Part shown: piece after piece, positions 1 to 64,000 of the stretch
Numbering within the stretch: the first letter of the stretch is position 1
How the letters are laid out: each line of letters begins with the position of its first letter
Origin: Laetmonice hystrix
Taxonomy: Eukaryota
Direction: 5' to 3'
Length of the DNA: 64,000 nucleotides
Assembly (NCBI GenBank): GCA_965235115.1
Contig: OZ249436.1
Coordinates: 30,630,001 to 30,694,000, forward strand
The notes under the pieces: generated by a model
The model's database searches: none
Told to the model about the DNA's origin: nothing
Seen by the model: only the letters and a program-made list of their open reading frames with translations
Position numbers and translations under genes: made by a program

Positions 1-486
1 TGACCCTGGACATTATTTAATCCCTGGTCAATCCTCTACGTATAGGTCCCTTATATCTTACAGGTGTTTCTATATAGTAGCCTGATTATTGTCCTACTGC
101 ATGTTAAACCAAAGACCTTTGATATACATGTATAGGGTTTAGACCATCTTGCACAAGACAAGACAACACGTTTGCATACATAAATCGTGAATTATGCACA
201 GTGGGGGCCGAATTATGCACAACATGCACCCTGAGTCGTTTCTGTCATCACTCGTCTGCCTCTTAAACCCGCTATGATTGGTTATCCCTGTTGGCGCCAC
301 AATGCACTTTGTCGTTGATGGGGGGGGGGGGGGGGGGGGGGGGTCCAGCCGTGTTCTGGAGCTCGTGATGTGAGGTCCACGAACAAGAGCCGCGATTAAT
401 TTGCTCCCCCGGTTGTCGACTCTCGCTTGTGAAGCCTGCGTCAGCTTCCGAGGGAACACTTCCAGAGCTGAGGCTTCGACGGGACG

Positions 487-544
487 ATGTTCCGGGTGAT
501 CGTTCTTACTTTGATCCTCTACAGGTCTACATGGGCGGTTTCAG
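487..544 (+). CDS. GPCR exon 1, signal peptide [19 protein letters not shown]
   Basis: ATG at 487, basic residue then hydrophobic core and AxS end; CAG|GTGGGT phase-1 donor matches the phase-1 acceptor at 8469. Confidence 0.65.
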
Positions 545-3500
545 GTGGGTATAGTATAGATCATTCTTGTTACTAGCTACTGGTACCAGCGCTGCAGGTC
601 ATTGGGCCACTCATCTGGTGTGATGATAAAATGTATTTCCGGCTGAAGACGAGGATGATGGAGAGAAAATAGAAAACAGAGGACACAAAACTAGGTGATG
701 TATAAGATTCCGCAATATATAATGATGTTATCTTTGTCTTTAAACACCATTTTGCAACAGAAGGAAAGATATCAAACGAAAACTCCCGAAAACAAAATAA
801 AGTTATTTCGCTGCGCTATAGATAGGCATGTCTGCCTAAAGTAAAGCGGTGTTCTTCTGACTTTGACGTCATTGTTTTATTTCATTGCTGTTTTGACTAT
901 TAAGGATGAACCCCAGTTCCAGAATCAGAGATTCACAGACCGCAACAACATATTACAGATTGAATTTCCACCTTTAAATTAAAACGGACGCCTTAAGGCC
1001 TGTACCCACTAGCGCGTTTTACCGCTGCGGTCCACGCTGAGCGACAAAACGCGCTAGTGGGTTCAGGCCTTACGGCAAGCACCACCGCCTTCAGGAGATA
1101 TGTGGACATTTCCGAATTACGTGGGATTCCGAATTTTATCACGATGAATACAACAATAACAGCTAAAGGCCTGAACCCACTAGCGCGTTTTGTCGCTCAG
1201 CGTGGACCGCAGCGGTAAAACGCGCTAGTGGGTACAGGCCTTTAAGGAGAATCGCTTCAATTGGTCTGGGCCTGACCTTGTTTGTAGTCGCTATAGGAAT
1301 ATTACTATATAGGCCCTCTTATTGCATAACAAAAAGGTATTTAATTGATGCCTAATGCGCATGTAGAAATTACAAATTTTCACTAAAAGCATTTTATAGT
1401 CAATATCAATACCATAACGCGGAGTATGTTTATACATACGTGAAGAAATTAAAAGTAAATTTAAAATGGAAGTCACCTTTATAAAATAAGTGAATTCTAT
1501 CCTTATCAGACAAATGATCAAAGGAAAGCATAGCCCCAGGACGATAAGTCTATGGCGCTAATATACCCATGCCATTAACTTATTACCTTCCTACGGTTTA
1601 GATCTTGCAGTACAGAAAGAGTAAGACGCTTTTACATTCATTTTCTGTTCCTGGGGAACATGCAATGACGAAGGTGATCATAGACAGGTCATTGGGTTGA
1701 CAGTGCGTGTTTACCGTAATTGAAATATTTGATTCCGAGTTCAGGTCAAGTTCCATATGGCATGGGCAGTGGCGACTGTGCTTCTATAGTTTTAATATTT
1801 TATATTTAACAAAAGATACTTGCCGATATCGACGCGGTAAGCGGTGCCCAAGTGATAGAAAAACATTCACGGCATCGTTTCAATTCTATATACATGTATT
1901 TGTAAATTGACTCCATAAACCTGAACTCCTACGTCAAATTGCATTTACGTCCACTCATCCGATGAAGGTGTATACAACTGCTAAGCCTCGTGGTATCCGG
2001 CGAGTGGCCATCGCACAAGATATGGCTGAGGGATAAACTTTAGGGTCGATTTTCTCAGTTTCACAGTTTTGCAGATACTGCAGTCTCTCTTGGGAGGGCA
2101 GAAATAATCTCGAAGAAATTGCATACGGCGTTCAAGAAAATAGAACAAAGAGAACGACAGTGCCATTTGTCATTGATCAAACACGCCCAACCAACCCGCC
2201 GAACATATATTCGATTCAGTCAATATTTACGATCTCGGTGTCATTGCAGTATTTGCGGGATCACTTCGCACATGTTCGCGCAGACCATCAACATATACTA
2301 TGGTGGCCCATAAGTATCATTGCGTGTTAGGGAATAGTTGCGACTTTTCCGCGTGTTAGAAAAATCCGCGTGTTAGAAAAATCCGCGCGATAGAAAAATC
2401 CGCGTGTTAGAAAAATCCGCGTGTTAGAAAAATCCGCGCTATAGAAAAATCCGCGTGTTAGAAAAATCCGCGCGATAGAAAAATCCGCGTGTTAGAGAAA
2501 TCCGCGCATTAGAAAAATCCGCGCGTTAGAAAAATCCGCGTGTTAGAGAAATCCGCGCGTTAGAAAAATCCGCGCGATAGAAATCCAGCCGTAGCTTTGT
2601 GACGTCACCATAGCTATAGCCATTCAGTGACCAGCGTTTGCGCGGGCTTTAAAGCTCGAACTGAAGGCCTCACTGCTCGGTACTTCCAAGAGATTGGGAC
2701 TATAGTGGACGACAGTCTACATAGTCCAGGGGCAAGGCCTATCAGACCCAACTGGGCTAGTCCCCTGACAATTTTATTTGGGGGTCCAAATTAGGCGGTC
2801 CATGTTGGGTGAACCACCTTGTTGGGGATAGGTCTCACTGAAGGTCTCACTGCTCGAGACTTCCAAGAGATTGGGACTAGTGGACGACTGTGACCTACAT
2901 AGTTCAGGGGCAGGGCTACCAGACCCAACTTATAAATTAGGCGGTCCATGTAGGCGTGAGCCACCTTGTCGGGGGGAGAGGTCTCACTGAAGGTCTCACT
3001 GCTCGGGACTTCCAAGAGAATTGGACTATAGTGGACAGCAGGTCCACATAGTCCAGGGGCAGGGCTATCAAACCCAATTTAGCCCAATAAGAACCTTAAC
3101 AACAATAATATAAACATAATATAAAAGAAACTTTATATAGTGAGATAGTCATGAGCCCCGTTTACATTACCAAAAAATAAGGGTGCTCGGTCCGGACCGA
3201 GAACGGTACCCCTAAAAAAGTGGCAATGTAAACCTGTCAGTCCGGACCTAAAGTGGACCGGGCCGAGACCCCCCGAAGGGGGTTCTTCCCCCATGATAAC
3301 TTTCCACGAAATGTTTGGGCAGGGGTTAGGGTTAAGGTCAAGGATAGGGATAGGATAGGGATACGTTTTTGGGAGGTGTAGGGACTGGAGTTAGGGGTTA
3401 GGGGTTAGGGGTTAGGGCCATGGATCTTTACTTTCCACCAAATTTCGTGGGGTTTAAGTTATCATGGGCGATATACCCAGAAGGGTGATCTCGGTGCGGA

Positions 3501-6500
3501 CCGAGGACGGTACCCCGCCCATGTAAGTGGCAGTGTAAACGTGTCACACAGGGTACCGGGCCCAGTCAACTTGTTTGAGACGGTAGGCCTACTGGACATG
3601 CGCGCAATTCGGTCCGGTCCGAGCACGGTCCACCTGAAGTGGACCGTAAAAGTGGAAGCTATTCTCTAACACGCGGATTTTTCTATCGCGCGGATTTTTC
3701 TAACGCGCGGATTTTTCTAACGCGCGGATTTTTCTAACGCGCGGATTTCTCTAACACGCGGATTTTTCTATCGCGCGGATTTTTCTAACGCGCGGATTTC
3801 TCTAACACGCGGATTTTAACACGCGGATTTTTCTATCGCGCGGATTTTTCTAACGCGCGGATTTCTCTAACACGCGGATTTTTCTAACACGCGGAAATGT
3901 CGCGGTTATTCCCTAACACGTAATGATACCTATGGGCCACCATAATATTCAGATATGCAAGCTTACATCCTGGCAGTTCGAAATGCGGTACTGGAGCACG
4001 TTTATACGTTGGTTGACGCCATGTTGCTGCATGCATCTTGGCATCACACAGCAGGTGATGCTGTCTTCGATTTGTATAATAAGGTATTCCCCCAAGGCAG
4101 GTGCCAGGAACTTTCAAATTACTTGTGACATGTGCTGCAACATTATACGGCGGCTATAGACAGATCCCACGATTTCCTCTTTCGTTGTGATATATGAAGA
4201 GTTTTTATAGACATGGACCTGTATCATTGATTCTCATGTTAGTCAAACTGATCTCTGCGATGTTGGGCCACTTCCTATACCACAAAAGGTAAACACAATA
4301 CAACAGAGCAAAGCTCTTTAAAGGGATTCTCACCCGCGAGATGAGTCTTCATATTTATGCTCACCTCCTGACCGCTCACGTAGGCCTAAATATGCCACTG
4401 AATGTTTTTTTTCATATTGGTTCTGTTAACACATTCTATGAGAAGACAGCTGTAAAATTATCCCTGATGGTGGATAGATTACAAAAACTAGCAATCACGA
4501 TGAATTCCGCCGTTTTGGCATGTCGCCAATCGTTTGAACGTTGTGTTGTTGTGGTGTAGAGCACAGAGGTCTTCGGTAACAGTCCCCAACTAATGTAGTT
4601 CCAGAATTCGTCAAAAGAATATCCGTGACTTTACCGAGAATAATGCTGACAATACTCGAAATCTATTTTCGTTAGGACAAATCGAATATCTAAATTGCAA
4701 ATATTGACAGAAGAGCTTCTGCTTTGCACCGACCATAATTTGCATAGCCCTGCGCACAGAAATATCAAAAATAACTTCCGGGGTCTCGAAAGCAAAGTAG
4801 GTCATTTTCAGTGACTGAAATAAGATTTGGCGACTTTTAGAAGTTATTTACATAATATCCGCCAAGCCCACATAGAAAGTTGGGGAGATTTGGATCATAT
4901 CGGAGAACCGCAATGAAAACATATTTTTTTGTACGTACGACTTGAAATTTGTGAGATACTCTCTTTAAGACATGCCTAAAGATTGATCATTTACACATCC
5001 GTCATGTAGCTCAGGTTACGTTTGATATGGTTTCTGGTGTGGGCAGTGTCCACTTTAATATCTACCAAATGATGTGCATGTTCATGGATGTATTTCGGCA
5101 AGTTTTTAATGGGTGTTATACCAACATGAGATGTCCACCAACAAACGTGATCCCTTGTATAGATCGGTGTCCCGCATGCGACCCGAGGCATAGCACCTTG
5201 AATTACCACTTTTTCATCCTATACACATTACTATAGATATAAGTACTGCAACATGGGAAGACTGGAGAGACATCAACGTTCAGTTTGAAATAACATCTTA
5301 ACAATTTCTCGATATCAACATGTAGGCCTACAGTTGGTGAAAAGTTGTTTATATGCAGACAACACCTAAAACAATTGGTCAATCGACTGCACTAAATTTT
5401 CACTCGGCCGGATCAGAGACCACACGGCTCACGTCAGGGAATGGTCGTGCCGTCACGGGTAAGAATAAATATATAGGCTATTATCGCTCGGGTGTGATCA
5501 GGTCCAGTCCATAGCGTTATAGGGAGCGTAAAGTCTCGCGACCGAAAACGAGGTTCGGCCTAACTAGGTCAGACCGCTGGCGACATACAACTTCCGTTAC
5601 GTCACAATTCTCCACTGCTTTAACATAGGGCGAGCGTAGACCTCTCCAAACATCGGCCTTTCTTTTGACAATTAAATATTTCTTAAGTATGAAGTGTATT
5701 TTTTCTAACATAAGAGATGTTGGTTGTGATGTATAGTAAGTTTGATAACAAAGAGAACAGTAATTGTGGAGTTATCAGTTAGAACGTTTTTTCAATGGGC
5801 CTTCCAATGCTAAATGAACGGAACCGGAATTTGGCTGGCGCCAATTTGGGCCTCCAAACCGCATTTCTCGTCGATTCACGCATTGTGACGTGACATATAC
5901 TTACGGTCCCTATAGAAGGGAAGGACCTTATCACCGTTATGATTGTTGGTATTCTAAAACGTTCTTGCGATATTGTACCTGAACCGAAGAAGAATAGTAA
6001 ACCATCGTCAACACAGCAACCAAGTTATCGTTACGAACGTTTTGGAATACCAACAATCATAACGGTGACAACCTACGCCCGGACTATTTGGCCACAGGAT
6101 GACTTGTGCCGACCACACCACCCTTTTATGTCTCTCGAATTTCTACACTTTTACTATCAGAGTCTATTTCTCTAAAGCAAAGTAAACCGGAAATGGCTCT
6201 GTCGTTCAGAGCTGGGGACCAGGCTACCAACTGGGCATTACATCCGAGGTTATTTCCAACCTGACGGAAACACACGGATATGGCCGCGGGTTCCCGAATG
6301 GGGCTGACAGAGACCATGTGACTTTCATGGTGGTCGAGGGGGCGGAGCAAGGCAGAGGTTTAATCTCCCTGGTAAAAGTGCTTGGTTAAGCAGATGAAAG
6401 AAATAAGTTCCTAATGATACGAACCCCTCGGAACAGTCCCCTGACGTTTTTTTGGGCTGCCTGTTGCCCTTCCGTCCTGCTGAACACCCTTATATTGAGG

Positions 6501-9500
6501 GGGCCTCGGGTGGCCGAGTGGTCTAAAGGTGTCGGCTCCATCATGACACCTAGGACCATCGCCTCACACCGCTGCGACCCGGGTTCGATTCCCGGCCTGG
6601 GCTGCATGTGTGAAAGGTTTGTCAGTCAGTTCCTTCCCGAAGGTCGGTGGTTTCCTCCGGGTACTCCGGTTTCCTCCACCAAGAAAAACTGACTTTCATC
6701 TCATCTTCACCGCCGTGATATGACCCTGGCTGTTGCAAGGCGTAAAACCCCAAATACCCACCCACCCTTATATTGATAGTTTGAACTTTTCTATTCCCTT
6801 TAAGTGGCAGGACGTGCTCTCTACGGACGTACGTAATGCCTGACATGTGCTCAAGTGTCTGCGAGGTCCGAGACTGATTAGTCGAAATGAGACAATGTCA
6901 TGTCAAAGTTTTAACGTCTTACGAAATAGAGCATCTCATAGAAGTAGTTCTGATATATTTATGGTGGTTTTGATAAAGACTACCTTCCACAAATATATTA
7001 TTTCTAAAATCTTCGGTAGGCAGTGTGTCCTTCATCAATGCTATGATGTAAAATTATAAATTGGCAGAAATGAGGACCAGAAATACATGATTGGAGTCCG
7101 TGAGATAGGTCTCCGAGACCTTGCATCACTCGCCAAGCCGATCTGATGGCTCAAGTTTAAAGTGATACAAACATCACAACTAACATGAAATTTTGGACCA
7201 GATCCTGATAATACTTATAATTTGTCGTTGTTCTGTAATGGCGTGAACTGTCTGTAATCCGGGATCAAAATGACCGTGCACACGTCACTTCCGGTTTTCG
7301 GTCAAGAGCAGTCGGAAACGAGACTGCGATGTGGCGCGTGATTCAAATTTTCAATATTTTTACAAATGTTACTTTCTGGGAGAAAAACCTATCCCGGACA
7401 CGTCTGCAACTCACAGTGATCTATCTAGATCAGTAAAGGTGCCTATGTGATGTCTGTAGCACTTTAATCCCTGCCACAGGCGGCGCATGCTCTCCGAAGT
7501 CACCGCGATAGGGCCAAACAGGGGTCATTTACTGCATGGATAACGGACAATATACGAACATTTAATATGGGATTGACATACATACGCTGTCTCTATACTC
7601 TTCAGACCATGTTAGTACTTTTTTCTATCCCTTTCTAGGAATCTTTTGGTCAGTAAAGAGTTTTTGTTACTGATCAGACGGTTCATCGCCCGATGAATTT
7701 CACTGGATGTTAAAGTGAATGCCAGGTCCATAACCAGCCATGAAACGTTCGCTTCATGGCGACAGCACTTCTGACATGTAAAAACTCCGTCACCGTTATA
7801 ACTGAACACAAGATAGTTCGCATAAATCCAGGAATTTGTCTCTTGTATCACTAAGTTGTATTAACCTATTTTGTAGTACGATAGATTTCTATTCTTTCAC
7901 AGTACTTGAATGTGGCAAAGACAACCTTCTTGAATCGAGAAGATTTTGGTTCAACACGTAGGGAACAAAATTTGTAAAAAAAAACAAAAAGAAAAGGTAA
8001 TTGTAGTGGAGGCACTGTAGCTGGAAACATGCAGGAAACGAAAGCCTTCTGCCGGGATATATGCCTAGAAGTCAAATGGTAACAGTTGAAGTGGGAAGAA
8101 CTGTGTAAAATTCATTGAGAAGGAAGCCTGACTGTACGTCACTACACGCGAACTAAACTTGATTGTCGCCTTTCAATGCCCCGTATAGGCTCATCTGTTC
8201 GAACAAAGGGCCTGATCTCTCCTCATAACAATACACCACTCTGCTTTGTTTCTGAAACAATCCCCCCTTTAAGAATTATAGCCTTTCATTCGTGTGAGAA
8301 TGAAGATTCGATGGTGCGTGTCTGGTTCTGAACAGTTGCAATAATTACGAAACATGAAACCTCCACAACAAACCCATTCATTGCAACGTTTTAAGTAACA
8401 TGGTGAGCTTCGAAATGGTATCAGGAGTTATCGCCAAACCTGAAAGACTTGCAACTTTTATATTTCAGGGAATGTTACTACTGCCACGCCCTCCACCGTC
8501 CCAGACCTTGATGCGTCGTCATGTCAGGATCGCTGTGTCGAGAAGTACTTCCCGGGAAAGGTGTGCTACTGCAACAGCGCCTGTAATAATTATGAAAACT
8601 GCTGTTATGATTTCTATAGAGAATGCCAACGTAAGTCTTTATTTTGGCCCTTTTTTTGAGAGAGAGAGGGAGATTCTTTTATTTACGAGTGAAAAATGGT
8701 ACAGGTGTTCGTTAGAGATGAAGAAGTTCTTGTAAGAACTTATGTACATCCTGGGTAACATGCACGTTATAACATATAATTTGGCTCCACTAGCCATAAA
8801 CAAAGCAATAATAGATAGATAACTCAATTTAAAGGGTAATGTTCACGTACAGGACCTTACAAACATGATATAGTATTTACTTTTATACATGAACACATAA
8901 TGAGGATGAGGAGAATGAGTGCAAAGTTGTCATAACTATGTGTCAAACTTACATGGGAGTTACATTTGTTTACATGGTTCCAAATAGTGTCAGGGAAGTG
9001 TACATAAAATATATAGGCACAATATAGATACATACAAGTAGTATAAGGATAAGTCGTGCAGATAAGTCTTAGAAGGAGAGGTTTTAGCTACTTGTAAAAT
9101 GCAGGTCCTGTACTTATATGTTTATTAATGTTGGGGTGATATGAGACAATATGGAATAAGAAGGTACATAATCAGTTAATACATTGTAGTTTTAAATTGT
9201 CTATCAGTCCTTTTTTAACATGTTTAAAACTATGTATTGAAGTATTTAATGCAATTTTGCCATCTTTCATGAGTTTGTTGAAAATTGTGGGGCCTTGGGT
9301 AAATATAGATTTTTCCAGTACTTTCCCTCCGATAGCCAGTAGGTTATAGTGCTCTGATTGTCTTCTCATGCAAGAATATTTTTTATACCCTCGATAAAAG
9401 ACGAGGCACCCAATACAGGCAATTTACATCTATGGTTTCTAAAGGATGGCTTGACCCTCAATCGATGAAGGCGAATTTCTTCTTTTTCTTTTTTTACCCA

Positions 9501-12500
9501 ATTTCCCGACCCCCGACCCCCCATTTCTTTCTTTCTTTGCCAACTTATTCCACCCTACCATATAGGCATAGAGCCTAAAACACTTCTGTAAAAAAGAAAT
9601 AAACAATGACCGACTACGGCTTATGCATCCTGACAAAAAGAGTTTTTGAATACTTGGTTTTATAACAGCTGATCGTGTTTGGGGAGACTCGTGGGTAGAC
9701 TACAACGACCATTCCTATCGATATTTTGAGGATAACACGGCTACCTCAGTGATAGCCTCCAAACAATGCTACCAGCAGGGCGGCATGCTGGTCAGCATCA
9801 ATGACCAGGGCGAGCTCGACTTTCTCATCACGGACGTCATCAAAAAACGCACAATGAGCGTCTTTATTGGCGCCAAAAACCAACCTCCTGGTGAGTATAC
9901 AACGGCTGCATTTGAATACACTACAGCTCCTTCAGATGTACAGTGGGTGTGGGCTGACGGAGCCCGTGTGACTTTCAGATGTACAGTGGGTGTGGGCTGA
10001 CGGAGGCTGTGTAACTTTCAGATGTACAATGGGTGTGGGCTGACGGAGCCCGTGTGACTTTCAGATGTACAGTGGGTGTAGACAGACGGAGGCTGTGTAA
10101 CTTTCAGATGTACAGTGGGTGTGGGCTGACGGAGCCCGTGTGACTTTCAGATGTATAGTGGGTGTGGGCTGACGGAGGCTGTGTAACTTTCAGATGTACA
10201 TGGGTGTGGACAGACGGAGGCTGTGTAACTTTCAGATGTACAGTGGGTGTGGGCTGACGGAGCCCGTGTGACTTTCAGATGTACAGTGGGTGTGGGCTGA
10301 CGGAGACCGTGTAACTTTCAGATGTACAGTGGGTGTGGGCTGACGGAGGCTGTGTAATTTTCAGATGTACAGTGGGTGTGGGCTGACGGAGGCTGTGTAA
10401 CTTTCAGATGTACAATGGGTGTGGGCTGACGTAGACCGTGTGACTTTCAGATGTACAATGGGTGTGGGCTGACGGATCCCGTGTGACTTTCAGATGTACA
10501 GTGGGTGTGGGCTGACGGAGGCTGTGTAACTTTCAGATGTACAGTGGGTGTGGGCTGACGGAGGCCGTATGCCGCTACCTTCGTCCTCCGGTTGGCACGT
10601 CTGGTACTCCGGGGAACCAGACAGCAACACGGGTCTCGAGACGTGTGCTCTCCTCACCAACTACAAGTTCTGGGCAGTCCGCAAAGTTTCTTTCGGTTCC
10701 TACTTCTGGGTCGATTTTCGCTGTGATTCTAACGGCAAACAGGTGCAAGGATACATCTGTGAACGTAAGTCAGGATGGATTGTTTTGTAAGCTTTATTAC
10801 AAAAGCTACAATATAATGCAGTTCACAGCAATGCGTCTTGGTGCTACTCTACTATTGTTACGGGTCTGTACGAATTGCTTATCGTACATCTTCACATGAT
10901 TTAATGTACAGTATACTATGAATTGGATTTGCAGGGACACTAGAGTGTGAACCTAACCCCTGCCAGAACAATGGAACGTGCCGATATGTTGGAGGAGAAC
11001 GGGAATATCTTTGTGAATGCCCCCAAGGTTTCGTTGGAACTAACTGCGAAATACAGTGTATGTGTACTTTTGTTTGATGAGACGCCTTGCGTTTGGACAC
11101 TTCATGATTGCCTAATAATACGATTGTGTATGCCGGACTGGTAATACGTCATAATGTCAACACAATATATTGTAATCTGAATCTGCCGAGCGATAAACAT
11201 GCAAACCAATCAAAAAGTCCCTTTTTGGTTCTATTCAATTGTACTTCATACCAACAAAAAGATGGTCTATGTTGCATGGAATTATAAGCGATACAGAGAT
11301 GAACTATAATGCTGTGTTTTGGATGGCCTGTAGTGATTGATGGCGAGCTGTGGACACGGTGCGGGGAGACTAGCCTCTTGGGCCCGCAGGGGCAGCTCAC
11401 CTCCCCGCTCTACCCGGAGTTCTACCCTCCCAACGTCCGCTGTGTGTGGACCGTCACTGTCAGCGACGGGAATACCATCTCACTAAGGTCAGTGGCCGCA
11501 GAGCACTCTGGGGCCCATTTCACTAACGGGGAGTGTCCCTGGGGACATCCTGGCGACATTCCCTTATCACTGTTCCAGTGGAGGAGAGACATTTTAGTGG
11601 AATACTTTGAGTGGGGATGTCCCCAAATCGAGGTGTCGCGGGGATGTCATTGTTAGTGAAATGGGCCCCTGAGTCGGAGGTGGGATGTCATATAAATATG
11701 ACCAGTTACAGTTTTTTATACCCCCATATCTGCCCTATTAATCCTTGTGAGTGTATGGATGTATTATTTTCGAAGGAATTCTTACTACCTCTCAAACGTA
11801 GGCTCATCCGTGTGAAAAGTCTCACGGTCCTCTCTGCCATTTTGTTTTCTAGGTTTCTCGACAAGGAAATAGAGTCTGGGAAGGATTGCGCTTTTGATTC
11901 AATACGGGTGTTTGACGGTCCCGACACCAATGGTTCGCTGCTCTTAGAACCGGTTTGTGGCTCCAATAGCCCCCAGCTCGAGTTAGTACCAATTGTTTAT
12001 ATTGTGCCGACCCTGACTATAAGCTTCGATCGACAGTCTCTGTGATGTACAGTGTCTGGTTGTGTTTTTGCCTTGAATCAGTGTCCTTTCTTAGTCCAGG
12101 ATGTTGCTTATTGCCTTTATCGTGAGACTAAGAGACATTGTGGCTTGCGCCAGGCAAATGGGTTTAAAGCAATCACCGAGTATCTCTCATTTCAATGACT
12201 TCAAAATGCAGACATGGACTGTAAGGTTAGATAAAGCCTTAGACTACCTAAATCAATAAATTTTTACCCAAAACAATGGAGAAATCTAATAAAATTCAAC
12301 ATTCCAGTTGCATATTGTCGCCATGAAGCGAACGTCTCATGGATGGTTGTTGACCTGGCATTGACTTAGACAGCCAATGCAATTCATCGGGCGATGAACC
12401 AACTTCTAATGAGTTTGTTCCATTGATCTATGCTCTGCATCTTATGGGGAGATCTGTAACTCCCGGGGAAAGAGAGCCGAGACCGCAGTGAAGTAGCAAA

Positions 12501-12776
12501 TGTAGGGGGGTCAGCATCAGTTGCCAGTCGAACCCGGAACAGATATGTCGATTTGCTCACCCTGCTGCTAGACCTTGAAGGGCTCCTGTAGACCAGTTGC
12601 GCCTCTTCTCTTGGCAGATCTAGCCTGGAAATTACTTAGACGCTACATTTGTCCAGGCGGGTGTTGGCATCGGGTTACTCTGTCGTCCCATCAGATTTGG
12701 TGAATCTCTCCAGCAGGCTATAGCTAGTTGTCTCATCAGGCTCCATACACTCTGCTTCTCCTTTCTGCTCCTCTAT

Positions 12777-12818
<42 letters not shown>

Positions 12819-15800
12819 CTCCTCTTCCCCGAATTCTAAGCCTGCAGCAAGTCTTAAAGAGGGGCTGCAGCCAATACGAATGGTGACCAATAGAAGTCAT
12901 CCCTGGCCCTGGCAGTAATAAAGGTGGCCAACGGAACAGTTTAGCCCTCCACATGATCACACCCATGCAAGAACGGTCTGGATGCTACCATAGAGTTGGA
13001 GCACCCCATGAGCATTGCGGCTTCATGTTAAAAGAAAGCATTTTAAATGCGAAATATGTTTCAGTATCTTTACCTAAATTGCCATACCGCCCCCTTTTTT
13101 TTTATAGATTTCGTAGTAAACATACTCGATCGCTTGATGAAGCCCTTTATCTCAGATCATGAAATAAAATTATTAGTGCATACACATGGAAATACATTAT
13201 GTACACTTTTTGTTCTTCTACTCAGGAAGCCTATTCCCTCATACAGCAATGTGGTGACAATTGCTTTTCACTCCGATTCTACAATACAACTCCGTGGCTT
13301 TCACCTTACCTACACAGAGGATAGTATGTACAAAGTTTGAGTCTGAGAACCGGTTTTCAGAATTAGTTGTCGAAGTTTTAATTATCGTAATTATACAGGA
13401 AGGAATCACACCCTGTCGCCTTGGCGTTATTGCAGAGTGTGGTCGTGGCTCTGGGTCGTCAGGTTGTGGCACAGGGCGCCACCTTGAGGCATCATGTGGA
13501 ACCGTTGAGGTTTTGTCCGGGCCAGTGGATGGGGAGACGGCTTGTTACTGGGAGATAGTTCTTCCTGCTAACCACATCGTCAATCTAACTTTTACAGAGT
13601 TCTGGATTGAAGATACAGGTAAGAATCTCCAAGACACTTGTCCAAGGCAACACAGGTAGATCTATATTGGCCAGAAACCTTGGTATAAATGGAATATGCC
13701 TAGCAGAAACTCTTCGAGTTATACGGCCCTCATTCCATTGATATTGTTCTAGACATTGGTTGTCAGAACGGGTCGTTGACGGTTCATGACGGTGGTAGTG
13801 AGGAGGCTATGGTGATTGAGCGATACTGTGGCCGACGGTTCCCATGGTCTCTCACCTCGTCAGGACCCACCCTGTACATCGTGCTGACCGGCCTGGACTG
13901 GCAGCTAGGGCAACACGTCATCAAGATGGAATATCAGTCAATTGGTAGGTGATCTAGGCTAGGTTCTTAAAGTGCTACAGACATCACATTATCTTAGGCA
14001 CCTTTGCTGATCTAGATAGATCACTGTGAGTTGTATACGTGTCCGGGATAGGTATTTCTGATCAATTCTCAGAAAGTAACATTTGAACAATTTGAATCAC
14101 GCCCTGCCCGTGATGACGTCAGCGGGCTCTGGAGGGCAGGCGGCTGGCAGACAGAGGCTGGGAGAATTGGTCACTTTGATCACGGATTACAGACAGTTCC
14201 CGTTGTTGTACAACAACCGTTCCTTTACAGAACAACGACAAATTACAAGTATTATCGGGATCTGGTACAAAATGTCATGTTAATTCTGATGTCTGTACCA
14301 CTTTAAGAACTTGAGATTTTGGTTAAGCATCAACTCGTTGCATCAGAACAGCCAATTAGAAGCGTTAAGCCTGAGCTGAAACAGTATCTTAAGTTCTTAA
14401 GAACTGGGTGCAGATAATCAAACCAACCTTGCATTTAATGACCCAGGCATATTCATAATGGCCTTGCATTAAAAATTACTTCATATATCCAGATTCCAGC
14501 GAGGTGAAGATAACAAGGCCGCAAACCGTAGTTGAAGGTCACCTGGGTGCATTTTCCTCACAGACGGCACCAGTTTACTTGGAGACGTCCACTCAGTTAG
14601 TTTACAGGTGGCTGGTTCGAGTTCCCGTAGGCGATTTTGTCACTTTACAGTGGAAATCCATTGTACAAGAGGGATCCAGCCTTCAGGTATGTACGGAAAG
14701 TCGATGTTTCACATCTCACATTGCGACATCGTTAGGCTGCTCTAATAGCCAGGTTAAAAAAACATTTTATACTTGTGGCAACTCTCAAAATGAAACCATT
14801 CATAGAAAGGCTCAATGATGACTGAATTGAAAACTGTAGGGGTGAAAATATAGTGGGTCAACGTTGCTCCAGCGGTGGTTTCCCTTATTGCAGGTGTTTG
14901 ACGGTTGCTGTGAGGAGTCAGTACCGTTGGTAGCCGTACTCCTCAACACCAGGGATAGGGACGGCGTCGTTCAAGGCTCCAGTTTCCAGGTTCTCGTTCT
15001 CGTCACCAGACAGAAGGTCGATGTCAACTTTCTGTTTAACGCCACATATGTTTCCAGAGGTTAGCATCTGCCTGGAGAGGAGCGTGATCCCTTCTTTCCG
15101 CCAACAATCGCTGAGTCTCATTGAGACCCACGGTCATCGGTTACATTGGGAAAGCCGTAGTACGGTTGCCGAAAAGTACAAGCTCCTTACGCTGGCGGAT
15201 TTTACGCCTACGCTAAACATTGCTCTGCTTAGCTCGCTAGTATGTTTACTGAATAGTAGTCGTGGTTGATTTCTCCACTAACCTGCAAACTTCGCTTACT
15301 TTTCGGTCACCGTAGCTTATGGACTGCTACCAAATGATTTGAAGCCTGTGGTAACGTACGTACCCCCAGCCCCAAGTATGCCTAGTTTGAAGTTGCGCAA
15401 AATACCAAAGTACAGAACAGGCGAGAAAGATTTCTGGCCATTGGAACCATTGCATGCCTTTGAAGGTTCTCAATTGTGCTGTATCCATGAATGAACCTTA
15501 GATCCCAAACAAGAGTTTATGATTTCTATTATGCCCGGATACTTCTAACCCCTACCCCACCACACAATTAGACACGGACAATTGGACCATTACTTATATT
15601 GCCGGTTTTTAAGGTTGGACATCGGAGTTATCGGGCTGCTATCGGCCGCTGTATACATCGCGTGTTGACAGTGCTGCCACAGAGAACAGTTTGGTGTCAC
15701 CCACGCGCCCCCTGGTGATCAAGGCTACAAAGGATTCACATGGCGCCATCGAGTCGGGATATCAGCCTGGTATGGAAAAGGTGCCATAATTATGGCATAA

Positions 15801-18787
15801 TCACTTAAGACACAGGAGCCAGGGGGGTGAAGGGGGCCTTGCCCAACCCAAACTTACATACCGTATATAGTATGTATTTAGCTTGGCTGCCGGATCCCCC
15901 CCCCCAAGGTTGACGCAATTTTCGTCCCCCCCCCCCCCCCAAGGTTGACGCAATTTTCGTCACGCTGGACTATCGCTGACATTCCAGACTAACCAACATC
16001 ATTCGTGAAAACGAACCGTCCGACGAACATTACAGAGGTGTAGGAAGGGGAAAAAATACTCCCTGTTATTTTATAAATAGCTTGGTTGTTTTGTTATTTG
16101 TTGTGTTTCCAGGCACGTATTGTAAGTGGACGATGCGAGGAGAGCCCGGCTCATCGCTCGTGTTGGTCTTCTCCGAACTCGTCCTTCCCCGACACGGCAC
16201 GACCTGTGACGCCGACGGTGTCGTCGTGTACGGCGCATCGGGCTCTGGGCCCAACAACAACAACAAATATGGTACGGCGGGGCGCAACAGCACCGGAAGC
16301 AAATTTTAATTGAGGGGGGGGGGGGTCATGGTTTCAACACAGATTAGGCCTATCTGTCTTAACAAGCATAGACTCTACATGCGGGATCTGGGCCCGGTTT
16401 CAGAAAGGTTAGCATGATCTTAACTTTAGCTCTGCTTAGCCTTTTAGAAACCCTGATTGGCTGGTTGAAGCTGAGCAGCAGAAGACCAGCCAATCAGGGG
16501 TCCTAAAAGGCTAAGCAGAGCTTAAGTTAAGATCATGCTAACCTTTCTGAAACCGGGCCCAGGAAGCTCTTGTGCCAAAATATATACTTTTGTTACATTA
16601 TTATTATACTTTTATTGCATTATTATATATTTTTGTTACATTATTATATAGGCCTATTTCTGTTACATTATTATATATTTTTGTTACATTATTATATTGT
16701 TTTGTTACATTATAATATATTTTCGTTACATTATAATATATTTTCGTTATATTATTACATATTTTTGTTACATTATAATATATTTTCGTTATATTATTAC
16801 ATATTTTTGTTACATTATTACATATTTTTGTTACATTATTATATATTTTTGTTACATTATTTAGCCCCTACTCCTCGAATCAGACAGACCCTGATAGTCC
16901 CTCACATAGTATGACCCTGAATATAAATGCCTGCACATGCATTTAAGCAATTATAAGTTATCAGTAGTTGTTTATTATTATGTCATATGCAGACCCAGAG
17001 TCTACAAACTATAATATATTAGACAGGTTCTGCCCTATGTATCTCTCTAAATCTGCAGGTCCTTTTTGTGGCTCGTCGAAGGAGGTCCAGTCGACCAGAA
17101 TTAATCTCAATACTGACATGGTGACAGTGGTGCTGTACGCTGACAGTCAGGGTCAGGTCCGGGAAGATGCTGTATTCCGGGCTCTCGTCATGATAGACGG
17201 TTGGTATCATCCCTGAATAACCTAGAACATAATGCCATCAATGGGCCTGTAGAGATACTACTATAATAGAGTCCTAATGAGTAGGCCTTCAACTTAAAGG
17301 CATAATGCCATAAGCAATGCTTCTCCGGCCATGGCATAGGAGTCCAAAGCCAAGGTAGGGAGGTAAGGATGTAAACTGAAGATAATGTTTGGGCATTAAG
17401 ATTGGTTGCTTATATTACAACCAACCAATCAAAAGGCAAAGGCCTAACCACAACCTTGTGAGGCTTATAAATTGATACTCTAGCCTATGTACCTAGTATT
17501 AGGTTCTAAAGTGGACCCAGAAATTATACCGTGGACGACATTGTCCTAGGTCCCTTCCTGGGTTGAAATTAACCTACTTCCGCTGAGTGTCAGAGGACCA
17601 ATTCATTCACGTTAAATCCTCTTGCCTTTTACCAAAAAATCTCCCTACAGCCTCACTGATCCTACTCTGACCAGCTCTGAAATTACAATGATTATGTGGT
17701 TTTGGGGTTGACAGAACAATCTTCCTGTCGGTTGGATGAGATGAGTGTGGAACCGGTGACCGTGCGGATGACGTCAGAGTGTGGCGTCGTCTTGTCACCG
17801 GGCCTGCCGGCAGAGGTCAGGCCGGGCCTCTGGACATGGATGATAGCGCCACCTGTCGGGCATTATTTCAAGGTGTTGCTCTCGTACGTTCAAGGCCCTG
17901 CCATACGCGGGGAATGTTCGTCCTTCTTGCGACGTAAGAAACTCAACCTATCAGTACCTTCTTGACGGGCCGAATTCATAATTACCTGTAGGCCTATATC
18001 TTTCAAAATGTCTGTAAATGATAAAGTCTTTCATCCTAACGTTCCTTGACCCCAATAATATGCTACACACAGGTGGCAGGCCTTTAAAGAGAGATCGAGT
18101 TCTCATTACTGCTTTCATCCTATTATTATATATTATACTTTTCTTACTACAGTGCTGGAAACAGGGAAAAGTTCAGGCAAATTCCGGCACTGGGAAGCAG
18201 ACGTCTTGAAGATATGCCAAGATGCATCTCTGTTCTTGCCAGAAGCATCTATCAATGTACGGTAACTAATATGCAAATTCAAAAAAAGAGTTCGACATCC
18301 TGACTTTTATAATAACTTGTACTTTTAATTTTTGCCTGAATTTAGTCCGAGATATTATGCGCATGCTGTCTGCCAATGTCACTCAATGGGATGTCAAATG
18401 ATAGTCCGTATGGAATGCATGTTCCATACGGACTGATTCATGCGCCAGGCATCTCGTCCCATACTTTTGCACCCTGCAGGACCCTCATCCCGTTACGTGT
18501 TTGTTATTACGAACGTTAATTTGTCCGTATTTTTTCAGTTACCTTATGAACAAAAGCTTGGCGTTGAGTTATCAACGGTGGCCGGGAACCGACCACAGCG
18601 ATGGGAATTCAAACTATCATATTCCTCAGAAAAAATGCATGTCCCAAAAATGTTTGGTAAGATACATGATCAACATTTGGTTTTTAATAGTATTTATTAT
18701 GCCTATCATTTTGATTTCAAATATTTATCATGACTCGTTTCACGATTTTCAGAAGGAACATTGTCATAGTCATCGCGTTTTCTCTTC

Positions 18788-18851
<64 letters not shown>

Positions 18852-21800
18852 AAAAACATTTTTCGTACGGGCCTATCAATATTGGAGATTTGTACAGTAG
18901 GCTATATGCCTCCATGGTCTCCTTCATTGAGACAACTGTAAAGTACATACAATATTTTACAATTACTTTTACTACACATCACCGTCATGATCAAATCACA
19001 ATATAAATTTACGAATTTCTCCAGACGAACGTGGTCGTTGCGGTGAAGATTACGTCTACTATGGCGGCCACTGCTACCGTTACTTTAGCTGGTACCTTAG
19101 ACAAGTCCAGCCCCGTCAACACAAGTACCTAGAGACCTGGCAAAGTGCACGTGACCAATGTCATGCGCAGAACGCTTCTATGTTGAGCATCATGGATGAA
19201 AAAGAGGCGTATTTTGTCAAGGTTAATATGGCCCTGTTCTAGTTATACCCACGTTGTGTTAAATTATGCCACATTATAACTGTTCACATATTTCATGACA
19301 TAGCATGTGCATTGTCCCTCATGCACGTAAACAGTCAAATCTAGGCCTACTCCTCAATGCGACAAAATGATAACGTTTTTGGTTTTTAGTACGCGCTGAG
19401 CACTCGATGGCTGTGGGACCAAGCGGGGACCTGGCAGACAAACCATCGGTTGATCTACCTCGGCCTGCACAACATTTATGGGCCTTACGTGTGGGACAAC
19501 GGAGCCAACATGGCGTAAGAGAAGATGTCTTCTATCAATATAGCTATATGGGTTGACAACAGTTTAGAACTTTCTTGAAGTGTCCTAAGAACGCAATTGA
19601 ATTGGCGAATACTTAATTGGGTTGCCAAAGATTGTGTCTGAGTTAAGCTATAGTAGGTCTAGAGTCACATTTCAATGGGGATCACGGGTCATAGAATCAC
19701 ATGACCTCAGTCTTGACGTAATGGCTACGTCCACCACGAGGTCGATGACTAGAGGCCTACTCCACGCAAACTAACTTGTCCTCTGTTCTAACCTCAGCTA
19801 CACCGACTGGTACCGACCCATGAAACCATGGCAACAGCCCGTAGTTCACCCGGATACACTTGTGACGCACCTGCTGCACCTGCGCAGTGGTCAGCCGAGT
19901 GCCGACCTGGGCAGTCTATGTGTGGTGATGCTTGCCACGTCTCCACACGGCTCTCTAAACTGGGCCAAGGTACCATGTGATTACCCCCTGCACAGGGCCT
20001 CTCTCATCTGTAAAAAACCAGCGGCTACGTCAGGTAAATGAAAGATTCAATTGGCAGGGGTATTGTACTGATTAGAGGGTTATGATCAACAACTTTTAGG
20101 CTAATTATGCTCGACTCTTGTGGGAATTGCTACTGTTGTATTTGTATCATTGTTTGTTTGTCCTTAAATCCCGGCTACTTCATCAAGATTAGACTTCATA
20201 AAGGACATTATGTAGAGTATGATTGACCCAGTCTGGAATTACTAACCCACTTTTTGTAATCTTGTCCGAATTGCAGCGACAAACATTGCAGTCCAAAACG
20301 TCGAAGACCTATCGAAGCCATATCAAAGTCAGTAAGCCGATGGTGAAAGCTGAGTTTATTTTGGTCGTCATGAACCAAGAATTGCTAGAGCTTCGCTTTT
20401 TAGGAATTCACAGGAATTTTCATTACTGTGTCCAAAAGAGGAGGAGAATAAAAGGACGTTAGATCCCTTTCGAGATAATAAAAGAAATAAACTAAAAGAT
20501 AATTATGCATATAGGTTGCTTAATTGGATTTACATTTTGCAATTTGGTAACGTAAATTTGATAACGGTGAGAAATGAATGACATTGTCCTCCTCCTAGCG
20601 TGCCCCAATGGCTGGATCAAGTACAGTGATCATTGCGTCCAGTTACATACTAATTACAAGCGGGTCATTGCCCGGCATGAGGGTCAGAAGGTCAAGGACA
20701 TCACCCAGGATGAGGCTGAGGGCATCTGTCGACGTCACGGCGGACAGCTCGAGTCGTTACCCCGCCAGGTGCCGCCACTGTTGGTCGATCTCATGTATCT
20801 GTGGCGTAGCGATGAAACGATGGGACACATTAGAATAGCACAGAACGGAACGGTTTGTCGGCTCCTAAAGGTAGGCCTAAATAATAATTTTGCAGTCCGA
20901 TAAAACAGAATAATATGATCCGATATGGGATAATATTATTATAAGATTAATTATAACCATTTTTTGTCTTCAGCAATATACAATAACCAATGTCTGCCAA
21001 CTCCATATCGAGGTTACCAACATTTTACCACGTAGGTCTAGCTTTGCTTATAATGATAAAATCTTTGTGTTTTCAATCTGACCCTTACGATACCCTATGT
21101 GTTACCCTACAGGTATTTCGAGTCGATGATTCAGAGAACACTGCGGCCCACAGAATTGATGATACACCATGTCAGACGACGGATCAGTATGGGATATACA
21201 GTGTTCTGTGTAGAACCCAAACAATAGGTAGGCCTAATTGTGCAGTTTTATTACCTGTGATATAATGTGGATCATAATGTTCCTGTATCCGTATCACATC
21301 CTTTAGTGTAATCCCAATCTACTACGGTAAGATTATTTCCATGCGATTCCATGACCCGTAATAGATCATTAGAAATGTGACTTTTTTCTCTCTTTTTTGC
21401 CAACCTTTACTTATAAACGCGTGGAAGAAAAGACAACTTTTCTACTTTTTTTGCCACTTGATTCCTTCTGTGAATATTAATGAATATTTTACTTTCCCCC
21501 TTTAAAACAAAGTGACAAAACAGTCTTGTGGAGATTCTGAATTCAAGTGTGAGGACAACTCTTGCATTGGGGTGGATTTCGTATGCGATGGTAGGAAGGA
21601 CTGTCCAAACAACACTGATGAACGTAACTGCAGTAAGTATTTAATAATGTAAAAACTGCATGCGTTACTTCAGAAGACAATTAAGAAATATAATAAAACA
21701 TGAGAGGTCGGAGTTGTGTAGTTCTATGGCTGGTACATATTTGATGTTTTAAGGTTGTGGAGATGGCATGTTCCGCTGTTCGACCGGGCGCTGTATATCC

Positions 21801-24800
21801 ATGTCCCTTTACTGTGATTTCACCGACAACTGCGGGGACAACTCGGACGAGCGGGCCTGTGGTACGTTAGCAAGCTTCACCTGTCAGGCAGGCCTAAACT
21901 ATGAGAAAGACATTTTGTATACGAAATGCAGCTGTACAGTGGTGTGGCTGCGCAGACATCTGCCAATATTTACAGTAAACATACTGCGTGAGTCATATCT
22001 TTTATGACAATATGCTTTTCTTCTCATCAATGCCATGCCCCAAAATACAGATTGTTTGGGTAATATTTGAAGGGCGTATCAAATCATCTGTACTGATATT
22101 ATGTATAAATTGCAGTAGATAATTGCGTACAGTTCTGCTTCCCTTTAAATGCTAGTTGCCGAGAAGTGCCGACCAGATGAGTTTCAGTGTGACAGCGGTC
22201 AGTGCATTGAGATCGGAATGGCGTGTGACTTTAGGAAAGACTGCAAAGATGGTTCGGACGAGAATCCAGAAACATGTGGTGATATAGCTTTAGATATATA
22301 ACATAAATAGTATTGGTATAATATTAAGTTGCGTGCGGTTTGACTTTAGTGAACAAACGATTTGTAGTTTTTAGTTGAACCGTTCTCCCACATTTACTGC
22401 GTGACTTGTGCTCGATTTTTGCTCCCTCTTCCAAATGAGATTATAAAGTACAAAACAACAGCTTAACTTAATTCCTAAGCCAAAGTTAGAATGATCTCAG
22501 AACCCCAGAGTTCCCTCACTCTCATGGTTTATCGTTGTCTCTCGCCGACCTCCAGAGGGTCAGTGTAAAGGTTTTCAATGCTACTCGGGGCTGTGTGTCC
22601 GGTCTGACCTGAGGCGGGATATTGTGTCTGACTGCCCGGGGCTAGCGCTTGAGGACGAGGCCGAGGATCGCCAAGGTGAGCATTCACGGTCAGATGGTGG
22701 GTCGTATTGAGCAGTGAGGAGTCATGAGAAGAAAAGAGGACTCCAAAAGATGCCAGGGTGCCATGTAGCTCTGCTTGACGACCGGAGATCTATGGAGAAG
22801 CGACGAGATGTATTTTTCACAACTTTAACACATATTAAATATCAAGCAACCCACCCCTAACAATTCCCTTTATTCTACACCTCTTAAATAAATGTGTTCC
22901 ATCTGGTGTGATGCAGACTTGGAGACGATGCGACCAAACACTGGAGTAGTCGAGGACACAGTAGTTACCAACGACACGGTCTATGTTGGCTGTAGTGAAG
23001 GGTGGGACTTCTCACAGTGCCGACCTAATCACCCGAAGTGCTTCCGGAGATCTCAGACCTGCGTCTTTGACCGAGTTCTGGTTGACGCCGGTAGGGGGAC
23101 TGAGGTCCAGTCGGGATGCCGAGATGGATCACACCTGAGGAATACATGCGGTATATATACCGGTGTCTCCTATAAGTGTTCAAGTGGTTATTATAAAGTG
23201 TTCAAGTGGGTTTATGCCTGAAAGGCATTGACATTATAATGGAGGTATAGGTAATACTGAACGGCAAAAAAGGGGGCCTGAATTTAACATCGAAAGGATT
23301 ACGGTTTGGGGGCCGCCGACTAGTCTCGGTTTCCATATCCTTATAATGTACCCAGAAAAGACAGTTTCAAATCACTGGTTTCAGGATCGTTTGAGTGTCC
23401 CGGCATGTTTCACTGTCCGGGCTCTTACTGTGTACCTTACAACCGTGTGTGTGACGGTGTCAACGACTGTCCGTACGGTCGCGATGAACATGCCGGTTGT
23501 CGCAACAATTTCTGTCCAGGTATTTATGGGTTCATCTTTTGACTCGGTGTGCAAGAGACACAATGAAAGAAAAATGCCAACCTTATCTAACAAAGTTGTA
23601 GATACATTATGTATAGGAGGAGGGCATTTATTGCAGGAATGATGCGCTGTAAAGGTCATCTTCATTGTTTACCGCGGGACAAGGTGTGCGATGGCGAAGT
23701 GCACTGCTCGAACTTTGGGGAGGACGAAAAGTATTGTACGAATCAAGGTATAGAAAAATAGGGAGTAAAATTGGTAATGTTAACACTAATGTAGCATGAA
23801 CTGATAATTTTATCAAATGGAATGATATAGAAACCTTTTATGACCTCTGTCTTTTATATATACATGTACATGTATATCCCAATATGCACAAGAGTTCTCT
23901 TTTCTTATGTATACTAATAACGGAAGCTTTATTTTCATTTCTTTTTCAAAGACATAATATGCGGGACCCAGTGTCCATGCGTTGGTAATGTAGCGACCTG
24001 TAGTAATAGGAATATCACAGCTCTGGCCGGGCCAGATTCAGCAAGGACAAGACAACTGCGTGCCATTCTTCTACCCCACAATAACGTGAACATCCTAAAC
24101 GACACTTTCCAAGGTCTACACTGGCTGGGAATTCTTGATTTGAGTTTCAATTCAATAGAAAGGCTGGAGGCAGACGTGTTTAGTGACCTTCAAAATCTTT
24201 TTGATCTGGACTTGAGTCACAATAAGCTCCTGTACGTTGACTCGCGGGTATTACATGGCCTCGTTTCGTTACGCTGGCTTGACCTAACCCATAACCACCT
24301 CGCCCACGTGGACCGTGATACGTTTTCTCCCCTCTCGTCACTCTTACATCTCGTCCTGAACGAGAACCCACTTGATTACGTCACGCAGGACGCGTTCTCC
24401 AGCTTAAAGTCCCTCAGGGAGTTGAATACGGATGCATTCAAGTTCTGCTGCATCGCCAAACAGGTAGAGGTGTGCACCCCTGACGCCGACGAATTCTCTT
24501 CCTGTGAGGACTTGATGGCCAATTTCCCACTCCAAGTCAGTATTTGGATCCTTGGCATGTGTGCCTTTGTGGGAAACTTGTTCGTTGTCATTTGGAGGAC
24601 TCTATCGGAACGTTCGAAAGTCTCGTCGTTCTTCATAATAAACCTTGGAATGGCCGATTTCCTTATGGGGATCTACTTGCTGATTATAGCGTGTGTGGAC
24701 GTGTATTACAGAGGGGAGTACATCGTTCATTCCGACAGGTGGCGCGCGAGTGGTCTGTGTCAGTTGGGGGGCATTCTGGCCATGCTGTCCAGCGAGGTTT

Positions 24801-27800
24801 CTGTCTTCACTTTGTGCGCCATCACTGGAGATAGGCTTTTCACCATCCTGTTCCCGTTTAAGGCAGGGAGCTTCAGGATCAAACAAGCCCGCATGATGGC
24901 AGTCGGAATATGGCTAACGGGCTTCTTTCTCAGCATCCTTCCCACCATGGACGTGACGTACTTTGGAAATGCCTTCTTTGGACGCACAGGCATGTAAAAC
25001 ATTATCTTAACCAAAATTTATATGTTTTTAGTTCGGATAGTAATAAAGTTCGACATTTTTTGTTTCATTTTTGAAGGTGTGTGCTTACCGTTCCATCTAA
25101 GCAAAGAACGACTCCCTGGCTGGGAATATTCCGTCTTCGTTTTTCTGGTTCTGAATTTTGTGGCCTTTCTCTTTGTATTTGTTGGGTGAGTATCGATCAT
25201 TTCTTTTACGTAAAAAACTTATAAGTATGCAAAATAGCAAATACAATATTGCTGACATTTGCATCATTTATTATTTGATTATTTTTCAAAAGAAGAGCGT
25301 CAGATAAAAAAAGATTTGCGGGTAAATCATTGTCTACATGTGCAGCTCGAGATTGCCCTCGTATTATGTCCCTATATGTAACACAGAAAAAGTATCTTAC
25401 CAACTGTATGCTTTAATTCTATGAAGCGTTTATAGATTACAAAAATTATTGCAGTATATACCAATCAATTTACAGGTATGTGACAATATTCATGTCGGTG
25501 CGATCGTCCATACAAGACATGGCGGCCAAGTCCACTGCCACTATGGACGAGTATGCCCTGGCAAAAAAACTCTCAATTATCGTGGCGACCGACTTCATGT
25601 GCTGGGTAGCTATTCTTCTGTCTTGTATTGTCAAAATCAATGCAAGAAAAGTGCTGGGCCAAATGTCCTTTAATATCGTGTTGGATAAAGTACTGTAAAG
25701 TACTGTAAGCCTAACTTATTGAATACTGATAACAAAACATACACCAGTTTAACAAATAAATCACGTCTGAATTTATTTCGTACAGTATACAGTAATTAAT
25801 GTAGCCAACGTGATATTCACATGATTTTTGCGGATAATAACCCCCCCCCCCCCTGCGTTCTAACGAAACTTGCGTTCCTGTGAATGTATCCCGACAGGTA
25901 CCAATCATCTTGATCGGTTTTGCTGCCCTGGGTGGAGCATCCATCCCGCCACAGATGGCCGCCTGGGTGGCTGTGTTCATCCTCCCACTCAACTCAGCCG
26001 TAAATCCTATACTCTACACCCTGTCAGCAATCAACTGTAATAGGTGACTCAACTTCAATCATACTCAACTGATAATACTGCGTGCAGTCGCATGTAATAG
26101 TAGGTCCATACAGAGAAAGGGGTAATCATGTTTGACCTGTCATAAGGTACATTATATACAAATATTGTATAATAAAGCGGTAAGTACCACTAGTCACAAA
26201 GATTTTATCAGCTACCCCATGTTGGCTGACGTAGTACGAACACCTAGCCTTGGTCAGTCATTCCACATGAGGACGGAGCCCGAATGTGGTATGTCTAACC
26301 AAGGCTAGGTATAAATCCGTACTACGTAGGCCTAAAATCAAACATGGGGCAACGATTTTATCACAGTTCCAGTAGCTGTTGTTAAGAAATAGCTAATGAG
26401 AAATCCGTCCGAGGAGGGACATGAAACCACTAATGATCAAGACATTATACTGACACAAGGCAGGCCTACGACTGGCGCAACATCTCCGTCAGGGGGCGCG
26501 TCAGTCTGAGCTCGTGGTTTCAGTTCGTATTGCGGATGTAATCTCGTGTCACGGGCTACGAATCCATATAGCGGGCTCATGGACCAATCTGTTCAATTTT
26601 TTGGTCAGTTCTTCCTCAACAGAAGCTAAACTACGGGCTTGATCCAGGGTTGAAAGTCCCAGCATGGATATTTCCTGTGTATTACCAATCTCTCCCAGGG
26701 TTCACCGCGTGGTGAACCCTGGGAGAGATTGGTGTATTACATGTCTGACGTCACCAGAAGGGCCTGTATCACTGGACAGCCTCATTTTGAGGGACCAACC
26801 ACTGTGATGGATACAATCAGCGTGCAGAGTTCATGAGATGTAAACAAACATGTAAAACATTTCTGTGTAATTATGGGGTTATCAATTTATCACAGTTCCA
26901 GTAACAATGCCGCTTTCTGATTGGTCCAGGCCCACGCGATATGAAGCCGTACTCGGTGACATCGCACCAAACGGGTAGGATGGGCCATCCTATAGTAGTA
27001 GTCGTCGCGCCATCTGCCGGTCAAACAGGTCATTTTTCTATCCTACCGTTTTGGCTGCAGCGCCGATACTGTGACGTCACACTGTGCCTGTGGCCACAGT
27101 GTGACACCAACACTGCCATGCGATGGCAGCAAATGACTGCAAAACTTCAAAAAGGCGTTTTGCCGAATTTAATGACTACATCTAATCTAATGTGAGGACT
27201 GGAACTGTGATAAAATCGTTGCCCCATGTTTGCTTTTACGAAGTACGGAATATAACCTAGCCTTGGTTGGCCATACCACATTCGGGCTTCGCCCTCATGT
27301 GGTATGGCCAACCAAGGCTAGGTTATATTCCGTACTTCGTAAGCAAAAATGAGGTAACTGTTAATACCTACCTTCTTCAGATCCCTTCGGCTTCATGGGA
27401 TAGGGTAGGCTACCTAAAGGTATCGGTATATTTCCGTATTACGTTCTCAGACATGGGGTCACTAATAGTATTGCTTGGCAATCTCGTATCACGGGGTACG
27501 AGTCCATGTTGTGGGCAGATGGACCAATCAGAAACTAGCAGCTACTGGGACTGTGATAAGATCTCGTACAGGTGGTGAGGCAATACTTTTGTTTAGCTCA
27601 TTCTTTCGTTTTATTGCAAATTAGGACAGCCATTCGCAACATGTTACCTCTATTTGACGGGCAGGCCTACAGGATAACATAAAGCGGCAAAGTAATTAGT
27701 TTATAACATTTTTCGTTGTAGGCGCGGGAGACGAGGTGCAGCTTCTTCGATAGGTATGTCGACAAAGATGAGTGCTGTAAGTACGGTGGCTCGGAGGGAC

Positions 27801-27878
27801 ACTTCGGGTGTACAGGGAACCAACGATTCCTCGACAAATGTCAACCCTGCCGCCGAGGGTAAAACCACGCTGATGTGA
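487..27878 (+). CDS. Giant mosaic GRL101-like / LGR (RXFP-related) class A GPCR, ~2093 aa, 35 exons: SP-SMB-CTLD-EGF-CUBx5-CTLDx2-LDLa x~7-LRR-7TM
   Basis: Phase-consistent exon chain totalling 6282 nt: 487-544, 8469-8630, 9669-9890, 10537-10764, 10935-11057, 11334-11487, 11853-11981, 13226-13323, 13436-13618, 13753-13944, 14493-14686, 14894-15059, 15614-15769, 16113-16271, 17059-17199, 17715-17933, 18153-18256, 18539-18656, 19025-19221, 19390-19514, 19798-20033, 20599-20870, 21113-21227, 21513-21632, 21754-21861, 22156-22278, 22556-22675, 22917-23150, 23385-23519, 23637-23747, 23952-24989, 25077-25185, 25476-25605, 25898-26043, 27722-27878. GRL101/RXFP-type motifs: FKFCC...[10 protein letters not shown] hinge, [68 protein letters not shown]. 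The 7TM/LRR/LDLa part is secure; joining the first exon and all N-terminal exons into one transcript is inferred. Confidence 0.85.
996..1241. mobile_element. Pair of identical 75-bp palindromic mini-MITEs in opposite orientation (996-1070, 1167-1241)
   Basis: Copy 2 is the exact reverse complement of copy 1; each has ~25-bp arms AGGCCTGWACCCACTAGCGCGTTTT; flanks are TA/TAA/TTA. Confidence 0.8.
2299..3944. mobile_element. Foldback-like non-autonomous DNA element with ~290-bp modular inverted arms
   Basis: Termini TATGGTGGCCCATA..TATGGGCCACCATA. Each arm has ~13-14 copies of a 17-bp unit GCGTGTTAGAAAAATCC (2348-2587; inverted 3663-3893). Flanks ATATAC/ATATTC. Confidence 0.85.
4322..4964. mobile_element. 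TTAA-flanked MITE (Kolobok/piggyBac-type target site)
   Basis: TTAA|AGGGATTCTCAC ... GTGAGATACTCTCT|TTAA; a related internal fragment lies at ~50377-50530. Confidence 0.6.
5518..5914. mobile_element. MITE with short TIRs
   Basis: TATAGGGAGCGTAA ... TTACGGTCCCTATA. Confidence 0.55.
6499..6762 (+). mobile_element. tRNA-derived SINE with V-SINE-like central domain
   Basis: A-box TGGCCGAGTGG (6511), B-box GGTTCGATTCCC (6582), central GGTTTCCTCCGGGTACTCCGGTTTCCTCC, CCCA tail; exact 14-bp TSD CACCCTTATATTGA at 6485-6498 and 6763-6776. Confidence 0.9.
7161..7463 (-). mobile_element. TTAA-flanked MITE, copy 1
   Basis: TTAA|AGTGATACAAACATCAC ... GTGATGTCTGTAGCACT|TTAA; reverse-complement homologue of 13971-14302. 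Confidence 0.8.
8469..8630 (+). CDS. GPCR exon encoding a somatomedin-B domain
   Basis: [36 protein letters not shown] fits the 8-Cys SMB pattern; tttcag acceptor, gtaagt donor, phase 1-1. Confidence 0.85.
9172..9369 (-). mobile_element. Possible degenerate 3' remnant of a LINE (CR1/L2-like) ORF2
   Basis: [14 protein letters not shown]...SIHSFK..KK.L resembles the S(F)..(G)P..(W)N.L...S...FK C-terminal motif of these elements; short and divergent. Confidence 0.4.
9669..11057 (+). CDS. GPCR exons encoding C-type lectin domain 1 (9669-9890, 10537-10764) and an EGF domain (10935-11057)
   Basis: [12 protein letters not shown]....VFIGA..WVWADG..W.SGEPD...ETC...WVDFRC....[16 protein letters not shown]...[15 protein letters not shown]. 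Confidence 0.85.
9931..10563 (+). repeat. 43-bp minisatellite made of splice acceptor plus exon start (14 full units and a final functional copy)
   Basis: Unit ATGTACAGTGGGTGTGGGCTGACGGAG(G/C)C(T/C)GTGT(A/G)ACTTTCAG. First unit starts at 9936, last at 10537 (601 nt = 14x43-1). Confidence 0.95.
11334..18656 (+). CDS. GPCR exons encoding about five CUB / CUB-like domains
   Basis: CUB1 is canonical ([22 protein letters not shown]...[11 protein letters not shown]...VCG...[23 protein letters not shown]). Later repeats are more divergent (CYWEIV..IVNLTF, RYCG, YCKWTM, GPFCGS, VLSPGLP). The repeat count is approximate. Confidence 0.75.
11511..11668. mobile_element. PIF/Harbinger-like MITE
   Basis: TIR GGGCCCATTTCACTAAC / GTTAGTGAAATGGGCCC with a 3-bp TSD CTG. 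Confidence 0.75.
12164..12403 (+). repeat. Dispersed repeat family (TTAA-ended); other copies at ~7680-7770 and ~61270-61555 (reverse)
   Basis: Shared CAAAATGCAGACATGG..CCTTAGACTAC..GAAATCTAAT..ATGAAGCGA.CGTCTCATG..TTGACCTGGCAT..CAGCCAATG.AATTCATC segments. Confidence 0.7.
13971..14302 (+). mobile_element. TTAA-flanked MITE, copy 2
   Basis: TTAA|AGTGCTACAGACATCAC ... TGATGTCTGTACCACT|TTAA; shares internal GATCTAGATAGATCACTGTGAGTTG with copy 1. Confidence 0.8.
16388..16562. mobile_element. Near-perfect palindromic GGGCCC-type MITE
   Basis: ~77-bp arms CTGGGCCCGGTTTCAGAAAGGTTAGCATGATCTTAACT...; a related element lies at ~52208-52381. Confidence 0.8.
16586..16862. repeat. AT-rich ~21-bp minisatellite
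   Basis: About 12 copies of TTTTTGTTACATTATTATATA variants. Confidence 0.9.
19025..21227 (+). CDS. GPCR exons encoding C-type lectin-like domains 2 and 3
   Basis: [58 protein letters not shown]....[32 protein letters not shown]. Confidence 0.8.
21513..23747 (+). CDS. GPCR exons encoding LDL-receptor class A repeats (~7, some degenerate)
   Basis: [14 protein letters not shown]...[88 protein letters not shown]; all are phase 1-1 exons. Confidence 0.9.
23952..24989 (+). CDS. GPCR large exon: LRR-NT, LRRs, hinge and TM1-TM4
   Basis: Contains the 303-aa ORF 24086-24997: LxxLDLSxNxL repeats followed by the hinge and hydrophobic helices. Confidence 0.95.
26230..27345. mobile_element. Two related long hairpins in inverted orientation (26230-26375 and 27195-27345), Crypton-like palindromic non-autonomous repeat
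   Basis: 27236-27342 has ~45-bp perfect arms around TTCGGGCTTCGCCCTCA; a diverged reverse copy lies at 26230-26375. The superfamily call is inference from the GCGAAGC-type loop. Confidence 0.6.
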
Positions 27879-28449
27879 CCGCCGCGACCCAACACTGGAA
27901 GACTTTTATAACGGAGCTGACCCAGTCCAACCGATCTCAATATTCACGGCATGACAATATTCCACAAGCTTCTCTTAAATTTTAAAAACTCTTAGAAATC
28001 CTTGTCCATGTCTGTACAGCTTTGCCGTTTTCGTGGTATTTAAGTTATCGTCAGAGAAGATTTCCTCGGAACAAAATGGAATTTCTCGCAAGACAGCAGG
28101 GTTTACGGGCAACCCTTCAAGTAACGTTTAGAGGGTGTTTGTCCGGCGGACTTTTTACGACTCACACCACCTTATCAGCCTTACGCCACATGCGACACAT
28201 GAAATGGTAGACTCAAAAATGTCTACTTTGTATCTATTGTTTGTATCTTGCGCACAGACTACAAACGGTAAAGCACGTGTTAAAATAAAAGCAGTGATTT
28301 TGCCAATGGTATCGACTGTTCATTTTACAAGATATTTACAAGATAGGAAATTGAAAGAGACCCGGTGTCAAAAGCCCGGAAAATACGGTGCGGGCAAATA
28401 TTCCGGAACAACTCTCCCTATAATACTGCTTATAAATGGCCGGTTTAAT

Positions 28450-31400
28450 TCAGGCAGCATTGCCATTCGACGATTCCTTTAACGCGACCATTTCTTCACC
28501 AGCGGTTTCACCCTTCCCTTGCACTTTCACTTCTAGCTCTTCATCAGAATAAACCACTTTCCGGCTCAGGAAAAGTCCGATGCAGTACATGATTGTTGCC
28601 AGGCCCTTTAAGATAACTGTCAGACCGTGCAGTCTGTACCTGAATTTTGTGTTGTGGTAGACTAAACACGCACCCTTGGCAGAACACGAGGTATCGTTCA
28701 ACAAACACGTTCCATCGATGGCCAGGCCGAAAACCATAGGTGCAGGAAACACTGGAAATAGGACATAATTGGGTGACGTCAATGGCGTTTGGTTTTTTTT
28801 CACAGATAGGCTACTGGTCGATTATATTGATCATGCACCTCCTTTCAAGTGTTGCAAATAGACTTTATAAAAACGTTTACATGTAGGCCTACTGTTCTTT
28901 GCGGAGGTCACAATACTATTCTGAGGATAGTAAGTGTTGAGTATTCGTGATGTCCTACCGAGAATTTGCATGATCGATACAGCTAGTGCTATAGCCAGTG
29001 CCTTGTCCTTGTAGCTCACGCATCTGAAAAACAAAATCAGTAAAATCAAATCGGGCCTTTTCCACAGTAAGGCTTTACGTACACAAGCAATTTCTTCTAG
29101 TTCTAGATACTAGGCCCATCAGTCACTGGATCAGAATGGGTACATTTCTCATACAAATTTCTCTGGTCTACCATATAGCAGACACATTGACAAGTGGCAT
29201 TATGCCAGTTATTATTCCCATACAATTTATATACCCTGGTTTATGCTCAGAGCATAGGCTAGACCTGTTAATCTATACTGAATCTTAGACTTAATCTTGA
29301 TATCTTAGATGTTTTACCAACCTCATAATGACTGTAAAAGATGGGATGATATACATGCTGGTGACAAATGACGTCACGAATAACACGACGGCGTACGCAA
29401 CGAGAATACTTCCACATTGAAAGTCACACTTTCCCGGGTTTACTGTGCCGTCAGCAGGGGGCGCTATACAACTACATTCGGACAGGACCTGAGAGAAAGT
29501 GACGCAGGTTATTATTAACTTGCGGTCGATGAACAACCATAATTTAGTCAGGAGAGAAGAGAACATAGCATATCATGCGAAATCCGGTGGATTTTTTTCA
29601 ATAAAGTCTTCATTCTGACAAGATCATCCTGAGTCTGCAAGCCTACTCACGGTAGTGCTGTTGGCCACGGTAGTTCCGGAACATCCCGCGTAACAAGCCG
29701 ACACGTAGTTGACCCCATTTGAGCCGCACACAGGTGAGAAAATCCGAGAATCGCAGGTACAGTTGAGGTTACACGGAGCCTGGGGGCCTACCTGCAACCT
29801 TCAATATAGAAAGAAAACGCACTTGCCATTTTGCTTTTTTAATTTTCTCCAGCTTTCTTTATCAACTTCCATCATCGCGTCTACAGGCAACTACGTCAAG
29901 TAGACTTGCATTACGGTTGAATTAGCAAGTCAAGAATATACCCACGCATAAAGAGGGGGTCTTGATCTACCGGTAATTTAATAAAAACATGATTGTATAT
30001 ATATATATCTGATAATTATGAACGTACTTGAACTTTTTGACCGGGCCAGTCCATGGTTGATGAGGACATCCAAGGAACATGAGAACGAGGAACCCAGTAA
30101 CACTCAATATACTGATTATGACGACAATTTTCATCGTAATGAAAGCTGATATCTTCCTGCGACCAATCACACGGCCACTGATAACTGGTCCAGTCGACCA
30201 CGCCAACGCCATGATGATACCTTAAAAACACTTTTATATATAGGCCCGAATTTTTACAAATAACTCTAACTTAAGATGCCAATAAATTCTACAAATGGCA
30301 CTATGTGAATGTTTTTGATTCGTCGAAAGCTATCCTTCTACCTAAAGAACCACAAATCACCTGTTAGAAGACTGGCGAAGGAGGCTGTTTGTCCAAAATG
30401 TAGCTCGATATATTTTGGTAGGAAGGTCATATAGCCCATCAGATAAACGTCGAAACAAACGGCCAGCAAAACCACCATGTAGAGTGGATTCTTGACCAGC
30501 CTGAGCAAGGCACACGGAAGGTCTGTTGGCATGAAATCAACAATTTATGGTCATAAGGCCTTTTTATATGAGTTTTCTTAGTTCCAGCACGCCAATGGGA
30601 ATGGCATAATAAACATTATGTCAAGGAAGTAACTAACAATACATGGCTATGATGCAGACACATTGATCGATCGAAGAGAGGCTGTATCAGAGTTGAAGGA
30701 GATGAACCCCCATAAATGAAAGAAATTCGTGTTTGAATTGTTCATTAACAATGTACCTTGGCCTAACTATGCCATTGAGCTTCACTGAATGTGATATTGT
30801 CTAGATAAACTGAGCATGGCGAGCATTCGGACGACCTTACCCTTGGCGTTGGCGAGCAAACTCTTGTCCTCCTTGACGACGGGGCCGCCCTGTTCCAAGT
30901 GTGGCGGGAAGAATACCATGGGTAGAGCCGACAATAGGACTAGTCCGGAACAGATGACAAACCCAAGCCACCATGCTCCCACCCAGCGAGGGTCACGCTG
31001 GTCAATACCGGGATCTGTCCAACACCAACAACTACTGGCTATAATCTATAATTCAAGGTCTATAGGCCATCATTGCACATAGTATAGATCTCGAGTTTTT
31101 TACATGCAACAGCCCTGTTGGGGACATGAAGAAAAAATTCGTTTCAGAGAAATTTTTTGTGGTGATCTCGTAATTACCACTTAGTGACGTAATTAATTCG
31201 TTATTACGACTTAATGATAACGACTTAGTGACGTCCTTAACTCGTTATTACCACTTAATGACGTCACTAAATGGTTATTACGAGATCACCAATTTTTTTC
31301 TTCTCTGAAACAAACGCGATTAACTCGTAATAACGACTTAGTGACGTCATTAAGTCGTAATAACGAGTTAATGACGTCACTAAGTTGTATTTTTTTCTCT

Positions 31401-32690
31401 GAAACGATTTTTTTATACTTGCCCCAACAGGGCTCCGTACCTACGAAATTGCCTTTAAAAAAAGAAAACGGTATTTTATTCGACCAGAACACCCTGGATC
31501 CACCCCCTCCACACGATCCACACACACTAACCTGTCAAGTCCACATATTTGCTGTTTGCCCACGCGCCTAGAAGGAAAGCTAGCACAGGTGAAAGTGCCC
31601 TCACAGCAAACATGACACCTGCAATTGAAACAGAACAGGTACCCCATTCAGTATTTTCTGATGTGTACGTTTCAACTATACATCAGGGTATAAGAAAACT
31701 GACGTCTTGCTGTAGCGGATATTTCATGACCACTCCATGTCCAGACGGTGTTATACCGTGATAATATTCCACGAGGCGTAGCCGAGGGGCATTACGTCAG
31801 ATCGGCGAAATCTTGCGCCGTCATGTCATTTTTATCATTGCACACTGCTGTGACTCAAGACATTGCCGTGAGATTTGGAACCGCTCCGGCGCTCAGAGTG
31901 TGCTTTAATAATGTATTTTTTTACGCGTGCTTAGTGCATATTACTCACCGAAATATTTAGGTGAATCATCAGCATTATCGTCCAGGTAGGTGATACCTAA
32001 AGCCACTGTTGGGGAGTTAGCCATTCCCTGGAGAATTGAGGCGACAGTGAAGATGGCCACGGCCACTGCATTATACGTGAAGAGTCCGCTGCCACTTGTC
32101 CGGCACCGGTCTTCCATGCTGGCAGCGCTGGCAGGAGCACTGTTCGCGGAACAGTACATGCTGGAATCCACACTTTCTGTTTCATTTCGCGAGCTCGACT
32201 CCGAGGACCGTGCCATTGTCCCCGCGCCGTACATAAAATGCGGCACGGCAAAGAGGAACACGGCAAAAGAATTTATGACGGTTGCTATGGCGAAAAGCCT
32301 GGGTTTGTTCGAGTGCCTGCAGAAATGGCTGACGATGATGACGGTCAGAAAGAATCCTATGTTGTCGGCGTTCTTTAGAAAACCAGTGACGGAGCTGGTG
32401 AGTCCGAATCGTTTCTCGATCTGTGTGATGACGGCCGTGTAATAAATCAGGTTCAATCCCGAGAATAAGTTCATCATCGATAGGACGAAGGTGAAGACAC
32501 GGATGTCGGCGGCCCACTGGAGCCAAGAGGGTCTCCAGGTGAGCACGCCACACATCCCGTCCCGTGGGCGGACATCTTCTTGGCCAGCATCTGCAGCCTT
32601 GTCGGCTCCAGCGTCTGTCCTGTCCGGGGAAGGGGCCTGAAGTAAGGGGGTCTCTCCAGGCCGACCGACCGGTTTGGTGTTGGCGGACAT
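28450..32690 (-). CDS. Organic anion transporting polypeptide (OATP/SLCO family), ~679 aa, 9 coding exons
   Basis: Exons (minus strand): 32690-31949, 31618-31532, 31014-30841, 30522-30361, 30220-30028, 29798-29651, 29488-29322, 29023-28959, 28751-28450; 2040 nt with consistent phases. OATP signature DPRWVGAWWLGF; ITQIEKRFGL; GITYLDDN; Kazal-like loop CNLNCTC..FSPVCGSNGVNYVSACYAGC; FGLAIDGTCL..C..KGACLVY. An acceptor at 32705/6 lies just upstream of the ATG, so a non-coding exon must lie further upstream. Confidence 0.93.
31109..31439. mobile_element. MITE with internal TTAGTGACGTCATTAACTCGTTATTAC repeats; second partial copy at ~46059-46325
   Basis: Termini AGCCCTGTTGGG(G)AC ... GCCCCAACAGGGCTCCGTA; the second copy starts TACGGAGCCCTGTTAGGGACATG. 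Confidence 0.75.
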
Positions 32691-35600
32691 GTTGAAACTT
32701 TTGGTCTGAAACAATAAGGTCTGACTGTCTGCCACACCCGAAAGACGGTTTATACATTCACAGCACGCCAGCAAGAATCTTATGCGATGAACATAGATAG
32801 TCAGACCACCTTCCGCAACACTGATTTTGATTTGCAATCAATTACACAATCACATAAGCGATTCTACCAACTGCCAAGGAGTATAGGACGATACTTCAGA
32901 CTCGCAATAACGAAGCCCATTTGATACGTTGTCATGTTATAAATCCTGACGGAGACACTGATTATATTTTTTCTACACAACCGAGTTCACTCAAGAGGCA
33001 TAGATTGTCGGTAGGATGGAAACATATATTATGTGTATGGGACCGTAACCTGTACCATATCCATGTATGCCCCCGAGTCATATAGCCATAATATATCAAC
33101 TAGCACTATTCAGATACTTGTTTTTCCAAATAGTTTTCGGCACGTTTAAATATAGTTGTACAAGTGAATAATTTATGACAGTAATGTCATGATCTAAATC
33201 TGGTGTACGGGGGTGCCTAGATGCCCTAAATGACGCGGCCCTCTTTGGCTTGGAGGCAGGGTAGGTCCTCTCAGAACATCATGTGGTTAGTGCCTTGTCC
33301 TGTTCTATACTGTTAGCAGGCCTATACTCAGTAGCGGATCCAGGGAGTTAGGGGGATTAACCCCCCTCGGCAACCTATTTTTCTTTTTCCCCATACAACA
33401 TGTATAACTTTCTGAATTGACCATGCTGAACCCCTCTCCTCCAAGCAAATTCTTCCCTACAAAGTGATGAGGTTTAAAGTTATAAGTGAGAGGCGTGCCC
33501 TTATATAGGTTTACTTGTAACTCTAACCGTACCCCTACTGGATCATGACCGAATTATGAACACCCTCTGATGGAAATGTATGTCAGTATACGAGGGGGGT
33601 GGGGTACGCATCTCTGTATCTATATGTATGTCATGAAGCCCAACATGGCGGGTACTTGGCGACCTCTTTAGAAACCATGTTTGAGACGGTCTGTATACTA
33701 ACCTAAGCAACTGTCGAGAACGACTTGAGTCTTACGTTTGTTTACTGAGTTCAATGATATGTCAGGAAAGAGTGATTTATATATAGAGCGTGAACAGCAG
33801 ACTGGATGGTGCGGTATACTGCTATATATAGATGATGTCAGTGACGTTTAGGATATGGCATTCTGATACCATAAACGAACCTCACCTGGTTTTGACGTTG
33901 TTATCAACCCCGGAGATGTTTGTATCTCCACTGAGACGGTGGCACACTTTAACGGTTTCCTTTTCAGTGAAGCAGTCGCCGTAGTTCTTGTAGTGCAACG
34001 TTATGTTGAGACCAGCCTTCGTCTGCAGGGTAGGATCGAGGTCTAAGTATGTCACAGATCATTTGGTCAGCAAGCCTTCTATTGCTGAGCGCCTAGGGGA
34101 CTTGGCCTCTCACCCCTCCCCCAAACCTGTCAAAGCTTGTCGTGGTGTAAACACTGCCAAGGCGTACAGAATTCGTAGTTAATAGTTTGCTCACCCAGCT
34201 ACAGCGCCCTTTGAATCGAGGCCCTCTGGTGTGACTGCTCTGTTCTAAGTTTCAACAAAACAATCTGGTTCATCAGTAGAGGGGTATGATCTACCTTATC
34301 ATAATTACAAATACCTACATTATCTATATTTATGTAGGTCTGTGTACATCTGTGTATCTATGTAACCTGCTACTTCTACATACAAACTACATACATGTAC
34401 ACTATTATAGAGGCCTGGAGACAGATGCTTTTAGTATGAATTAGAGTAGACTCGTTATAAATTAATTTTTATAATGAGTGTACAGTATGCATGTGCAGAT
34501 TTAGAAGTAGGCCTATAATAACGACTACACTTGTAGGCGGACGGGTGGGTGCATTCTCCTGTATCCACATGGTTACGACCCACTCCTCCGTCCCTATCTA
34601 TCCTATCCAAATCTAGCATTTACCCGTTTTACAACAAAATAGCCATGACTGGTCTTTTTTACTTTTCTATTGGATGTTTTTTTATGAGTTGCGTCACGCC
34701 ATCTCTACACACTTGGTTTGCCCAGCCACAGTGTTGATGTTCGGCACACGGTCTTCATGGTTGACATACAGACGGGCGAGCTGCGGACTGAAGGAACGCC
34801 CAAAAACTATATTCTGTGAGGATACTCACGTACACACACACATACAAGGGCCGTAATCAGTCCTTAAAAAGCGATGAGGCATGCATTTTTTAATTTTGAT
34901 ATCATTCAAAATGGCCGTTTGGCAGACATCTTGGATGTAAACACATTTCGAGCAATAAACTCAGACAAAACGATCCCGATTTCTTTCCAATTTAATGCAA
35001 GGTAGAAGTATATGTGGGGTACTGTATATGCCAATATATTCTCTGTTAAGAGCAAATATGGCGACATGGGGCCATATTATTTTGTTTACTCCCGAAAATA
35101 ACACTGTTTTGGCTCATATCTCGAAAACGGTGCAAGATAACGCAATAGTCACTATTATTGACAGATACGAAGTCATATATGAAGTTTCGTTTTGGCGCCA
35201 TTTTCTATGACCTTGAGTGACCTTGAAAGGTCAATCAAGGTCATGCATTAGGTTTCACCATTTCCCTTAACATTGAGTAACCTTGTGAGATCAATCAAGG
35301 TCAAGGACATTTTTGACGATTCATATCTCGAAAAACCTCAAGTTATCATGAAGTTTCTTTGTGACTCATGTATCACGGATATTCTCACATGGACTGTATC
35401 TCAAAAATACAAAGTACGCATAGTTCCTAGACCCACAGATAATTAGTCCCTACCCAGTTGGGGGATGTGACTAATTATTATTTATAATTATTCTTCAAAT
35501 GGGGGAAAAGTTCTATATTCTTGCCCCGTAAAAAGGCATGCCCAGTCTGTCGGATAGTGTGTGAATTTGCACACTGGGTGATCAAACACTGTAGTGCGTG

Positions 35601-35896
35601 CCTGACTCGAAAGGTGGCGCTGGGGTACAAAGGCATATCAGGCCGAGGGTTATTTCGCAAGGGAAATGTCGCCGTTATAGGGGCAAAGATACACAGAGCG
35701 CTGTTTCTGACAAATGATAAATTTCTGTCGATTTTAAAATATTCTATGAAATAAAAACATAATATTTTGCATCAATAAAATTATAAAAGTGATTGCGACA
35801 GGCTTGATGGTGCGCATAATTTATTGAATGGCACCATGTAATTTATGTGCAGAGCTTTCTGTCTGTCTGTCTCTTTGGTTCTCTCTGTCTCTCTGT

Positions 35897-35942
<46 letters not shown>

Positions 35943-38900
35943 CCTCTCTCTCTCTCCCTATCTCTCTCTCACTGAGAAAGCCACCTTTCCAGGATCTGCT
36001 GAAGTTCTTTTCATCCCTTTTTTCAGCGCATACTTCATGGCTTTTACCTTTGATATACACGTCTATGAGCAAGATAAAGTCAATAGTGCACCGAACGGCC
36101 TTGACGACCGTTCATCATCACATGCCCATAAAACAGCCATTATTGTCGCCACACACGTGCGTCGTTCAAGGGGCGCTCGTGCAAATGCATGAAGCCTCCT
36201 TTACAGTGTGAGCAGCTTTACATGAAACCCAAACAAGGCCTTCTGAAGACGCTCGCTACGTCGAGGCACCGCGTCTCGTACACACGTCGTGTAACGCGAC
36301 TCGGAGTGCGTGACGGTTTGAACCTGTACTTCAGTAGACGACGGTCGGTAGCGACGGGTGTCATCTCGGCACTTAAACTAGAGTCGCATTTCCTTGGTGA
36401 TTATAGGGTTTACATAACTCAGCAGTTTGAACAAATCTTGCTCTTTTTTTGGGTTTATATCAGGTGTGTGGCAATTATCCCGAAAGGGTCATAGTAAGCT
36501 CCGAGGTTTTGGCCAATTTGACTCTCCGTCATGCGGAAACTTGGTATCATTAGTGGTATTCTAAATCCTTCGCCTTTTTCATGTCGGACAAAATTACCGT
36601 CTTATTTCATCTTATATTTCTAAGAACCCAAGCGTTCTAGACCTCTTCTACGTTGGACACGCCATAATGTACCTACCAGTCATGCATTTTCGCAAAATGC
36701 ATAAATAAGAAAACTGGAGGTGTCTCGTACCAATAACATGAAATAGCATAGGCGTAAATAAGGGAGCTTGGGAATTTATAGCCCCCCTCCATATATTTAG
36801 ATTCAAAGAGAAAATAAAATTATACAGGGCGGATCAAGGAATTTGGAAGGGGAGGGGTCTATGGTGAGAATCTGGCAAAAGGGAGGTCCAACACGGTTAA
36901 TTCAGAAACACTATGGGAAGAATTGACGGCAAGGGGGGGGGTGACCCCAGGACTTCAGGCGAGCTTTTTCAAGTTTGTAAATCTGCATGTCACTGCGAAA
37001 GCTTTACGCAGTTTTGTTAGCATTGAAAAAGTGATAGCATTAATGAAAAAAAGACACAACCCTCTCGCTTGTCACAAGTAAATCTCTTTAATATAGGGTA
37101 GGCCTACACCGAAAACTGAGCGTTGTACTATACAGATTATAAGTGTAGGGTCTGTGTGGCAAGCACGTAGAGGTCATCTAGGCTACATGTAAATACTTCT
37201 ATGCATAGTACATGCATACGTCAACATAGTATAGACTATAGGTGTTAAGACTAATATAATTCTTTCAATTACTCAAATCTTGTCAATTTTTTTCAAGTAA
37301 AAAGGTGTGTACATGTATTTAATTTCAAATTTCTTTAAAAGGGTTCATTGAACGCTGCTAATAAGTTAATTCCTATTTCTGTTGGAATGAGAACATGCAG
37401 GCCTAACTAAGTTGAAGCAGTGCTCATTCAGGGCTCATTGCGTAATCTTTCGTTCGCTAAAATTCCTATTGAAAAACGTTAGTGCTGCATTTATTGCATA
37501 GTTTTCAAAAAGGAATTCCGACTTAGTAATGGCTTTATCCTTTGTTCCTAATTGCCTCAAGCTCAAAAGAACTCAGTGTAGTGAATGAGTGAGCGAGTAG
37601 TAGTGGATGAGTGTCAACATGAAACTTTGGGCGTGAATACCAACCTTGGTGCTCGGAGGAAGAGGGTAATGGTACCCCTGCATCAAGCATGACATTTTTG
37701 GACAATTCAAGTTCTAAATGAGGCCCTACCACTGCAGCTGGAGATATTTCCTATATCGGTGCGACCATGGCGCCTGAAGGTCAGTGTCGTAATGGCCCCT
37801 GGGCGGGAACAGGAAACGCGGGTCGCAGCCGACTTTCGGCAACACCGGCGTACGACCGGAGTTTCCGGATCCGGAGGGGCACACGGTCTCTATGGCAACT
37901 GGCAGGTGATGGAGTCGGATTGGGTGGTTGGGGCGATCCGTCGAAATCAGGAGAGGTTACCGCAACTTTGTAAGGTTTCAGTACTGATATAAAAGGTGGA
38001 TCAATATCCATTCCAAATGAGATATTCTCACTCCTTGCCCAGAAGTTCGGTTGGACTCAACCAAACTCTTTGCTACAGTCTAACTCACTCCAGCAGCGGG
38101 CGAAAATTCATACGCTAGTGTACATCCGCAAGTGGTTTGTCCAAAATATAACCCTTACACAAAGGTGGCCTACAGTTGAAAAACTATCAAATCAACTTTA
38201 GATCCTACAACATTTACAAATCAGTTGTGTCAATGTTACAAATATGTGGTAAGTTAGGGGCGGACCATTTGATACGTGGGGGGCTATGTTGTTGTTTTTT
38301 AATCCATTTACCAAACACAGAGGAAAAATAGTTTGTTCGTCAAACTACATTTAAAAAAATACTTTGCTCCATATGCAATATAGTATAGTCGAAATGGGGG
38401 AGGGGCGAAAAAAAAATGAAAAAAATGACAGCTTTGGCCTGAGGGCAAACAAAAGTTTGCTCATGAAGAAAAACCATAACGCCCCCCCCCCCTCCCCGCG
38501 TATCACCTGGTCCACCCCTTGTCAAGCCCTGGGCCCTGTAGTAGGCCTGCTGGCAACTCTATTTATCAGGGAACTGTGTATTTATCTAGTTTACATGATC
38601 GGTAATACAGGAAATGATAGATTATTGCGCCGATTTTAACTATAAAGCAAGTTATAAATAAAACGTGTTTTTTTTTATTATCGTGAGGACTTTTCGGCAC
38701 AAGTTAGCCTGTGCCTTCCCTTCCATAACGCTATAAACTGGACCTGATCACACCCGAGCGATAATATATTTTCTCTTACGTCACAACCATTCACTGACGT
38801 TAGCTCTTTTTCACAGCGAAAAAGTAAGTCAAAAGTAGTCCCACCAGCTCCCACAATGCCTCTGTGCCCAGTCACGCGAGCGGGCAAGCATGAGATATTC

Positions 38901-41900
38901 TAACTTATTTCATATATTTACGTAGGACTAGGCCTACTTACTTTAGAAATATATTGTACAAATGAATATGGTGTTGATATGGTAGGCACGGATCCATGGG
39001 CGGCACATGGAGCACGTGCCCCCATTTCAGTTGGCCGAGCATAGTGTTTTAATTCAAAACCAGCGGCTTTATAATGTGACCATGTTACATTATTTGGCTC
39101 CTTGAATAAAATGATGTTCCTTTGGTTCAAATAACTTTGTTATTTCAAGCAAGAATATCGAGATTAGTTGTAATGAATGCCAACTCTTAAAAAGTCGGTG
39201 CCCCTCCCTTAACAAAATCCTGGATCCGTGCCTGTACGGTATAGACTCTATGGAATACGGAATGAATTGATTACTTTTAGGCTAATTGGAGGAAAAGTCA
39301 GAATTCTACTTAAAACCTTGTCACACTGTACGTATGCCTTGTCGCACAGATCGTATGCATACCTTATAAACACATTCAGGTATTAAGACTTGGTTTCTAA
39401 TACGACTGGTTATGAAGAATGTTGATTGCGAGTAGCACAAGGAGATGTCCTTTTGGAGCAGACGAACGGTGGGACTTCCGGCAACATTTCTAGAAACCAT
39501 TAACTGAAAAGAAAAACGAAAGGAAAGGGTATTACAATAACGGCCGGTCTTTGGTCGTTTCTAAAAGTGTGATGAAGTGTATAGCAGTTTGACTTTAGCT
39601 TCAACAATATCTAATTCAGAGTAGGAAGGTTTTCATGCATTTTTCTTTTATACGGCAGTTTGAACTGTAACAGTAAGCGGTGACTACGCTCACGGTGAAC
39701 CTTGGCCATGTGTTACATACACCCCGTCGATCCCGACCTTGATGATGGGGCTATTTATGTTTAAACCTGACAACGCACTCGCCCCACCCATCAGTGGGGT
39801 GGGGAGGGGGCTGAGTGGATGCAGACGGAATCGATGAAGGTGTAGCCATACATGGTAAGGGTTACCGCACTGATATAATCCTTTCTTCAGCTCAGGGCTA
39901 ATTATGTGAAGAAAGTTAACCTTTATAATGCATTTGCAGAACTACTGGCATAAGGTCTCTTGCTGTAATTTTAGGCCCAGACGTTAGGTGTTTCCCAATA
40001 GATATTAAGTGACATACTTTCCAGTGCACTCATCGTCCTTAATAACCCCTTATTGTAGTGGCTGGAATCATGCCCAGACAAAGCAAGCGGGGCGTGGACA
40101 GACCCCCGATTGCATGCATTAAAGGTATAACGGTTCGTTTGTACAAAGGAACCCCTCTTTGGACTGAACGGCTGGGTCACAAAAAAACCTTCTACCACTA
40201 ATGCTCAGGCCAGACACTCAATTCCTAATTGGAAATTAGACCCTTCGTAATTAGATACATTATCGAGGCAATGAAAAATCTAACTTTTCTTCATTCGTTC
40301 TATACTCTTTACAGTTTTAATACGAACATTCATCTCTGAATGTCTAGATGTGTTCCAAAACACTTGACCGGAATATGCAACATAAATTACCAACAAAATG
40401 TGCTATAAGATAGTCGTCTAATTTAAACTCGCTTCATTATACATTTGCAATTAGGACTTAGGTTTCTGGCCTCCCTGGAATGTTTTGTATATTGTTGAAA
40501 ATTGGACAATGCACTCATCGGCGCATGATAACGCCTTGAGAGGCGAGCCAAATGCACCGTGCGGCCTTGCGGTGGACTTGGCCCCGGCGGCCAGGGTGAC
40601 TGTGGCGTCCCTGACATAGGAAAGTATAAGAAAAGATGAAGAGCTCCCACTAAACAGGGTCCAAATCCGCTGCTGTTCACGGCAGCTGTGTCTTGCGGCG
40701 TCGGGTGACAAAATGCCAGACGGGTTGAAGGGCAGGTATAGGTATACATTATGGGGTTACACAAAGACCAAATCTGTCCATGCATGTAAGAATGAGGGGC
40801 AAAATGGTGTCGAGCAAGGTCGGAAAGTACAAGCATAGATTCTATATTTTTACAGCTACCCTCGCAAGGTACTTAACATAACAGAGACGCCATTTCTATA
40901 TCCTGTAACCAAAAGGAAATGTATAGGCCTAAAACAAGACTAGTATTTCTATCAATAAACACAGATTATAGTTGATGCAATCACGAAGTAAGTTCGACCA
41001 ACAACGAAAAGGTAAGCATATCCAAAAAGTGCAGTGGTAATAAAAGAATGAAAAAATGCCTGAAAGATTATTTGAATTCTTCTCTATCTGGCCATGAGAC
41101 AACATCGTGCATGTGACCATATCTAGGCCTAACTGTAAATGTACAACGGACGCAGGGGGCCATTGTATGCGTGGCTGGCGAAGCGAGGTGTACGACTCTT
41201 TAGGCTGTCGTAATCACAGGGAAACCAGGCACCCACTCGATGCAGACAGTGGTCTCTCTGCAAGTTTTATTTTGCACATTGGACTGTGCACAACATTGTA
41301 CATTGGACTGTGCACAACACCATACACACGGTGACCGTATACGGTGAACGGCAACCCTTGGGTTACAGAACCAATCTTCAACCTAGTTCTATAACAGTAC
41401 ATGCACTATAATGTGAAAGTATACATGCACTAATGTGGGCATGCCTATTCGTAACGCTTGATCTTTGATACCGAGCGTTTCCTCACGACGAACTAGTATA
41501 TATAATAGGCCAAAGGTATGGAATAATTAATGGCAGAATCCACTGGAGACTCTCCAAACATCCAACACAAGCTGACAAAACGTGTCTCTCTAACATGGCG
41601 GCAGACAATGCCGTGTACGAACAGCTTTGGAACCCGACCAGCCGAAGCGCCAGTCCTCGTTATCTGCACTGACGAAGCAGGTGGTGACCTCACCGGGCCA
41701 GAGTCCTAACTTCGTCTATACCCGTCTACTATATAACCATACAGTATTCTCTAGCGGAATGATAATGGGCCTACACAATACAAACAGACAACTACCCTTT
41801 GTCATTCATCCACTCTGGTACGTTCTTTAACCTATATGGTATAAATGACAGGTAATAATAATGATATAAATATGAAATCGTATAGGATACGGTGTTTGCC

Positions 41901-42607
41901 ATTTGACCATGTAGTGTATCTCCTACCAATTCAGCGGCATGTCCTGTCATTTGATAATGTGTTGTGATGTTCCAATGTGACACCATAGCGACCTTTGATC
42001 AATTATTGATACTGTCTGGCGGAGCGGGCGTGCCGCACCCCTCACCCCCTCACTCCGGAATCTAAACCCTGCAGTATGCACGAGACAATTGTGCACGTTC
42101 AACCTGCAAATAGTTCCAATCGATCGTTACAAAACGACTCTGCATGCCGACCTTAAATCCAACTCGAGGCATTCATGTGTCTTTTTAAAACAAACATGCC
42201 GGGCGTTCAAAGAGTGTAGAATTGTTCATTTGATACCGTGATTAAAATCATAACTGTTCATACAAACAAAAAACAACTTACCTGTGGGCAGGTTGTGTGA
42301 GCGTTTGCCGACACGTGTATCTTACCTGTGTTTGGTAGCAGACGCCTGCCCCATACCTGTCTGCATGGAGTATTGAGCTGTCTTTGATCTCCCGCGCTCG
42401 TCGCGTCTCCAAGCAGGGACAGCAGGCGTCAGAAGTCCTTCGACGACGTTAGTGCCAGGCTGAGACTTCCAGGCAATGTTAGCAATAGACGATGCAGCCG
42501 ATGACCCGTCCTTGTACTACTATAAGCGTCAGCTCGGCCGTCCTCGTGTTCTATCGTAGCATTGCCTTGAACACATTTGAAGGTGCCTGCTGCAGAGTCT
42601 AACCGCT

Positions 42608-42642
<35 letters not shown>

Positions 42643-43056
42643 CAGAGACAGAGACAGACAGAGAGACAGACAGACAGAGAGACAGAGAGAGGGTGACGGA
42701 ACTGGGCTGGCTGAACTGAGAGATGTGTTCCGGCAGACAGCGTCTGAAAACTGGTGGGCACCGGCTGTACTGTCACGGACCACGTGCCTCCTTGCAAGTT
42801 CCGAGTGGCAGTCCTTACTTCATGACGTCACAGCGACGCAAGTCGGCTAGATCGAGCTACCACAGTGGTGAGAAAGAAACAAAGAAGACGAACAATAGGG
42901 AAAAGAATCCATTAGTTGTGAACGTCTGTCTTCGACTGTATCCAAGCTGCCTTCGCTTCACCCGGCCCCAGATAGAATGATGCGTGATCCGTTCAGACTG
43001 CCGACAACGCGCTTTTTCTGTCGGCGTCGATTCAGAGAGTTGGCCTCCACCTCTCA

Positions 43057-43117
<61 letters not shown>

Positions 43118-44405
43118 ACAGCGGCAGTGGCGCTAGAGGCGTCATCAGATCCGTCTACAGGTAGCTGAGTATATTGATACCTCCAACCCTTCCCTATATA
43201 TGGCACCACCCCCGCTCAGCAATCCTACAGGCACATGTGCCCAACTTGTGGAGACCTTGTCTTTTATAGCTTACCGGATCTATCGCGTAGCCAACCGGTA
43301 AGGGAGGGTTATGGGCGGGGTTGGGGGTGGGTGGGTGGGCGGAGGAGAGGGGTAGGGGGAGAGGGTGGGGTGCTACTGCTAGTCAGTCATCTTTAGAAGC
43401 GGAGAACGGATGGCAGACACAGAGGCACGATGAGCGGACACTTATTCTATACCACAATATCACTAGGCCGAAAAAAACATCAAGTTTTTCATGATATCGC
43501 CGTTCAGCAAATTCTTGTGCAAATAGGGCCTACGTATTTTTTTGGGTACGCGAGTGTCTTCCTATACGCCTATTATTGCCCTTTTTGACAGTAACCTGTT
43601 GAAAAATTAGATCAAATTTGGTCAAACCACGCCTATATACTTTACAAATACATGTAAAAATAGTCACAATATAGGCCTATAACAGTATGTATACCTGCAT
43701 AATTAGACACACATAAGATATGTCACTGGAAAATAATAATATTTTCGGGAATGACAACAGGTTTGAAGCAATAAAATCGCATGATATTTAATATATTCCT
43801 ACATAAGAGACCTCAGGTTTGAAACAATAAAATCGCATGATATTTATAATATTCTTACATAAGAGACATCATTTCAGGTGCATCATGCATCGGACATTCC
43901 ATCCCCAGCTGTACAACATATAGACCGTAATACAATTTTTTTATTAACCGACATAATAATATTCTGCGAGGATCAAGACGACAGAGAGGACCATACCTGA
44001 CTACATAATAATTATGATACGTTTTGGGCTATGAACCGCAATTATTGCTTTGTCTCCTCGATGCCCGCCCAGCCTGGCCCTTCGCCCGGTGCTCGGCCGC
44101 CGGGCCGGTAGAGGCCGGTCTCCTCCGCCGGCCAGCTGAGGCTGCCAGTACGATCGATGATGGCACCAAGCGGGGGCCACCGTACCAACTATTTAGTGCA
44201 ATTCGTACCGATTGACACCAGTCTAGCCGATACAAAGGGTACATAGCTCTATGCGCTGCACCTGCCATCAGTCTGTGCCACCGAGAGGGGGGAAGGGCTT
44301 ACCAGGGGCCAAAACAGAATCCAGCATTTTTTATTACTATATTTCAACAACAAAACATTAATGGGAAGGGGGGGGGTTGATTTGGTTACAGGGTTCGTTC
44401 TTTAA

Positions 44406-44751
44406 AGGGAATAGAAAAGTTCAAACTATCAATATAAGGGTGTTCAGCATGAACAAGCTTGTTCTTACCTACAATTCTGTGATTATCTGATCTTTAACAA
44501 AGGAATAATCAACCGAAATGTAGAGACATTTTCCCGCTGGCTTCGTCCGTTTGTTTACCCTATTTGGCCCTTATCTCAATCTATTAATAGATATAGCTCC
44601 CGCTGTCTCGCGTGGGAAATAGCGAATGACCCGGGCGGTATTTTTAAAAAGTCGCCGTTGACAGTGTTCCACTTATCGGTGTGACCTTAGACACTTTATA
44701 TGGTGTTACTGGTGTTCAAAGGTACGTTAGTGAGGAATTTTTCTATTCCCT
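44406..44751. mobile_element. TTAA-flanked MITE
   Basis: TTAA|AGGGAATAGAAAA ... TTTTCTATTCCCT|TTAA; the same terminus (reversed) at ~6763-6803 is interrupted by the SINE. Confidence 0.75.
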
Positions 44752-47700
44752 TTAAAAACCCTACCAATTAAGGCCTATAGGCCTACTGCTCTATACCAAC
44801 ATCATGCTTTGTCATGCATGCATCGATATACAGGTTTACAGCGAACCCCATGGGGAAAACGTTCCAAAGTGGTTTCACATGTATGGGAAGGAATGCTAAT
44901 TTATTAAATCTACCTCCCCTGGACCTTCCAGCTAACCTTGACCTATACCTCAGGGATCCAACTTAGGACTAAACTACTTCTTCGGAACCAGTCGTACCGT
45001 TTTAACATAGAGAAACCAATGGAAATCTGTTTAAACTCTTCCTTTTATAATCAGTCAATATCTGCATGAAGCAATTTATACATAGTTATGAACTGTCCCT
45101 CGGTTATAAAAGAACACCGTAAAAATAAATTATGTGTCTGAGAAATAGATTTGATTTTTAAACTATATTGTTACACATTTTATCTATCGTCATTTTCAGC
45201 AAAACTTCTGCTTTGGCCGACTGATTTTGGCAAAAATATAATATTGTCGATCTTTGTCCTGACATTTTCCCATCAATGTAAAGAAATAATACTTACTTTT
45301 CTTTGTCCACTTTGAATTGAGTCGATCTTCTGGGACAATCCCTGACCTATATCCAAGATGGGCACATGAACAGCTATACGTGTGAGAAACGTCCCTGGTG
45401 AAGACAATGTATGTTGTTACCTGTCCGTATATTGTTGTCTTCTGGTTGGCATCGCGCCTCTCACATTCTATTCTGCTTGGGTTGTCCTTTTCACTGAATG
45501 CATGACGGGTCTATGATCAGGCTCTGTACTGATGGGAACTATACCGCTATACCTCTGGATTCGTTGTTGCTATGTTATTAGCTGATCTTGCCTAAGTACC
45601 ATTTTGCAGCTGGCATGTCAGTAATTTTGATATCGACTTCGCATATATAGGCTTTACAACTTACCCGGGTGTCGACATAGGCAGAATGATTTTGAACTGT
45701 ATTGACCTAACCCCCTCTGTGAAGGGACGGTGATGACAATAATAATAATATAATAATAATAATGACTATGAAGTTTATATATAAAGGGGTAAAATACTTT
45801 CCCTGGTAACTCGAATATACGATAAGAAACTATACGAGAAAAGAATGTTTGGCTCCTTTGTTATAAAACAGAACTGACGTAATGGTCACATGCAAATCAT
45901 GATTCAAAACATAAATCTATGTCCATTCAATATGTTGTTAAGTTGATCTTAATCTATGCTTTCATTCTCGTTACAATAGTTAATGTTTCACATGTCTAGA
46001 GGATATCTGAATTATTGTTAAAAAAAATAGTTTGGTCGGCCAAGAAGCTGTTAAATTGTACGGAGCCCTGTTAGGGACATGAATTGTGTGGTGATCTCGT
46101 AATTACCACTTAGTGACGTCATTAACTCGTTATTACGACTAAATGACAACAAGTCGTTATTAGGAGTTAATCGCGTTCATTTTAGAGAAAAAAAATTAGG
46201 GTGATCTCGTACTAACCACTTAGTGACGTCATTAACTCATTATTACGACTTAATGATAACGACTTAGTGACGTTTTTAACTCGTTATTACCACCTATTGA
46301 CGTCACTAATTCGTTATTACGAGTTATCATGTTTGAGAGCTGCTCGAATTATATCCAAATTTAAGCGATTTAAATCGTCATAATTCCGACACTTGACGTC
46401 CCATGATGCACTTCTTTATATGGAAATTTTGCCATATTGTCTACCTTCTGTCAAAGTTTTGTCCAGATATCTTGAACGATGACTGAGGAACAGGCTACGT
46501 CGTGTCGTTTGGTGTTTGGCCCCTTTCTACCAAAAGTCAAAGGTTAAAAGTGAAAGTTTAAAAAAAAAAGATTTACGTGTTCACTCTCGGGGGTATACTA
46601 TTGTACACTCCATTTTGTAATGCCGTTTACAAACTCCTTTTTTCAAATCTTGTCTGCTATATGGTACATTTAATTATCTCACGAAGTTCTGTTCAGATAC
46701 GTTCAAAATTGCATTTAAAAATAACTACTTCCTGTAACAGCTGTCCAACTTTGAGCAAATCGCTAAATCGTTACTACAACTTCTAAAACACTCTATTGGG
46801 AAGCTGTTCGTGAAATTATATCGAACTTCTATATTATTTTACTTCAGATTTTACATTTTATGCAAATTTTGACGTATGAACTTGTGTTATGGAAGGTCAA
46901 CGATCAGAGTTAAAAATTTTATGAAAATCTGTTATGGACCTATCCCTTAGTAGTTTGTCCTGTCCAAACTTCATCAATATATCTTTAAAACTGACTGAGA
47001 TATAGCCATTGTCTAACATATAAACGTACATGAATTCGTACAATTCCAGAATCCCATTCCCCTTGTCGGGGGAAATCGGACAATTAGCAACTAAATATTA
47101 GTCATCTTATCCTCTGACAAGACATCCCCAGCCTTCCGCCATGATGAAGTAACAAATAAATTACGTAAGGACATCCCCTCAATTTCTACCAGAATTCAGC
47201 CAAGATATTTATCGACTATCTGTTTACATTATCACTGTGAGGAATGAATTTCATGTGCATACTTCTCACACGTTTTCAAATAAGCCTTGTCATCCTTAAA
47301 CGATTACAGGGCTGCACCTTTGAAGGCTTACTCTGTAGACAATGTGTCGGCGAATATTCTGAGACAGGCACCGACTAATTCAATAATGAGAGCAGAGCGC
47401 TGCCAAGCGCCAGTCCCTGCCAAACTCCGCTTACTCGCCTGCTTGTGGCGCACGGCGACCCATACAACGAGACAAATAGACGGAACGGCTCGTTGGTCTC
47501 TTCTGACACGGCTCCAAAGTCCTCACGTATTCCAGGTATATAACAATTCCTCTAAGGTCAGCCGGGGCACGTTTTCATGGTGTTCCCAATGACCAACCTC
47601 CTGGACTAAACAGTCGTAAATTTTTGATCGACAACTACTTTTGTATTGGCAGCTATAGAGGAGCTGGCGACAGATTGCCCACACACTCCATTGGTGTTAG

Positions 47701-49216
47701 CAACATATACGGGTATAAAATACAGGTGTTGCTATGGTCATGGCCAGACCATAGCAAAGAGTACAGGTATGTCTCGTTGGGGTATTTGGTGGATAGTTCG
47801 ATAATCCACGTTATGTGCCAAATTAAAGCGCTGCATCGGCGCCCTCTGATGACACCAATCCGGTTCCATTTATGTAAAAGCCTCCAATGTTGATCCGAGG
47901 AGTTATAATACACATTTGGACCATCTAAAAGTACATTCTGGCCAGTGCCACGGGTCACAAGGGGTGCGGCTTAGTGCGCGTACTGCGTGACCGACGACAT
48001 TTATTATCGATAAAAATGGTAATGCATGACCCGCCATCAAGAAATCGGCAAGCAATACCTGGACGACGGTGAATGGTGGCAGAATAAATTAAAGGAGGAC
48101 TGGTCAACTGAAAGACGCAGCATGGGCATCGCGTTATGAATGCAATGTTACAGTATACTTCATTAAGCGATTCACGAATGGTCTTATGCATCAATGCACA
48201 AAGCCTTACATTGTTTTAAAGTAAATTTATGCCAATATTAAAAATTATTACATTAGTAAGCAGTTGAAAGGGAAAATAATGTAGATGGCAGCGTTTGCCT
48301 GCAAGGGCTGAAACTTACGTCCACCCGCCTTTTTATCCTCGTGAATTGAAATGAGTTCAAACGTCATCATTCCCGATTGATTCCAAGCTTCATATAATAT
48401 CTGAGATTACTATTGATGGCAACTGTAGCGGCCTTTTAAAGAGGGTTCAAGCGCATTTTATCGCCGATTTCCACAATTATAGGGGCCGCCCCACTTTGTC
48501 TATATAGGCATAAGGCAATAGACTTACACTCATGCTACCTTCTTCCTTATAAAATTACGAAAAGAAAAATATCTACTAATACAAACTTTGCGTCTTAACC
48601 CCATACATCTTTGAATCTAGAACCCGTTTCACTTCTGTCCTTAAGCTGGGGGGGGGGGGGCTACAGATATGACGTCATTGCAATACTACCGAACAGATGT
48701 CTACCGCGCGTTGCATACATTACTTACTATAGAAGTACTTTGTGTTTTCCTTGGTCAATATTAACCGGTGTTTGGACCATTACCTCGCCGCCAACTGAGC
48801 ACGGACCGTGCCGGCAGCAGACGGCAGGCCACGACTCACAGATTCAGGGCGTGGTCAATAGCATTAAATATGCACGACTAGAAGCATCAACTATACGACC
48901 ACTTAGTATACGCCAGACCAACAGCCGATTGGGGGTTACTAGGCTTTACCCGAACAGAAGTTACTGATTTTGTTTTCAAACCTAACTCTACTTTTTATTT
49001 TTACATCGTTTGTCTTCAAAAATTGGGTAGCAACGTGAATCGTAGGCCCATACAGGAGTTTTATTATTCCAACAACGAAATCCGTACATTTAATAGGTTC
49101 CAAAACAATGTATTATATTCCTTTCCTGAGAATACGGCTGCACATGACATTGTCAACGGCCTCTATCGAGTCAATGCCCTAGTTCTTCAACTTCACATTA
49201 CAACCAGAGGTTCCGA

Positions 49217-50101
49217 CTAATGGTTTTCTATTTGACGTTCGTTTTTTTTAATAAACGTTCCCAACACATCCAAGTACTCTTCTCTGTGCACGCGAAGGTG
49301 GCCAGCATGAGGTGAAGATGTCCAACACTTACTGGTCACATCATGCGTGCCTTCTTGGGACCAGCGACTAATCAAGTGTTCCATAGACTTTGGGTCACTC
49401 ATAGGATCGTCCAGTGAATAGAAAAACAACACTGGTCCTTTGACAGGGTTTGCATAGAAAGCCTCCACCGCTTCATCGTAAAACGCAACTGTTTTCCGTC
49501 TAGTCGCTGCAAAGAAGAGCGAAGCTGATGCGGTGATGAAGAACCGGAGAATTTGGTTGTCTGTGAAGGTAGCAGCGATCCCGGTGCCCGCACGGCCCAG
49601 GCCACCTATAACAATACTATCAAACACCTGCCCGCGGAACATTGGTAACAAATGTGACAACAACTTCTGATCCTTTTGAAGTTCCATCGTCAAGATCGTC
49701 CACAGGTATGCCCCAATTGACATTGCGTGTACAAAAAGCGCCCTGTCCTCGTGCTCCCTGAAGAAAGCCACGATATCCTGCGCGACAACCACGGCTTTCC
49801 GAGGACGAAGAAAGTGCTGCATCTCTCCCTGTATGGTCAGGACGTCCCAGCCTCGCCCATGGTAGAGGTCACAGTAATGCTCCACAGCCTTTGTTGGAGC
49901 CTTCAGCCAGGGGAAGAACAACACTAAAGGCGGCCGGACAAGATTGGTATGGCCAATCTCTGCTGAACGGTCCAAACTTCGAAGACACAACTGGTTTGAT
50001 ATTTTTTCATTAACCACCGGAAAACTTCTGGTTGAGGAGAAAGAACGCCAATAAAGGCCCTTGTGACATCTAAAGGCCCGTAACCGGCAAAACAACATCA
50101 T
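49217..50101 (-). CDS. TMEM53/DUF829-like alpha/beta-hydrolase-fold protein, ~294 aa, single coding exon
   Basis: PLVLFFPWL, FVHAMSIGA, RGQVFDS, PVLFFYSLDDPMS and W..SPHAGH motifs are typical of the family. The start is placed at ATG 50101 because a tttgcag acceptor sits at 50105; the ORF track extends to 50161. Confidence 0.8.
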   Translation of the reverse strand: MMLFCRLRAFRCHKGLYWRSFSSTRSFPVVNEKISNQLCLRSLDRSAEIGHTNLVRPPLVLFFPWLKAPTKAVEHYCDLYHGRGWDVLTIQGEMQHFLRPRKAVVVAQDIVAFFREHEDRALFVHAMSIGAYLWTILTMELQKDQKLLSHLLPMFRGQVFDSIVIGGLGRAGTGIAATFTDNQILRFFITASASLFFAATRRKTVAFYDEAVEAFYANPVKGPVLFFYSLDDPMSDPKSMEHLISRWSQEGTHDVTSKCWTSSPHAGHLRVHREEYLDVLGTFIKKNERQIENH

Positions 50102-52646
50102 TATCTGCAAAATGAAATTCATCGTGTAAATTATATCAGTAGATCTATATCTGGCAGACAAAGATTACGAAGAGCCCATGCTTGAGCGCCAAGTGCTGGC
50201 CAATTTCACAAGTAAAGTCTGACATAGGCCTATAGGCTAAGCTACTTTGACCTACTTCAGCAAACGTGGACCCGCCACACAGCTTAAATAAAGGAAATGT
50301 GTCATTCGCGGAATCGACCGAAACCTTCAGATTCATACTTACATCCTCACCACTGACGTAGGCCTACTTTATGTCACTGAATGTTTTTCATATTGATTCT
50401 ATTAACACATGCTATGAGTAGACAGCTATGAAATTCTCCCTGATGGTGGAAAAAGTACAAAAATTAGTAGAGTCAGTGCAGGCAAACATGATGACGCAAA
50501 TCTTTGAACGTTGTGTTGTGGTGTAGCGCAGACTCCCACTATCAGGCAAGCCGCCTTTTTCGGATATTTTTTTAATAATTTTGTTTTTAATAAAAAGGGT
50601 AGGCATGGGCATAGGCCTATTTTTAAACATTACATTCTGCCACAGACTGAAGTTAATTAGCTAGGCCTAATTAGGCTAGAGTTGACCTTCATAGCCGATC
50701 GCTCGAGGTGCCTTGTTACCCTTCATTTCATCTAGAGCCGAGGGGCCTTGGTAGCCTACTTCTTCGATAGGCTACCTGACAGAGTTGGCCTGTTCAGTCT
50801 GAGTATGATGAACCCTGATCATAATTATTAGGAGCCTATGGGGGGTTAAAGCAAAGACCGATGAATGATCATTCATACAGATCTTTGGTTAAAGTTAGGG
50901 GGTGCGCCTTGCCCCATCACGCTACGTATAGCCTATAATATAGTGCCGTAGGCGTAGTACTAGTAGTAGTGGGCTAGACTCTGCCCTATATGCCTAGGCC
51001 TAAATAGGCCTACTATAGTCACCATAATGGGCTACCGTTCAGCAGTAATTAGGCCTTAGGTAATTAGGCCAAGTTGGGGGTATTTTCTTAAATCTATTTT
51101 TCCCGCACAGGTCTGTGGCAGATTTTTTAGTGGCGTTGACTCTTGCTGCGGGTTCGTCCCCTCCAGCGGCAGTGGCCAAGCCGAGTGAAGCGCCCCCTGA
51201 CGGAACGTCGCGAGACTAACCGAACCACACTCCTTCCCATGACCCTCACCGAGAGGCTCATGGGAAGGAGTTTGTAACCGAACGGGAGCACCTGTCCACT
51301 AAGCTGTTTCCCGGCTCCCTCGATTGCTGGCTTTGTGGTCGACGCGACCCGTCCAGCACAGAGTCACCAACCGAGGGAGCCAGGAAACAGCTCACCCAAC
51401 TTGGTCAACCAACTCGGCAACACAGTCGGGTGACCGAGACGGGCTAATCTTTGGCGCGCGGCATAGCCATGCCCATAGGCTACAATTAGGGCCTATGTTG
51501 CGGTTAGTCAGCAGATATTAGGCCCAACATAACCCCTCATCATGCATGGGCAGTACAGGGGCATCACCTTGAAAACGTGCAAATGCCTCACCAAACTGTT
51601 GCAGTCACCATGTTGTTAGGTCTACTGTTGAGTGTCCCACGCAGCTTACAAGCCCTGGTATCTAGGCTCTGCTCCAACCGTGCTCTCGCATGGGGCGCCA
51701 CTGTCTATTTATAGCTTTTTGGCTCTACCAGAGAGTGTAGTATTACACTCTCCTCTACTTCCTGCTGTTCACTCAGTTCAGAGCGACATCTGACGGGTCG
51801 AAGATGTCGCACGGGGGGGGGGGGGGGGGGGGCTGAAGTGTGTTCCCCCCCCCCCACCCCACCCCCAACATTTGGGTATAGGCCTACCGGAGTTGGGAAT
51901 AATATTCACGCAATTTATAACAAACAATAATTTCATTATTATCACTATTTATAGGTAGGCTACATGGTCTACCTGTAGGGAAAACCCAAATTTAGGACGT
52001 ATTATAGCCTATTATAAAAGTATTACACTAGGCCTATTGCAGGCCTAGGCCTAATTTATTTCGGGTACCATTTATTATTAAGCATTCGCCACAACCTTCA
52101 GCCCCCCCCCCCCCCCCCCCCCAACCAAGAAGAGCTTCCTACGCCCCTGCTTAGATCTATTGTAGGCTAGCTAGGCCTACAACTTTTGGTGCTTATTGAA
52201 ACTGGGCCCAGGCCCTGGTTTTTAGTTCGTCATTTTACCAATCTTAAATTTTAAGACTGACTTGTTATGGTCTCTCATTGGCTGTCTTCATTTGAAGGAC
52301 CAATCAGAAGTTCTGAAACAAGAATTCAATCTTAAGATTTGAATCTTAAGACTCAGTTTCCAAACTAAAAACCGGGCCCAGGGGTCAAGTATATAACCAT
52401 GAGTGGGCCGGTTGTTGGTATCAAATATTTTAGAAGGCTGTGGTTTCCTTAACAGTCACACTATCCCATCAGTCTGCACATCATCTTGTAGGAAATTTTG
52501 CTCTCTCAAATATTAAGAGCGCAAGACCTCAAAAAGACTCGTAGAGTCTATAGCCTATAAATAATGTGTGAGGAATCGAAATGTTGTAGGAGCCATAATC
52601 ACCATGAATGGGCCGGGGGTCACCATGAGTGGACCAGGGTGATTAA

Positions 52647-52685
52647 TATTATTATTATTATTAGGCCTATTATTATTATTAGGCC

Positions 52686-52760
<75 letters not shown>

Positions 52761-52767
52761 CATTATA
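52647..52767. repeat. (ATT)n microsatellite
   Basis: Direct read; interrupted twice by AGGCCT. Confidence 0.95.
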
Positions 52768-53310
52768 TCTACATTATATTATTATAAATCTCAGTAAGCT
52801 ACCTATAGATCTATGCCTACAGATCTAGGCCCTACACGTGGCAGCACTGCCTACACTGATCATCCGTTTGAACAAGGGAACCCTACTTTTTGTTTTTCCT
52901 TGATGAGTTTTATTAGTGGCTGAAATAATGCTTTATACCAAGCATGGCAAATTTTTCCAGTAGGACGTTTCATATGGTGAGCACTAAATGAAAATTTCCA
53001 CACACCGAAAGTTACGTCACAAGTCACGTGGGAGAAACGGGTAACATTCTCTGGGAAAACATTTCGCGACACCGTAATTTTTGTTACTAACAAACTCGTC
53101 AGATGGCAGTATGAAACGTTTCGACATTAATTAATGATACCAGATGGAAGCACCCTCGAATATATATGTAATTTAGTAGCAGCAATGAACCCCTAAAAGT
53201 GGCTCACTCATGGTATAGATCTACCTTTTCCAAGTGGCCCACTCATGTCATGGTTACTCGACCCCATATAATATAGACTAGTCTGCGATCTCATCTGCTC
53301 ATGCAGAGAA

Positions 53311-54512
53311 CAGGGCCGTGCCCGAGGGGGGGGGGTGTCTGTAACCCCCCCCCCCCCCCCTAGGTGCCAAATATTTCCTTCTTTTTAGGTGAAGATGTGC
53401 CTAAAATGGGATGCTTGCATAAAACAGGATACCGAGCAACGGTTTGCCCAGACTACATGACGCCATCTGGCGACAATTGCTGCAGTGGCCGTGCTGTGGC
53501 GCCACTTGTCCCCAACCATCATGGCAGCGTTACGTCACGGCATATTTTGAAGAACCATGCACAAAAGTTAAATTACTACTATTTCATGTAATGTATTGTA
53601 TTCCGAAATGTAACAAACGCGTAGCTTAATGCATATAGATCCCAATGAGAAGTATTTAGATTTTAGGTGTGGATATATCAGTGTTAGTTACGAGGCTGTT
53701 TAGCTCGAGTGTCTGTGCTGTTTCTTAACAATGGCTGTCTAAATTTCTGAATGTGCCATGCCTAAAATGGGATAGTAGTATCCCATTTTAGGCCAATGGT
53801 ATATTATTTTAACAACATGCAGCATACCCAGTAAAAGTATTGCAAGAATGTCTCCAGGCCTGATCAATTATTAACAACATTCTGTTCAAATGCTAGCTTT
53901 TTTATGTTTGAGTAGGCCTATTTTAAATAAACAGTGGCATGGGAAAAGGGGGGCGGGGGGCCATGGCCCCCTAATCACTAGATAGGGGGGCCAGAGTATG
54001 TTTTGGCCCCCCAATATTAATGCCCTTGGAAAACAGGCCAACCCCCACCCCCCACCCCCACCCCTAGCCTTAGGCCTATAGATATTAGGCCTATTATAAT
54101 TTTTTAATTTATAATTTATAAGGTTTTAGGCGCTAATAGCATTAGAATGTGTAGGCCTATCCCATTTTAGAGACAGTACGAATCCCGTTTTAGGACAACA
54201 TGAGCCTAAAATGGGAAATTTGGAAAAAAGATTAAACTCAATAAAAATTATGTAGGCCTACATTTACAGTTATTTAAGTTTAGGGGGATTGGGACGTTAG
54301 ATCTATACCTATTACCCGTCAATATAAATGGACATATTTGGTAGAGCAACGACTTTGCATATTGTCATTACATGGTTTCAAAATTAAGTATCCCATTTTA
54401 GGCACATCTCCCCTACTTGGATCCGTCCACTGTGTAACCCCCCCCCCCCCCCCCCGCACCAGTAACAACCCCCCCCCCCCCCCTCCTGCACCAATCTCTG
54501 GGCACGGCCCTG
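53311..54512. mobile_element. CAG-terminated (hAT-like) non-autonomous element with G/C tracts
   Basis: TIR CAGGGCCGTGCCC / GGGCACGGCCCTG; subterminal TGTAACCCCCCCC repeats; no clear TSD. Confidence 0.55.
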
Positions 54513-54660
54513 TAGAAAAAGGTCAAACGCACCTGGGAAGCCCCCCGCCCTCAAAACAACAACAACCGCCTCCCCCCCCCCCCCCCCATGCACACACACA
54601 GGTCTACACACTTTGAAACACGTCTAGATGTACATAGATCTAAACTATACCTACACATGC

Positions 54661-54768
54661 ATCACCCCATAAAATCACGCCAGTCATCATCACACATGAA
54701 AGGCTTAGACTCTATGCCGTTAAATCAGGTGATCCACGCCGGCAGTGTGTCGTGGCCATTTAGCCAAT
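54661..54768 (+). promoter_or_regulatory. Candidate SREBP/NF-Y regulatory cluster upstream of HMGCR
   Basis: ATCACCCCAT (54661), ATCACGCCAG (54674), ATCAGGTGAT (54724) and CCAAT (54764); SRE-1 is ATCACCCCAC. Confidence 0.45.
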
Positions 54769-55260
54769 GGGTAAATTAGCATATGACGCGTAACGAGAGG
54801 TATAGATTCAGCATACAGGGGCCTACTTAGTAGGCCTAATTCGGGTAAGGGAAGGCGGTAGGCTACACACATGGCATGCCCCAGAGAGTGGCGGATCCGG
54901 GGGGGGGGGGCTAAGGGGGCTCCAGCCCCCACCCCAAGGAGTTCTGGTTAGCCTATCAATTAAGGGGGCTGGAAGTGGATTATTATTTTAGAAAAATTGC
55001 GAATATCATGGTTATTATTTTATTAATAGGCCTAGTTTAGGCCTAGGCCTAGGCCTATTAGGCCTACTAGTAGGCTATTAGCCTATAGGCCTAACCGTTT
55101 TAGATTATACATGCAGATCAGAGGCGGATCCATGCAGGGGGGGTGCAGGGGGTCTGGACCCCCTTTTTTGGTCAGGAAATAGCGTTTTTTCTGGCCTTCT
55201 GAATTTTCTGGGGAGAAACCCTGCAGGCGCATAATATGCCATTTTATTGGTAGGCCTATA

Positions 55261-56033
55261 AGTAACACGGGGCAAGACGCCCACCCGGGGTAAAAGGCCC
55301 AGTCCCTATATCTGCCACCTGGTGCATAATGCAAACATGTTTGGAACATGATACAGGTCCTGCCATCTGCCGTTTCATTCTTCTGAATTTCCAGGTATAG
55401 GCGTCATTACACGTTAAAATTTTATGCGCATTTTTTGAATTTTGTGTCATTTCTTGTAAAATCGAGGGGTAGAAACATAGTTAACCTGCTCCATAAAGTG
55501 CTGAAGTTGTTTCCGAAATGGAATAGATGTATTGTTTTGAATCTTTTCTTTGAGTTTAGGCCTAGATCAGATTCTGAGGAGAGTAATGGGGTGATAATGA
55601 GAGACTCTACGTCATTCGTCATGATATCCTCTGGGGCAAAACGCCCACAATGTACGTGTTGGGCCCAGTGTGGGCCTTTTGCCTCACTAGGGGCCTTTGG
55701 CCCCAGTGATGGTGTTAAGGACTTCGGATTAATGGTTTTCTCATAATCTATTACTTTCATATGGTTTTCGGCATAAAAACAACTTATAACTTATTCGGAA
55801 GCGTTATTTCTAAAAAATAGAAGGGTGGGCGTTTTACTCCTGGGAGGTGGGCCTTTTGCCTCGGCGTTGGGGCAAAAGGCCCTTTTTGGAGAAAATATTT
55901 CATTGACTCCCATGAACAGACGTATCATTGTTCCTAAGATTTAATGCATCCGATTTCTATCAAAAGAAGTGATTATTTAGTGTGCTATAAGCAAAGCTGC
56001 TTAAGGTGCATGGGCGTCTTGCCCCATGTTACT
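55261..56033. mobile_element. Tc1/mariner-pogo-like MITE
   Basis: 23-bp TIR AGTAACACGGGGCAAGACGCCCA / TGGGCGTCTTGCCCCATGTTACT (1 mismatch) with TA nearby; no transposase ORF. Confidence 0.7.
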
Positions 56034-59000
56034 CTAGTCTAGGCGGTTAGGCCTGCTTTGAGAAACTTCACAAGTCCAGAGGCTGGGAAATTGCGTTTCT
56101 TTGCCTTCTAACTTCGAAAATTTTCGGGGGAGGTCAGGACCCCTACCCCCCGGCCCGCACATGTTATTGGTAGACTAGGCCTGATCGACTGCTTTCAGAA
56201 ACTTCACAATTTCTGTCTCCAGATGCAAGGACATAGAGGGGGTTAGGCCTATAGCAGGTTTTTTTTGCTTTCTAAAATAGACTAAATTCAAATACATTTT
56301 GTACATCTATCTTAACTAGGGCCTAGAATCTATAGTCTATGCCTATCCCCCCCCCCCCCCCCCAAGTCTTCTACCCCCCAGGCACCATGACATTTTAGGC
56401 TTGGTATAATAGGCCTACCCATGACATATTGGACCCCCCCCCCCCCCTTTAAAAAGCTGGATCCGCTCCTGAAGATTCACACTGGTCAGCTGAACCCCAG
56501 ATCCCGCCTCTGAGCATAGACGTAAAGGGAATGCTCTGAGTCAACGGATTCAAGGGCGTACTTGCATGGACGGCTCTGCCCACATGGGGAGCTGAGGGGA
56601 ATTCCCTGTAGGTGGCGTCTTGTAGAAATTTGGTCTGGTTCCCTGATCACTCGGATAAAAGAGGCAGGGGACCAGCCAGGGTGAATTAACCAATCATCTG
56701 TGCACGTTTCATCAGCTCACTATGACGCCATAGGACGGCCATTTGCGTAAGAAAATGGGCGAACTGAACTGGAATGGGTATCATCGGATATAGCGTTAAT
56801 CTAGTCTGTTATTAGTCCGAGAAGAAATGAAATACCATGACGGGAAATCTAGATACCACCATTTACCAGCACTTATAAACAGTTGACAGTAGAAGGTAAG
56901 AAACAATGTTTCTCGAGGGGGGTTCCCTCGTTGTCGTTGGGGAAGGACTCTTCTCACTTGTGAAGTTGTGTGGTGTACTGACAGTGAATCGGTCGGCTGT
57001 CCGACTGCCACAGCCACAGGCCCGTGTCACTGGTACTGGTAGTGGTAGGTGGGCATGGTGTCACACTGGGGGAACAGGATCGTGTTGTGCTTGTACCTGT
57101 GTGAGTGACGATCAGAGTGGGCCAGGCGGGTGAAGAGGCCGCACTGCTATCCAGATTGAAGGGAGGTCGAGGGGTAGGCCTAATGATGTTACTGTTACTG
57201 TTAGTGTTAGTGTCGTCAGATGACCCCCCCCCCCCCCCCCCAGGGCAAGGGTGAAGCCAGAGCAAAGCCAAGGGCAAAGGAGATGTTATAACGGTACTCA
57301 TAGACATAGGATTTACAGCCGTTCATCATCATGAAAATTTATCAATTTCATTATCATCCATATCATATTTGGTAGGGCCTAAGCCAGGCTAATCATGATC
57401 CATCATTTTGTAAATTGTAGTACCACCGATAATCGATATTAGATCTAGCCGGCATTACCATCAGGCATCACATCAGTAAAAAAAAAATAAAAAGGGGGGA
57501 GGGGCTTCGGTTTAACCTCATAGTTATGTTAGTCATAAAGTTTTTCATGTATGGCATACCATACATCATTTCTGAAATTAGGTCTGGAATTTGTCATATC
57601 TTATTTGTGAAATTGTGTATAAATTTTCTTTGATTTCAAAAAATGACAATATTTTTGAGTCTAATAAAAGATCAGTTTCTTAAATAATTATAAAGGATGT
57701 CAACGGTCTGTGGCATCTGCGAATGGGTCAGGAATTTTTGGTTCCCCAGGTTGGCAACACTGTGCAATATAAGTAAATCAATTAAATCTTTTACACAAAC
57801 ACTGAAACAGCCCCTTGCCTTTTGAATCTAATTTTATTTCTCAAACTACAGACTTTTTTTTATTTTTTTTTTTAATAAGGTTAACTATTTTTGCCTAACT
57901 TCAGTCACTACCAATTCACTTGATGATGTAGAGTGAGGAAGGTTTTTCATTCGATACCAGTAGCCAGTTCTGATAAGCTGAGAGCACATGGCATAACATT
58001 TAGCCCTCCCAAGAATGTTCAGCTTGGTGTAGTTCACAGGACCCACACAGCAGATGAAAGCGACTCTATTGGCTGGCAGTTTTCAGGTTGTCACTGAGCT
58101 CATGAATATTAAGAAGGCCCTGCCTGATCCGACTATCAGGCCACTTCCCTGGTATAGTTTTCAACAAGTGTTCTCCTGTCCCGCCTGATATTCAGTCTGT
58201 CTGTCAACCAACCAGGATAAGGTGGTCCTTATCACCTGATAGGTGGGGATCAATATAAACCTTATGCACTAAGTAAAATAGTGATGCCACAACAGCACTT
58301 AATTCATTTCACATGTTCACTGAGATGAATGGAGTGGTAGACCTTGTTGCATCCTGGGAGAAGACAGCAATTTGAAGTCTGTGTTGTGATTTTCTTAATT
58401 ACTACGGGATCAACAAAGGCAAGATCATGATTAAGCTGTTTACCCGAGTGGACAGCTTTTCAGAGCTGGCTAGCCTTAAGGAGTTTGCAAAGGTAAGAAT
58501 GTTTTAGGTAGGGCCTGCATCATCTGTAATGAAATTGCCTTTTACTTGTTTTTCTGCCGGTCAACAGGTTTCCGTGTACTTCAATCTTTGGAGGAGTCCA
58601 AGAAAGTTTAAAAGGTGTGCAGATACTCCTGGTCCAGATTCTGGACCAGGAGTCAGGGTTTCATACAGGGGGGGGGGGGACGGGGGGGATTTATCCCCCC
58701 CATGATTGGGACGTGAGGGGGATATCCCCCCCCCCCCCCCCCATCAATCTGCAGAGCAGTGTCTGAACATAGTTTCAACGTCGACAACGAAATGTCTATG
58801 AATAATCCTGACAATCCTCCCTTCTGATGTCGAATAATATTGTAATGATGCATTTATTTAAAACGTTGGTATGATTCTGTTTGCTGTCACTGCCAATTTT
58901 GTGTTTTTGGCGTAAAAATTGTGGATTTTTTGGTGGTAGATTTAGTGAAGATTCTCGCTCTGAGAGGCCAGGAAAACGCATCTCTGGAGTTCCTGAAAAA

Positions 59001-59805
59001 AAATTTCTGTGGGAGGGCCCCCAGACCCAGGCCTGGAAATTCCCAAATTGTTTACCACAGCATTTTAAAAAAAAATGCTGTGGTGTCAGAAGTTCTCCAT
59101 GGCAATTTTGTGTTCAACCACAGCAATTTTAATTTTTCAGGTTTAGGAATTTGTGTTGATTTTCTTGCATGGTTTTTCGTGATTAGGCCTATTGCTTATG
59201 TTTCTGTTACCGTACCAATTCAGTTGTGCATTACTTCACTTCCTCAAGCTGACGATGGCTCAGAGTGAAGGCACCATTAACCAATAACACAAAAGAGCCG
59301 AAGCTCCCAATCCATTCATTCACTTTTTCTGAACATGCTGCTCAAGAAGGGCTCAAGACATACAGATAATTCTTATATACGTATTTGAATTGTATTGGTT
59401 CTATTAAAAATTGCTAAAGTGTTCAGCCTCAGGGCCTGGCCCATGGCATCTATTCTGAAGTAAAGATTCAGTGACTTAAGTTCACAATCATGCTTGCAAT
59501 ACCCAGGGGAATAATGAAAGTCTAACAGGATTTTATCGACGGCAATTGTGTGCCGTCGTTTATTGGTACCATTGGCGGCAAATCAGTCGATTACGGCGGC
59601 AATTGCTGCGAGTGCCGTCGTATATTTCCAGCCCTGAGACCCCCCCCTTCCGGCCCGCCTTCGGCCCCCATTAATTATTTTCTGGCAGAAACCCTGGGAG
59701 TATCTGCACACTCCAGAACAAACACCTCCATAATTTTCCATACCGGTACCGTACTACAAAATCTCTAAGAGCAGGTTTTCCATGTTCTAATTACAGAACC
59801 ACAAG

Positions 59806-62800
59806 ATGTTGTCACGTGTGTTCCGCATGCATGGGTTTATGTGTGCCTCCCGACCGTGGGAAGTCATCATAGGCACTATCACCCTGACAGTATGCATCAT
59901 GTCCATGAGCTTTTTTGCCACTTCTTACAAAATATGTGGCTACAATTACAAGTGTTCACAACAAGATGCCAACACAGTAAGTTCATTTGTCTTACCATAT
60001 ACATTTGTCTATAATGTTTGAGTTACTGGGACATTATAACATGACTGCTAGTAATGTTAAAAATGATGAATGATGGTTCGTTACTATCAAGGCCAATATG
60101 TCTTCAATGTTAATGCCTACTTTTGGTCCAGATATCTGTTCTAAGCAATGATTGTGATAAAGATTCAGTAAGATGATCCCTGATATCTGATCAATGATAG
60201 GATATCAAGAGCTCAGATGTCATCGTCCTCACCATAACTCGCTGCCTCGCAGTTATGTACATCTATCTACAGTTTCGTAACCTTAGGAAACTAGGATCAA
60301 AATATTTACTGGGTAAGTGTGAGCTTGCAAGTCGGAAAAGATAAATGGACAGTTGTCCAAAAATCCGGTAGTCCGATGCCCGGGACTGGTGTTTTTTCAG
60401 GTCGGACTAACCCCAAGGGCCAAGCAAATGCATTAAACTAGGCCCGATTTCTCGAAAATACTTAAGACTGAGTTTCAATCAAATCTACTCAACTCAGCAG
60501 GGTTGGACAAATCCACTAGCCCGAGGTCCGGGACCTGCCTATTATTGCTTCGGACTTATGAAAATATATCATTGGTAGTCCGACAGATTCTTGCAAAGTC
60601 GTGGTTAAACCTACTGTCATTGACAGGTGGTATCTGTCAGGACCTGGTGCCAGGCATGTAGCAGGTCACAAACCTCCATCCTCCAAGGATGCTGGAGGTG
60701 TGTGGCCTGTAATGGCAATGATGATGGCAATCTTAACATTTCCATAAACACTCCATGAAATTGTGGAGTTTTGGACCAGTGGCCCAAGAGCAGGACCAGT
60801 AAATATTCTGAGTTACTGGTCCTGGACCAGTGACTCGTAAAATAATTTGTCCAACCCTGCTCAGAGTGAGGCGTTCCAACGAACGTTTTTCTAAAGCCAA
60901 TGTGAATCCTCCATTTCATTCTATTTTTCGTGATAACCTAGTCCGACAGACATGCCCTTTTTGCCCACAACACGACTCCGGGCTAGTGGCCAAAAGTTGG
61001 ATTTTTCGACCCCTGATGGAAATAACATTTGGTGTCCTTTATGATAGTTGCTAGAACAAATTAACACCAAATTTAAAGGTACAATGTATGACTTTTGTGC
61101 CCTCCCTCTTGCAGGTATAGCTGGAGTGTTCACAGTATTTTCCAGTTTTGTATTCAGCATTGCTGTAATAAATCTAGTCGGAAGTGATCTGACAGGTCTC
61201 AAGTGAGTAGATTGGTTTCATTCCATGATAATGATTGCTGGACAGTAAGACACAGGTAGAATTTGATCAATAGTTGACCTGGCATTCATTGACTTGAACA
61301 GACAATGAAATTCATCGGTTCATCACCTGATGAATTTCATTGGCTGTTCAACTCAGCCCATGCCAGGTCAATGATTTTGTCACCAACCAGTCATGAGACG
61401 ATCGCTTCATCATGAAAAGAGGCAACTGAAATGTTTAATTTCATTAGATTTCTCTATTTCTGTAGGTATTTATTTATAAATGTAGTCTAAGGCCTTACCT
61501 AACCTAACAACCATGTCTGCATTTTGGATTCATTGAAATAAGATGTTTGCTTTAACTCTTAAAGAAAGCAAAATAGAAAGATATAAATTTGAGAGAGGTT
61601 TCTATCATTTTAAGTTAATATGTTTATTTCCAGTGAAGCCCTTCCTTTCTTCCTGTTACTTGTTGACCTGTCCCGGGCTAGTGCTCTTGCACGCTTTGCA
61701 CTCAGTTCTACATGCCAGGTAAATTTTACCTCGTAGTCGTGTCTTTTAAGTTTTACGTAATTTACTTGACTGTTCTACAAATAGGAACAATAGTGGACAC
61801 AGGGCTCAAATTAACTGGGTTCTCGTCGCGATTTGCATACCAAAATCAGTCTATTGCAAATCAAATTAAGAGATGAGTCGCAAAATATTGCCTATTGTAC
61901 TGCTTTTACAAACTGGCTAACTTAGTAGTTATTGCGAATCAAAAGTATTTTGAGCCCTGTCATATGGTTACCCGTATATCAAAGCTGTTTTTTTCTCATA
62001 TATATATTTATTTTAATGAGAGAGTCAGTGTAAAAGTTAGGAGAAAGATGTTATGCAGGAGGAAAGTGTTTTTCTGTGTCAAGACATGTATCAATCATGT
62101 ATTTAAGTCCAGAAAAGTGGCTTGAAAGCTGTTTTCTTCAGGCTAATTTCACTGAAAAAAAATTATGTTGTCACTTGTGGTTTCACAGATAAAATCAAAT
62201 CCTTACTGATGTAATTTTTTTTCAGAATGAAGTTCGTGATAATATTGCTCGTGGAATGGCAGTCCTTGGCCCATCCATGACTCTGGATGCTATTGTGGAA
62301 ATTCTTGTCATTGGTGTTGGTACACTTTCAGGTGAGTCAAATGTTTTCAGCCGTTAGTGAGTGAAAGTTGATAGTGTTACGCAATGTCAAGCCATTAGTA
62401 TATGTGTACATTTATACATACCGTATATGTCCCTTTAGCCGCGCATGTGCGTGTGCAGAAAAGCAGTGCATGGCAATTGATACAAAATTTACGGTACGTC
62501 TGGACAATCTACTACATTATGACGTCAATATCAGATAGTACGCCAGTCATCGCCATGCCGGGAAGGACAAAGCTTGTTTGAAAAAATGCGGGGGTGCACG
62601 GCAAATAGGTAGTGCGAGGCTAAAGGGACATATATTATTTAGCCCCTTGGCTTACAAGCAAAACATTATGTAACTGTTTGTGTCAAAAGCTATATTTTGT
62701 CATAATTTTCCTACATTCCAGGGGTAAAACAGCTTGAGACCATGTGTTGCTTTGGTTGTCTCTCGGTGATTGCTAATTACCTTGCCTTCATGACATTCTT

Positions 62801-63780
62801 CCCATCATGTCTTGCACTTGTACTCGAGGTAAGGCTTGTCTCCACTTGTATATATGGATTGTCTATAGTTGATTTGACTTTTTAATAATAAATATCAGAT
62901 ATTGAAGAGTTATTTCACGTTTATTAATTGAACTGAAGGTAAATTAAATTGGTGATGTATTGGTCCAAATGTGTAGCTGTCAAGGGAGTCCCTCAATGGC
63001 CGCCCAGTCTGGCAGCTGCAGCAGTTGGCCAAAGTCCTCAAGGAGGAAGAAGAACAAAAGCCTAACCCAGTGACACAACGCATCAAGATCATCATGTCAG
63101 CTGGCCTAGTCCTTGTCCACGGCCACAGCAGATGGGTGACAGCCCTCGCTGAGGGGTCCATAAAGAGTTTGGATGCCAAAGGAGAGCTCACTCGATACAT
63201 CAAGCCAGAAGTACCCCTGTGGCACTTCTACATTGAAAAGTAAAATTACTTATTAATTTTATGAAATCAGGGTGGCCCAAATCTCAAAATTTCTACTAGT
63301 CCCATGGACAACCAGATGATCATTTCTACTTGTCTGGGCTGTAGACTTAGTGGACCAAAGCATATGAAGTTGATGAACAGTGACAAATGGTACTTGTCTG
63401 GATGTAATCTCAATTTGTCCCAGACGGGTGATTTGGGCCAGCCTGTAAATACTGAAAAATTTGTAGATAAAAATAATTTTGGTTCCTCTTAGAAGCATGC
63501 TTTATTTCTGGGAACCAGTCAAGAAAAAAATGTCCTAAAATTGATTTGGTTTGAACTCCTTGCAGATTGTTTCCACCAAGCATAGATTATGTGGCAACAT
63601 TAGGGCTTGGCCTTATACTGTTTCTCAAGTATGTATTCATTGATACGGATGTTGGCCTGGAGCTGGATGTGCCCCCACATGACCCAAAACACCCGCCTGT
63701 AATGATGGAAACCTCGACTGGATATCAGCCCATCACACAGTCTGAGGTCAATACACTCAGTCAACCGCAGGATGAAACAG
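59806..63780 (+). CDS. HMGCR: 3-hydroxy-3-methylglutaryl-CoA reductase, N-terminal membrane/sterol-sensing domain (partial; continues past the window end)
   Basis: Exons 59806-59976, 60201-60312, 61115-61202, 61634-61718, 62226-62331, 62722-62828, 62977-63239, 63566-63780. Translation: [104 protein letters not shown]; clearly homologous to vertebrate HMGCR. Confidence 0.97.
62424..62634. mobile_element. MITE in an HMGCR intron
   Basis: TATATGTCCCTTTAGCCGCGCA ... TGCGAGGCTAAAGGGACATATA. Confidence 0.7.
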
Positions 63781-63791
63781 GTACCGGGGTT

Positions 63792-63980
63792 TACAAATAT
63801 TACCTGCAATGTTCTGTGAATCGTTACAAATATTACCTGCAATATGGCCTGTTGTATGAATCGTTACAAATATTACCTGCAATATGGCCTGTTGTATGAA
63901 TCGTTACAAATATTACCTGCAATATGGCCTGTTGTATGAATCGTGACAAATATTACCTGCAATATGGCCTGTTGTATGAA
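63792..63980. repeat. 40-bp minisatellite at the start of an HMGCR intron
   Basis: TCGTTACAAATATTACCTGCAATATGGCCTGTTGTATGAA, 4 full copies plus a partial one. Confidence 0.95.
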
Positions 63981-64000
63981 TTGTTTATAAAATGGGTTTA

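Follow-up and report, generated by a model that had tools for sequence, protein, structure and literature searches.

A somatomedin B-capped annelid gene of the CUB-CTLD-LDLa-LRR-7TM receptor class in Laetmonice hystrix

Do the lectin, CUB and LDLa-LRR-7TM exons that lie in a row in Laetmonice hystrix encode a single receptor, to which family would it belong, and what might it sense? The window analysed is the whole 64,000-nt stretch of contig OZ249436.1 (30,630,001 to 30,694,000), which the initial annotation had read as a 35-exon gene running from a signal peptide to a 7TM. We rebuilt the CDS as 35 exons on the plus strand, from the ATG at 487 to the TGA at 27878, giving 6,282 nt (2,093 aa plus stop) with zero internal stops. 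Acceptors are AG throughout, and the donors comprise 33 GT and one GC (intron 31). The exon rebuild, Pfam and local profiles bore out the annotated architecture, in the order signal peptide, SMB, CTLD, EGF, five CUB, two CTLD, seven LDLa-type, six LRR and class A 7TM. The features are as follows.

487–544 (+): exon 1, signal peptide (aa 1–19); sole signal-exon candidate within 18.5 kb upstream
8469–8630 (+): exon 2, somatomedin B (SMB) domain; Pfam PF01033, 3e-8; 47–54% to paralogs and P0003
9669–10764 (+): CTLD1, exons 3 (9669–9890) and 4 (10537–10764); profile, 49 bits; exon 4 bears EPD and WVD
9931–10568 (+): tandem array (43 bp x 14.9) with copies of the exon 4 acceptor (a 'mirage'); overlaps the exon 4 start
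10935–11057 (+): exon 5, EGF domain; Pfam PF00008, 8e-10
11334–13323 (+): CUB1, exons 6 (11334–11487), 7 (11853–11981) and 8 (13226–13323); Pfam; 83 bits
13436–13944 (+): CUB2, exons 9 (13436–13618) and 10 (13753–13944); Pfam; 43 bits
14493–15059 (+): putative CUB3, degenerate, exons 11 (14493–14686) and 12 (14894–15059); 9 bits; homology; Atlas lead
15614–17199 (+): CUB4, exons 13 (15614–15769), 14 (16113–16271) and 15 (17059–17199); Pfam, homology; 31 bits
17715–18656 (+): putative CUB5, degenerate, exons 16 (17715–17933), 17 (18153–18256) and 18 (18539–18656); 5 bits, half domain; homology
19025–20033 (+): CTLD2 (the class core CTLD), exons 19 (19025–19221), 20 (19390–19514) and 21 (19798–20033); 95 bits
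20599–21227 (+): CTLD3, short-loop, exons 22 (20599–20870) and 23 (21113–21227); 13 bits; fold of a relative
21513–22278 (+): LDLa 1–3, exons 24 (21513–21632), 25 (21754–21861) and 26 (22156–22278); Pfam PF00057 above cut-off
22556–23150 (+): two degenerate LDLa-type modules, exons 27 (22556–22675) and 28 (22917–23150); Pfam, profiles, Cys counts
23385–23747 (+): LDLa 6–7, exons 29 (23385–23519) and 30 (23637–23747); Pfam above cut-off
23952–24989 (+): exon 31, LRRNT, six LRR-type repeats, ten-residue hinge, TM1–4; GC donor; Pfam
25077–25185 (+): exon 32, ECL2 CLPF and TM5; homology
25476–25605 (+): exon 33, TM6; homology
25898–26043 (+): exon 34, TM7 with NPILY; homology
27722–27878 (+): exon 35, Ser/Thr-rich C-tail and stop; weakly similar to the tail of P0002

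Pfam was run exon by exon on 34 of the 35 exons, exon 1 being too short. The SMB match in exon 2 (34 bits) lies above cut-off, EGF was found in exon 5, CUB pieces in exons 6–10 and 14, and partial Lectin_C matches below cut-off in exons 3 and 19. LDLa exceeded its cut-off in exons 24, 25, 26, 29 and 30 and fell below it in exon 27, and LRR_8 and 7tm_1 both lie in exon 31. The bit scores listed for CUB domains and CTLDs come from profiles on the spliced protein, by which three CUB domains are clear and two degenerate; CUB3 and CUB5 may be so named from weak profile scores, homology and a high-scoring Atlas lead. In the Lamellibrachia relative, the third CTLD is predicted to take a CTLD fold (pLDDT 87; VIA Z 12.4, rmsd 2.1, 95 residues, against LLT1). 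Five LDLa-type modules are good and two degenerate, exon 27 with four Cys and exon 28 with six Cys but without the acidic motif. The 7TM part shows seven hydrophobic helices and the class A motifs DRL, CWVP and NPILY.

Introns between exons 2 and 31 measure 117–1,244 nt; 24 introns of the gene are in phase 1, five in phase 0 and five in phase 2. The phase-1 boundaries noted in the initial annotation proved general, with 18/18 inter-module introns against 6/16 others (Fisher p 6e-5). Phase 1 is the normal intron class of these modules and gives no date for shuffling. Exons 1 and 35 are the least secure parts of the model. A similar 58–61 nt phase-1 exon occupies the exon 1 position in two of three paralogs, and among the fetched proteins nothing matched upstream of exon 2; exon 35 found no match in the paralogs of the same genome, and read-through past the exon 34 donor meets a stop immediately. 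An exon 13 start at 15683 was replaced by 15614, by homology. Intron 3 was ruled out as coding sequence by the CTLD1 exon lengths, 222 and 228 nt, identical in 3/3 paralogs. The tandem array offers 15 acceptors, of which the last, 10537, is the only stop-free one; each of the fourteen decoys, if used, would give an early stop.

Exons 2–34 are present in order and phase in all three paralogs of the same genome, with clean splice sites at 33, 33 and 32 of 33 exons. Moreover, two annelid models are collinear with the gene: P0002 (Lamellibrachia), at 41% over 1,950 columns from EGF to tail, and P0003 (Paralvinella), at 42–43% from SMB to TM7. A search for an internal signal-exon candidate inside the gene found none. 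Three contig runs from a single sample span the stretch and carry no information on splicing. As far as sequence can tell, the 35 exons are one intact gene, and the single-gene claim of the initial annotation stands. Two adjacent genes, one for a secreted SMB/CTLD/CUB protein and the other for an LDLa-LRR GPCR, or else a copy in decay, could be argued from the annelid homologues, which are predictions only, from their gaps (P0002 is without SMB/CTLD1, P0003 without CUB parts, and P0001 begins within CTLD2) and from the decoy acceptors. We rejected this account as extremely improbable, given that three duplications carried the entire unit, intron phases included, that introns from exon 2 to exon 31 are short, and that an internal signal exon and stops are absent; likewise, distant relatives have isoform sets (LOC762725), and one, P0186, is a 2,734-aa ORF on an 8,534-nt contig, probably a transcript.

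Between the gene and its paralogs pS is 0.72–0.91 and pN 0.26–0.43, a purifying pattern found in every region, from which we judge the gene to be under constraint. No exon gave pN clearly above pS (in exon 21 the values are 0.071 vs 0.058). The genome holds four copies, strongly conserved across annelids, in contrast to fast-evolving immune families. The two members of an inverted paralog pair share 98% identity across LRR-7TM and 95% across LDLa. Old differences between them (pS > 0.3) affect 10/22 N-terminal exons, including those carrying the CTLD1 and CUB1 sites, against 0/11 LDLa-7TM exons, a weak contrast, as the exons are non-independent (nominal p 0.013), the 3' ends lie closest to the inversion centre, and the diverged half of CTLD2 in this pair is the N-terminal one.

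The placement among receptors was examined by the 7TM phylogeny (GRL101, RXFP, LGR) and domain-architecture comparison that the initial annotation had proposed. In a tree of 80 rows with a type C1 outgroup (five long or unstable rows dropped), the gene groups with GRL101-like receptors, in line with the kinship first suggested, and the C1 branch stands apart (100/99). The 24 canonical 12-LDLa rows form one 100/99 branch with the gene outside it, although an AU test did not reject a position as sister to that clade (p 0.335). With the five rows dropped, 49 non-canonical bilaterian rows share one branch (support 86/70), recovered in 84% of bootstrap trees, which bears on a possible single origin in Bilateria of the mosaic class described below. 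A separate LDLa-rich locus in the same genome, at C20:10.9 Mb, is nearest to canonical GRL101. Because the gene falls outside the 12-LDLa clade and this other locus lies near it, we judge that it is not the GRL101 orthologue.

The LRR ectodomain, hinge, rhodopsin-type 7TM and PDB matches place the gene among class A LGRs, and several LDLa before the LRRs place it with type C2 / GRL101-like receptors. It differs from type C1 (RXFP1/2, LGR3/4) in having several LDLa instead of one and in lying outside the C1 clade, from the canonical GRL101 layout in its seven LDLa-type modules and in the 1,250 aa that other modules occupy, and from adhesion GPCRs (family 2 7TM with GAIN/GPS) in its 7tm_1 domain and class A motifs. 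Of 238 fetched relatives, 52 share a CUB-CTLD-LDLa(4-7)-LRR-7TM core, which spans annelids, brachiopods, nemerteans, arthropods and ambulacrarians; its order (CUB, CTLD, 4–7 LDLa, LRR, 7TM) fits the gene, apart from a short additional CTLD ahead of its LDLa modules. The motif C[RK]x..HL, in the degenerate LDLa region, occurs in 65/95 mosaic vs 6/61 canonical relatives. SMB occurs in 1/238 (Paralvinella); the cap alone looks annelid-specific, and relatives carry F5/8, kringle, ApeC, SRCR and MAM heads swapped onto the same core. Judged by architecture, the gene is an SMB-capped annelid variant of this widespread class. New shuffling of modules onto a GRL101 core, as initially proposed, did not hold, the core being common to 52 relatives and the gene lying outside the 12-LDLa clade. 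A search with P0002 480–1080 returned 2 matches among 7,996 scored and was swamped; it has no bearing on range.

Several known systems resemble the gene in part. Lymnaea GRL101, described as an orphan type C2 LGR (arthropod LGR5) with multiple LDLa (PMC8286064, PMC11863921), shares the LDLa, short LRR array, hinge and class A 7TM; it differs in its ~12 LDLa, the lack of any other module and its own 100/99 clade, and the ECL2 C-Phi-P-Phi motif, CLPF in our gene, occurs in 1/61 canonical GRL101 rows. The twelve GRL101-like genes described within the Biomphalaria schistosome-resistance region SudRes2 likewise combine CTL, LDL, LRR and 7TM, a comparison by description; they are described as a 12-gene cluster with one CTL each, CUB, SMB and EGF being absent from the description, and RNA aligned to 11/12 models (PMC12297450). 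Type C LGRs of sea anemone and placozoan are described with LDL plus extra CUB, but with CUB and fibronectin type II, CTLD and SMB going unnamed in legend 5 (PMC9545775). On this point the initial annotation overstated its case, CTL- and CUB-bearing type C LGRs being already published (PMC12297450; PMC9545775). Uncharacterised models of 1,500–2,900 aa share the CUB-CTLD-LDLa(4-7)-LRR-7TM core (S. purpuratus LOC762725, Lingula LOC106174476, Strigamia T1J3N1, Argiope GRL101-like, and the collinear, orthologue-level annelid models Paralvinella KAK2157989.1 and Lamellibrachia KAI0232930.1); they differ in bearing other heads (F5/8, kringle, ApeC, SRCR) and are database predictions only. Whole-model fold searches covered the LRR-7TM part, for which the predicted model best matched RXFP1 (PDB 7TMW; Z 24.3, rmsd 2.1 over 228). 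RXFP1 shares the 7TM fold, ECL2 motif and hinge position, and differs in its single LDLa, longer LRR array, relaxin ligand and type C1 clade. In the surveyed literature, mostly open papers without supplements, we found no characterised receptor with this layout, as the initial annotation had anticipated, no report devoted to the form with the SMB cap or to the CUB+CTLD class itself, and no deorphanised CTL- or CUB-bearing type C LGR.

CTLD1 carries EPD, E and WVD, variants of EPN/QPD and WND; across five sequences [EQ]PD is kept in 5/5 and WxD in 4/5, P0003 lacking the D, and CTLD1 lacks the N of WND. Bivalve lectins of EPD and WVD type are listed as Ca2+-dependent (PMC12842671). In CTLD2 (QPS/WAK in the gene, QP[STVK]/W[AT]K across copies) and in CTLD3, the Ca2+/sugar motifs are absent. 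The distal CTLD1 alone among the three plausibly keeps a sugar site, so that glycan sensing, as initially suggested, would depend on one CTLD of three and was overstated. CUB1 keeps, in 4/4 copies, the E/D/D acidic set, which we take to be the CUB-domain motif for a Ca2+-dependent site. Both LGR switch motifs are present: the hinge segment FSSCEDLM at 1749, which aligns with the TSHR hinge segment, and the ECL2 motif CLPF at 1916, found in all four genome copies. The ECL2 C-Phi-P-Phi motif is reported to drive RXFP1 (bioRxiv 10.1101/2022.01.22.477343).

We infer that this one intact annelid gene is expressed as an orphan type C2 LGR which senses a large extracellular glycoprotein or surface and thereby triggers the LGR hinge/ECL2 switch; this is our preferred reading, held at somewhat short of an even chance. 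The distal modules would bind a large ligand, be it a glycoprotein, matrix, mucus or a cell surface, whether self or foreign, at a predicted Ca2+-type sugar site in CTLD1 and at predicted sites of Ca2+-dependent protein binding in CUB1 and the LDLa array. The bound ligand would move the short LRR/hinge unit, and this movement would free a built-in agonist, the hinge decapeptide with ECL2 C-Phi-P-Phi, which would activate a G protein. Specificity would reside in the head, to judge by the inverted pair, which shares its core but differs in head exons, and by the swapping of heads among relatives. Against this reading stand the motif-less CTLD2 and CTLD3 with the variant CTLD1, the four well-conserved copies, unlike fast-evolving immune families, the weakness of the inverted-pair contrast, the decoy acceptors with their early stops, and the surveyed deorphanised LGRs, which all bind via LRRs; moreover, the link from a domain 1,500 residues away to hinge motion is conjectural.

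Ligand binding through the LRRs is the essence of a rather unlikely alternative, in which a peptide hormone of the insulin/IGF-like or cystine-knot kind docks on LRR and LDLa in the manner of RXFP1 and as put forward for GRL101, leaving the head only to position the receptor or to gather ligand. Among solved structures RXFP1 and glycoprotein-hormone receptors come closest, the inner faces of the LRRs show fair conservation in 7/7 family members, and IGF is described as a proposed GRL101 ligand (PMC8286064). However, a locus nearest canonical GRL101 exists separately, so it is a different gene that the IGF proposal bears on; near-identical LRR-7TM parts with different heads would be redundant in two paralogs, and the LRR-type repeats of the gene number just six, its intact LDLa five. 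An innate-immune receptor of the pattern-recognition kind, directed at microbes, symbionts or parasites and coupled straight to a G protein, would be a special case of our preferred reading, and we consider it distinctly unlikely: the SudRes2 genes, with their proposed recognition role, and bivalve EPD/WxD lectins described as binding microbes (PMC12842671) speak for it, but the validated snail variants are described as lying in the neighbouring Zn-RING-IAP gene (PMC12297450), copy number is low under purifying selection, and GRL101-like genes are enriched in apple snail and starfish sensory organs, where chemosensing fits equally. Very unlikely, in our view, is an adhesion or mechanosensing role, with the head anchored to matrix or a neighbour cell and tension freeing a tethered agonist as in adhesion GPCRs. 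The length of the arm, 1,750 aa, would be in keeping with anchoring, an internal agonist is built into LGRs, and amphioxus adhesion GPCRs are described with SMB, CUB, CTLD, LDLa and kringle (PMC2246102); the 7TM, however, is class A, the per-exon Pfam scan gave no GPS/GAIN match, and no cleavage site was found.

A broader speculation, which we hold to be unlikely, is that an old bilaterian class couples interchangeable heads (lectin, CUB, F5/8, ApeC, kringle, SMB) to one LGR core, turning glycan or surface binding into G-protein signalling, and that gene conversion in the worm homogenises the core but leaves the ligand-contact exons different, with distinct paralog specificities as the outcome. 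Such a class would have gone unnoticed because its members are annotated 'GRL101-like' or 'uncharacterized'. If our preferred reading is true, the gene would exemplify a new mode of surface sensing, in which a lectin or CUB head switches a rhodopsin-class GPCR, and the inverted paralogs, with shared core and different heads, together with the CTLD1 site give a direct test of the idea. The label 'GRL101-like' covers two things, a single-copy 12-LDLa receptor and a large CUB/CTLD mosaic class, and reports on parasite resistance or sensory organs under that name may concern the mosaic class; the starfish GRL101-like gene has six LDLa (PMC6267866).

The receptor gene was rebuilt from the window sequence as 35 exons encoding 2,093 aa with zero internal stops; all acceptors are AG and the donors comprise 33 GT and one GC. 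The encoded protein runs from a signal peptide through SMB, CTLD1 (the distal C-type lectin-like domain, exons 3–4), EGF, CUB1–5, CTLD2 (exons 19–21), CTLD3 (exons 22–23), seven LDLa-type modules, LRRNT, six LRR-type repeats and a hinge to the 7TM and tail. Pfam was scanned exon by exon (34 of 35 exons), and local profiles, made from fetched relatives minus three close annelid proteins, were applied to the spliced protein. With these profiles three CUBs were clear (83, 43 and 31 bits), two were degenerate (9 and 5 bits) and CTLD3 scored 13 bits; the CTLD3 counterpart in the Lamellibrachia relative has a predicted CTLD fold. Five LDLa-type modules lie above the Pfam cut-off and two are degenerate. 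The rebuilt exons, Pfam and local profiles confirmed the 35 exons, continuous frame and SMB-to-7TM module order described in the initial annotation, exons 1 and 35 being the weakest-supported part of the model. All 18 inter-module introns are in phase 1, against 6 of the 16 others. The features of the window are:

487–27878, + strand: receptor gene, 35 exons
990–1247, 16388–16562 and 27218–27358: palindromic MITE-like intronic elements
2295–2581 and 3665–3948: long inverted arms (91%) of a 17-bp tandem repeat, the element spanning 2295–3948
9931–10568: 43-bp × 14.9 tandem array, its unit holding the exon 4 acceptor (15 acceptors)
28453–32837, − strand: OATP/SLCO transporter gene (Pfam PF03137), tail to tail with the receptor gene, which it bounds at 28453
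49220–50164, − strand: large exon of a DUF829 gene, which we take to be TMEM53-like

Comparison with paralogs and annelid relatives indicates that the receptor is one gene. In the L. hystrix genome (627 Mb, 35 contigs) three further loci are 58% identical to the window receptor gene over exon 31, and a search with exon 21 returned only the same four places. Exons 2–34 occur in order at each paralog, and in a scripted comparison 33/33, 33/33 and 32/33 exons had clean splice sites matching the phases of the window receptor gene. The window receptor and its paralogs share 40–61% protein identity, with synonymous sites near saturation. Furthermore, the receptor is collinear with two predicted proteins, imperfect models rather than cDNAs: P0002 of Lamellibrachia, from EGF to tail at 41% across 1,950 columns, and P0003 of Paralvinella, from SMB to TM7. 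The ordered exons of the three paralogs, together with the absence of a second signal exon between exons 2 and 31, where one was sought, argue against two genes or a decayed gene, which we consider very improbable.

An early stop follows from 14 of the 15 acceptors in the exon 4 array, only the last being stop-free. In the three paralogs, arrays of this kind lie over 4, 5 and 5 splice sites. Such arrays are ‘mirages’, which are known from amphioxus, where splicing is described as apparently undisturbed by them (PMC3087553).

GRL101 is described as an orphan type C2 LGR (PMC11863921; PMC4079206), with IGF proposed as its ligand (PMC8286064). Among 327 fetched proteins, a sample skewed by query choice and length limits, 238 span the hinge and 7TM; local profiles placed 61 of these in the canonical GRL101 type (nine or more LDLa, nothing else) and found both CUB and CTLD in 54, of which 52 end in CUB-CTLD-LDLa(4–7). 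Pfam CUB and Lectin_C occurred together in 20 rows, counted by eye among the 120 matches listed. The named CUB+CTLD relatives belong to annelids, a brachiopod, a nemertean, a centipede, spiders, a scorpion, mites, hemichordates and echinoderms; no insect or vertebrate is among these rows, which does not imply absence from those groups. Heads of this mosaic class, N-terminal to the LDLa-LRR-7TM core, differ among relatives (F5/8, kringle, ApeC, SRCR); CUB-LDLa forms occur in corals. SMB was found in one of the 238 (P0003), using a profile built from five family members.

In a 7TM tree of 80 rows (five long or unstable rows having been removed from an earlier 85-row tree) the window receptor, its paralogs and the annelid proteins form one group (100/100), within a 19-row branch holding Lingula and Lineus proteins (98/96). 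The 24 canonical GRL101 rows form a separate branch (100/99) with the window receptor outside. The 49 non-canonical bilaterian rows fall on one branch (86/70), which gives only moderate support to a single origin; the annelid group as sister to canonical GRL101 was not rejected (AU p 0.335).

The interpretation in the initial annotation, of a GRL101 core extended by shuffled modules into an uncharacterised architecture, is supported in part: it stands as to the single gene and phase-1 module borders but goes too far in placing newly shuffled modules on GRL101 itself. What is new in the window receptor is the SMB-CTLD-EGF cap and extra CTLD; the kind of receptor, an orphan, is already known, and predicted proteins of two further annelids show the same variant. 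The more useful result is the separation of canonical GRL101 from a broad mosaic class. Searches of openly available article texts turned up no account of this architecture or of the mosaic class. Published work describes CTL-LDL-LRR-7TM genes, termed unique, in a schistosome-resistance region of Biomphalaria (PMC12297450), type C LGRs drawn with CUB in Nematostella and Trichoplax (PMC9545775), LDLa-7TM receptors without LRR in Ciona (PMC2396169), and sensory-organ enrichment of GRL101-like genes in starfish (a gene with six LDLa; PMC6267866) and apple snail (PMC6573481).

The 7TM carries DRL, CWVP and NPILY motifs. ECL2 reads CLPF in all four L. hystrix copies, a motif shared with RXFP1, and the hinge could be aligned to the hinge segment of TSHR. 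RXFP1 was also the best match in fold searches with the modelled receptor. In RXFP1 the ECL2 motif and hinge are described as a built-in agonist restrained by the LRRs (bioRxiv 10.1101/2022.01.22.477343); the hinge and CLPF may act likewise here, held by the LRRs. C-Phi-P-Phi in ECL2 is described as common to all LGRs; only 1 of 61 canonical GRL101 rows has it, and the probable canonical copy of L. hystrix has CLAL.

The input could be a large extracellular ligand sensed by the head through putative sites in CTLD1 and CUB1, a reading that we favour tentatively, at somewhat less than an even chance. CUB1 keeps in four copies an acidic E/D/D set, which we take to be a recognised motif. CTLD1 has [EQ]PD in 5/5 and WxD in 4/5 sequences, variants resembling those of Ca2+-dependent bivalve lectins (PMC12842671). 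Neither motif was present in CTLD2 or CTLD3, which are more likely protein-binding or structural. A peptide hormone acting on the LRRs seems unlikely though worth weighing; a specifically immune role is doubtful, and a role in adhesion or force more doubtful still.

Specificity in the head would also fit the exon divergence of the two inverted paralogs. Old divergence (pS over 0.3) affects 10 of 22 N-terminal exons, including those holding the CTLD1 and CUB1 sites, versus 0 of 11 LDLa-7TM exons, although exons are not independent and position within the inversion may contribute; CTLD2 runs opposite to this pattern. This tail-to-tail pair (G000:C1:1,071,000-1,136,000, L003-L009) shows patchwork gene conversion, with LRR-7TM 98% identical. 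Long near-identical tracts cover exons 13–16, 22, 24–27 and 29–32, and single exons 3, 6, 9, 11, 12, 21 and 34 are also near-identical, with matching intron flanks of 30 nt or less and neighbouring exons at pS 0.3–0.8.

Elsewhere in the genome, a probable canonical GRL101 locus (G000:C20:10,900,000-10,930,000, L019-L021), LDLa-rich and nearest to canonical GRL101, has 14 LDLa matches (some partial), 60–65% to Owenia P0004, and no CUB or CTLD in the 24 kb upstream of its 7TM exons. About 14 more distant loci of a shorter mosaic class (contigs C19, C11, C7, C5, C1:39.2-39.4 Mb and C20:2.7 Mb) have large LRR-7TM exons, the five examined all showing CUB-CTLD-LDLa-LRR-7TM order. Some hemichordate and coral GRL101-like models (P0030, P0032, P0042, P0146, P0202) show a kinase-like match C-terminal to the 7TM. 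Most of these matches fall below the Pfam cut-off; those in P0032 and P0202 exceed it. In the window itself, the core of the 2295–3948 element holds GTTAGGG ×4 at 3390–3417, and several intronic bins have very high contig depth.

What the first reader, a model, noticed from the sequence alone, without database searches (positions are those of the whole stretch)
9891..10563. Splice acceptor present 15 times in tandem; only the last copy gives an intact receptor
Seen: inside CTLD1, the acceptor (TTCAG) plus the first ~27-35 nt of the exon (DVQWVWADG) repeats as a 43-bp unit, giving 15 near-identical 3' splice sites (first at 9935, last at 10536). Most units carry a branch-point-like CTGAC ~21 nt before the next AG, supplied by duplicated exon sequence. 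Because 43 is not a multiple of 3 and a shifted frame reads GGC TGA, any upstream acceptor gives a frameshift or stop, and so a short secreted SMB-half-CTLD product or NMD. Inference: either splicing skips 14 decoys, contrary to first-AG scanning, or copy number tunes full-length receptor output, or this allele is largely inactive.
Basis: partly seen in the sequence, partly recalled or inferred. Interest (0 to 1): 0.78.

Follow-up and report, generated by a model that had tools for sequence, protein, structure and literature searches.

The report
Mirage repeat at worm receptor acceptor
A 43-base stretch covering an intron end and the start of the next exon of a receptor gene, likely from an annelid worm, is repeated 15 times in a row, a repeat type already described in lancelets as a "mirage", and the cell likely splices at the last copy and ignores the rest.

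Summary
The array is real: 43 bp x 14.9 at 9931-10568, with 15 TTCAG acceptors, and all 14 upstream ones give premature stops. Contigs from one sample's sequencing runs show both array edges and unit-to-unit joints. The host is an annelid-like GRL101-type receptor gene. With acceptor 10536, its 33 modelled exons give 2022 codons with no internal stop, and 4 of 4 exonic allelic differences are synonymous, so an inactive allele is unlikely. Related ORFs break at the same donor (26 of 34), so the intron is old.

This is an acceptor-side "mirage" minisatellite, known from amphioxus, where splicing stays normal (PMC3087553, PMC3902484). This scan has already noted many such arrays, including in this genome. 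No RNA was available, so use of the last acceptor is inferred, and copy-number tuning is untested. The "violates first-AG scanning" point is overstated.

That is shorter than all 31 other introns of the gene (minimum 87). It is stop-free in frame and carries a coding-like 21-nt duplication, so the array may have rebuilt this intron.

The parts
8469..26048 (+). Host gene as modelled: 33 exons, SMB-CTLD-EGF-CUBs-CTLDs-LDLa-LRR-7TM GRL101-type receptor (5' signal-peptide exon not located)
   Evidence: Pfam hits; hand-built model gives 2022 codons with no internal stop and 42-43% identity to P0002 and P0003
9669..9890 (+). Exon encoding the first half of CTLD1, phase 1 at both ends
9891..9896 (+). 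5' splice donor GTGAGT at the position where related ORFs also break
   Evidence: PWM 8.3 bits; 26 of 34 short hits have the same 6-residue spacing then G
9891..9935 (+). The only non-repeat part of the intron: 45 nt, a multiple of 3, stop-free in the exon frame, with a degenerate 21-nt duplication whose copies encode the same 5 residues
9931..10568 (+). 43-bp minisatellite, 14.9 copies, spanning the intron/exon boundary (6-11 nt intron-like plus 32-37 nt exon-derived)
   Evidence: edges and joints in run contigs
9931..9935 (+). Acceptor no. 1 (TTCAG): edge copy with unique upstream sequence, 45 nt from the donor
9974..10493 (+). Acceptors no. 2-14, each leading to a premature stop if used
10512..10516 (+). 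CTGAC, candidate branch point for the last acceptor (A at -22), derived from duplicated exon sequence
   Evidence: function inferred
10532..10536 (+). Acceptor no. 15, the only TTCAG giving an open frame; its upstream 25 nt are repeat-derived
10537..10764 (+). 228-nt exon encoding the second half of CTLD1
   Evidence: 48% identity to P0003 over this exon; 84% to P0238
10765..10770 (+). Strong downstream donor GTAAGT, proposed to define the exon together with acceptor no. 15
   Evidence: PWM 9.2 bits; role inferred

Best explanation
This is a 43-bp minisatellite built from an intron/exon boundary (an acceptor-side 'mirage') in a GRL101-type receptor gene that is likely from an annelid and likely functional, and splicing likely uses mainly the last copy, with rare use of upstream copies predicted to end in decay. 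Shown: the array, its make-up from the exon start plus a few intron bases, the stop after every upstream acceptor, and an otherwise intact gene. Inferred origin: one tandem duplication across the acceptor of an old intron, then expansion and homogenisation by slippage or unequal exchange. Two unit types, each one change away from the true exon, alternate in the 5' half, and the first copy keeps different upstream sequence. Inferred splicing: the acceptors are about equally strong, so position decides. The last one pairs with the strong donor at 10765 across a normal 228-nt exon and keeps the full exon sequence next to it, while each step upstream adds 43 nt (271-829 nt) and a stop. The array is most likely a tolerated by-product, not a selected switch.
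For: Anatomy matches the mirage description point by point (PMC3087553 passages: intron 3' end plus exon 5' part, AG/GT in units, concerted evolution with edge units excluded). Those authors and PMC3902484 (passages) report normal mRNAs. In human F7 only the exon-nearest of 5-9 identical donors is used (PMC1557585 abstract and Discussion). Gene intact with acceptor 10536: 33 exons, 2022 codons, 32 of 32 AG acceptors, 31 GT and 1 GC donors. 4 of 4 exonic allelic differences seen in run contigs are synonymous third-position changes. The exon is 228 nt with the last acceptor; 30 of 31 internal exons are 272 nt or shorter, while acceptors 1-13 would give 314-829 nt. AGs scoring at least as well as the working acceptor occur 15 times in 11 of the other 31 introns, so ignoring decoys is routine here. 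A related unnamed protein (P0090) shows an independent 5-fold, 20-residue repeat of the preceding exon's start in the same gene family, pointing to a recurrent mutational process. The intron position is old: 26 of 34 short hits break at the same spacing and 0 of 28 motif-bearing ones read on to W-x-W-x-D-G.
Against: No direct transcript evidence. Acceptors 2-14 score as well as or better than no. 15 (5.8-7.9 against 6.0 bits) and most have the same candidate branch point. Acceptor 14 gives a 271-nt exon, still within the gene's range. The introns of this gene are short (median about 280 nt), where pairing across the intron could favour upstream acceptors (recalled knowledge). The F7 Discussion notes that in gamma-globin constructs with duplicated splice sites only the 'proximal' copy was used in two studies, with opposite results in a third. 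Four SNPs are a small sample and show constraint in the recent past, not present output. The PWM rests on 31 sites, one of them misplaced by one base at that stage (19391, corrected to 19390), and the donor scores for 9891 and 10765 were not left out of training.
Confidence: 0.7

Rival explanations
1. The array rebuilt the intron. The ancestral intron had shrunk to a 45-nt in-frame remnant that was mostly retained and translated as a 15-residue loop insertion. The 43-bp expansion broke that frame but supplied length and an exon-derived branch point, so the old donor now splices to the last copy. The array would then be needed, and alleles with few copies would splice differently. This is compatible with the best explanation about present-day splicing and differs in history and dependence.
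For: The unique part is 45 nt against 87-1244 nt for the other 31 introns. It is 3n and stop-free (8 of 32 intron starts are stop-free over the same span), and it is the only 1 of 32 with a repeated peptide of 3 or more residues (5 aa). In its 21-nt duplication 6 of 8 mismatches fall on third codon positions (hypergeometric P 0.003; neutral-duplication simulation P 0.0009; 0 of 100000 shuffles). Acceptor 1 is the weakest. No YTRAY lies in the unique part near acceptor 1, while one lies at -22 in 12 of 14 repeat-derived acceptors. The Paralvinella model P0003 also has an insertion in this loop, of about 40 residues.
Against: The pattern was noticed after the fact. A perfect GTGAGT donor is kept, which is hard to explain if the piece was long exonic, since it would promote in-frame exon skipping. 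Annelid introns can be very short (medians 57 and 66 nt in two species, PMC7854359 passages), so 45 nt may have been spliceable, or intron sequence may have been deleted after the array arose. None of the read-through tails of related ORFs resembles the 15-residue piece. The P0003 insertion may be a gene-prediction artefact. Only 11 of the other 31 acceptors show a YTRAY within 45 nt, so its absence means little.
Confidence: 0.15
2. Copy number tunes receptor output: upstream acceptors are used at appreciable rates, feed NMD, and more copies mean less full-length receptor.
For: 13 acceptors of equal predicted strength, 11 of them with the same candidate branch point; every use gives a stop 208-766 nt before the next junction; amphioxus mirages vary in length between haplotypes.
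Against: Tested mirages and F7 show no such leak. Such arrays recur at many unrelated genes of this genome according to earlier scan notes (not checked by me), which fits a mutational by-product better than gene-specific control. No look-alike stretch was found in other scanned genomes, so there is no sign of conservation.
Confidence: 0.13
3. The allele or gene is largely inactivated: splicing goes to the first usable acceptors (9978 onward) or skips the exon, so little intact receptor is made.
For: Short introns may favour the donor-nearest acceptor; acceptor 2 gives an 88-nt intron, within the gene's range; skipping exon 10537-10764 is in frame.
Against: No stop or frameshift in 33 exons, 4 of 4 synonymous allelic differences. 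Both array edges lie in contigs at full flank depth, and no listed loose end or joint shows an array-free allele (44 and 64 loose ends were not shown, and contigs are unphased). The array is old enough to hold about 10% divergence while the exon copy stayed intact.
Confidence: 0.07
4. The array is an assembly artefact, or its copy number is badly inflated.
For: Only one sample holds the stretch and it may be the source of the assembly; no listed piece spans the array.
Against: Units differ in a structured way; separately assembled contigs of three runs show both edges, go-back-43 joints and raised depth over the unit.
Confidence: 0.02

Closest known systems
Amphioxus 'mirage' minisatellites (Adh3, globins BflGb6/BflGb9, troponin C, PGBD5); PMC3087553 and PMC3902484, passages read; the original Adh3 paper PMC117041 was not held
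   Same: Tandem copies of an intron 3' end plus exon 5' part (as in BflGb6), unit within the reported 10-160 bp range, AG kept in the units, internal homogenisation with a divergent edge copy.
   Different: Host is likely an annelid, not a cephalochordate; 15 copies against 3-6 for BflGb6; only 6-11 nt of each unit are intron-like, so the working branch point must be exon-derived or lie far upstream; the array makes up 601 of 646 intron bases; splicing outcome and length polymorphism are untested here.
Human F7 intron 7 37-bp VNTR (PMC1557585, abstract and Discussion read)
   Same: A minisatellite whose edge unit spans the exon/intron junction, leaving 5-9 identical functional splice sites, of which only the exon-nearest is used.
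   Different: Donor side rather than acceptor side; tested with 50 constructs; mammalian.
Internal tandem repeats at exon-intron boundaries of human paralogs (PMC2812944, passages read) and the Rogers model of intron gain by tandem duplication
   Same: Minisatellites at exon-intron boundaries that can change splicing; an intron largely made of exon-derived repeats.
   Different: The intron position here is old and the unit holds no AGGT proto-splice site, so this is not a new intron position.
GRL101-type LGRs of annelids (P0002 Lamellibrachia, P0003 Paralvinella)
   Same: CUB/CTLD/LDLa/LRR/7TM order; P0003 also has SMB; 42-43% identity over the model.
   Different: Their DNA at this intron could not be fetched; P0002 as annotated begins at the EGF domain; orthology rests on best hits and domain order, not a tree.

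Membership tests
Mirage minisatellite | Head-to-tail minisatellite (units of about 10-160 bp) | tested here: met
   43 bp x 14.9, 90% matches
Mirage minisatellite | Unit spans an exon/intron boundary of the host gene | tested here: met
   Units match the first 32 nt of exon 10537 at 28-31 of 32 positions and end in TTCAG; boundary supported by homology and the model, not by RNA
Mirage minisatellite | Units keep splice signals | tested here: met
   15 of 15 keep TTCAG; scores within the range of real acceptors
Mirage minisatellite | Concerted evolution inside, edge units excluded | tested here: met
   Two alternating unit types share an 11-nt linker that differs at 5-6 positions from the first acceptor's upstream sequence
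Mirage minisatellite | Length instability between alleles or cells | not testable with these tools
   One sample, contigs only
Mirage minisatellite | Regular splicing is not disturbed | not testable with these tools
   No RNA run was available; indirect support only from the intact ORF and synonymous differences
Intron gain by tandem duplication (Rogers model) | Intron absent at this position in relatives | tested here: not met
   26 of 34 short related ORFs break at the same spacing; 0 of 28 read through to W-x-W-x-D-G
Intron gain by tandem duplication (Rogers model) | AGGT proto-splice site within the duplicated unit | tested here: not met
   No AGGT in any of the 15 listed units; no donor/acceptor pair inside the array restores the exon exactly
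Recursive splicing sites | AG directly followed by a GT donor | tested here: not met
   Each TTCAG is followed by AT; donors inside units 1-3 score -2.0 to 4.3 bits
GRL101-type LGR (host gene) | Multiple LDLa repeats, LRRs and a rhodopsin-type 7TM | tested here: met
   Pfam PF00057, PF13855, PF00001; top named hits are annelid and GRL101-like proteins

The most novel reading that the evidence does not exclude
An old intron shrank to a 45-nt in-frame piece that became translated, then a frameshifting minisatellite made of exon sequence rebuilt it. The repeat supplies 93% of the intron, its branch point and its acceptor, so the gene now depends on the array, and contraction to one or two copies would switch the receptor to a different CTLD loop or break it. 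This would be an intron resurrected from its own exon, with a natural allelic series for testing how 3' splice sites are chosen.
Probability: 0.15. Interest if true: 0.6.

Novelty: new member of a known kind. Interest (0 to 1): 0.24.

Why it matters
As it stands it adds one more clean acceptor-side mirage in a probable annelid. My searches found no paper on annelid mirages (open-access library only), but this scan has noted many, several in the same genome, so this locus alone adds little. Its practical value is as a natural test substrate: 14 near-identical branch-point/acceptor modules that differ mainly in position would let one measure how position decides 3' splice-site choice in a short-intron animal, the acceptor-side counterpart of F7. 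If the 45-nt remnant was once coding, the locus would record a route by which exon-derived repeats regenerate a working intron.

Tried and rejected
No whole genome is held for this window, so no genome-wide count of such arrays or intron lengths was possible. No RNA holder listed; this says nothing about expression. A homologue search with the first CTLD1 half among longer proteins gave 0 of 33 candidates; the exon-2 search gave one relative whose ORF starts inside the exon and shows nothing upstream. The metagenome scan gave 1 locus from 78 pattern matches (L001), an unrelated chance match inside a longer ORF. No look-alike stretch in other scanned genomes. RNA structure masking of acceptors: rejected, 9880-10600 folds worse than 20 of 20 shuffles (z +2.64). 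My first idea, that exons 9669 and 10537 were one exon and the intron is new, was rejected as the simple case because related ORFs break at the same donor. Recursive splicing and Rogers-type gain were rejected (no AG|GT). Origin of the 11-nt linker: a break 3-6 nt further into the exon needs 3-5 changes against 5-6 for an all-intron linker, a weak preference only. Literature searches for duplicated-acceptor competition experiments returned nothing useful (listings only), so statements on exon definition, branch-point scanning and the 50-55-nt NMD rule are recalled knowledge. Rows not counted as matching: 6 of 34 short hits lacked the motif-plus-G pattern (P0092, P0098, P0145, P0186, P0207, P0228) and 2 had 5 or 7 residues; the 116 hits of 200 aa or longer were not examined for this. 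No supplements were opened; the alignment of BflGb6 units in PMC3087553 Additional file 4 could refine the comparison.

Full report
Observation. TRF gives 9931-10568, period 43, 14.9 copies, 90% matches. Fifteen TTCAG end at 9935 to 10536, 43 nt apart except one gap of 42, against about one expected per 638 nt. Each upstream unit matches the first 32 nt of the exon at 28-31 positions, and the unit core occurs nowhere else in the window. Splicing donor 9891 to each acceptor in silico gives a stop for 14 of 14 upstream sites, 208-766 nt before the next junction; only 10536 stays open. CTGAC with its A at -22 precedes 12 of 15 acceptors.

Is it real? Three public runs, all one sample and kept as contigs, hold 63-71% of the sampled words. 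Laid on the two flanks, they cross both array edges, show go-back-43 joints and array-type loose ends, and have 5-20 times flank depth over the single unit included. Two haplotypes are visible nearby, and no listed loose end or joint shows an array-free allele, though not all were shown and contigs are unphased. The sample may be the assembly's own source, so this excludes an invented array but does not confirm 15 copies.

Host gene. Pfam finds SMB, C-type lectin, CUB, LDLa, LRR and 7tm_1 along the + strand. The best hits to the LRR-7TM exon are annelid proteins at 52-53% identity, followed by GRL101-like receptors, so the organism is likely an annelid. A hand-built 33-exon model from 8469 to 26048, corrected over, gives 2022 codons without an internal stop and 42-43% identity to P0002 and P0003. 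The four exonic differences seen in run contigs are all synonymous. The signal-peptide exon was not located.

Age of the intron. A search of 1.84 billion representatives gave 150 listed hits, 34 under 200 aa. Most look like single-exon ORFs of this gene from unnamed animals. In 28 of 34 the conserved motif is followed by 5-7 residues and a G, in 26 by exactly six as here, after which the sequences diverge, and 0 of 28 reach W-x-W-x-D-G. This is the pattern of read-through at a phase-1 G|GT donor, so the donor position is ancestral. These ORFs do not give intron lengths.

How it likely works. With a small PWM from the other 31 acceptors (one misplaced by a base at that stage), acceptors 2-15 score 5.8-7.9 bits, the working one 6.0 and the first 1.5; real sites have a leave-one-out median of 5.5. 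Sequence strength therefore cannot pick no. 15, and RNA structure does not help. Position must decide. The last acceptor faces a strong donor across a 228-nt exon, within the gene's range (30 of 31 internal exons are 272 nt or shorter), while acceptors 1-13 would give 314-829 nt. I infer exon definition, with residual mis-splicing removed by NMD; both steps rest on recalled knowledge and are untested here. Against my reading: acceptor 14 is also within range, the introns are short, and duplicated-site experiments cited in PMC1557585 gave conflicting results.

Comparison with what is known. PMC3087553 (passages) describes minisatellite-like duplications of the intron 3' end plus exon 5' part in amphioxus globins and Adh3, named mirages, with length instability, concerted evolution and no interference with regular splicing. 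PMC3902484 (passages) adds troponin C and PGBD5. PMC1557585 (abstract and Discussion) shows that in human F7 only the exon-nearest of 5-9 identical donors is used. PMC2812944 (passages) shows boundary repeats can alter splicing in human paralogs. The four structural features I could test are met; polymorphism and splicing outcome could not be tested. I found the mirage paper before opening the scan's notes. Those notes list many such arrays, eight shown for this genome; I did not check them and do not count them as support. Searches for an annelid case in print found none, within an open-access library.

What is unusual here. The array fills 601 of 646 intron bases. The unique part, 9891-9935, is 45 nt, below the 87-1244 nt of the other 31 introns, though annelid medians of 57 and 66 nt are reported (PMC7854359 passages). 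It is 3n and stop-free in the exon frame, and holds a 21-nt duplication whose copies encode the same five residues, with 6 of 8 mismatches at third positions (P 0.003; simulation 0.0009). None of the other 31 intron starts shows such a peptide repeat. This suggests the piece was once translated and that the array rebuilt a spliceable intron from exon sequence. The pattern was noticed after the fact, the intact donor argues for continuous use, and no relative's DNA could be fetched, so I give it 0.15.

Verdict. Observation confirmed; interpretation partly supported. New member of a known kind. Interest 0.24, carried mostly by the 45-nt remnant and by the locus's use as a splice-choice test case.

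Noticed in passing
protein P0090 (unnamed, ENA), residues 14-98: A related ORF repeats the start of the preceding CTLD1 exon five times at 20-residue spacing, which looks like an independent in-frame 60-nt acceptor mirage in the same gene family in another animal. Its DNA was not seen.
   Followed up: partly
window 24990-25076: Probable GC-AG intron (87 nt) in the 7TM part of the receptor, the shortest intron in the model and the only non-GT donor of 32.
   Followed up: partly
window 2295-3948: Element with long inverted ends, each holding about 14 copies of a 17-bp repeat, and four GTTAGGG repeats inside at 3390-3417; looks like a non-autonomous DNA transposon or foldback element.
   Followed up: no
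window 11490-11680 and 8660-9380: Intronic high-copy interspersed repeats, with summed contig depth up to about 18500 and 4800 against about 50 in unique sequence.
   Followed up: no
window 28450-32837, minus strand: Multi-exon gene that resembles an SLCO/OATP transporter, tail to tail with the receptor (name from recalled motifs, no family search run).
   Followed up: no
window 49217-50164, minus strand: Single 315-aa open frame resembling a TMEM53-type alpha/beta-hydrolase-fold protein (name recalled, not searched).
   Followed up: no
window 16581-16861 and 63810-63985: Other minisatellites (21 bp x 13, inside an intron of the model and away from its ends; 40 bp x 4.4, context not examined).
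   Followed up: no
protein P0003, residues about 151-195: The Paralvinella model carries an insertion of about 40 residues in the same CTLD1 loop where this intron lies; it may be a prediction artefact or a real extra piece.
   Followed up: partly
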